A DNA stretch of 63,381 nt, filler included, from Reclinomonas americana ATCC 50394 (taxonomy: Eukaryota): NCBI GenBank assembly GCA_048213135.1. It is 8 parts of 3 records of this genome, joined end to end, with 100 filler letters (N's around TTAATTAATTAA, not from the genome) between each part and the next. Parts side by side here need not be neighbours in the genome. Positions count along the whole stretch, not along the records: positions 32,158 to 59,127 come from PS015159.1; 7 more parts are not named here. One strand, given 5' to 3'. This document shows positions 1 to 63,381 of the stretch, one piece after another. The position numbers and the translations under genes are program-made. Positions within the stretch are counted from its first letter, which is position 1; each line of letters opens with the position of its first letter. The notes beneath the pieces are model-generated. The model was not told where the DNA came from. It saw only the letters and a list, made by a program, of their open reading frames with translations, and searched no databases.

Positions 1-10330: not shown

Positions 10331-10930
10331 CTGTGCAACCGTGGAGTGAGTAGGAAGAAGGAGAGTGACGAGGGAAGAGTGACGCGNNNNNNNNNNNNNN
10401 NNNNNNNNNNNNNNNNNNNNNNNNNNNNNNNNNNNNNNNNNNNNNNNNNNNNNNNNNNNNNNNNNNNNNNNNNNNNNNNNNNNNNNNNNNNNNNNNNNNN
10501 NNNNNNNNNNNNNNNNNNNNNNNNNNNNNNNNNNNNNNNNNNNNNNNNNNNNNNNNNNNNNNNNNNNNNNNNNNNNNNNNNNNNNNNNNNNNNNNNNNNN
10601 NNNNNNNNNNNNNNNNNNNNNNNNNNNNNNNNNNNNNNNNNNNNNNNNNNNNNNNNNNNNNNNNNNNNNNNNNNNNNNNNNNNNNNNNNNNNNNNNNNNN
10701 NNNNNNNNNNNNNNNNNNNNNNNNNNNNNNNNNNNNNNNNNNNNNNNNNNNNNNNNNNNNNNNNNNNNNNNNNNNNNNNNNNNNNNNNNNNNNNNNNNNN
10801 NNNNNNNNNNNNNNNNNNNNNNNNNNNNNNNNNNNNNNNNNNNNNNNNNNNNNNNNNNNNNNNNNNNNNNNNNNNNNNNNNNNNNNNNNNNNNNNNNNNN
10901 NNNNNNNNNNNNNNNNNNNNNNNNNNNNNN

Positions 10931-11440
10931 TACTCCAAGGTTGCGGTGGATGCCCGAACAGCGAATGCAGATGAAGCAGCCGTGGTTGATCGACGCCCAT
11001 CGTGGACCTGGTGAATGTGAGAGAGAGGAGTTATTTGTGCGCGTGTGAGCAAAGATCGGAAAACACATATTGATCATGTCACATATACATGGAGAGAGGC
11101 ACATGTATGTACAAGAAGAGAGAAGGCACGCGCTATCTGCTCTCTCTGTGTGTGAGTGCCTGTGTGACATGGCACGTGGCCATCATCAACTGACGCCAGC
11201 ACACTTGGGGAGGAGTGCGCGCGTGCGTTGCTCTCTCGCCCTCTCTTCTTTCTCCTCCTTCTTCCGCACGCACACACATACACACACAATCACACACACA
11301 TACAAAGAGAGACAGAGATGATGACGCTCACCCTTCGCGTTGCAATCAGCGCATACTTTGTTGTCTGGCTGAGTGAGCAGTGTGTTGAGGATGGCCGTGT
11401 GCTTCTTGTTCTGTTCCGGGGTATTCTTAAAGCGCGACAT
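10931..11440 (-). CDS. ArfGAP domain, N-terminal exons (SMAP/AGD5-like)
   Basis: [62 protein letters not shown], a canonical CxxC-x16-CxxC-x4-R ArfGAP finger. Confidence 0.92.
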
Positions 11441-11639
11441 CGTGAAACGATTGTGATGGAGGCCATAAGAGCCGTGCGGGACAAAGCTCGCGTGTGTCAA
11501 TTATATTAATTGTGCATCACCCCCTCCAGCTCGACTGCAAAGTGCTGTACCGTACCCCAAGTCCCGCGCACACTTCTGACCCTCATACAACACAATTCTG
11601 CACACTTTTCAATTGGGTTTCCGCAATTGCTTGGAAATC

Positions 11640-13196
11640 TCAGCGGCCGACACTGTGCGCTGCGTTCCGTACAACGCCGCCAGCTTGGGCGAAGCCGACT
11701 GCACAGAACCTGTGAGTGAGATGACTTGTACACCAATCCACAACTCTCATCCAAGACGCAACATGAACCAGCGAGCTTGCCGACGGCTGCAGCATGAGCG
11801 CCGAGAGTTTCTCCTCGGCGGCCATCAATCGCTGCAGACGCTGGCGAAGCCGCTCCTCGGCCTCCACCGCTTCGCTATTGTCGGCCGCCACCAGTCGCGG
11901 ACTCTGCTCACCATGACCACCACCACCACCTTGCAAGCGTTGTCGCGTCTCAGCCAGCGGATCGGTGCTGGCCAGCCGCACCGTCACCGACAGCAACTCG
12001 TCCAGTCGATTACTGCTCTGCGAAGGCAGAGGTGGCGACGCCGGCAGTGACATGGGCGATCCCGGCGATGCAGTCGACGAGGCGCCGCCGACCGACAGTG
12101 CCTGCGTCGGCGACGGAGGCTCCACCTGCCCCGACGACGATCCATCGGCGGCGGCGGCGGCCACTGCCGACAATCGCGGGCTCTCCATGACTGTCAGCTG
12201 AGCGATCTGCGCGCACTCGATCGATGATCAGAAGACTAGAGCGAGAGAACAACGACTGTGTGACGAACCCGTACGCTCTCCACCAGCGCAGACACGCGAC
12301 GTGTGGCCTCCTCGCCCTCGTCCAGTCGATGCCCAATGAGCTCCTTCAATCGTCGCAACTCGGCAATCCTACACACACACACCGCGGTCAGCTCTGGAGA
12401 AAGAGAGCGCGCGCGAGAAGATCTCGATTGATTGCGCGCACCGCTTCTCCAGTCCTCTTCTCCTCTGTGAGGTGCACGCGCTGTTTCGCGCATTCAACTC
12501 GCCCAACTTGCTCGATACACCCTGCTCACGCGCGCACGTGTGTGGCGTGAGTGAGAATGTGAGAATGTGAGAGAGCGGGCCCACACGTCACTCACCGTCA
12601 GTCCCTGATGGATCTCATCCTCCAGTGGTTTCTGATCGAGTTTCGTGCGCAGCCACTCGCCCTCCCACGCACGCAGCTCTCTTCTCAAGGCCTCCATTGG
12701 CGCTCACACACGCAACACAACGCACACTGACAGCGTGTCCCAAAGGACGCCCCTTCTTCTTTCTTTATATTACTTTGCACGTGCGAATGCTGACTGGCTC
12801 TGTCCGTGCTGTGATGCGCTCTGTTACGCATATGCACACTCTCTCTGTCTCCATCCGTCGCTGCATCACTCACACACACACGCGCCTGCACAGGTCACAC
12901 GAGCGATGCGAACACCCTCATCGATGCGCGTGTCACGAGGTCCTTCTCGACCGACCACAGCTCCCATGCCGCCTGCCTCCTCCTCCTCTTCCTCTTCCTC
13001 CTCTGCTGCTGCAGCCACGTCATCCACCTCCACTGCAACAATAACAGGCGCAGGTATATCATTATGCAAATGCACGTGCACTCACTCAGTCACTCACTCG
13101 ACAAGCAGCTTCATCGCGAGGTTTTGCAGTGCCGCGTCAACGAATGCCCTCTTCGTCGACAATGGGAGCAGGAGCTCGTCTTGCTCCTCGTCTGGT
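11640..13196 (-). CDS. Hypothetical coiled-coil protein (multi-exon, start uncertain)
   Basis: Exons MEALRRELRAWEGEWLRTKLDQKPLEDEIHQGL, IAELRRLKELIGHRLDEGEEATRRV and EAEERLRQRLQRLMAAEEKL, flanked by splice signals. Confidence 0.5.
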
Positions 13197-13448
13197 CAGT
13201 GGCGCCACTGCGTCGGCCATGCAGTCGCTGGTGCCGAATGTGTGGAATCTGTTCCCGACTTCCGGGCTGGGTTGGGATGATGACGGTACATAACGAGGGC
13301 TGGCCCTTCTTTTTTTTTTCTATCTTTTGCTTGTTAGATCGACAACAATCAAGACGACTTGTTTTCTCTCGTTCTCTGTTCTCTGTGGGGGTGTATTGAA
13401 GAGAGACAGCGACGGTGGAAAAAACACACTGGATTACACTATTCATTA

Positions 13449-16400
13449 TTATCTCTTGACCGGCATGGCACTCCACGGTGAGCGAATGGCATCGTTCCAG
13501 CGGGAGCTCTGCAGGGAGGTGGAGATGTTGCCGATGGAGGTGCCGGTCAGTGACGGTACGCAGGTGCTCGTGCCGCGGGCGCTGAGGTTGCCGGGGTTGT
13601 GAGCGCTGAGAATGGACATGGTGGCACTGGCGGCCGTGCCGACGCTGGAGCGTGACGGTAGAGGCACAGTGGAGCTGGTGCTGCTGCTGCTGGCGCGCGC
13701 AGAGAGCGGCACGTGCACGAGCGTGTCGCCGCTCTTGTACATGTCGCTCAGCTGGGCCATTGCGTTCGCCAGTGTGTGTCGCGTGGAGCCGGCAGCAGAG
13801 AAGGCGGTCGATGCGGTTGCGCTGTCGCTAAAGTTGGTGGTGCCGCCGCGAGATGGCGCCATCAAGCGCGGAATCACTGGAAGTGCCTTGCGTGACGGTG
13901 TGGTAATGGTGGTTGTTGGTGCTGCCGAGCTCGGGGCGCTGGCCTCGAGCATGTTGGGTGGGGCGCTGCTGGCCGAGCCACCATCGCCCTCCGAGTCCAT
14001 ATCCGAATCCGATGGTGGGGCACATGGTGACGCGGGCGCCGTCATGGACGGCACCTGATTAAAGGCTGCGGCTGCGGCCGCCAAGCGACTGCCGCCGTGG
14101 GCAGTGGCCGGCGAGTTGACACCCGTCGTCGTCGTGTTCGAGCTGCGATTCGAAGAGCGCTGGCTCGTCTCGCTGCCGAAGCTCGTGTCGACAAAGTAGT
14201 TTTCCTGCACGGCATTCGGCGCCGCCATGCTCGCCAGTGGTGCTCGGCGAGCAAATCGCCCAAAGCTCTTGGAGGGCGACGGTGGCAGCGGGCAGTCGAG
14301 AGCCGTCGGGAAGAAGAAAGATGTGGGTGCCGCGGGTGCTCGGGGCGTGTGCACTGCGGTTTCGTTTTCTGCATCATCGAGGGTTGAGTGCAAAAAGCAA
14401 GGACTTGACGTTTTTTTCTGTGTTGTTCACGAAACTGCCAACCACGTGCGCCACCGCCACTGTGTGACGCAGCGCCTTGCCGAAAATGGCCTCGTCGTTC
14501 AGCGCCGAGATGCGTGCCGCCTTGATCATTTCGCGCAGTCGGTGAATCTCGTTCTCCATCTCGCCCATCTCTTGCAGCAGGCTGGCCTCCTTGAACTCCC
14601 ACTGCAAGTTGGTCTGTCGGAAGCGATCTCGTTCGCTCATCAACGAGGCACGCAGATGCTCCATCCTGCACATTGGCGACTGTCAGCCACACACACAAAC
14701 AGGAGAGAAGCGCTTCAAGTTCTCTTTGAAATGGCACGCAACTCGGACTGCATCTGCGCAGTGGCAGCGTTGAATTGCTCCTTGGCGGTTGCCGCCGAGC
14801 GCTGCTCTCGGTGCATCTGATCCTGTGCGCCAATCACCTCCAGCCGCAACTTGCCGGCCTCGCGCTCCAGTCGCTGCATCTCCTCGGCGCTCTTGACCAG
14901 CTCGTCCGACTTGTGTCGCAGGAAAATGTTGGCACTGCAGCCAAAAGAGGCATGATGAGTTCATGAATCAAGCACACGGGGTAGTAGGGGAACACGAAAC
15001 TTGTGCAACAACTCCTCCTTGTCGCGCAGAATGCGCTCCTGGTAGCCGGCTTGCTCGCGCAGCAAACGCAGTTCCGTCTCCATGTCGGACTCGGTCTGCG
15101 TATCGCTGCTGGTGATGTCGACGCGGCCGAGCTTGTGGCGCCACAACTCGTCGCGCACATCCTGCTCGCGTGTCGCCGCCTCGGCCAGCTTCACCTTCAA
15201 GTGGTCCTCCAGCAGTCGTCGCAAGCGCAACTCGGTCTGCTTCTGCGCCGTCTCCATCTTCTCCGCGTGCGATCGTCGCTGATTCTCCAGCTCCACCTCG
15301 TGCGCCACACGGCATCTCCTCAACGCCTCGGTGAACTCTTCGCGCAAGAAGACCACCTTGGAGGAGAAGGCCTCGTGCTGCTTGTCCCACGTGCGTCGGA
15401 ACATCTCCGCCAGCGTGTCACTCATGTCGCGATTCGACTTCTCCACCACAGCATGCAGCGACTGGCTCAGCGCCTGGTTCTTCTCCGCAAACTGCTGCAT
15501 CTCCATCTCCAGCGAGTCTTTCATGTCCACGTACACAGTCGACAGCGCCGACATGAGCGAGGCGTGCCGTCTGTCGAGCGTCTGCACCATCTTGTTGACG
15601 TTGTCCGTGACGGCGTTCAGCTGCTTGCTGCACACCGAGCGCAGCATTTCCACACCCGTGTGCCATGGAATGCGCTCCGGCTCGTCGCCAATATTTATCG
15701 TCTCCAGCAGGCCAGCCCAGTCGGGCGGCAGCTGCAGTGGCTCCAAATACGGGGACACTCGCACGGCCTGCGAAACAGAAGCGAATGAGCCAAACAGCCA
15801 CAAAAAAAGGAAGAGCATCTCAAATCCACCCACGCAACTACAGTTGGCGTCGGGGCAACCGACTGCTTCTTGTGCTTTCGGAAAAAGCTCCAACGACGCG
15901 TCACAATGACACTGCCCTTGCGTGCCATTGGCACATCCTGTCCATCCTCCGCCGATCTATCCTCTCCTCCCGCAGCCGCTGTGGGCGTCGTCGCGGTGGC
16001 AACATCGACAGCCGCCGTCGCCACTGCCGACTTTGGCGGCGACGCCTTGGGCTTGGCGTGCTTCGCCCTTCCCGTGCCAGTGGCGGACGTCGTCGTCGTC
16101 GCCGCCGTCGCCGCTGTCTGCGCCGTCTTGACGTGTCTCGGCGTCTTTGGCGACGGCTTCTTTGGCGACGGCTTCTTGTTGTGCGCAGCAGCGGCGGCGA
16201 CCACCGCCGGTCGCGCCGGAGACTCACCCCGTTCGCTCTCCTGCTGCACATCGTCCATGTCCAGCGGCTGCATCGAGCGCTGACTCATCATGGCCGCCGC
16301 GGCGACCATGGACGGTCTCCGCTGCAGTGGCACCTGCTCGCGTTGACCACAACTGGCACCACCATCACCATGACCCGTACCCGGACTGCCGCTCATGTGC

Positions 16401-16594
16401 ATGGGAGGCATGGTGAGGACGGCCAGTGAGACGCGTCGCCGTGCGGTCCCACACGCAATGGCGGCGGCAGTGGGGCCGCGAAGCAGGTTGCTGCGAGCAG
16501 GTGCCGCCGGAAGTGGACTCGGCAGTGAGAAGCTCGGGCTCATCGTCATCACCGTGCTGCCCTCCGAGGGCGATGAGTCACCGGCGGTGCTCAT
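13449..16594 (-). CDS. Hypothetical large coiled-coil protein with Ser/Pro-rich termini
   Basis: ORFs 15695-16756, 14961-15893, 14374-14673 and 13449-14393 are linked by short introns; long heptad-rich central region. Confidence 0.65.
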
Positions 16595-16777
16595 TCCTCC
16601 AGTGCCAGTGTGTGTGCTGGTGCTGTGCTGGTGCTGTGCTGTGCTGACAACTGAATTTTTCTTTCTCCTCTCGCACTCCCCGCAAACAACCAACGACTTT
16701 CGGCACGAAAAACGGATTTCTTGCCGGACACTCGGACATTTAATTGCTCCGACCAATTGTCTCTCTCTCTCTTTCTC

Positions 16778-18074
16778 TCACTTGATGTACTTCTCGAGGA
16801 ACTTGCGGTGGAAGTCGGAGCGGATGGTGTCATTGATGAAGCGCTTGCGCTTGCGATCCGGTTCGCCGCGTGTTTGGTTCTTGAACAGCACGTCGTCGTC
16901 CCACCTGTTTTGCAATCAATCAACAATCAACAATCAATGAAACCAATCTCGGCGACGGGTCGAGGCCTTGCTTATTTCCGCGTACCGTCGCTTAATGGCG
17001 TATGACTTGTCGACGGCGTGTGCCAGCAGCGGGTTGCCGAGCAGCACGGCTTCCTCTCGCTCGCGATTGGCCTTGTCTTGCGCCTCTCGTTCCTGCGGCA
17101 CACAAAAGGTCAGCGAAAGAAGTATGGCCAGTGGTGACACACACAGCAAGCAGCAGCAGCAGTGCATGCCTTTTTCATCGCCTCCTCTGCTCTCTCCTTG
17201 CGAATGGCCTCGAGTTGTCGCATCAGCTCCTCATCATCATCGTCATCGTCGTCGTCGTCATCGTCCGACGAAGACGACGATGAGTCGCCCGATTCACTCT
17301 CAATGTCCTCGTCGCGATCCTCGTCATCCACGCCCGTCGGCAGCCCCGGTGCTGGTCCCGACGCCGGCTTGCGCGCTGCGGCCTTCTCCTCGCCCTCATC
17401 CTCGTCCTCCATCTCCTCGTCTTCGCCACCAGCAGGCTCGTCCTCTTTACGCACGCACTCGTGAGAGTCAACGTGCACACAGTGTGCACACGCAGACACT
17501 AACCAATGGCACCGCCCAGCTCCTTCTTGCGCTTCTCCTCAAAGTGCTTGCGCTCGCGCTGCTGCAGCGACTGCTTCAGGTCATCCTTGCTGGCCGCCGC
17601 AGTGGGGAAGTGGCTGTGCGTGGAGAGCGTGAGCAGCAGGCTGCAGTCAATCACAAGCATCTCTCTCACTGTCTCACCGCTTCTTCATCTTGGTGAAGCC
17701 GGTGACGTTCTTGGCCGAGAGCATTCGCGATGGAACGTGCCAGCGATAGCCGCCCTCTGTGCAAGACACACCCCATCATTGTCAGCGGTGAGAGAGGGAG
17801 AGAAAGTCCACTCTGACATTGAACACATGCGAGATGAGATGTGAAGGGAGAGAGAGACGCAACGCTCATTGCCGCCCATGGCCTGTGTGTGACGAAAAGA
17901 GATACACACAGAGTCAGTGTGAGAGTGAGGACGAGGGAGAGAGCGCGCGCGCTTGTGTGGCCACGCAACGGCGTTGAATGTCGGTCTGCAATCACGTGCC
18001 CGTGTGTGTGAGTGACAGACATGTCCACAGCAACGCGTGTGAAGAGAGCGCCCTCACCTGTGCGCTGTCGTCAT
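16778..18074 (-). CDS. CWC15: Spliceosome-associated protein CWC15
   Basis: MTTAHR|PTFNA|AMGGNE|..[16 protein letters not shown], an acidic stretch then [20 protein letters not shown], and [35 protein letters not shown]. Confidence 0.95.
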
Positions 18075-18137
18075 TCGCTCGTCTCCTCTCTGTCGCACCC
18101 ACACACCCACAACAAAGCACAACTTAAATTTTCATTT

Positions 18138-21100
18138 TCATTCCTGCTGATCATCATGGTGTCCCTCGTGCCACTCAATCAGCGTCAGCACATCGAAACG
18201 CGAAGTGGAAGTTGGTCGAGGCGGGCGTATCGATGCTCTGGGTTGTGGAGGCGGTGGAGGCGGAGGCGGAGGAGGCGTCGGTGCAACGACAACTGCAACC
18301 TGCGGCACGGCCGGTGGAGTTGGCGCAAGTCTGGTGGCCGTGGACGGGGCGACTGCTGCCGATGGTGTCTCGAACAGCGACAGTGCGTCGAAACGGCGCA
18401 CGGGCACGGTGGTGGTGGACGGTGGACGCGATGCGGCAGCCGGCAGTGGCACCGGTGTCGGCGAGGCCACGGACTGGGGCGGCGACATGGGTTGCGGCAG
18501 CCGCTGTACCGGTACTGCTGCTGCTGCTGTTGCTGCGGTTGGCGGCGGCGGTGGCGGTGCAACGTCGAGAAGCGCCAGTGCGCTGTACGGCGAGAGGCGT
18601 GGCGGTGGACCGGCCACGACGCGCGGTGGCGCGATCTTGGACACGGCCGGTCGCTGCAGCACGGGTGGAGTTGGAGGCGGTGGTGGCTGGGCGATGCGCG
18701 GCGCGTCCACAAGCATGGCAGTCGGGGTCGGAGGCACATGGTGATCGTCGCCCGCGCCGTCACTACTTTCGACCAGCGCAAAGGCGCTCAACGGGTCCTC
18801 CAGCGCGTCGCGAAGCCGCCGCTGTTCATCGCTTCTGTCGACGGCGGTGTTGCGACTGNNNNNNNNNNNNNNNNNNNNNNNNNNNNNNNNNNNNNNNNNN
18901 NNNNNNNNNNNNNNNNNNNNNNNNNNNNNNNNNNNNNNNNNNNNNNNNNNNNNNNNNNNNNNNNNNNNNNNNNNNNNNNNNNNNNNNNNNNNNNNNNNNN
19001 NNNNNNNNNNNNNNNNNNNNNNNNNNNNNNNNNNNNNNNNNNNNNNNNNNNNNNNNNNNNNNNNNNNNNNNNNNNNNNNNNNNNNNNNNNNNNNNNNNNN
19101 NNNNNNNNNGAGCTGGGCGAACAGGAAGGGCGGGGAGTGACGGCAGGTAGACCACGGCGGCCGACGACGTCGGTGGCGAATGTGTGGCTTCTTGTTCGGC
19201 CGGCTCCGTAAAGTTGTACTCCAGCAGCGTGACCGAGTTGATGGGATCAAGTTCTGGTGCCGGAGATCGCACCGACTGACGCGCGACGTTGGAGGAGGTC
19301 CACAAGGGAGGCGAGGGAGATGACAGCACCAGTGTCGCCTGCTGTTGTTGCACCAGCGGAGGGGATGGGGCCGGCGACGGTTGACGGGGGAACGAGAAAT
19401 TGTCGACGTAGACTTCCTCCTGTTGCAACTTTTGATCGGTCTCGAAGAGTGCGACGGCGTTGAACGGATCCATTGGCTCGTCGGCATCGTCCACCAGAGG
19501 CACCGATGTCGCCAGTGGCACAGATAGCGACGAATACGCCAACTGCTGCGGTGTAGGCACAGCAAAGACACTCGGCGAGATCACAGCTGCCGGTGGCAGC
19601 TGCGATGGACGCTCCACTAGCTCCAGGGCACCATAATCGTTGTTGTTGTCGTCGTCACCGCCAGTGCCTGCGGCGGCGATCTCGGATTCCAACTGCTCGG
19701 CCGGAGCTGCAGCGGCAGCAGCGGCGGCGGCAGCATTGACGGCCGCAGCCGCAGCCGCAGCAGCTGTCGCCAGTGCAGCGGCCCGCTGCTTTTCCACGCG
19801 CTGACGCAGCGCCTCCAGCACGGAATCCTGCGCCGGTGGCGGCGGCGGTGGCAACATCACAAGCGGTGGTGACTGATTTGGTGGCGGCAAGGGCGGTGGA
19901 GTCAGTGGCAGCAGTATCGGCGACCTGTCCAGCTGCTGCTGTTGCTGCTGCTGCTGGTGCTCCTTGTCGTCGTCGTATCGCGAGGCCAGCGAGCTGGAGC
20001 TCTGGGCCGACGACGGCCGTGAAGAGTGATCGGTGATAAGATCGACCATCTTGGGCGGCTCAAAGGCCTCTATCACCTTGCCCGGGAACGATGGTCGTGC
20101 CTGCTCCAAAGCATGAGAAAGCGTGAGACGTGTGTGTGTGGTACTGTACAACGCAAAAGACTGGTGATGCACGCACCAGGGCCTTGGGATCGTTGATCGG
20201 CACAATCTGCTGCATCAAGAGGCTCTCGGCTGCGCGCTTCTGACGCCGTCTTCGGCGCACCAGCCACACGGCGAATACCAGCCCACACAAGAGGAAAAAG
20301 GCACCACCGGCCGCCCCGATGATCCACCACGACCCGAACACGCTGGCCACCACCGACGTGGTCGGTCCGACTGGCGTGCCCGAGAACGAGAACGGGTTGC
20401 TGACGGCGCGCACCGACGGCACATCCGCGTCGACGATTTCCACCTGCAACGCACTTTGGTGTCAGCATCACTCTCTCGCTCCCTCCGTGACATGGGCGGC
20501 GTGATTGCACGCACCTGGAACTGACGACTCTGTGTTTGGAACGAAGGGTCCAGACGCCAGAAAACCTCATTGGTCAGCGGATCAGTAGTGTCGGCTACGG
20601 CACGACACGCGCAAGTCAGGCATAACTGTACTGGAGGAACACACGCACACAAACACCGGAAACTGACCTGCAGTCAGGTGGATTCGCGCATTCGAATCGC
20701 ACACAGCCGTCGTATTGTAGCCAACGATCCAGAAACGCTGATTCAAGCTCGACGAGGCCACGATCGACAAGCCGCCCGCCGTGACTGCGTATGCGAGCAT
20801 AAGCATCCCCTCAAAAAGAACTGAAGGCACACATCCACCACGAAACTGGTGGGAACCCGACTCTCTGCCGACGCGAGCTGCGTGCCGGGTCCGTCGATTT
20901 GGTGCAGCAGCACATGCGCACGCTTCATAGCTGCACGAGTGCAGCGGAACTGCACTGACTGCTGCACGGCGACGGTTACCACTGGCATGGGTTGATCGAG
21001 ATCCACCAGCGACACTTGACGGTACGTCAAGCCGTACGTGGCGCCGACTGTCGTGTAATTCGTCCGCGCGTCCACCAACTCCAAATACACAGTGTCGGTG

Positions 21101-24100
21101 TCGTTGCTGTTTGCACCGCGATCCACGTCCACCGACGTCCACCTGCGCCACAAATACGACATTTAGCGCATCAAGTACGAGCACACAATCATGTGACAGT
21201 ATGCGCGTCGACTGACCGCACGAGATTGTTGCCGCTGTCGTCGACTCCACACCGCGCCGGCACGTCGAGTGCCACAGCAAAGCGCTCCACACCTCGCCGC
21301 AAGTATACATGCACACGTTCGATCACTGTCGACCAGCAGCGCCAGCTGAATACGGCGGGCTCGTGCGACGCCAGCAACGCGCCCGTCAGCGGTGAAATCA
21401 CCGACAGTGGCGACGACAAGATCGGAAATGTCTCCGACTGCGCCGGCACCACGTACGTTGGTCGGTTCGAATCTGTGACCACCAGGTACGCTTGCTGTGC
21501 GACGCGAGCGTTGCGCGATGAAGGCGTCCAGCGCGTCGACACCGGCCTCATGGTTGGTGAGCAGGTCACGGAGAGGGAGCGAGCAATCGTAGCCACCACG
21601 CTGGTCCCTTCGTACACCACCGCATCCACAGCCGTGGTCTGTGGATCGTTGCACGTGAACTGAAGAATAGTGGAGGTGTAGTTGAAAAAGAGCATTCGTG
21701 ACGCGGCCGACAAAGGCAACAGCGAAATGGCCGACTCTGTGCGGCGGCGACGGCGAGCAAGTCAGTAAATGGGCGGTGAGTGGCGACGTGCGCATCACTA
21801 ATCACCTTGAATGTAGAACGAGTCGGTGACGTTGGTGAGACCGCGCACCGAGTCCGTGACACGCATCTGGTAACGCAGCGTGGTGTTGGTCACCGCCGTC
21901 GGTCGCCAGGTGATGGTCGCTTGCGCCCCAGCGCTGCCATCGCAAGTGGCTCCCAGCGAGGCTACGGTGAAGCGCATGAGGGCAGAGGAACACAAAGAGA
22001 GAGATATAAATATGTGCAAGATGTCGCTTCGTACTCACAAGCAATCGCCACAGCCGAGTTGTCCACACCGACAGCTTCCAGCACCACATCAAATGAGGCA
22101 GCACGCGACGCCAGACCCGGATAGTCGCACTTCCACTGCAGAGAGTATGGCTGGCCGACATACACTGTTGGTGGGTACACTTCGGCGCCCATGGCACGCG
22201 GCTCAAAGGCCAGCGACGGAGCTACGGTAGAAGATTGGATCCAGAATTTAGCGCGCAGATCAAGAGCGACGACGACACATGAAGAGTGACGACGCACTCT
22301 GAAAGGTGAACGCAGTGGTGCGCACAAACGCTTGCGGCACATTGTCATCGCTCAGTTGCAGCAGATAGGTGGTTGTGGGAGGCGATGGTGCTGGCATGCT
22401 CCACACCCACGTGGGAAGAGGCGTCAAGTTCGAGCACGTGAACGGAGTCACCAGGCCAAAGTCTTGCACGGTGCGCAGGGTCGACGCATCCAACAAGGTC
22501 ATGCGGGCATAGCTGATGAGCGGGTTCGGTTGGCAGCCGTATGAGATGCTCACCGGGACGCCGGCAAGCAGCACCGCCGGCACAGACGGCGTTGGCATGA
22601 AGAGTGTGGCTGCGTACCACCACCACAAGTGTGAGGCGACGACGGTAAACAGCAAGAAGCTCGTCCAATGCGGCGACGCAACGAGTGACGATAAAGCTCG
22701 CCGTCGTGTAGCGCACACTTGGCAGTGCCACGTCGGAGAGCTCCAGTCGATACGTTGACGAGGGCACGTTGGGCATCAGCACCGTCAGCAGCGTTCCCGC
22801 CGGCACTGTGGCCGAGCCGCATTGTACGCGAGTGCTGGCAAAGATGGTGCTGGTCACGACTCCTGTGCCAACGTCGACCAGATCCAGTCGTGCATTCTGC
22901 GCGGCACTCAGCCGGCACTGCACCATCACCGAGTACGTGTAAAACGGGAATGCACGACCGCCGACCGTCGGAGGGAACGGAGTGTTGACATCGACAGACA
23001 GACGGTCTGTGTCGCATGTGTGAATCGCCAAGCCGTAAGAATAGGAAGGAGGCACTGAGAAAAACAACAAGCACTCACCGACAATCACCAGCGGCGAGCT
23101 GCTAGACGTGACACCGACGGCGTCGTTGACCGTAATGACGGTGTTGGCGGAGGGAGCTGTCGGCGTCCACGTGAGCGTGCTGACAGCGGCGCCGACTGCG
23201 CACACGCCGGCCATGGTACCCAGCGGCACGCCATTGGCTGTGACAGTGAGCGGGGCCGATGTGGGCGAGTTGCATGTGGCTTGAATGGTAATCGGAACGC
23301 CGGTCACCGACACCGCCAGGTTCAATGGCAGCAGCGACAGCGAGACGGCTGTGCAGGCACGCGTCAGTGGAACATAGAATATGGGAGAACGGAGCACAGC
23401 AAGTTGGACTGGCACGCAACCAGGAATGGTGAATGGCGCACTGGTGTCGACCAGGAAGGTGCGCATGGGATCGACAATCTGCATCACTACCAGTGAACAA
23501 GCTTGACCGCGAGCAATACACACTCATTCTCTCTCAACACACACCTGGAACTGCACTGCAGGATCGGCAAACGCACGAGGCACTGTCCACTGCGCTGCAC
23601 CTGCGGTGGCCGCCACACTGGCCGCCATAAAGCTGACACCAGCACTTGGCAACACCCACAACTCCACCACAGTCGTCAGCGCCGAGTCTCCGACAACAAA
23701 GGACACCGTCACCACGCTGCCTGGTGACAGCGGTATCGGCGCCACGTTCACCAAGGACAGCAAGCCGGCCACCACATACACAGTACTGCTCTGTGCGGCA
23801 ACGCTGGCATTCCGGGCGTCGCGGACAATAATCACTGCCGCACCCACCGGGAAATTGCTCGGCACAGTCCACGAAGCAGTACCTGCGCCGGCGCACGCCA
23901 CTCCGCTGGCCACTGCGCTCCCCGAAGGAGTCGACGACACGGCCGTGGGTGCCAGCGTCACTTGCGTAACGGCAACCACCTCGATCGGCCCGACGGCGCC
24001 GTTGGCTCCATCGCACACCCAGTTGATGGTCAGCACGGAACCGTATTGAATCACCAAGGAGCTGGTGGTGACGCTGCTGACTGTAGGCAGCACGGCAATG

Positions 24101-26973
24101 CCCGGGAAAACGGTGCTGACCGCAGAGTCGGCAGTATCCTGCAGGCTCAGCGACACCGACATGCCCGTCATGGACACGGGAATGGGACCCCACACGGCTG
24201 TGTTGGCCACAGAGGCAACGATCGGATAACTGGTGGTGAGGATGGCGCCACCGAGCTGCGCAAGGATGGTCTTGGTGTTGGAGTTGGAGCAAACAAAGGA
24301 CAGTGCCAGCGAGTAGCCGGCATACACCGGTTGGATGGAGGACAGCGAGAATCCAGCGGCGACGACGTTGAAGGTGGCCGACGGGCCGGTGAGTGCGGCA
24401 TCGGACAGCGAGCGCACCAACAACGATACGCCAGTGCCCACTAGAGGTGTCGACACGCTCCACGTCAGCGTCTGCAGGTACCCGTGACCGTCCGACGATG
24501 CCGCAAAGCAGAGTGCCGACGTGAGTGGGCCAATGAGCGTAAACAGTCCGCCACGATCCAGCAGCAGCTCCACACCAGCTCCGGTGTTGCACGAGAACGT
24601 GACTGTGGCAGTACACGTCGAACAGGCGTACACAGTTGTTGCTGGCGCAACCGAGACCACAACAACGCTCGGAGCTGTGTGTGTGTCACCAGCAGTCAGA
24701 AGTGACCGCGCATTTTGCATGTTATCGTGATGCCACTACGTACCGGAAATGACCATGGAGCCGGAGGTTGCCGACACGGAGGCCACGACCGAATCAGCCA
24801 CGGTGAATGTGGCGCTGGGCGAAGCAGCTGAAACAGGCAGGCTGATTGTCACCGTGTTGGCGGCACCCGATGAGAAGCACGTACTCGGAAACTGGCCGAG
24901 GAAGAGCGACGCTTGTCCTTGCCGCAGCAGAGTCACGCGCACGGTGGACACTGCCGGGTCGAAACACTGTTGTGCGCGATGACGAGGGGTGAGTGAACAC
25001 ACACACGCCGAGGGACAAAAAGCAATCCAAAAGGCACGCAACATTCCACGACAGGCGTGCCGTTCCAGCGGCAACCAAAGCCACCGAAGGCGCAATCGGC
25101 GCCACCATGACGCCGGTCATGCCCGTTGTCAACGTAAATGGCGACGACACAGCGCGGCCCGCAAGTGGTCGATCCGCATCTCGCACCATCCACACGTAGG
25201 AGGTGGCGGCGAGTGTGTACGCTGCCGAGGCCGTCCATCGGTACGACGGGAAGCCGGAGCACACGGCGCCAGGCAGCGAGTCCACGCGAACCGCGGTTCC
25301 GCCACTGCCTGTGGCCGGCACAAGGAGGACCTCCAGAGTCGCCAGTGTGGTACCGCCGAGATTGTTGTCGCACTGCCAGGTGATGGTGTAACTGCGACCA
25401 ATCACCGCAATGCTCGGCGGCGACGCCACCGGCACCGTCACATTGGAGATGGCCTTGCGCACCGGCAGCGATGTGGACGACCCAACGACGGTTCCGTCGG
25501 ACGAGTCGCGCACCACCAGCACCACATTTGCGGAGCCACTGAGCAGCGCGCTGCTCGCACTGCTCCACGTGTAGGTCTGCGTCGTGGGATTGAGCGCGGC
25601 GCACGTGGTCGGATACATGGACACGGCGGTGGCCAGCGTGGAACCCGACACGGCATCCGTGATGAGGATGTCGACCGCTGTGGTGCCCTCGTATTGGCAC
25701 GTCCACGTCACTTGCAGCGGGTAGTCCAAGTAGACGGCGACCAACGATGCAGTTGACACGGTGATACTGCGCTTGTAGACGGTGAAGTGTCCAGATGAGG
25801 CGGTGACGCTGCCGGCGGCCACCGTGACCACAAAGTTGGCGCCGAGCGTGCTAGTGTCCGGTGTCCAGTTGTACACGTTGAGCTTGTCGTGCAGGAGCAC
25901 TGAGTCGCATGACGCTGCCGCCGTGCCAATCATCAACGGCGAGCCGAACGGAATGGTGATGCCGTCGGCCACAGTCAGCGTGACCGAGGTCGTCTGCCAG
26001 ATGGACACGAAGAAGTTAGAGGTGAAAAGCAGGCGCCAGCTCCCATGTCAATACATGCAGACGCAACAGACGGTGACGAGCAGCGCCACGAAATCGTGCT
26101 GCCGGCACCAGCATAGATGACCGAGGTGGAGACGGGCGCAACAATCACGGAAGAGATTTGTGCAGCTGCAGAGGGAATTGTTGAGAACACATCGCTGAGA
26201 CCGTGCACGGAAAGGAAAATCACCTGGCACAGTAAATGTGTTGCTGTCGCCGTACAGCCACGAGCGCGACAGGTCCGTGATACGCACTGACCACGAGCCG
26301 GCGGCCAGGCTGGAGACGGTCCACGTGCGCGTCTGCAGGGCTGGCGAGGATATGCCGCACGCCACGGGGACTGGCGAGGCAATGGGGACCGATGGTGACG
26401 CTGGAACCATCAGTGAAACGGAGGTGGTCTGCGGGTCACTGCAGCGCCACTGAATGGTGATCGTGTTGTTGCCGGTGAGTGGGTTGAACGGCGACACCGC
26501 GACGTCGTAGATGCGTGCCTGCAGCAGTCGGAACGATGCACTGCTGACTAGAGGCACCGACAGCCGATCGCCGTCGCGCAGAATCAAAGTCGCTGGATCA
26601 GCCTCCAGCGTCTGCGGTATTGTCCACACCACCGTCTGCGTCGGGCACGAGAGAGCCGCCGAGAACGCAATCACCCGCTGCAGTACCGACGGACCCTGCA
26701 TCCACACCTCTGGTCGCACCAACTGGCTGTTGGCGCGACACGAGATTTGTACAGTGTACGAGCTCCCGCTCATGGCCACGGACGACACCAGTGGTGCGAT
26801 CGACAGCGCAGTGGCGGTGTCGGCCACGTCCACCGTGCCGGTGAGTGCGGCTGCAACGGTGCCGTCGGCGTCATCGGTGACCGACAGGGTGAGGGCGGTG
26901 CCGAGTGGCGTTGCCAGCGGAACGGTCCACGTCACCACGTTGACGGTGCCGGAAGCGCCGGCACCACATGTGG
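18138..26973 (-). CDS. Giant type I membrane protein: ~18 Ser/Thr-rich Ig-like repeats, single TM helix, long Pro-rich cytoplasmic tail (5' partial)
   Basis: ~100-aa repeats of the form x-I-x-W-x-C...C...TW...VRD...S-x-x-F-x-V. TM helix WWIIGAAGGAFFLLCGLVFAVWLV followed by RRRRRQKR (~20240-20330). Tail ends at stop 18138. Confidence 0.75.
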
Positions 26974-27261
26974 NNNNNNNNNNNNNNNNNNNNNNNNNNN
27001 NNNNNNNNNNNNNNNNNNNNNNNNNNNNNNNNNNNNNNNNNNNNNNNNNNNNNNNNNNNNNNNNNNNNNNNNNNNNNNNNNNNNNNNNNNNNNNNNNNNN
27101 NNNNNNNNNNNNNNNNNNNNNNNNNNNNNNNNNNNNNNNNNNNNNNNNNNNNNNNNNNNNNNNNNNNNNNNNNNNNNNNNNNNNNNNNNNNNNNNNNNNN
27201 NNNNNNNNNNNNNNNNNNNNNNNNNNNNNNNNNNNNNNNNNNNNNNNNNNNNNNNNNNNNN

Positions 27262-27735
27262 GGCCTGCCAGTTGGCACCGACTACCGCGTGCAAGTCACG
27301 GCTGTTGGCATTTCGTCGGTGGTGGGCACGAGTCCACCATTTTCAGTTGTCGGTACGTGGAGATTGGAGATGAAGGGTGTGCACAATACGTAGGGGGAAG
27401 ACTCATTGCCCCTTATCCTTCTGTCAAAACACAACAGCTCGAGCCATCTGGTCTGTCGCTGTGGCCCCACTCACAGACCCACTCGGTCATTTCGGTGGCG
27501 CCTCGTCGATTGTCACGTTCCTGTGCAACTCGTCCGTCACCACCACCAACGGTGTCACTCTGCTTGTCAACGGCGTCACCTCCATCGGCTCTATTGCCAC
27601 GCCCACATGCGACGGCAGCACCGTCAACTCGTTCACGTGGCCCATATCGTCGGCCCTGCGCGGCACCACGGCATTTGTGCGCGTCAGCCAAACCGATCTG
27701 TCCATCTCGGCCGACTCGACCATGTTCTCCGTTCA

Positions 27736-27737
<2 letters not shown>
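27262..27737 (+). CDS. Exons of the same Ig-like repeat family, on an inverted contig
   Basis: DYRVQVTAV..SPPFSVV and VTFLCNSS..PTCDG..FTWPI..VRVSQTD..SADSTMFSVQ. Confidence 0.65.
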
Positions 27738-27826
<89 letters not shown>

Positions 27827-28040
27827 GTCTNNNNNNNNNNNNNNNNNNNNNNNNNNNNNNNNNNNNNNNNNNNNTTAATTAATTAANNNNNNNNNNNNNN
27901 NNNNNNNNNNNNNNNNNNNNNNNNNNNNNNACGACGACACGACGAGACGAACGAGAGTAGTACGACGACGACGAGTGTGTCGTCTACACAGCGCGACACA
28001 GAGAAGAACGACGAGACGACGACGTTCGTCGTACGACAAC

Positions 28041-28097
<57 letters not shown>

Positions 28098-28179
28098 ACA
28101 CACACACACTCTCCCTCCACCCCACCTCACTCACTCTCTCTCTCTCTCTCTCTCTCCTCTCCAGGGAAACACCTCGCTT

Positions 28180-31100
28180 CCGCACACTGGCGACCCTGGT
28201 TCCCATCACTCCCGGGCTTCCCTTTGCACCGCTCTCCTACACTCCCGCCAGCATTCCATCACTCGACGCCACTGCCAACATTCAGCTGAGCATTCGTGGA
28301 GCGCCGACAGTGCTCGACACGTTTCTGATGACTGGCGGATCGTGCACCGGTGGCACCAAGTACACCATGAACAGTGGCGCAGTGGTGGCCTTTGCGTACA
28401 CGGCCAGTGTGCCGAATGCGTTGCTGGCCGCTGGCAACTATGCCGTGTGCACTGATATGGTTGGTGCCTCCATCCCTCCGCCTTTCTCTCTCCTGTCTTT
28501 CGCTTAACTCACGATCTTTTGTTTGCAGGGGTATTCGTCCGTGGTGATGACAGACGGCACTGCCGACAACTACGCGGGCGGTCAGGAGACACCCCAGGCG
28601 GCCAGCGCCGGTCTGGTGATGAATGTGGGCGCTGTGGCGACGCGACAGTACGACGAGGGCGGAAGCAACAAGTTGCGATGTGCCTTTCGTCGTCGCCCGC
28701 TCAGAGAGTCACGCCATGTGGCTCACGCGTCGGTGCTGTTTGCAGGACTCTGATTACGACTTTTACGGGTCTGCCGGCTTCGGCTGACCAGGTCGTGTTC
28801 ACGTTTGCTGCATCGTTGCGTCTGGTGCACTCCGTCGATTGCGCGCTCTTCTGACAACCCGCGGCTGCAGGCCGGTGGGCAACTCGCTCGGTGGACCTGC
28901 GTTGGACACAGTGACTCTGCTTGTCACCGACGACACCACCGGCGCTGCGCTGGCCACGCAGACGACCACACTGGGCGCACTCGCCGGCAACACGTGGATC
29001 AATAGCAATTTTCCCACCGGCTTCACCTTTTCCATCACTCTCAACGCCAGCGTACAGACGGCGGCACTCGGCAACGACAAGCTCGATGTAATCATTGACA
29101 GCAACTCAGTGGTGGACTATACGAGTTTGTCCATCGACACGGTACGTCCTGCTCTCTCCCGTTCTTGTCTCTCTTCCACTCACCCTCCTTCGCCTTGTGT
29201 GTAGGTTCTGACGATGCAAGTGCCGGGTGGTGATCTGGTAGTCGGTCAGTCCTCCTCTCCTCCCTTGCCACATTGCCTCTCCCTTTCCTAACCTGACTGT
29301 TCGCACAGCCGCCCCGACGTACACCGGCTTCACACCTGCGTATTTGCCCATCACCGCTGGCAACCAGACGGTGGTGGTCAGCGGCAACAACATGCGTAAC
29401 TTGGCCGCCGATGCCACCGCCTTCCGCATCGCTGTGTCGTGCAGTGCGCCGAGTGCTTCGAATCCCACCAGCGTGTCCTCCACCTCCATCTTGTCGGTGC
29501 GTAACAGCTACAACAGTATCACGCTGACGATCAACGACAATGGTGCGGCGACGGGTGCGTATCAATTGTGCGTCCGCTCCACTCCGACCGGCAACTTCTC
29601 CACGGCCGATGGTGCCGCCGGCAGCTTTTGGCTCTGTACGTCTCTCGCGCATTCCTCTCTCTGTGCTGCTTTCCATCTCTGACACGGTGACCGTGACACA
29701 GACCCGCTGTTCTCCACGCTGTACCCGGTCTACATTGCAAACGTGTCGGGGCAGCGCATCAGCCTCGCCGGCACCAATATGATGAATCCATTCAGCTTTT
29801 TCGTCTCGACCAGTGCCACTTGCACGCCCGTGTCGGCGACTGCCACCACGGCGCTCGTGACGTCCGTCTGGACCAACACCAATGTCAACGGATCGACACT
29901 CACTGCCGGCACCACGGTGACGGCATGCGTCACGTGGTTCAACGGCATGCCCGCTCTACCGCTGGCGCCCACGGTGACTGTCACCACGCTGGGTACGGCG
30001 CAGGTTGCCGTCGGCGAGTACGACGCATCACCCTTTGTGGAGCTCTTCGCCTTTGGACCCAACGCAGTGACGATGACGGTTCCTCCCCCCGATTCCCGTT
30101 GTCCCCCCTCTCGCTGTGCTCATTGTGGAATGTGCAGTCGTGGCAACTTGCGACCTCTGGTGGCGTATACACCATTCCCACCACGACCATCGACAGCGGT
30201 CGGGCAGTGGTGCTGACGCCAAACAAGTCGTCGTTGGAGAGTACGTGGCGAGCGGGTGTGGCCGACAGTCGCGTGGTCCAAGTGGTCAGTGCATCGCCCT
30301 TGTACCTACACCTTTTTTTCTTTGGCGACTCTCATCCTGCGTGTAGGCGTCGATGACCCTCAACAATGTGCGTGGAGATGTGGTCACGATTCTCGATGCC
30401 GCCGGCTCGATTGTGTGGCAAGCCGCGTTTTCCATTCTCTCCCTCGGCACTCGTGTGTGGCTGTCTACGCCGAATATGTACATTAGTCGGCAATACTTCA
30501 ACGTGCAGCTCGCCGGTGTCGACTCTACCGGCACGCTGGGCTACGAGAGCAGCACCGAGCCAGGGTGAGTGTTGCTGGGCTGCCATTTTTGATTGTCAGC
30601 CATGGGCTCACATGCATGGTGGGCGCAGCTACCGTTGGTACAATCCACTCGTCGGCTCACCATTGTACGGCCCACAATCAAGTGCGTGGTCCTGTCTCTC
30701 CTGTCTCTCCTCCTTCTTGCACAAGCTGTGTGTGACTTTCTTCTTCGTCCAGCCTCCGACGACTCCAATGTGTGCTTGTACGCCGGCAACTCAAGTGCCG
30801 GCGACACGAACGGCGGTGCGCTGTCAGGTGCTCAGTTCAACGGTCCCCGCGGCCTCGGCTACTCCACCGGCACCCGCGATGTGTACGTTGCAGATTCGAC
30901 GAGTCATGTAGTGCGGCGCATCAACGCGGCCGGTGTGGTGTCGCTGTTGGCTGGCATTGTCGGCACTGCGGGCGGTGTCGACGGACTGCGTGGTACGGCC
31001 ACATTCTCCAGCCCGTACGGCGTTGAGGCCGACGACACACGAACGGCGGTGTATGTGACGGAGAATGGCGGACATCGTGTACGCAAGTTTCGCACGCACC

Positions 31101-32030
31101 ATCACCCGTAACATATATGTTGCATGTGTCTGGATGCTCATGGTGGTGGTGCTTGCAGGATCGACCTCAAGTTCGACTACGTGCAGACGTGGGCAGGCAG
31201 CACGAGTGGCACGCCGGGCTTTGCCGATGGAACAGGAACCGGCGCCACGTTTCGTCAGCCATCTGGCATCCGCCTGTCCTCCACCACATTGTATGTGGCA
31301 GATACGGTCGGTGTGCTCGTAGCAGTCCACCTGTCCATTCTACTGTTGCGCTCAAGCGCCTCCTTCGCACAGCTCAACCACGCTATCCGTGCGGTGGATG
31401 TGACCACAGGTCAGTGTGCATTGTGTAACCCCGCACCACACCGTTCACAGCGTCTCAATGTGTGCTTGCCAACCAGGCGTGGTCACTACTCTGGCGGGCA
31501 CGGGAGTGGCGGGCTCCGGAAACGGCGCGCTGACCTCTGCGACATTCTCCAGCCCTCTCGACCTCACCATGCTGTCCTCCACGACAATGGCCGTAGCAGA
31601 TTCGGTGCACTTTATTGTTCCGAGTATTCTCTCCCACACTATATACTTTGGCAACTCATAGTGCGTGCGACAGGGCACCAACTTGGTTCGCTTTGTCGAC
31701 ATAGCCGGAAGTGCGTGCAACGCTGTTGTCTGTTTGTGAATCGTCGTTGTCGAACTGTACTCTGCTCCCCCTCGCTCGCAGACTCGGTGTCCACACTTGC
31801 CGGTGGTGGCGCCTCCGTATCCAATGTGGCCACGTCGCACCTCATGTCTCAGCTCGCGGCCGTGGAAAGCACCTCACTGAGTCGTGTGTTGATCGCGGAG
31901 GCCAGCGTCGTTCGTCTGCTCTACGGCGGCAATCTCGTCACATTCGCCCGCTCGGCACCACTCGTACAGTCGCCAGTTGCCCTGCGATACATGCCGTCGG
32001 GAATCGCTGCCCTCATTGTCGACCAGGTGT
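28180..32030 (+). CDS. Extracellular protein fragment: TIG/IPT-like domains, lamin-tail-like domain and NHL repeats
   Basis: TIG-like: GFTPAYLP..VVVSGNNM..GAYQLCVR. LTD-like: FVELF..SWQL..YTIP..LNNVRGDVVTILDAAG. NHL: AQFNGPRGL..VYVADSTSHVVRRI, ATFSSPYGV, ATFRQPSGI..LYVADT. Confidence 0.7.
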
Positions 32031-32157
32031 GCTGAGATCTTGAGGGAGTGCCTTGTTNNNNNNNNNNNNNNNNNNNNNNNNNNNNNNNNNNNNNNNNNNN
32101 NTTAATTAATTAANNNNNNNNNNNNNNNNNNNNNNNNNNNNNNNNNNNNNNNNNNNN

Positions 32158-33811
32158 ATGTCTGGCGCCAGCTGTCGATTCTCACAATGTAGTGCAGCTG
32201 CTGCCCCGGTCCCCATGGCAGCCCCCGTTGAGCCGGCACCAGTGGCGCCCCTCGCCACTCCGCGCGTGTTGCCCGCCTCGCAGATCACTGTGACGGAGCA
32301 CGGTAGTGGTGAGTGAGAGATCTTGCCTGGTGGGTGACTGCCCCCTTGCTCATGTAAGCTCTCCGCACCCCCCTCCTCAGCTCACACAAGCGACTTTGAT
32401 AGCGCAAGTGAGTTTGTCAGTGGTGTCTTCAGTGTGCTGTCTTGTCACTGTCGCTTACTGCGTTCGTAACACAGATGCCGAGCTCATGAACATTAGCGAG
32501 CGTTGCGTCTTTTGGCAACTGTTATCATTGGTGACGAGTATTCTTAACGCTTGCTTCTTTCGCCAACAACAGGATTCAACCGCATGTACGAGAAGTATGA
32601 GGAGGGAGAGATCGACGAGGGTGCTCTGGACGAGTTGCTTGCCGACGGTGCGTCACACTCTCCCCGGTACTTGCTTGTCGTCTTGGGACCTTGCGACTCA
32701 TTTTTGTGTGCACAATCATAGTGACTCACTTTGTCGACTACCACGACTTGTCGCACTCTGCGACTCGCGAGAGTTGCGTCATAGTCTTTCACATTCGCCG
32801 CATCCTGCAACTGACAGACTTGCATCTTTCACAGTTGTCGAGGACCACCTGCACGAGGATGAGCACATTGCGGAGATGTTTGAGGAGGAGGGNNNNNNNN
32901 NNNNNNNNNNNNNNNNNNNNNNNNNNNNNNNNNNNNNNNNNNNNNNNNNNNNNNNNNNNNNNNNNNNNNNNNNNNNNNNNNNNNNNNNNNNNNNNNNNNN
33001 NNNNNNNNNNNNNNNNNNNNNNNNNNNNNNNNNNNNNNNNNNNNNNNNNNNNNNNNNNNNNNNNNNNNNNNNNNNNNNNNNNNNNNNNNNNNNNNNNNNN
33101 NNNNNNNNNNNNNNNNNNNNNNNNNNNNNNNNNNNNNNNNNNNNNNNNNNNNNNNNNNNNNNNNNNNNNNNNNNNNNNNNNNNNNNNNNNNNNNNNNNNN
33201 NNNNNNNNNNNNNNNNNNNNNNNNNNNNNNNNNNNNNNNNNNNNNNNNNNNNNNNNNNNNNNNNNNNNNNNNNNNNNNNNNNNNNNNNNNNNNNNNNNNN
33301 NNNNNNNNNNNNNNNNNNNNNNNNNNNNNNNNNNNNNNNNNNNNNNNNNNNNNNNNNNNNNNNNNNNNNNNNNNNNNNNNNNNNNNNNNNNNNNNNNNNN
33401 NNNNNNNNNNNNNNNNNNNNNNNNNNNNNNNNNNNNNNNNNNNNNNNNNNNNNNNNNNNNNNGGCTGTGGAGGAGGTGAACGACGAGGATGCCTCTGCGC
33501 TGCTGACGTTTGATGCCAGTGAGTTTGGCGCCAACCACCACATACACCTGCCTGATGCTGTTGGAACTCACCCCCACGTCTCGTCAGGCAATGATGTTGC
33601 CGAGGCTGCTGAGGAGCAAGTTGAAGGTGCGTGATTCGCTGGTGCTTGTGCGCTCCACTCGGCAACCAACACTTGTTTTGTTGGTTGTGGCAGAGGTGAT
33701 GGAGGCTGAGGTGACCAATCTCTCCGAGGCTGCGGCCACCACGACCGCCACCTCGATGACCACGATGCCGTTGAAGGTGGAGGAGATGCCTGGTGCGTTT
33801 TGTGAGATGCT
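32158..33811 (+). CDS. Acidic, low-complexity protein fragments, probably parts of the 34055 gene on flipped contigs
   Basis: Exons YEKYEEGEIDEGALDELLAD, EDHLHEDEHIAEMFEEE and AVEEVNDEDASALLTFD. Confidence 0.4.
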
Positions 33812-33831
33812 NNNNNNNNNNNNNNNNNNNN

Positions 33832-34055
33832 TCCTCCACCACTGCCTCCTCCTCCTCCTCCATCATCACCGACTCGGTGGTCGACGTGGCCACCAGCATC
33901 AGATACGCGTCGCTGTCCTTGGTGTGCACCGTCAGCGGGGCCGGCGTCGACATGACAGCCGCGCTGTCGTTGTGCATCTGCATGAACACCACACTGGTGG
34001 TGATCATGCAGGCCACGAGGAACAACACGCCAGCAAGTGCCGAGGAACGATGCAT
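33832..34055 (-). CDS. 5' exon of a signal-anchored/secreted acidic protein
   Basis: MHRSSALAGVLFLVACMITTSVVFM...MMEEEEEAVVE, running into a gap. Confidence 0.5.
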
Positions 34056-34185
34056 CTCTCTTCTTTTTCTTTTTCTTTTCTTCTTTCTCACTCTCCCGCG
34101 CGCGCGCAGTGTTTGTTGAATAGAAAAACAACGACGGAAAAAAAGAATTGAACGTTACTCTGCTCTCCTCTCGCCACTCGCACAA

Positions 34186-37100
34186 ATGCAACGGTCGAAA
34201 CGGTCACCATGGGGTTTCACCAAAGGATACCGCAACCCATCTTCTGAAGCCTTCTGTTGCGCTGCTTGCACGAGAATGTCATGCGTGCGTGACGACGTGT
34301 GGTCCCTCGTGCCCCCAGCAAGAAAAACCCGATTTGGTGGCCTCCTCTCAGTGCTGGTGGTGGCAGCCTGTATCGCTCTCACAGTTGTCCTCGCTCATCA
34401 AGGTCAGAAACCCTCACAGCTCCTTCCCCTTCACTCGCTCGCCTCACATTCCCCCCCTCTCAGAATGGGGACGCAAGATGATGGTCAGCGAGCTAATCCG
34501 CGAAGACAAGGCACCCACAATCAGCATCAGCTTTCAGTGCCCGTCTCCCGTCGATTCCGATCGCATTCTCGGCTGTTTCATGGAACAGCGCCGTGAGAGT
34601 ACCTCCTCGTCTCCATGCACACCAGCGCAGAGTTTGGTTTCTCCGCTTCGCATGCCCAAGTCGAGTCTCTTCCTCCCTCACACGCAGCGACATGCAGTGT
34701 CGATCACGGGCGCTGGTGGATGGATGTCACTGGCCGTGTGCCCCACTGGCGGTCCTGTGCATGTGACCACCGTGCTGCGAGCACCGACAAGCGCGGTGGT
34801 TACAGTCGCGCTCCTCAATCGACGGGTTACTCTCGGCGGTGCCGTCTTTGACCTGGAGATCACCGGTGAGTCTGCATCGTGGTCGACGATTGGTTCGTGA
34901 GGCTGAATGACCGCAATGGCACAGGAGTCCCATGGTCCGCATCTAGCAGTGCCACCCATCGCAATGTGTTTCTGGCGGGTTGGACCGCCGGCTGGAGTCC
35001 CACGGACGGCGTGTCGAGCTCGTGGATCTCACGTTGCGCAAACATAATGTCACTTCTCCGTGCACGGCAATGACTGACACCGCTGTGCGTACAGTCCTCG
35101 GTGACGTTATCATGAACGAGGCGCTGCCGGCGACATTGACATTCAAGTACAACAGCAATGTTGCGTGGCATCAGCCGCAGCACTCCCTTCATGTCTCCTT
35201 GCCTCACCGTTGTTCACCACATTAGAATAATGGCTCATCGTCGTCGTCGGCGCAAGTTGTGATCCCGAGTGTGCCAGTGGAGAGCGACGGCGACGCAGTG
35301 GCCTCCAGCAGCGTGTACAGGGCATCGACGGGTGGCAACTTGGACTTTAACTTTGGTGACGCCCCACTTCCTGTATAAGTACATCGTTGGCATAACCATA
35401 TGCACTGACGCCCCTTCTCCTGCGTGCAGTGCAACGTGCGGATCGCATCAGCGAAACCTCGCTGACACTGACCGTGGCACCATTCAGGTGTGCAGGCACT
35501 CCTTCCGCAGTTTGTGCTCTCGGTGACTCAGCGAATGACCCATTCTGCTTCACATCAGTGCAACTGGTGCCGCCAACACATTCCACACCATGAGCACCAC
35601 CGCGTCGCCGGCGCCATGGATGGTTCACGATAACAATCAGTCGCAAGTCGGTGACCTCGGTTCGCTCGCCACTGCGAGCACACGCCGCGTGGCGCAGTCC
35701 GACCCCGACTACGGCTTCACGTGCCCCACCAACGCTGCATTCGGGCCGTGCGAGGCAGCCGTGTATCGCACCATTCGGCTGCCGCTTTCGTGGCGTGTGT
35801 GGATCAACACGAATTCGTGGCACAGCACACCAGCACTGATCGTCATCTGTGCCATTCTCGGTGGAGTCGTTTTCCTCGCAGCCGTAGGGTTCCTGCTCAA
35901 GCTCCTCTTCTCCAATGCGTGGCGCACGTTCGATGAAGTAGGTGTTGCGCAACCGTTCACTGCTCGCAGCGGCTGAGCTGACGAAATGAGCATCATCGCA
36001 GGATGGGGCGTTGATGCCGAGTGGCGACGAGGAAATGGCACTGGACAGATGTATGCGTTCGTGTCGCCGCACATGTTACGTCCCGCGCTCACGACTCTCT
36101 TCTCAAAATAACTGTCCACTGACACGTGCGGTTGTGCGACAGGCAAGTGCAAGAAGCACAAATCGCCACGCGACAAACCGTCATTGCCAACTTTCGGTGC
36201 GATGGCTCCCTGCTCTCGAGAAGCATTCCACTACGCGACTCACACGCCGCACATGTCGTGCACAGGCGACCAAGCAGCCAGTCCGACCTCATTTATGATG
36301 CGTTTGGAGCGCTATCTGCGCAGCGGCAGTGACCCAGCACCGGCCGACAGCGCAGGCGAGGAGGTGCATGTCCACGAGGTTTACATCGAACCTGAAGCGG
36401 CGGTGATTGTAGACGAAGTGGAACTTGATGTTGACGAGGTGGAGGCTGTGCCAGAGGACAGCACTGGTCATCCGGCCGCTGAACACGACGACAATACGTC
36501 AGACCCCACGGAATGTTGCGTGTCAGTGTGCGTGCCCGTCGAACCGAAGAGTTTTATTATGGGCTCACTGTCTGCCCATTGTTCACACGTGCAGTTAGTC
36601 CGCGTGACCAACCGCTGCCGTCACCGCCGGCACCAGCCACATCGATTCATCCACCGACGCCACTTGTTCGTCAGCCGGGTCAGAGAAAGCCGACGGCGAA
36701 GCTCACTCGCTGGTCCAATTTCCGCGCCGAGAATCCGTCACGCACGGCACCACCACCACTGCCACCCACACCCGACGTCACCGGTGAGAGTGCTGGCGTG
36801 CACATCTGACCAAACTCTCTCACTCTCTCCCTCTCACACAAGTGTGCTTTGCAGCACAACGACGCATGTCGCAAAAAGTAACGCGCTCAAACAGCTCCAG
36901 AGGCCCGATCGCGCAGCAGCGATGGGCGCCCAGTTGCGTTCCTCCCACCTCATGCCGACACACTCTGCTCAATCGCGGCCCTTCTCACCACCGTGTGTGT
37001 TTGTGTGTGTACAGGATCCACTCCTCGCGCGGTCGACGATCGCAAAGTTCGCGTCGTGCTCAGTATCGAGGTGGCCGATGGTGTGATGCGAGACATTGAA

Positions 37101-37350
37101 TATCGTGACGGCGATGCCCCACTGGCACTGGCCTGCCAGTTCGTCGACAGGTGAGTAATCCCGAATGCCTCCCCCCCACATCGATATCGAAATTCAACAA
37201 AATCTCCCCCCTCTCTCTTCCCCTCTCCTCAGACACAACCTGCAACCTGGCGCCGTGGACATTATTGCCGCGCGTCTACAAGAACTCGTCGACGCCAGGA
37301 GGCGAGACTCGACTCCTAGCGTCTCACGGACCTCATCGCCACCGCAATGA
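34186..37350 (+). CDS. Two-TM protein with ERGIC-like TM motifs, a large luminal domain and a PFU-like C-terminal domain
   Basis: TM1 RKTRFGGLLSVLVVAACIALTVVL and TM2 LIVICAILGGVVFLAAVGFLL. Last exons VVLSIEVADGVMRDIEYRDGDAPLALACQFVDR|HNLQPGAVDIIAARLQE. Confidence 0.5.
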
Positions 37351-37690
37351 ACATTTTCGGACAATTTAGTTCTTAGACGAGATGTTTTGCAAGTTGTTGC
37401 GGCTTCCTCTCGTCCTCTGCTCCACCCCCAGTCGTTGCTAGTCTGTGTTGCCCTGCTGGGTGCTGTCCAGCAGAGTGGCCGTGGAAGCACCGATTCACTT
37501 GCACTGGAATTTCGTTCGATTTCTCGAAAATTGGTTTATTTTGCGCACACTGGAAAACCGAAGTGCCATAAAACCGTAGGCCGGAGATCGGTTTGCTCAC
37601 ACTAGCCCCTCTACGTCTTCGAGAGAGCGAAAGCAACTCCCCCAACAACAAACAACAACACTCTTCCTTTTTACCACAACCCATCCCATC

Positions 37691-37724
37691 ATGAAGGTCG
37701 TCTGCGTCGGTGCTGGTTATGTCG
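37691..37724 (+). CDS. First exon of UDP-glucose 6-dehydrogenase (rest in gap; 37834-37924 may be its 3' end)
   Basis: MKVVCVGAGYV(G) followed by a GTGAGT donor; matches the UGDH GAGYVG Rossmann start. Confidence 0.6.
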
Positions 37725-38064
37725 GTGAGTCTCTCCCTCCCCCCACCTCCCTCTCCCTCTCCTCCCATCTCTTCCTCACCACCCTTTCCCTTTCTCCTNN
37801 NNNNNNNNNNNNNNNNNNNNNNNNNNNNNNNNNCGACGCGGCCGGCTCCTCGGCCGGCACCCCGCGCACGCCCAAGTCACCGAAGACGCCGACGCTGCGT
37901 GCGGCCCCGGCGGGTCACCACTAATCACCACCACCACCACCTGCTTGGTTGGTAATTGTTTAGAGATGTGTGCGCAATTGTTTTGAAAAGAGGAGGAGGT
38001 CAACTGGGAGGAATGAAGACAAACGAAATGTCAAGTAACACTTGTGTAGCAAGGGGGTGCGATT

Positions 38065-41000
38065 TCAATCACGATCACCCGAGTTGGGAACATACGCTGC
38101 ACGGCCCACACCGAGGTAGCGCACCAGTCCCCACGTAGCGGCCTCCCAAAGAACCAATCGCAGAGGTTCGATAATCACGGCGTGACCGACGTCACCGAGG
38201 AACGCTCCGAGAAGCTGCGAGGCGCATGTGAGAAAAAATGCATCGATGAACAACAACATGGGCAAGACGCACCACTTGTTGGTCATGATGCGTCGCGGCG
38301 AAGGACGCCATGGTGAGCAAGATCTCAAAGGTTACCCAGCCGGCCAGCAACAAGCACAGGATGTAGCCGACGTACACCAAGGCGTACGGCAGCTGTCTGG
38401 TGCGGATGAGATAGGCGTATCGTTGCCAGCGAGACTAAGTTGCATGGACAAGCAGATGCAAGTTAGTGGCCAATGCACAGGGAAAAAGACGCGCTCATCT
38501 GGATACTCACTGACCTTGAAGGCGGGTGGCGGTGGCTGTGAGGCTCGCACTTGTCGCTTGATCACATTGTTGGAGGTCTCGACGCTCGTGACTCCACGCA
38601 GTGGGTTCGGATTGCGGATGGACTTGACGCAGTTGGTGAACACGTTGTTGGTGAAGTGCACACGTCCGGGCGTGGCTCGAACTCGAGTCTGTGTGCGGGT
38701 GTGCGCGCGTAGGGTGAGGATACCGAGCGACATACACGTCGATGTGTACGGCAATTACCTCTGCTTCCGTCAGGCGGTACGCCTTGCCAATGTCGGCGCC
38801 ACTCTCCCGCAGCTGAGTAATGAGGTCATCCGTGGGACACAACTCTGCACCGAAACCGTAGCCAAGCAGCGTGTCGTGCGAGATGACCAAGTTCTCAAAG
38901 AGGATCTCCGACACTGGCAGGTAGCGACGGCGCTCCGACTCCGACATGAATTCCTTCATGCGCAAGGACGACGACGAAGGCGACAGCATTTGCATCTCGG
39001 ATTCGAGTTCGAATTCCGATGGCGGCGAGTCACGCCACGCGTCGGAGGCCGTGGTGTGCAATCGAAGCGACACATCCAGTGGATTGCGCGTGCTGTACGT
39101 CAGCAACGCGCTATCCGTGTGTGCGGCACTGTGGTCCATGTCGGACGGGTGCACGCTGGCGTCACGGCTGGACGGCTGCCGCTGCGAGGCACTCAGCGCA
39201 GCCACGCCAACGCGAACAGCTACACGCTGCTCGCGCGGCAGAGTGTCCGAGTTGTCGACTTGCAACACGGCCATGTGCACTTCGTGACCGCAGAACATGA
39301 GCACACCGCTCTTGGTGCGCACGTTGGCGGGCACTGTGATCGGCGGGTACACGCCAGGGCGCAAGTAAATCACACTCGGCAACATCGTCGACGACTCGAG
39401 TAGCGACTGGAGCGTCGTGCTGTCGGGCCCGGCAGACTCGGGCGGGTCCACAAACACAAAGTCGCTGGAGTCCTTGATGCGTTGCAGCTCGGCCTTTTCC
39501 ACTCGCGGTGGCCAGAAGATTTCCGACACACGCTGCGCGACCTCTGTGACACAAAAGAGTGAGCAAACGGAACATGAAGGAGAGCTCTTGCAACAGCGAG
39601 AGACCTGGGCTGAGGGCGGCATCCGACGTCCACCACGAATTGAACTCGTCCTCTGTGCGCCGGCGGCAGCGCCCACTGACGCTACCGCTGAGCCAGCGAC
39701 GCATGTCAGTTTTCATCCATTCCAAACCGCGAACGCGGATCTTTTCCGACTGTGACATTTTCAAGAATGGTAAGCACGCGACATGATACCGTGGCTCAAG
39801 CGAGCGTGAGTGACACTCGCCTTGCACGCGCGCACAAACAGCAAGAACGCCGCCAGAATGCTTCCGCGATTTTCGGCCTCGAACAACGCCTGCTGCAACA
39901 GCACCGTAGTCGTGCTTGAGCACAGACGCATGGGGCGCGTCTCCTGCACAGCGAGAGAAACTTCAGTGCTGCATGTTGTCAGCTTGCCCCTTCAAGTGAA
40001 TACAATGGAAAACCTTGGCTGCCGATGACCGGACCGCCTTGGCCTTGCAGTAAAACTGTATGCGGTAGCCGTCGGGTCCCGGGATGGACGACGTGTTGGA
40101 CAGGGACGGATCGTCACGGTCAATCAGATACGAGCGGAAGAGTGCCGACGTGGCTTCCTCGTCTCGTTTCTGCTTCGAGCGCTTTTCCTGCACACAATGA
40201 GGTTGGCGACGCATGCTCTCTCTACCACGCGCGGAGACAGATGCGCACGCACCTTGGAGAGTGAGATGGAGGGAATCTCAAATGTCGCCTGCCAGAACTG
40301 CACGCCTGTGTCGGCCACGAAGCGCACCTCGCGGTCACGGGCATCGGGGTCGGTGCGCGCCGTGTCCGGTGGTGCCAGTGGATCCTCAGCGCTCACAGGG
40401 TCGTCGGCTGCACCGCGTTGTGAGAAAAACAAACACAAAAGCCGACAACAGCGCCATGGCCACTTACCAATAATGAGTGGCGGCGCGGATGGCAACTTCA
40501 TCGACGGCACTGACGATTTGCGGAACGACGACGACGATGACTGACTGGAATCACTCATGCCCGCCGACGACTCCATCGACATGTCTGTCGCCATGGAGGC
40601 CCAGGAGCTGCTGCTGGCCAGCGACGAGCCTTGCTGTTGGACACTGTTGAACGACGACATGCGTGAGATGGAGTTGAACGAATCCGAGTGGCCGAGTGCC
40701 GTTGGCGCCGTCGGGACGCAGTAAATGGTGGAGACGTGATCGGCGGAGAGGCCGGCACCGAGATCGTAGGTGCGATGCAGCTGCTGCGCCCGCTGGAATT
40801 CCATGACGGACTCTGAATGGAGGCGGGGGCAAAAATGTAACTGTCAGTACGAGTCATCAAGGCTGGCAAGTGTTACGATCCGCACCGTGAATCGCACGAC
40901 GTTGCTCCTCCTCCGTCTTCTCCGACGGAGGCGGCTTGACGCGAGGCGTGAGCACAAAGAAGAGGCTGGTCAAGAACACCACCGGCACCACAAACAGGCC

Positions 41001-44000
41001 GCCTGTACGAAACAAATGCACGCGTGTGAGCGGCATTCGAAGAATCACAGCGCCCTCTCCACTATGCAGTCACACCAAGAAGCGCGCGCCACAGTGCACG
41101 GAAGAGCATCAGTCCAAAGTCCGCAATGTCGGTGCCGCTCAGCAAGAGGGTGTTCACCCAGCAGCACATGATGAGACCGAGCCACAGCACCTGTGCACGC
41201 AACCAGCGTGTGGATCAGCAAGCACATGAAGAAGACGAGTAGTGCGTGGACCACTCAACAGTCAATTTCTGTGGTCGTCTGAACGTCTCGCTGCGTCGGT
41301 CCTTCACCGCAGTGACCCACACGTGCTCTGACGACAGCTCCTTCACTCGGTCCCACATCTTTCGCAGAGGTCCACGGGAACGGTTGAGTGCAATCACTTG
41401 CAGCACGGCCGCCTGGAAGCGCTGAAGTGCGCGCTTATCCTGCCATAATTTCGTCTCGCGTTGAGAACAAGTGCAATACAATGCCGAAAAAGCAACCACC
41501 GCAACTCGGATCTTGTAGGTGCTAGAGCTGGAACTCGAGCCACCGGCACTATCCGCCTGCCCCGACTGGTCACTTCCACCGAGGAAGAGGGAGCGCAGGC
41601 CGGAACGGTTGCTTCGTGCGTTCTTGGCCGAGTTCGCCAATGCGGTCTTTCGCTTGCGTGCCTCACTGCGTCGCTTTCGGCGATTCAGGCGCGCATCCAC
41701 CTCTTGCTCACACATCTGCATGAGAATGGTCGTCACGTATCAGTCACCATTGCATCACACAATATACGGGTGCATGCAAACTGGCTTACCGAGTCGGCAC
41801 GCGTCAGTGACTCGGACGCGGGGGGTGCTGGTGCTGGGTCGGTGTGCGATTCTCGAGGTGAGTCGGGCAGATTGTCGTAGAGGCTCTGCCGACCGGCTCG
41901 TCGCCGACCGACGTGACGAGCGGTCTTCTTGGCCGCGTTGTCGGCGGCAGCATGTGCGGGCTCGACTTCTCCGTCCTCTCCCACGGCCGACCCGTGAGTA
42001 CTCACAGTCACCCACTGGCCAGCGGCCTCGAGTTGCGAAGCAGCTGCCCATTCGTCGGCTGACGTCACGTAACCGGGCACCCACTGCAAGCGCGCGCACG
42101 AGAGGAGTCAGACTAAAGGTAGCCATGCTGGGTGACTAAGGCGCACGTGCGCGTGTGGGGGACACACCGAGTGCAAGGCCGCGCTGGGCGCATCTGGGCG
42201 GCGAAGCGGAATCGCAGCGCCCTCCGCAGCCGCGCGTGCCAGGTCGTCCGCCAGGCTCATTTGGCGCAGTGACTGACGTCGGCCACGCTGTGCGCAACTA
42301 AACTTTAGAATTGACGAGCAAACAAATGACGATCCCATACACGCACACGAACACACACCTTGCGAACAGCAGACACGTCGTCCTGATCGGTCACCAGGGT
42401 GGCCAGATTGCCACGCATACTGGATGCAGATACAAGTGACGAAGAACTGCCCTCACTACGAGCCAGCTGCAGCTCTGCTTCCGAGACGTGTCGAGATGGC
42501 AGTCGATGTTGCCTCTGCGTTCAGGCAGATGTGGTGAGTGCATCCGTGCACAGACATTTGCGCAACATCGAGACCAACCACTCACCCTGGACGTGCTGCT
42601 GATGGACGACAGCGACGCATTGAGATCGACCAAATCGCCCTCCGCAGCGCTGACGAGAATACCCCGTCGGCGACTGTTCATCGAACTAACCGAGTCGCTT
42701 CGTCCGAGAGCGGCACTGTCCAGCATCGTGTTCGACTGCAAGTGCATCGCGTCAGCAGAGACGTGCATGACGATGACAGCCGCAAAGGCACTCACCGACA
42801 CTGGTACCTCAGCCGCGAGCACGTGCTGAATCTCGGCGACCGACGGCTAAACGCAAGAAATCAAAGCGACAGTCAGTCATGATTCATCCACGAAAAGGAG
42901 ACGCCAGTGAAGACGCACTGCTTGCGGCTGCTCGTTGACCACTTCCGCCTTTTCGCGTGAGCGTGACGAGGACCGCTTGCCACTGCTCTGGCCCTTCTTC
43001 TTCTTTCTGCGACGACCCTTGGAGCGCCCTTTGCGGCTCTCGTCTTCCAACTCTTCCTCCTCCATGACTGGCAAGGCGTCGAGATCGATCGAGTCCACGT
43101 CGATTGTTGATGCCGAACGCGATGGCGCGGCCGCAGGGATGCGCGACACCAGCGGCTCAGTGATTGGCACGTCTGCATCGGCTTCTTCCCCTTCGTCGTC
43201 GGAGGCCTCTGCGGCGAATGGAATGTCGCCGAACTTGTCCTTTTCAGCTGTACGCTTGTCGCCCACAATCTGCGCAAGCACAAACGTCAGTCTTCTGTGG
43301 CACGTGTGACACGGGCAAGAGTCACGCACGGCATCCCAAGCCACGGTAGAGGACCGGGAGGTCATCTTGACAATGTCGGCCAGGATGGCCTTTGTGCGCG
43401 GCAAATGCGCCGCAACATCGGCACTGCCCAACTCGGCACGAATGCGGCTGAGGAGCTTGTCGATCTCGGAGCGTCGCTTCGAAGACGTCTCCTCCTGCGC
43501 ACACACCACACAATGACTTGCCGTTGTCGCGATACAGCGGCGCGCAGTATCAAGCTACCTTTTGATCCATGCGACGATCGGCGCGCCACAACAGCAGCAC
43601 GCCAATGACGTACAGTCCGTGAATGGCGCACAAAAAGTAAAACGTGGGACTCGTGAGGAGACCGTACTTGAGAATGAGTGATGCGTCGGCGGGACTTGCA
43701 AAGTTGAAGTGTGGCAGCAAGATGCTGGTAATGTCGACCGAAAACTCGGTCATGTGAGTCGCTGCGCATCGGACAGCCGTCACCTGGAACACAAGAGAGT
43801 GAATGCGTGAGAAAAAGGAGGAGATGGATATAAAACGTGGGCGACATCGCACCCGCGGAATGGCCCCCGGCAGCAGCGGGGCCACAGTCAGCAGCGGATA
43901 GACACCGTCGGTGGCAAAGGTGTTGTTTGCAGCGTTCCAGTACTGACACAACGGGAGCATGGTCGAGTTGATGCGCAGTACGCTTGACGAGGTGGTGGTC

Positions 44001-47000
44001 ATGTTGAACGCCGCGACAGAGGTCACGTTGTCTGTCACGTTGATGAGAAACCAATACTGAAGCTTGGTAGAACGTAATGTTACTCACCGACGAACGACGA
44101 GCAGTCTTGCAAGTGGCACAAGGCAACGAGTCCCAGCGCCCCCTGGAACTGTGTGAGCAGCGTGCTCTCCTCCGGTACGCTCATCACAAATGGCTCCGGA
44201 AGTCCCGAGACGGTGACAGTGCCCGTGGGGCTCTGTGCGTTCGTGATCAGCGCACTATGGTTAATGCGACTCGCTAGCAGAACACCCGTGAGAGAATCGC
44301 ACACAAACCACAATGGAGTACGAGTGACAGGAGGAGGTCGTGAGGTTGGCGGCGGCAGCTTGCGGTGAGATGGAGCGCGAAGTACAGGTGGAAAAGTCGA
44401 CCTGCGTGTACGCGAATGAGCTAACACAGATCGTAAATACGTACTGCTTGCTCGTTCAGGCTAAACCTGCACAAAGGCGCGCATGTCTGTTGATCCGCCA
44501 GTCACTTGCGATACCAACGAGTCCGGCAGCGTGACTGAAGTCACATTGGCGGCCTGCACTGACGCCGAGCCACACACAGAGGTCGCTGTGTGCAAGTGTT
44601 TCTCCAACTTGAGTACGAACGCAGCGTGTAGGAATCAGAGTGCGCTGCAACAACACAAAACTGCACGACATGGACAGCGAACTGGCGCTGGCCGCAGTCT
44701 CGGTGGCGCGGCCGCCCAGTTCGTACGCCGATATTCGCACCATTGGGTTGTCAAGGCGCAGAGAGCCCGACCCCGACGTCTGTGAGAGATCAGTCATGCA
44801 AACTCGATTGATGTGGAGAGGAGACGGCGACATGGGCGCACCTGCAGCGCCGACACCATCACATGCTCAGCCACGGTGGCCGCCACGGCCTGCAGAGACG
44901 AAACGGCCATTGGATCTGCTGCCTGACTCAGAAGCAGCTGGTTGACGGCCGAACCAACAGTCTGCGACGTGAACGGTAATGTGAGACAACAATGGCGAGA
45001 GAACAAGTGCACATCAAAACGGCGACTGTACGCACCGTCAGCTGACTTTGCGTGGTCTTGTCGGTAATCGCAGCACTCAGCAGTGCCTGTGCCACGTTGG
45101 CACGCAGCTGCCGGCCGACCCACGATCGGACCGGCAGCAGCGTGGCTCCGACTCGGGAGAACTTGTCGGCGGCATCGTACACATTGGAGAGCACATACTG
45201 CACGGCATCTGTCGACGACGACGATGCACGAGAGAGCGAATCACTCCACGACAACAAATTACCCTCGACCGATGGATCTGCAACAGACGAGTAGCGAGGC
45301 AGGCGTGAGTGTGGCATTCGGGAAGCACGCAAGCAGGGCGGCCGGCTGCGTACCTGTGTCGATAGATGAAGTGCTGCCGTCCAACAATGCAGACGCGCAC
45401 ACTGAAAGCAAGCCGATTACACGAGCGGTCGCTGCTTCGCCCTGCGTTACCTCCTGTGTGTTAGCATCCGCACGGGAGAAACGCGAAAGAAAGGATGAAG
45501 CAGTGACGCACTCCCGACACTGATTCGGCACGCCGAAGTCCGTCTGACACCAGAGACGCCAGTTGTGACACGGAAAGGTCTGCCAGAGGGCACACCGTGG
45601 CCTGACTGGAAACGGTAGAACTGTGACGTGGAACACAAAAGAGACCGCGAGTGAGAAAAAGGCAGACTGCATGCACATGGCACCACGTCGCTTACTCAAC
45701 GTGGCGCCAAACTTGTCCTGAATGCGGACGCCGACACTCAAGTCACACTTGCTTGTGCCACCCTGCCCGGCAGGCAAGAGAACGCCAGACACACTGCTCA
45801 GTGTACTGTTGGTGACCGCCAGTGGAACCTCACGTTGGGTCGTGGGGTCCAAGTAGTAGAAACTGAGAATGGTCGAGCTGTCGTCGTCCCCGAAGCCAGT
45901 GGCAGAGAACGTGAAAGAGGTTTGCCAGGCCGTGCCGCTGTCCGGAGATATGCGGAACTGGGCAAGTATTGGCACGTCCGTTGTGGTTGTGTTGCGCCGT
46001 GCCAGGGCTAGTAGTACCAAGTGTGAGTGAATTCGTTGGCAATACATGCTGTTGAAAGGTGTCCGCTCACCAGAGCCTAATACCGGATGACTGACATGCA
46101 CCTCCAATGCATACACCACATTTTCTTGCAGCGAACTGGCTGGAATCGAGAATGCAAAATTGTTGCGCTGCACGTCATCTGCCAAGTCCAAAATCGATAC
46201 ATCGCCCTCTCTGTTGCGCAGTCAAAGACGCTGGGACACACTCAAGGCACTGCAAAACAAGCACGCAACGCCAGATACAAGGCCACCCACGAATAGGAGA
46301 CAGCCTGAAGATCGGCGGCTGATGCACCGCGCACCACGGAGGTGCCAGTGAGCGCATTCCGCGGGTCCACCTTGCTGCTCGCAAAGGGCTGTGGCGAGCA
46401 AAAACATGCATCAGTCAACCATGGGTAGCGAGGGATGGAGGTAAGGCGAACGAAACTCTGACACTGACGGTGAGGCCGCGCGTGGTACTGCCATCAACAG
46501 TGGCCATTGATCCCATCGACGCAATCGTACGGAAGCAGCTCGGCGGCCCCAGCAGTCCGGACCCCCGGCTGTTCACCAACGCTGTTCGCACTCGGTACAC
46601 GGTGTTAGCGCGCAGACCGCGCACTGTCGCCGACACCGGAGACGCAAGTTGCGCCGACGTGGAGAGCGCCGAAAGCGATGTGACCGCATCCCAACTGCTG
46701 CCATGGTCCACGGGGACGGCCGACTGACACAACGCACCATCGCTAACCGCCAGTGGCTCCGCCAGGCGCAAAGCTTGCACGCTGATGGCGGTGAGCGGCA
46801 GATCGGTGAGATCCGGCAACGCCTGCACGGACAACATCAATCGCGACTCTGTGGCCTGCTGCAGGACAGGTGCCAGCGTGGTGCCGATGGGTCCAACCAC
46901 TGCACCCACAAACCCACGCAAGAGCGAACATGAGTCACCAAGGCAAGAGAGCGACAAGAAAAAACTATAGCTTGTTCAACAAACCGCCTGCTGCAGCTAC

Positions 47001-50000
47001 AGCCGAGGAAGCCGACATGGGGCCCTGGCCGTTGCCGTTGACAGCACACACGGTGAAAACGTAGTGGCGCAACGGCAGCAGACTGGACACGGTGACGGCG
47101 GTGTTGGGAGCAGAGACAGTCCAGCTTCCGCCGCCCACCACAGGCACGCCAGCGTCCGTCACTTCCACGACGCCAATGAAGAAGCTGGTGAGCGTGGAGT
47201 TTGGGGCCAGCGGCGGCGGCCACGATACGGTTAGATGCGCAGTCAGACCGTCCACCCTGTCGACAGAGGGAGCCGGCAGCAGACCGGGAAGGAGAACTGC
47301 GCGCAACACGGCGGGGGAAATATGAGGAACAGCCGACACGCTTCAACAGCAAGGCACTACACAACACGTACGGTACGTGGCGCACACAGGCGTCGTGGCG
47401 GTCCAAGGCCCGTCGCCAGCCGAATTTGATGCGCGCACTCGCGCCGAGTACTCTGCGTACGGGTCGAGACCAGTGAATGCGACTCCGGGCAGGGGGGACG
47501 TCACATCGACCGCGGCAACAAGATCTCCAGTGGCCGAATACAGCTCTACAGAGTACGAAGTCATTGGGCAGCAGTGATGTGCCGTCGCCTCGGCAAAGGT
47601 GATTGTCAGGCCAGTGCTCGTGCGGCTGCCAACCAGAGTCGGAACACCGGGGGCGGACGGGATGCCGCTGGCTGTGCACAGAAAGCAGACAGGTTGCGTC
47701 AGGAGAGGTGATTGCGCGCGAGCATCACGGGTCACAGAAGACGCAACCTGTGGGCAACGTAAACGTGCGAGTCGCCGTGCCACTGCTGTTGTCGCTTCCC
47801 TGAATTTGAACATCCAACGCCACATCCATGAGGCCACTGACACTGGACCGAAGTTCGTTTCCGTTGACAATGATGAGCGACGCCGCGCTCGCTCCGCCAG
47901 TGATGGTGAATGACGCGGTGTCACAGCAATTTGGATCCACAAGCGACAACGTGCCAACGAGGCCATTCAGCGCCACCGGCGGCACAAACGTTGTCTCGGA
48001 CAACGTCAAGTCTGTCGGCGGCAGTGGCACTATGCGTGGAACACAGAATGAAGTTTCATAGTGAGAATCAGGCGAGGGAAAGAGAGAGAAGAGAGCGAGA
48101 GAGACACACCCTCGTTGATGACAAATGAGGCGTCGAATGTGAGCGACGCCGTGTCCGTGGCGCGCACTGTAACATGCAATCCAGTTCCTGTCTGGTGTGC
48201 GTTGCGAAGCACGAGCTGCGATCCAAACACATTGAAGAGTGCCGCGTCAGCACCACCGACTACCGTGAACAGGTGCGTGTCATTCGTATTGGCGTCGGTG
48301 GCGGTGAGGACTCCAATCGCGACATTGGTGGTGGCCGTGGGCGGTGCGTACGTGTTACTAGAGAGATTCACAGCCGTGGGTGCGGCCGGCGCTGTGTGTC
48401 GGGACAGAGATGAGTAAAAATCTGCGCGGGGTCGATTCGAAGAAGAAATACACACCTTCGTTAATGAAGACCAGCTGATCCAGGAAAGAGCCTCCCGAGT
48501 CGGTACTGCGTATGAGCAGTGCCAGCTGACTGCCCACCAGCGACTGGGCAGTAGTTACCACCTGCACGCCATTGATGGCAAAGCTGCCGAGCGCGGCACC
48601 GCCGACAATGCTATACACGAATGTATCACAGCAGTTGCTGTCGGTGGACTGCAGGGTGCCGACAATGGTGCCTTGTGGTGCCGGAGGCGTGTATTGCGAC
48701 GGCGACAGAGTGATGAGTGTCGGTGGCACGCTCGCTGCGCACGAATGGAAGGCAACGGGATGAGCACTCACAGACTCATCGACCAGGTGGCAAGAGATAC
48801 GTGCCTTCGTTGAGAATCAGCGTCTTGCGGAACACACCGCCACCGGAATCGACGACCTCCACCATCACTTGCAAGTTGTTGCCCGTCACAACATTGTGCG
48901 GGGCCGCCACGAGCTGATTGCCGGTGATCTGGAACAACTGTTGCTGCGCGCCGCCCACGATGGTGTACGCAAACGTGTCGCAACAGTTGGCGTCGACGGC
49001 CGCCAAGGTCACCACCACTGCTCCCTGCTGGACCTGGGGCGTGTACTGACTGGGGCTGAAGCTGATGTCGGTAGGTGCGACCGCCGCTGTTGGGAAGGCA
49101 CAGTGAGCGGTCAAGAGTGACAAGAGGGGGCAACCAAAGAATAGTTCGACCTTCGGCAAACGTCAGAGATTGATCGAAGGTGCCGCCAGCGCTGTCTTGC
49201 ACGCGCACCACCACTTGAATGCCATTGTTGGTGATGGCTCCCTGTGCCGTCGCACGAACGACCAGCTGGCTTCCTTGCACTGTGAAACGACTGCCGTAGG
49301 TGCCACCGACAACCGAAAACGTGAATGTCTGGCAACAGTTGGCGTCGACAGCAGTTAGCGTACACACGGCAGTGCCGATTGCAGCCGGTGGCACATAGGT
49401 CAGTCTCGACGCAAGAACACCCGTTGGTGGAGAGTTGGCTGCAATACATGGAGCACGAGATCAACAACATGTTGCGTTGCACACATGCAATGACTAACAA
49501 CAACATACCTTCGTCAATCGTGAATGACACCGACACAGTCAGTCCGGTCGAGTCATGTGCAATGATCCTTGCAGTCAGGCCGTTGCCTGTTTGGCCAGCA
49601 TGCAGGAGGACTAGCGATCTTCCGACGACGGTAAATAGCGGAGTGGAGGCGTCCACGGAAAAGGTGTGCGAATCGACCACATTGCCGTCCACAGCGGCCA
49701 ACAAGCCAATCACTGTGCTGGCGCTCGTTGTGGGAGGCACATAGGTGGTCGAGGTCAGTGTGATGTCCGAAGGCGCCACCGGAACTGCAAGTGATTGGGA
49801 GAGTAAAGATGAGGCAAAGGATAACGCGGCACACACACACGAGGTCGCGCGCGTGCGTGCATACGTGCCATCATTCACTTGCAGCAGCTTGTCAAAGGAG
49901 GCCCCGCGCGAGTCTGTGACGCGAATCATTACCATGAGCGCGGTACCGCGTTGTCCTGCGGCCGCCACTCGCAAATCACTGTTGAGAATGACAAACAACG

Positions 50001-53000
50001 ATGCGCTGGCGCCGCCCACAATGGTGTAGGTGAACGACTCGCCGCTGTTGACATCGGTCGCACTCAACGTGCCGACGAGCACATTCGGCAGCGCCGTCGG
50101 CGGCGTGTACGTATTGTTCGACAACATAATGTCGGTGGGCGCGACGTTCACTACGCGCACGAGAGAGGTACGCTGATGAGCGGCGAGTGGAAAAACAGAG
50201 AAGGAATACAAAACGCACCTTCGCTGATGAAGAATTGGCGAGTGAACGATGCGCCAGCCGAATCAGTGGTGCGGATTAGCACCCCCAAATTGTTTCCGGT
50301 GAGCGCTGCCACGCTGGAACGCAGCGTGTTGCCGACAATGGAGAAGAAATTGGGGTTGAGGCCACTAACCACCGTATACGTAAATGTCTGGCAGCAGTTT
50401 GAGTCTTGCGTCGACAGGGTACCGATTACAGTGTTGATGGGGCATGGTAGGGAGTAGAGCACTGACGACAGCGAGATGTCCGATGGAGCAACATTTGCTG
50501 AACGGTTCGGGGACCACACGTGAGACACACAATGAAGGCAAAAGCACATGCATACACACACACCTTCATCGATCGTCAGCGTTTGTGTGAAGCTCAGCGA
50601 TGTGCTGTCGGTGACGCGCACTGTCACTGATAGCCCGTTACCGCGTTGTCCTGCAGTCTTGATGACCAGCAGCGACGACGACACAATGTCAAACAGGGAA
50701 GGTGCGGCTCCATTGACGATGGCGAACTGGAAAGTGTCGTTCACGTTGCCGTCGACGGCACTCAAAACTCCGACAATAGAATTGTCACTTGCGGTGGGCG
50801 GTATGTATGTGTAGGACGACAGAAGGATGCCCGTTGGTGTCGCAGGAGCTGGGCAAAGTAGGACCAGTAAATCAGACATTGACAAAAAACCACCATTGGC
50901 ACACGAGCAGCCGCCACGCAACAGTCGGTAATGGTGAATGTCTGATCAACGCTCGCGCCCGCCGCATCGGTACTGCGCACAGTAACCACGAAGCTGGCAC
51001 CCGTCTGACCGTTGTTCACAAACGCCAGCACATTGGCCACAGTCGTGAAAAGTGAGGCGTGAAGGCCGCCCACCACCGAGTAGGTGAAGCTGTCGACGGC
51101 ATTCACATCGGCTGTCGACAACACGCCGACTGCAAACAGAGCGGACGACGTCGGAGGACGGTATGTGGTGGACGAAATGGTGATGCCGGTGGGGGCCACG
51201 TTGTCTAAAATTGAGAAATGGTACGCAGTCAGAACGAGATGCACCGTGTGCGTGACAGGCTTGACCAAATGCGTGCGCAACTTTCGTTAATGACAAACGT
51301 CTGCGTAAATGTGCCCCCCTTGGCGTTGTCGGTGCGCACCTGCACCTCCAGTCCTGTTCCGCGTTGACCAGCGGTCACCAAGCACAAGGAGGAGCCACTG
51401 ACGGCAAAGAGGGCGGCATTCTGTCCACCAGTGATGCTGTATGTGTACACCGCGCCGACACCCGTGCTGACAGTCGTCAGGGCGCCCACGACAGTCATGG
51501 CGGCGGCCGTCGGCGGCGTGTATGTTTTTGCGGACAACAGAATGTCCGTTGGCATTGGATTCTCTGCGGATAGACAAGAACAGCATCGTCATCAAAGAGT
51601 CTCGTGCACAGCGGGAGAATGATTGACACCACACCTTCATCAATCGTAAACGTCACTTGCACGGTGCCTCGGGCGCCGTCGTCACTCTGGATAATGACCT
51701 CGAGGGAACTTCCCGTCTGCTTGACGTCATTCAACAGGAGACTGGAGCCGGAGATGGAGAAGAGGTCTCCAGAACCGCCGCCGACAATAGAATAGATGAA
51801 CTGCTGGCAGCAGTTGCGGTCGATCGTGGTCAACGTGCCGACCACAGTGTTGGTGGTCGCGGTAGGCGAAACATATGTCTTGGAGGACAGCTGAATGCCA
51901 GTGGGAATCACATTGGCTGCAACAAGTGAACAGTGAGTCACACAGAGAGGTAATGGAGAGCAAAGCAACGGGGATAGATCGACGCACCTTCGTTGACAGT
52001 GAATGACTTGGAGGTGGACAGACCCGACGAATCTGTGGACTGCACAGTGACGCCCAAGCCGTCACCGGTCTGACCAACGTTGCGCAGCATCAGCATGTTG
52101 CCCACGACGGTGAACAGGCTGGCCGGTGCACCAGTGGCGCTCACAATCGAGTACGAGAAGGAGTCCTGCACATTGCCGTCCACCGTACTGAGAGCGCCCA
52201 CCACCGTGTTGGTGGTGAGGGTGGGTGGCGTGTACGTCGACGAGGAGAGGCGAATGTCAGTGGGCGCCACCGGCACTGCAGGGAAACGCACAACTTCAAG
52301 TCAACACCAATAACACAGACACACACACGCACTTGGCACACTTGTCCACCCCACCATCGTTGACCACAAAGCGCTTGTCAAACGCCGCGCCTCCGTTATC
52401 CGTAGCCCGAATCACCACCTCCATGTTGGTGCCCGTCTGTCCAGCAGCGCGGATACGCAACAGGTTGCCGACGGCCTCGAAAACGGACGAAGAGCTCCCA
52501 CCGGCAATGCTAAATGTCACCGTGTCGCCCTGATTCGGGTCAGTGGCGCTCAACACACCGACCACAGTGCTGGTCAGTGATGTTGGCGGCTGGTACGTGG
52601 TGCCGGAGAGAGTGATATCAGTCGGTGCGAGGTTGACTGTACGCACAACGCGAGTCAGTACCAGCACACAAAAGACAAAGCGTACACAGTGATTGATGCA
52701 CCTACGGTGAACTGGAGCGTTCGACTGAGCGGCACATGAAAGCCGTCGTCCACCGACACTGTCACTTGCAGTGCACCACCCACAAGCGGGCCACTCTGGC
52801 TCACTCGCAGCTGGCTGCCGACCACCTGGAATGAGCTGGCGTCCGTGCCGCCCACAATCTGATAGGTGAATGTCTGGCAACAGTTGGCATCCACCGTCGA
52901 CAGATTGCAGACGAGGGAGCCAGGTGCGAGACCCAATGCAAAGCTCGAGGAATCGCAGTTGAGTTGCGACGGGAGCACGTTTTCTGAGCAATGTGGTCAG

Positions 53001-53778
53001 ATGCGCAAATGCGCAGACAATCTCGTCAACATCATGCACACCTTCGTTGACGGTGAAGGATGTGTCCGCCCACAAGCCGGTGGAGTCGGTGACCCGGACC
53101 ACCACCGCCAGCCCATTGCCTGTTTGTCCGCTGTTCAGCAGTGCCAACTTGGCGCCGCCGACAATGGTGAAGAGCGACGCCTGCGCGCCACCGACCACGG
53201 TAAACGATGCCGTATCATTCACGTTGCCGTCGACAGCCGACAGCGTGCCGACCACCAAATTGGCGGAGGGTGTCGGCGGAGTGTACGAGTTGCGCGACAG
53301 CGTAGCTCCGGTAGGTGCAACAGGAACTGCGGAGGGCGAGCATCATGAGCACATGCAACATCTTAGGAAGGCACACGCTGCATCGACCAACCGTCGTTGA
53401 CGACCAGTGACACGTCGACCGACAGAGACGGCTTGCCTGAATCGGAGCTGCGCACTATGACTTGGAGACCGGTGCCTCGCTGACCGGCTGCAGATAATCG
53501 CAGCTGGCCAAGCTGCGAGACGTTGAACAGCGCCGCGTCGGTGCCGCCCACAATCGAGTANNNNNNNNNNNNNNNNNNNNNNNNNNNNNNNNNNNNNNNN
53601 NNNNNNNNNNNNNNNNNNNNNNNNNNNNNNNNNNNNNNNNNNNNNNNNNNNNNNNNNNNNNNNNNNNNNNNNNNNNNNNNNNNNNNNNNNNNNNNNNNNN
53701 NNNNNNNNNNNNNNNNNNNNNNNNNNNNNNNNNNNNNNNNNNNNNNNNNNNNNNTACGTACGTACGACGTACGACGAC

Positions 53779-53863
<85 letters not shown>

Positions 53864-56408
53864 AGACACACATAGGCAGACACACAAACCCTCGTTAATA
53901 AGGAATGATGTGGAGAAGGAGGCACTCATGGAATCCGTGGTGCGAACGGTGACTTGTCGCTGGTTGCCGCTGAGGCCGGTAGCGACCACACGCAGCTGAT
54001 TCCCAACCAATGTGAAGCTGGCCTGGTCCGTACCACCGACAATTGCGTAGGTGAACGTCTGGCAGCAATTGCCGTCCACAGTGGTCAGCGAGCCGACAAT
54101 GGCGCCCACCGTGGCAGGAACGGCATACGTGGCAGACGACAGGATGAGACCAGAGGGCGGCACATTGGCTGCCCCCCGATGCACAATGAAATGAGACTGC
54201 ACGCTCCACAGCGGACCAACACAGACGCACACACAAAAAAAAGCTCGCCAGACCTTCGTTAATGGTGAACGATTTGGTGAACGTGAGGTTGCTGGCGTCT
54301 GTCACGCGAATTTGCACGACCAGACCGTCGCCGGTTTGCCCGGCGTTCTTCAGCAACAGCGACGAACTCGACACATTGAACAGGGCTGCCGACGCGCCAC
54401 CGACAATCGAGTACGTGTATGATGCCGAGCCTCCGATCTGCACGGTACTGAGCTGCCCGATGGTGATGTTCGTAGCACTTGATGGCGGCAGGTACGTGTT
54501 GGACGACAACAGTATGTCGGTAGGCATCGCCACTGGTAGCGGGTGAGGATCACCAATAATGTGATAGCACGTTGTCGCGCACAGCACTCACCAGCAGTAA
54601 TAACAAATGACTTGGTAAACGTGAGCTGCGACGAATCCTGCACTTGCACTTGCACGGCAAGATTGGTACCCGACTGGCCAGTCGACCGCAGACACAAGGC
54701 ATTGCCGATCACGGTAAACAGCGCGGCATCCGCTCCACCTACCACCGAAAACGTGAATGTATCCGTTGTATCATTGCCCACCGCCGCCAGGATGCCAACT
54801 TGCTGATTGTTCGAGGTCGTCGGCGCGGCGTAGCTTGTGGATGAGAGCGTAATGTCGGTGGGTGGATACACAGCTGTGTAACGATGAGTGGGTGGGTGGG
54901 TGGTTGTACAGAAACACAGCCGACAGAGAGTAGGCGGACTTACCCTGCAGGGTAAAGGTCTTGGTGTACGTGAAGCCGCCGACGGGGTCATCGGCGCCAA
55001 TCGTCACTTGCAGCGATGAGCCACTGATGCCGCCGGCAGCCGAAACCCGCAGCTGATTGCCAGCGACAATGGCGACACTCGCGGCATCGAGCCCTCCCAC
55101 CACGGAGTGTGTGACCACTGCGGGAGTGCAAGCGGAGGCCGGGATCAAGGTTGTCACGCCCGCGCCAATCTGCCACCCGACTGACGCCCACTTGCTTCCG
55201 CTGCTCCACTTGTGTCGCACTCGCAAGTACACCACGGTGCCGGCTTGCAACGAGAGCGGACTGGACGCTTGCGTCGCGGACTGTGTCCACTGCTGGTAGC
55301 CAGTGGCCGCAGACGTGTACGCTATTTGTGTGGCGGTGCTGCGCGAGCCGGTGGCACTGAATTCAAGCACAGCGTCCTGCACAAAAATGGGTGAGCGTGG
55401 CTCTCGAGCAGAGAAGAAGAGAGGGACACACAGCACGCAACATTACTGGCGGCCACGTAAAACGTGTACGTGGCAGTGGAAGGTATGGTGACAAAGGCTT
55501 GGAGGCGAGCGGCGAATGGAAGCGATTCCGAAGAGGTGCCCTCGAAGCCATTTGTGACCACACGGCACACATTGGGGGTGGTTATCCACGAGAAGCTCGC
55601 CACCGTGGAGCCACTGGCATTTTGCCACACCTCTTCGTAGACGCCGTTGGAGCTGTTCGCCTGCGAGTGACACCAGTTGGCGTCCGTTGCCGTCAGCGTG
55701 CCGAGCAACACGCCAGAGGCTGTCGGCGACACAAAAGTCGAGGTCGACAGTGAAATGTTGCTCGGCGACACATTCGCTGTGGTGTTGTACACGCAAAGAC
55801 AATAAGGGACACATTGTGGAGGAGCAGTGAGTGATATGCACGGCGCACGAAACTCTCGGCGATCGTAAACACCGACTCGGAGTACAGGCCACCGAGGTCG
55901 GTGACGCGCACCGTGACCGACAAGTTCGTACCCGAGACGCCGGTATTCGCGATGAGCAACTGCGTGCCGACAATGATGAACTGGCCGGCGGTGCTCTGCG
56001 CGGTAATGCTGTACGTCAGCTGGTCATTGCTGTTTGTGTCGGTTGCCGACAGCGTGCCAACGACAGTGTTGGTCATCGTGGTTGGGGCGGTGTAGAACGT
56101 GTTGGAGAGAGCCGGAGCCGTGGGAGCAGAGTTGGCTGTCCATTACACAGCGATGAGTGGTGACACGATGGAAAAAGGGGAGGCAGCATAAACCCGAAAC
56201 GCACCGACTGTCACGTAGACGGTCTCCAGGCGGCGGTACGGCGTCGATGGAGCAAAGCGCAGGCACACGTCGTAGGCTCCACTTGCGGCTGCAGGATAAA
56301 GCGACTCGATGAGATGCGCTCCTTATGATGGGTGCACAGAGGGAGAGAGAGGGTAGTAGGGGCAAGGAGTACTTGAAATGCAACAAGGCATGACCAAAGC
56401 AAGATAGG

Positions 56409-56469
<61 letters not shown>

Positions 56470-58259
56470 GACGACGACGACGTACGTACGTAGTACGGTA
56501 CGTACGACGAACGTAACGTAACGTAACGTACGGTACGGTACGGTACGGTACGGTACGGACGGACCGGTACCGGTACGGTACGGTAGGTAGTAGGTAACGG
56601 TAACGGTAACGGTACGGNNNNNNNNNNNNNNNNNNNNGAGAGAGAGAGAGAGCACAACGCACTTGACGAGGTATTGGCCAGCAATACAATGGTCGGATAC
56701 GTGCAGGCCGACTGAGTGATTGAGAACACGGGTGAGCCACTGCACGGCGTCGCACTGGCAGCGTATCCTCTGGCTGCGGTCGCGTCGATGGGAACGTACA
56801 GCAAGCCGACGCCCGTCAGCGTAATGGCCACAGAACTTGAGGCGGCGATGTTGCGCGGCGATACCGCAGTCACCGAGACTTTTGGCATGCGGCAGGGTGA
56901 GCGAGAACGGCGAAGGGAAACAGGCGGGCGAGATGAAAAACGCAACAAACAGAGAACGGATAGGCCGTCATGTACGCCTTGGTCGATGCCCAGCGAATGC
57001 ACAGCTGGTAGTTGCCTGCCATTTTTGCATTCCCACAAAGTGAGTGCGAAAGTACTGCAGCAGACAGCGTTGCTTCTTGCTCACCTCCAGTGGCGCCAGT
57101 GGCCACCACAGACAACACCATGGACGTCGGCAACGTGGCAGACGTCACCGAGATGGAAATGTTGGGCACGATTCTCGGTGCCGAACAGGCGGTACTGGAG
57201 ATAATAGCACCATTCGCATCACCGGAGATGCTAGTCATGCCACAGCCGGCGATTGTGATACTGGTCGTGCTGGTCGCCGCAATCACTCGCGGCTGCACAA
57301 CATACACAGCGGCTGCAATGCGGATGAGGGCATGAGTGTAAGAACTGACGTGCACACTAGAGATGAGGAGGCCCGGCATGCCACGTACCCGGATCGGCCA
57401 GAATCTGCATGTAGTGCTCTCCCTGTGTTGTGTGGCAGGCACAGGTGAGTTTAAGCGCGGCGTATTTATGATGGAGGCTGTGAGCACGACGCACCTGTTG
57501 TGCATAGACCAGTGCATTTGAGCCCGGGAACGCGACAACACCTGACGGGTTGGTGACGGTGCCACTGTGTAGTAGGTGCATAATATTGAGTATTCTTGAA
57601 GATCAGCAACTTTGTTTAACCAACATGTACCTCACAGGCGACAGTGTGTCGACGTAGTTGATCGCGTATCGCAGGCGTCGAATAGCAGATGCGCCCTGCG
57701 AAGCACAGTAGCAGTGAGCGACCGCGGAGAGTCAAACATCGGACGTTGGTGTGAACGCAACTCTGTCGGCAATAAACACATCGCCACCACTGTTCACATC
57801 TACATCGTCCGGCTGCATGAACATGGCCGTCGTCGTGGCCGGACCGTCCACAAATCCACTCACGCTGGTGCCAGCCACAGTCGAGACCGTGGCTAATAAA
57901 CACAGTGTCATTATTTTCGGGCGAGAGTGTTAGGTGAAGGAGAGCACATAAATACACTCACCAGTGGTGGATGTCAGCAGACGAATGAGATAGTCGCTGC
58001 CGGTCGTCAGCAACTGTGTGGTCGACTGGAGGGCGACGGAAGTCGGACCGGCAAAGGTGGCTGACGTGAAGGAGCCGTCAGTGGAGCCCGAGGAACCGGT
58101 GCCGGCGTAGGTGTACACAGTGGATGACACGAGGTCGATGCGGCGGATCACCCGCGACACCTGTGGAGGCGAAAGTGAGATAAAGAAGGAGAAGGAGAGA
58201 AGGAGAGGGAGGGAGGGAGGGAAAAGGGGAGAGAGAGAGAATGAGAGGGAAGAGAGAGG

Positions 58260-58334
<75 letters not shown>

Positions 58335-58520
58335 CGACGACGAACGACGNNNNNNNNNNNNNNNNNNNNNNNNNNNNNNNNNNNNNNNNNNNNNNNNNNN
58401 NNNNNNNNNNNNNNNNNNNNNNNNNNNNNNNNNNNNNNNNNNNNNNNNNNNNNNNNNNNNNNNNNNNNNNNNNNNNNNNNNNNNNNNNNNNNNNNNNNNN
58501 NNNNNNNNNNNGAGAGAGAC

Positions 58521-58590
<70 letters not shown>

Positions 58591-59127
58591 GGATCAGCAA
58601 TATACAGGTTGCGTGATGTCGAGTCGAGCACCATGCCGCGCGGTGACCTACAGAGGTCGAGGTTGAGCGGTGAAGCCGATGAGAGCACATGAAGCGAGAC
58701 GAACGCACTCGAAGGTAGCAGAGAGTACGGGGCCGTCAGTGAGACCGGCACCGCCGGTGCCGGCCAGCGTGGTCACCAATCGCGTGTTGAAAGACAGCGC
58801 CTTGATTTTGCGGTTGTTTGTGTCCGCCACGTAAATCATGCGCAAGACCTCGTCGAGGGCGATGCCACTTGGATTATTGTAGCGCGCCGAACTCCAGGTG
58901 GCATCTGCGGTGTGCATCGTTAGAAAAACCGTGACAGAACATGGTGAGAGCGACGTACGCACTTATATCGCCGGCTGAACCATCAGTCGTTCCGGAGAGC
59001 GAACCGGTAAATCCTACCGAACGAGAATTGCGAACTGGTGAGTGCCACGATCGCACACAACACGTGCGTGCGTGAGCGCGTGCCACGCACCAAACGTGGT
59101 AATAAAGCCGACATAGTTGCGTGTATT
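38065..59127 (-). CDS. Giant polycystin-1/REJ-GPS-like membrane protein (5' partial): NHL repeats, TIG-like domains, ~22 cadherin-like repeats with PA14 insert, 3 FN3, REJ-like region, GPS, ~5 TM
   Basis: NHL ARYNNPSGIALD..YVADTNNRKIK. Repeats APTDITLS..VGTLSATD..FTYSIVGG..VRxTD..FxIxE. FN3 FTGLDPYAEYSARVRASNSAGDGPW. REJ SPDSGTAWQTSFTFSATGFGD..LLPAG..VRIQDKFGA. GPS CQYWN..THMTEFSV. Polycystin TM motifs SEHVWV..FRRPQKLT, LPYALVYVGYILC and IIEPLRLVL. Stop at 38065. Confidence 0.75.
47748..56130 (-). repeat. Array of ~22 cadherin-like domain exons (~285 nt exon plus ~70 nt intron period)
   Basis: Each ~95-aa repeat ends F-x-(I/V)-x-(E/D) at a phase-1 donor. Confidence 0.85.
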
Positions 59128-59622
59128 NNNNNNNNNNNNNNNNNNNNNNNNNNNNNNNNNNNNNNNNNNNNTTAATTAATTAANNNNNNNNNNNNNNNNN
59201 NNNNNNNNNNNNNNNNNNNNNNNNNNNGGAGGAGAGGGGAGGAGAGGGAGGAGAAGGAGGGGTGGGAGGAGAGGAGAGGGGAGGAGAGGGAGGAGAGGGA
59301 GGAGAGGGAAGAGAGGGGAGGAGAGGGAGAGAGAGACAGACAGACAGACAGACAGAGAGAGACACAGAGAGCACAAGCACACAGCACAGAGATAGAGACA
59401 GACAAACGGACAGGCAGGCAGGCAGACAGACAAACAGAGAGAGACAGATAGAGTAGAGAGAGACAGCGAGAGAGAGGCAGACAGAGCAAATAAGCACAGA
59501 GAGTGTCTGTGAGAGAGTAAACAGATTGAGAAACAGAAAGAGAAAGAGAGACACATAGACACGCAGGCAAACAGACAAACAGACTGGCACTCTCTCTATC
59601 TCACTTAATCTCGCACTCTGCA

Positions 59623-60560
59623 CCTTTCAGTCCATACACGCGCGCCGTGAAATCTCCCTGCAGTGTAATCACCACCACCGTTTTGCGAGACTCCGACTCC
59701 TCCTCCGTCATATCCCACGTGCACACGATCTTGAAATTGTCGTCGTACGGCACCTGCTCCAGCTGCACGCGATGCACGGCGGTGAACCGATGTGGCGACA
59801 GGCGCACCTCCTCTAATACGCGACACCTGCACAAGGACGACATTCGCATCGAAGACAATAAAAGCGCCTCAAAGTCTCGAGATGGTCGCGCAACTTGACA
59901 GTGTGCTTGTCGATCAGAGACTTGAGGGCGAACGGTGGGTTGATGTGCGTGCGGAAGGTGCTGACGCGGGTGAGGATCTCTCCATTCTCTTTCCAGGGGC
60001 CAATGATGAGCTCTGTGAAGTGGAGGGGAAAGGGGAAGCAAGTGGAAGGTGAACGTCACGGCAGAGAGGATAGAGATGAGAGATGCACAGAGAGAGAGAG
60101 ATAGAGAGACACAAGTGATAGTGAGAGACAAGTGCAGAACTTGCTGCCTCATTTTGCAATGTATACAACTGTGAGTGCAGAGATAGGGATGCACAGAGAA
60201 AGAAGGGAGGGAGGGAGAGAGAGAGAAGGGAGGAGAGAACAGAACGAGAGTCGAGGACGAGAGCTTCTCAGGCACGTGCGTGTAAGAAAGAGAGAGAGAG
60301 AGAGAGGCAAGAGAGTAAGGTGAGAGAGGAGAGTGTCGCCAAGTGTGCAGTTGTGAACCCATTATGCGAGTGCAGCGATGGAAACGCAATGAGAGAGAGA
60401 GAGAGAGAGATAGGGAGACAAGAGAACAGAGCTCTCTTTCTTGCATCGCCAAGTACTCCATTCTTGAATGCAGCGACGGAGATGCACAGACAGAGTACGA
60501 GAGAGAAGACTGCACAACTCACTACCTCGTCATACCAAGTGCACACAGCTTCACAGGCAC
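59623..60560 (-). CDS. VASt (StART-like sterol transfer) domain protein fragment
   Basis: ELIIGPWKENGEILTRVSTFRTHINPPF and VQLEQVPYDDNFKIVCTWDM.., matching the VASt DVPYxDxF-x-V-x3-W motif. Confidence 0.65.
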
Positions 60561-60763
60561 GAGAGACAGAGAGCGACAAAGACACACACACACTGAAAAA
60601 TCATCTGTGTCTCATCTCTCACTCATTCACTCACTCTCTATCTCACTCTGTGCCACCCACTANNNNNNNNNNNNNNNNNNNNNNNNNNNNNNNNNNNNNN
60701 NNNNNNTTAATTAATTAANNNNNNNNNNNNNNNNNNNNNNNNNNNNNNNNNNNNNNNNNNNNT

Positions 60764-61810
60764 GCTCCCGCTCGCGCTCCATCGCCGCCGCCTCCACCAC
60801 CACCGCCACCACCACCGCCTGCCGCCGCGCCGTCTCCACCAAAAGAGGCGAGGAAAGCTCACAAGCAGGAAGAGGAGGAGGAGGACGAGGGCCCACCCCG
60901 TCCACCACCACCACCACCAAGAGGCGACGCAGAAATGTCGGACAGTGACGAAGAGCAGGGACCGCCACGGCCGCCACCGGCAGCTCAAGGCGCCGACCTC
61001 TCCGACGACGAGCAGGGTCCACCAAGACCTCCACCGCCCAGCGACGACATGTCGGACGACGAAGCTGGCCCACCGCGACCCAATCCTGGTCAGGACCAAG
61101 GGGAAGACGACGACGAGGCTGCTGGTGCCGGCGGTCCACAATCGCCGTCTGCTTCTGCATCGCCGTACGCTCCGCTGCTGATTACCGTCAAAGACGATAG
61201 TCGTGTCAGTCGCTGTTGAGTCCCTCATTTCCCCTTCCTCCTTTTTCCAGTGGTGCTCCGCCTCACTCACGCTGTCTCCGTCGCAGCTCTCGACTTTGGC
61301 GAGTTGTACGAGACGGCACTGCCGTGTGCGGACATGTACGAGCGCAGCTACATGCACCGCGCCACAGTGACGCACACCATGGTGTCGTCCACCAACTTTG
61401 TCATTACGGCGTCGGAGGATGGTCATGTCAAATTCTGGAAGAAGATGCCCGAGGGTATCGAGTTTGTGAAGAACTACCGCGCTCATCTCGGTGTGTGTTG
61501 GAGCTGTCGTCCGTGCACTCTCTGCGTCAGTGATTCATTTGTCTGGTCTGTCAGGCCCTGTACGAGGAATGGCACTGAGCCACAATGGCGCGTACCTGTG
61601 CACGACATGCCCGCAAGACAAGCAACTCAAGACGTTTGATGTGGTGACATTCGGTGAGTGCTCTCTCATTCTCCAGCCTCTTCTCTTCCCGTCTTTGGCC
61701 TCATTTCTCACCTGCATTGACAGACCTCATCAACCCTGTGGAGCTGCCGTTTGCACCCGTTCTCTGCGAAATCTTGCGCCTGAAGGACGAGCCGCAACTG
61801 CGTGTCGCTG
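60764..61810 (+). CDS. PPWD1: Peptidylprolyl isomerase domain and WD repeat protein 1 (partial, WD40 part)
   Basis: LPCADMYERSYMHRATVTHTMVSSTNFVITASEDGHVKFWKKMPEGIEFVKNYRAHL|GPV..DKQLKTFDVVTF|DLIN. Confidence 0.92.
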
Positions 61811-62022
61811 TGTTGCGTTACTTTTCTTGCTTTCGAGAAACACTGGTGTCGGCGACTGACTAAGANNNNNNNNNNNNNNNNNNNNNNNNNNNNNNNNNNN
61901 NNNNNNNNNTTAATTAATTAANNNNNNNNNNNNNNNNNNNNNNNNNNNNNNNNNNNNNNNNNNNNTTGTTGTGCGTTTGTCTCTGTGTGTCTGGCTCACC
62001 AAAAACCCTCCCCAACATCGCA

Positions 62023-63381
62023 GGCCAACTGGGACAAGGAGCGAGACCAGCTTGTGGCGGAGCGCGAGTCCATGGCACAGGCGCACTCGTCGCTGATGGA
62101 GCAAGTCGGTGGCGACATGGCCATGGTGCGCGAGCAACTGGCTGAGCTGGCCAGCGAGGTTTGCATTCTCACCGCTTCAAAGTCGCTTTGATTATTGACT
62201 CATTATCTCTTTAATTGTGCAGCGACGCTCACAATCGGATCGCGCTTCGGATCTGGCGGCCCGACTTGCGCGCAGCGAGGACATTCGGCAGGAGCTGGAG
62301 ACCTCGGTAAGCCGGCTGACGGAGGAGCTGGATCGTGCACAGACCGATGCCGACGACATGCGCGCCATGGTGGCGGATCACGAGGGCGCACTTCTGCGCG
62401 CCTCCACTGAGGCGCAGGTACTGACGTCGCGCTGCGAGAAGTTGGAGCTCTCGGTGGAGACGCTCAAGACGGAGCGCTCCGAGGCTGTGAGCGAGGCGCA
62501 GCTTCTCGAGCAGCAGCTGAATGAGCTGCGCGCGGAGTTGGAGGAGCGGTCGGCGTCGATTGAGAGCCTGCGGCGCGAGTTGCACGAGGTCACCATTCTG
62601 CGCGACCGATTGGTGGAGACGGTGCGTGAGGTGCGCGAATCGGTGGTGCATAACGTCGCCGAGATGGAGGAGCTGCGCGCGAGCGAGGCCATGACGCGCG
62701 ATCTGCTCACCCAGTGTGAACGTGAGCGCGACATGTTGCGGGAGGAGCTGGAGAAGATGAGTGCGTACCAGAAGCCGCTGGCCGACGAGCTCGATCGCGC
62801 CCTCGACGAGGTGCGAGAGCTGGAGGCCAAGTTGGCCGACTCGGAGAACGTGCGCGCACGAGACGCCACCAACCAGGCTCTCACCGTCAGCCGCTTGCGT
62901 TCCGACATTGAGCGACTGCAGGCGGAGAAGGAGGCGGCACTGTCGCCGAACGCCACCTCGCAGCTGCAGTCGGAGGTGGTACGTCTGCGCGACGAGGTGC
63001 AGCGTTTGCGTGCGGAGCTGGCCAGCGCCGAGGGCGAGCTGGAGGACTCTGATCGGCAGCGCAGCCAGCTCACGGCCGCTCTGGAGCGCTACATGGCGCT
63101 GCATGGCGACTCGAACCGTGCCGCCTCCACGCAAGTGCACGAGCTTGAAGTGGAATTGACCACGCTGCGCGAGGAGTTTGCGGCCAAGGAGCAGGAGCTG
63201 CAGCGCCAGTTGGAGACGGCAGAGCAGCGTGCCATGGAGAGTGCCAAGAAGATGATGCGCGCGCAAAAGCAGGCGGCCCTACCGCCACCTGTACCTGCGC
63301 CGCCATCCATCGATGCCGCCACCCTTCGCCAGCTGCGTGATTTGGAAGCTGCGCTGGAGCTTGCGCACTTGCGCGAGGTCG
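62023..63381 (+). CDS. Long coiled-coil protein (partial at both ends)
   Basis: After the intron at ~62159-62222 an open E/L/R/A-rich heptad frame (LEQQLNELRAELEERSASIESLRREL..) runs to the window end. Confidence 0.65.

Follow-up and report, generated by a model that had tools for sequence, protein, structure and literature searches.

A short-intron eukaryotic gene on the minus strand of the 63,381-nucleotide stretch of Reclinomonas americana ATCC 50394 DNA analyzed here (the window) encodes an array of cadherin-fold repeats of bacterial type, FN3 domains, a REJ module, a GPS-like sequence and a transmembrane helix (TM1). We consider it reasonably probable that these parts belong to a single, very large adhesion receptor of type I at the cell surface, which in its visible portion and from the outside inward would consist of an incomplete NHL-like head, a pair of small Ig-like domains, a 22-repeat stalk, three FN3 domains, REJ, a GAIN-like region with the GPS motif, TM1 and a Ser-rich, charged tail. 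The domain mix is unusual, yet it is made of known parts and would represent a new architecture among cleavable REJ/GAIN adhesion receptors.

Gene structure and the incomplete head

The curated gene model is a stop-free chain of 55 GT/GC-AG exons that runs on the minus strand from 59013 to 42586 and comprises 3,751 codons. The preliminary description had spoken of several thousand residues, and at least about 3,750 are indeed read from GT-AG exons. Its continuous exon run of about 21 kb (38065..59127) stands as far as 42586, whereas its upper bound is simply the end of the sequence record, and continuity between 42586 and 38175, discussed below, has about an even chance. Introns are short (median 69.5 nt, range 52-120 in 36 clean cases), and GC3 in exons is 0.71 compared with an intron GC content of 0.53. 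Parsing the gene with generic splice models gave 141 exons, an over-fragmented result that was discarded. Splice-site density did not discriminate between the strands, even within the sure part of the gene, and poly(A) hexamers are absent throughout and hence uninformative about the gene end.

The first usable exon (58963..59013) carries the motif G-F-T-G-S-x-S-G-T-T-D-G. Neither a start codon nor a signal peptide was found between this exon and position 59127, where the record ends and an N44-TTAATTAATTAA-N44 spacer comes next. An ATG at about 59113 was rejected as start codon because its frame does not match that of the next exon and no hydrophobic signal is associated with it. Since the gene extends past the end of the record, its 5′ end, the signal peptide that we expect for such a protein and the true tip are missing. 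The upstream half contains three N gaps (58350-58511, 56618-56637 and 53561-53754). From 53560 to 37834 the sequence is free of such gaps, so that cadherin repeats 7-22, FN3, REJ, GPS and TM1 share one uninterrupted stretch, while the NHL-like and Ig-like parts are linked to the remainder only through the scaffold gaps at 58350-58511 and 56618-56637.

An NHL-like beta-propeller region occupies 57389..59013 on the minus strand. About five blades are readable by eye in the translations of eight exons, although the region is broken by the gap at 58350-58511 and by a (GT)n run and is cut by the record end. Pfam NHL matched two of nine ORF pieces with 17.5 and 18.4 bits (E 0.0043 and 0.0022), below the cut-off of 20, such that the NHL propeller proposed earlier is retained as a blade-like pattern with sub-threshold profile scores. 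It cannot be named the tip of the protein, since the gene continues past the record end. The adjoining interval 56205..57312 (minus strand) comprises two domains of about 72 aa with one exon each (57312-57085 and 56878-56663), a 20-N gap (56618-56637) in the intron that follows them, and a short exon from the exon model (56288-56205). The two domains are homologous to each other (38% identity, E 4e-8) and possibly IPT/TIG-like. With no Pfam match for IPT/TIG at E values up to 1 and nothing above chance level for the Ig-like exon among PDB sequences, the earlier designation as TIG-like domains is not confirmed by these searches.

A stalk of bacterial-type cadherin repeats

The region 47748..56135 (minus strand) encodes 22 cadherin-fold repeats of about 93 aa each. 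An HMM derived from the repeats of the window gave 23 matches between 56124 and 47746 (E 4e-10 to 3e-38). These amount to 22 repeats, of which one is interrupted by an insert and another, repeat 6, has lost half of its sequence to the N gap at 53561-53754. The 20 complete repeats are single exons of 276-288 nt, every length being divisible by three, in phase 1-1, and are separated by introns of 58-85 nt except for the one that spans the gap. Repeat 2 is distributed over two exons (55776-55442 and 55376-54944) and carries its insert in the D-x-N loop (55176..55636), as is evident from the HMM halves that stop at 55637 and restart at 55175; the insert itself contains one intron (55441-55377). 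By eye only, it looks PA14-like; Pfam gave no support, and a PDB-sequence search with the insert exon returned chance-level matches.

Structure prediction for one repeat by AlphaFold2 with 19 paralogues as alignment reached a pLDDT of 96.3. Foldseek comparison of this model with the PDB retrieved cadherin EC domains throughout the matches listed (TM 0.52-0.74), and VIA-align against 48,161 chains retrieved cadherins in all 50 entries listed, with Z values of 9.3-11.2 and, for the 85-94 of 95 residues aligned, an rmsd of 2.1-2.9 A. The model thus conforms to a seven-strand EC-type beta-sandwich, the fold of the cadherin superfamily, and the roughly 22 cadherin-like repeats of the preliminary description are confirmed by HMM, exon structure and predicted fold.

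Sequence comparison points to bacteria. Searched against 168-2000-aa proteins, the repeat profile yielded 144 matches, the best of which are 'cadherin domain-containing' proteins of Rhodopirellula (E ~1e-212, 40-42% identity over 96-98% of the repeat) that are themselves recognized by Pfam Cadherin at 1e-95 to 1e-99. Per domain, the profile scores 8-11 bits on animal cadherins versus 50-67 bits on bacterial ones. Pfam Cadherin matched only three of the 20 single repeats (best E 0.0024). Among PDB sequences, 20 of 21 profile matches were cadherins; CELSR1 ranked first, with an E value of 9.5e-05. By these sequence measures, the repeats are cadherins of bacterial type whose identity to those of planctomycete adhesins is about 40%, and a bacterial-adhesin-like stalk, as suggested earlier, is well founded.

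The array differs from its bacterial relatives in the residues expected to bind calcium. The X-E-X position (column 16) is D, E or N in none of 20 repeats compared with 87% of 230 bacterial repeats, and the D-R-E-like position (column 66) is kept in none of 20 compared with 70%. Judged from the alignment, two classical calcium-ligand positions are lost in all 20 repeats. The remaining ligand columns are largely occupied (D32 and N34 in 17/20 each, D79 in 19/20), the linker reads N-E or N-D, and the equivalent of LDRE is G-Q-T-G.

The membrane-proximal module and the region downstream

The stalk is followed on the same strand by three FN3 domains, in agreement with the preliminary description: two significant ones at 47377..47671 (Pfam fn3, 1.3e-08) and 46985..47256 (7.2e-13), and a weak third within a 443-nt exon at 46457..46899 (E 0.04). 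The REJ-like region proposed earlier is likewise substantiated. The module spans 45694..46388 (minus strand) with a matched core at 46005-45694, where Pfam REJ (PF02010) scores 40.2 bits (cut-off 25; E 2.2e-10, profile positions 303-405 of 452). Three exons are proposed for REJ (46388-46270, 46210-46071 and 46007-45713), with a 63-nt GTGAGC...TAG intron, read from the sequence, between the second and the third. A search of the REJ ORF against 1.84 billion representatives gave only four matches, all short fragments, and no orthologue; one relative, P0001, shares 42% identity (E 1.9e-14). Neither the REJ core nor P0001 retrieved a relative when metagenome loci were scanned, an alignment of four REJ sequences proved too divergent for such a scan, and a PDB sequence search with the REJ ORF yielded chance-level matches only.

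The arrangement of these exons bears on the question of whether the region upstream of TM1 could hold two or more genes or a mis-joined scaffold, for example a secreted NHL-cadherin adhesin next to a separate FN3-REJ-GPS membrane protein. Such a division would agree with the three N gaps in the upstream half and with the stand-alone, secreted nature of the stalk's bacterial relatives. However, repeats 7-22, FN3, REJ, GPS and TM1 lie on gap-free sequence, and from the final cadherin exon through the FN3 exons to those of REJ the introns measure 59-120 nt and keep the frame, being too short to accommodate a terminator, a promoter or a signal-peptide exon between domain exons. FN3, REJ and GAIN are, moreover, extracellular and require a signal peptide upstream. 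We therefore regard a division ahead of TM1 as very improbable and continue with a single receptor.

Between REJ and the membrane, the exon model for 45713-45277 is unreliable. The interval 43740..45277 (minus strand), divided over at least six short exons, would form a GAIN-like domain on the grounds of its position and composition, with helix-rich exons at 45277-44842 and strand-rich ones at 44779-43740. It ends in a GPS-like motif (43742..43948), recognized by its sequence, its cysteine pattern and ESM Atlas look-alikes. The first part, C-Q-Y-W-...-F-A-T-D-G, ends at 43904 and is followed by a 120-nt intron (43903-43784); the second part reads V-T-A-V-R-C-A-A-T-H-M|T-E-F, the predicted scissile bond lying between codons 43753-43751 (M) and 43750-43748 (T). 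In the ESM Atlas, the GPS-TM1 piece adjoins a GPS-bearing cluster (0.95, 204/256 features) and is also near a 'Polycystin-1 family' cluster (0.93) and a PLAT/GPS cluster (0.76). Pfam GPS, matching the C-terminal half of the domain, remains non-significant (E 0.15, 13.1 bits versus a cut-off of 22.5). No homologue of the GPS-TM1 ORF was found among 311-2000-aa proteins, and a PDB sequence search with the GPS ORF produced chance-level matches. The GPS given earlier as THM|TEF is thus present as a motif with Atlas support and an insignificant profile score. It is located about 35 residues ahead of TM1, the place before the helix where a GPS invariably sits (PMC3321182). GPS cysteines 1 and 3 are kept, while cysteines 2 and 4 are replaced by V and A; for latrophilin-1, the disulphide pairs C801-C832 and C820-C834 are reported, and the kept and the lost cysteines correspond to these two pairs (PMC3321182).

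The H-M|T triad fits autoproteolysis, and together with the membrane-proximal position of the REJ and GPS module it makes the cleavable receptor of the preliminary description plausible at the sequence level. Met at -1 and the missing second disulphide might, on the other hand, leave the motif uncleaved. The GPS-like motif would then be a structural relic in a GAIN-like domain that folds without cutting itself, and the protein a plain, uncleaved adhesin. Besides Met in place of Leu at -1 and the loss of one of two conserved disulphides, the 13.1 bits obtained with Pfam GPS and the existence of uncleaved GAIN domains such as that of BAI3 (PMC3321182) fit this reading; but His at -2, Thr at +1 and the T-x-F-x-V strand are all present, and the lost cysteines are partners, suggesting a tolerated, coordinated change over decay. 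An uncleaved relic appears unlikely to us, albeit worth serious consideration, and a cleavable module is preferred.

TM1 (43586..43642, minus strand; hydropathy 2.05) reads F-Y-F-L-C-A-I-H-G-L-Y-V-I-G-V-L-L-L-W and is followed by R-A-D-R-R. Regarding the transmembrane segments claimed earlier, this one clear helix right after the GPS stands, and three other hydrophobic stretches lie far downstream. A polycystin body was not detected: the interval from 43600 to 37850 yields 59 minus-strand ORF pieces 30 aa or more in length, none of which matched PLAT, PKD_channel or a TM family of any kind at E values up to 1, and an 11-TM body was not found in these 5.4 kb, which hold one clear helix and at most three hydrophobic segments. 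A finely split or very diverged PLAT domain might escape such a search. Pfam ORF scans also gave no match to a 7tm family, the sequence after TM1 being charged and of low complexity, and the absence of a 7TM region, unlike in CELSR/Flamingo, agrees with the earlier claim. Of the 'polycystin hybrid', REJ plus GPS remains, while PLAT, the PKD channel and 11 TM were not found in the 59 ORF pieces. A true polycystin-1/PKDREJ member, with PLAT and the extra helices too diverged or intron-split to be detected, would account for REJ and GPS immediately before TM1, which is the signature order of that family, for the Atlas neighborhoods and for the three further hydrophobic segments. The failure of all 59 pieces to match, the helical, charged, low-complexity residues after TM1, unlike a beta-sandwich, and no more than four hydrophobic segments compared with the expected 11 make this family membership highly unlikely, and we retain a receptor with a single clear helix.

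TM1 leads into a charged, Ser-rich, presumably cytoplasmic tail (42586..43585, minus strand), delineated by GC3, splice sites and periodicity. Its exons 43494-43345, 43269-42919, 42846-42796 and 42735-42586 have GC3 values of 0.78, 0.67, 0.76 and 0.71 against an intron GC content of 0.53. A proposed 72-nt intron (42918-42847) contains the in-frame stop at 42877-42879, which, read from the splice sites, is probably spliced out; a gene end at this stop is made less likely by the GC3 and splice-site reading. The following interval (41716..42585) is either a low-complexity coding linker or 3′UTR plus intergenic DNA. G-R-(R)-Q-S-L occurs in it twice in one frame with different codons, and a 74-nt GTAAGC...CAG intron (41789-41716) would link it to the next block, while from 42586 to about 41250 the coding score (18.6 versus 7.2 on the other strand) and the GC3 periodicity are both weak. 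The block at 38175..41715, a continuation or a separate gene, has a coding score of 117 versus 19.5 on the opposite strand and GC3 of 0.71-0.85, and minus-strand coding stops near 38175. Hydrophobic segments occur in it near 41190-41076, 41002-40941 and 38392-38273. Its 806-nt exon (39543-38738) has pectin-lyase-fold clusters as Atlas look-alikes (0.93, 111-137 shared features), a weak beta-helix lead only. The downstream 270-aa exon has no homologue among 474-2000-aa proteins, and AlphaFold2 without an alignment gave an unusable model (pLDDT 40.2).

Continuation of the gene to about 38175 and the start of a second gene near 41700 have roughly even odds. One gene through to about 38175, as drawn in the preliminary description, would specify a receptor with four TM segments and some 4,600 residues or more, in which TM1 is followed by about 600 disordered residues, a two-segment hydrophobic hairpin, a Ser-rich/beta-helix-like domain and a last hydrophobic segment. 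In its favor, the 42877-42879 stop lies in a well-formed 72-nt intron with a next exon of GC3 0.74-0.76, the 74-nt intron joins the 42083-41790 frame in phase 0 to the exon starting at 41715, the stop of that frame is only about 20 nt upstream of this exon, the recurrent motif keeps one frame, introns of at most 160 nt permit a 27-exon in-frame chain to the stop near 38175, and the coding strand bias remains minus to about 38000. Yet coding signals are weak from 42586 to about 41250, in-frame chains are nearly always obtainable, the splice-site model lacks strand power, an ATG at 41715 with an in-frame stop upstream could open a separate gene, an unconstrained parser wants four introns of 289-306 nt here compared with 52-120 elsewhere, and the downstream part resembles no polycystin module. 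On balance, we rate the extended gene just short of an even chance and base what follows on the chain to 42586.

Proposed function and comparison with known systems

We propose that head and stalk would bind a surface or a partner and that the GAIN/GPS module would cut itself during maturation, whereupon the huge ectodomain would be held non-covalently only. Under tension on the stalk, the ectodomain could subsequently come off or the T-E-F-S-V-D-I strand become exposed, a change that might be relayed by the single helix and the tail, or by another partner, rather than by a 7TM or 11-TM body. As to origin, we suggest very tentatively, and consider this history rather doubtful, that a eukaryote acquired a planctomycete-like cadherin repeat, multiplied a single copy flanked by introns to form a stalk of 22 exons that has ceased to need the classical calcium sites, and grafted it onto an ancient FN3-REJ-GAIN module with a single helix. 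If acquisition and grafting are true, GAIN autoproteolysis would be a stand-alone device for mechanical release or sensing with no 7TM or 11-TM partner domain in the chain. If a single transcript covers the region, an adhesion protein with one membrane pass can make use of REJ and GAIN/GPS modules, and the self-cleaving 'breakaway' function is separable from the GPCR or polycystin body of animals. The array would also be a clear example of a cadherin repeat of bacterial type turned into an exon-per-domain eukaryotic array with two canonical calcium-ligand positions lost in every copy. The significance of the finding is tempered by the truncation of the gene and by the common occurrence of giant, shuffled adhesion proteins among protists.

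Literature searches on the REJ domain in GAIN, unicellular or cadherin contexts retrieved no description of a cadherin-REJ-GPS architecture; a coral paper handles cadherin and REJ proteins separately (PMC4890752). The GAIN proteins of Dictyostelium and Tetrahymena are alike in possessing a eukaryotic GPS/GAIN-type module; as described in the available parts of PMC3321182 and PMC12716839, they are without the holozoan GAIN-7TM linkage, and these parts describe neither a cadherin array nor REJ in them. Polycystin-1, PKDREJ and the sea-urchin REJ proteins share with the present protein a very large modular ectodomain and the succession of REJ and an H-x|T GPS a few dozen residues before the first helix; here, however, no PLAT, PKD-channel-like region, 11 TM or PKD/LRR/WSC/lectin modules were found, the stalk has the cadherin fold, and of the two GPS disulphides only one is kept. 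The adhesion GPCRs CELSR/Flamingo resemble it in carrying cadherin-fold repeats upstream of a GAIN/GPS site, but no 7TM region was detected in the present protein, its ORFs gave no Pfam match to EGF, laminin-G or HRM, and its repeats score far lower on animal than on bacterial cadherins (8-11 versus 50-67 bits). With the 'true' cadherins of oomycetes, choanoflagellates and animals, defined in PMC2926784 by the calcium motifs LDRE and DxND, the array has in common the fold and the tandem EC-like repeats on a eukaryotic surface protein, whereas it has G-Q-T-G for LDRE and only N-E or N-D in the linker. Bacterial cadherin adhesins are intron-less and without REJ, GPS and TM, unlike the present gene, and their repeats keep Glu at X-E-X (87% acidic or amide) and the D-R-E-like position (70%), compared with 0/20 in the array. 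Over the whole repeat, the planctomycete and other bacterial adhesins, such as Rhodopirellula P0006 and P0007, are nevertheless about 40% identical to the array and share with it the blocks A-P-T-D-I-x-L-S, V-G-T-L-S, D-T-F-T-Y-S and T-D-S-G-G.

Fold, number and exon structure of the repeats

The core of the gene is an array of cadherin-fold repeats on the minus strand (56135-47748). A profile grown from one repeat gave 23 matches between 56124 and 47746 (E 4e-10 to 3e-38), which correspond to 22 repeats, as in the preliminary description, since two are halves of a single insert-split repeat; one repeat is cut by an N gap. With the same profile, no comparable repeat was found in the rest of the window (next best E 0.087). 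Each of the 20 complete repeats is encoded by a single exon of 276-288 nt, a multiple of three in every case, that is flanked by phase-1 introns, and the paralogous repeats share 33-60% identity. As Pfam Cadherin matches only three of 20 single repeats (best E 0.0024), Pfam alone would miss what they are. The label "cadherin-like" was upheld by profile searches of PDB sequences and of proteins as well as by structural modelling. Of 21 PDB sequences matched at E ≤ 1, 20 were cadherins, headed by CELSR1 (9.5e-05) and protocadherin-15 (3e-04). AlphaFold2, run on one repeat with its 19 paralogues as alignment, returned a seven-strand sandwich (pLDDT 96.3), for which the PDB matches listed by Foldseek were cadherin EC domains throughout, and cadherins also made up 50 of 50 among the matches listed by an independent structure alignment against 48,161 chains (Z 9.3-11.2, rmsd 2.1-2.9 Å, 85-94 of 95 residues).

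Two repeat types can be told apart, D-x-N-C-C-(Q/D)-T-F and D-G-N-V-N-D-T-F, and the insert in repeat 2 is located exactly in this loop. This insert comprises ~150 residues, has its own intron and yielded no match in Pfam or among PDB sequences; by eye, it looks PA14-like.

Throughout the locus, minus-strand stop-to-stop frames switch every few hundred bases. Exons were chained with a parser that combines codon log-odds with donor and acceptor matrices and was trained on the locus itself. Clean introns (n=36) are 52-120 nt long (median 69.5) and follow the consensus G/GTGYG for donors and YNCAG/ for acceptors (slashes mark splice junctions). GC contents at codon positions 1, 2 and 3 of confident exons are 0.54, 0.53 and 0.71, and that of introns is 0.53. 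A hand-curated chain of 55 exons runs from 59013 to 42586 and comprises 3,751 codons without a stop; its donors are GT except for GC in two cases. The GC donors (G/GCACGT) appear to be used by two inter-repeat introns (49869/49868 and 48805/48804, minus strand), where phase 1 and repeat length are kept. In the REJ region, direct sequence reading provided a 63-nt intron (46070-46008, GTGAGC...TAG), which supersedes a poorer one of 177 nt and adds 38 codons, while the model between 45713 and 45277 consists of three untrustworthy micro-exons. Neither a start codon nor a signal peptide was found upstream, where the gene runs to the record end at 59127.

The window contains 2,700 N, and seven N stretches (3868-3967, 9276-9375, 27831-27930, 32058-32157, 59128-59227, 60663-60762 and 61866-61965) are paired 44-N runs around 12 bases, which read TTAATTAATTAA in the one spacer inspected (59128-59227). 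We take these paired runs to be artificial spacers joining separate pieces, six of them judged by identical geometry. The window thus appears to be eight separate records joined, so that sequences across spacers are possibly unlinked. The locus lies on the piece 32158-59127, the upper limit of which is the end of a record. It contains N gaps at 58350-58511, 56618-56637 (20 N) and 53561-53754, the true sizes of which are uncertain, as is therefore the repeat count; the stretch 53560-37834 is gap-free. Long intronic (GT)n runs flank both large gaps (58590-58160 and 53888-53566), and the 20-N gap is embedded in a CT-rich repeat.

Bacterial kinship and calcium-ligand positions of the repeats

A comparison of the repeat profile with proteins of 168-2000 aa resulted in 144 hits. 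The top named matches were Rhodopirellula "cadherin domain-containing" proteins (E ~1e-212, 40-42% identity over 96-98% of the repeat). Two matched proteins, P0005 and the Rhodopirellula protein P0006, match Pfam Cadherin at 1e-99 and 1e-95 and carry a planctomycete export signal. Per domain, bacterial repeats scored 50-67 bits on the profile, whereas animal cadherins from the PDB reached ~8-11 bits, which bears out the earlier proposal of a bacterial-adhesin-like stalk. Two further proteins with the same repeat type, P0071 and P0068, show other surroundings: in one, a cadherin domain occurs together with PKD-like domains and an NHL repeat, and the other has four such repeats along with an F-box-associated (FBA) domain.

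A FastTree phylogeny was calculated for 20 window repeats and 230 repeats from 82 of the matched proteins, drawn from the best 120 of the 144 matches. The window repeats form a single clade (support 0.953) that is divided into two sub-clades, the N-C-C type and the D-G-N-V-N-D type. This topology fits an array that would have grown by amplification of one intron-flanked exon within this lineage. As the search covered proteins up to 2000 aa and the best 120 hits, there may have been a eukaryotic intermediate between the bacterial repeats and the array.

When the array was aligned to the bacterial repeats, the putative calcium-ligand positions D32 (17/20), N34 (17/20) and D79 (19/20) proved to be kept, and the inter-repeat linker reads N-E or N-D. 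In the X-E-X column, where 87% of bacterial repeats have D/E/N, none of the 20 has an acidic or amide residue (Pro instead); the D-R-E-like column, where D/E/N occupies 70% of bacterial repeats, likewise lacks such residues in all 20 (Gln or Leu). Given how ligands are distributed over the calcium sites of cadherins, sites 1 and 2 would be lost with this pattern, and site 3 might persist. "True" cadherins are defined by LDRE and DxND motifs in the Pythium genome paper (PMC2926784). By this criterion, the array repeats, judged by their motifs, are cadherin-fold domains outside the classical cadherins.

Modules flanking the array and the membrane anchor

An NHL propeller, TIG-like domains and three FN3 domains had been proposed in addition to the array. 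In the putative NHL region, five blade-like units are visible by eye, and a sixth would fall at or beyond the record end; Pfam NHL scored on two of nine ORF pieces at 17.5 and 18.4 bits, below the cut-off of 20. One of these pieces also touches Arylesterase, a six-bladed propeller family. Two ~72-aa exons upstream of the array are related to each other (38% identity, E 4e-8) and matched no family in Pfam and PDB-sequence searches, so that "TIG-like" remains a guess. Two FN3 domains are significant in Pfam, and the third is a weak match.

The REJ-like region stood up well: within the module at 46388-45694, Pfam REJ matches the core 46005-45694 with 2.2e-10 and 40.2 bits (profile positions 303-405 of 452). 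Searching 1.84 billion representative proteins with the REJ ORF returned just four hits, one of them a low-complexity artefact, and hence no annotated orthologue; the window's own protein was likewise absent from this set. The best relative is a 101-aa fragment (42% identity, 1.9e-14), and the three real hits share the core I-S-P..G.A..T.F....Y.F.Y..P.T....L-P-A-G.

The proposed GPS (43948-43742) is divided between two exons, with L-C-Q-Y-W-N-A-A-N-N-T-F-A-T-D-G before and V-T-A-V-R-C-A-A-T-H-M-T-E-F-S-V-D-I after an intron of 120 nt. Its triad has His at -2, Met at -1 and Thr at +1, and Pfam GPS recognizes the second half of the motif only (E 0.15). Latrophilin-1 is described as having GPS disulphides C801-C832 and C820-C834 and as being cleaved after H836-L837, before T838 (PMC3321182). 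Aligned with it on the H-x/T triad, the first cysteine pair is kept and both members of the second are replaced (V and A). We read the loss of both partner cysteines as a coordinated change that supports true homology. In the ESM Atlas, the cluster nearest to the GPS-TM1 piece is eukaryotic with GPS in 13% of its members (0.95, 204 of 256 features), followed by a "Polycystin-1 family" cluster (0.93); this nearness is a lead, taken on part of the protein. The ~450 residues between REJ and GPS, encoded by six or more exons, are helix-rich at the start and strand-rich at the end, as would be the arrangement in a GAIN domain. A transmembrane helix, TM1 (43642-43586, F-Y-F-L-C-A-I-H-G-L-Y-V-I-G-V-L-L-L-W), follows ~35 residues past the GPS and is succeeded by R-A-D-R-R. 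Several TM segments had been described; hydropathy revealed TM1 as the only clear helix, and single hydrophobic stretches lie near 41190, 41002 and 38362. None of 59 minus-strand ORF pieces (at least 30 aa, scanned in sets of 7 and 52) after TM1 matched PLAT, PKD_channel, 7TM or another credible family in Pfam at E up to 1.

A gene end at the stop codon 42877-42879 appears unlikely. This stop is situated between a consensus donor (GCA/GTGCGT) and the strong acceptor TTTCTTGCGTTTAG, which are in phase at a distance of 72 nt, and is probably intronic; the following exons have a GC3 of 0.71-0.76, and three-base periodicity of the same frame class is regained between 42800 and 42600. From 42586 to ~41250, the coding signal fades (parser 18.6 versus 7.2 on the opposite strand, compared with 109 versus 14 and 117 versus 19.5 in the flanking blocks), and candidate exons beyond 42586 have a GC3 of 0.55-0.62. 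The block 41715-38175 clearly codes on the minus strand. Hints at one continuous gene come from G-R-(R)-Q-S-L, two copies of which (42287 and 41900, minus strand) share a frame and differ in their codons, among them TCA/AGC for serine, and which belongs to a basophilic kinase or 14-3-3-like R-x-x-R-Q-S-L type, from a 74-nt phase-0 intron (GTAAGC...CAG) bridging to an exon at 41715, and from a 27-exon chain with introns of ≤160 nt ending at a stop near 38175, although in-frame exon chains are easily found by chance and the splice matrices are without strand power. Whether one gene or two extend down to 38175 is an evenly balanced matter. For the block 41715-38175, a search of 474-2000-aa proteins with a 270-aa exon retrieved no homologues, and single-sequence folding was useless; the Atlas gave a weak beta-helix lead (pectin-lyase-fold clusters, 0.93). 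A large exon and its neighbour (39543-38515, minus strand) contain stretches that look like right-handed beta-helix repeats, among them V-I-Y-L-R-P-G-V-Y and R-V-H-F-T-N-N-V-F-T-N-C. Below ~38000, coding switches to the plus strand; the signal at 34000-37790 (parser 58.4 versus 8.7 for minus) belongs to another gene, which either adjoins the end of the minus-strand block or converges with it.

Proposed working and comparison with known receptors

The product would be a type-I protein in which ~27 Ig-like, cadherin and FN3 domains make up a stalk that carries a propeller head. At ~4.5 nm for each EC domain, the length of the cadherin part alone would be roughly 100 nm. We infer that a membrane-proximal REJ-GAIN module could cut itself between Met and Thr, leaving the ectodomain held non-covalently, and that tension on the stalk might then release the ectodomain or expose the T-E-F-S-V-D-I strand. 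As there is no 7TM or 11-TM body to take a tethered agonist, output would have to proceed via the single helix and a charged, Ser/Arg-rich tail, via a partner protein or by plain detachment.

In the literature on the REJ domain with cadherin, the GAIN domain or unicellular organisms, no account of a chain that combines cadherin repeats, REJ and GPS was encountered. Outside animals, GAIN domains are mentioned for Dictyostelium and Tetrahymena (PMC3321182) and cadherins for oomycetes (PMC2926784), and a further study assigns the linkage of GAIN to 7TM to stem holozoans (PMC12716839). In our assessment, the modules of the protein are known and their combination is new, and its stalk is unusual in being bacterial-type, calcium-site-poor and exon-per-repeat. 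Membership in the polycystin-1 or adhesion-GPCR families failed on the membrane parts. The "polycystin hybrid" of the preliminary description holds for the REJ-GPS logic, which is common to polycystin-1 and this protein, but not for the PLAT/PKD_channel membrane part, which is unmatched here; with adhesion GPCRs, the protein has the proposed GPS in common but not the 7TM, just as the implied difference from CELSR had suggested.
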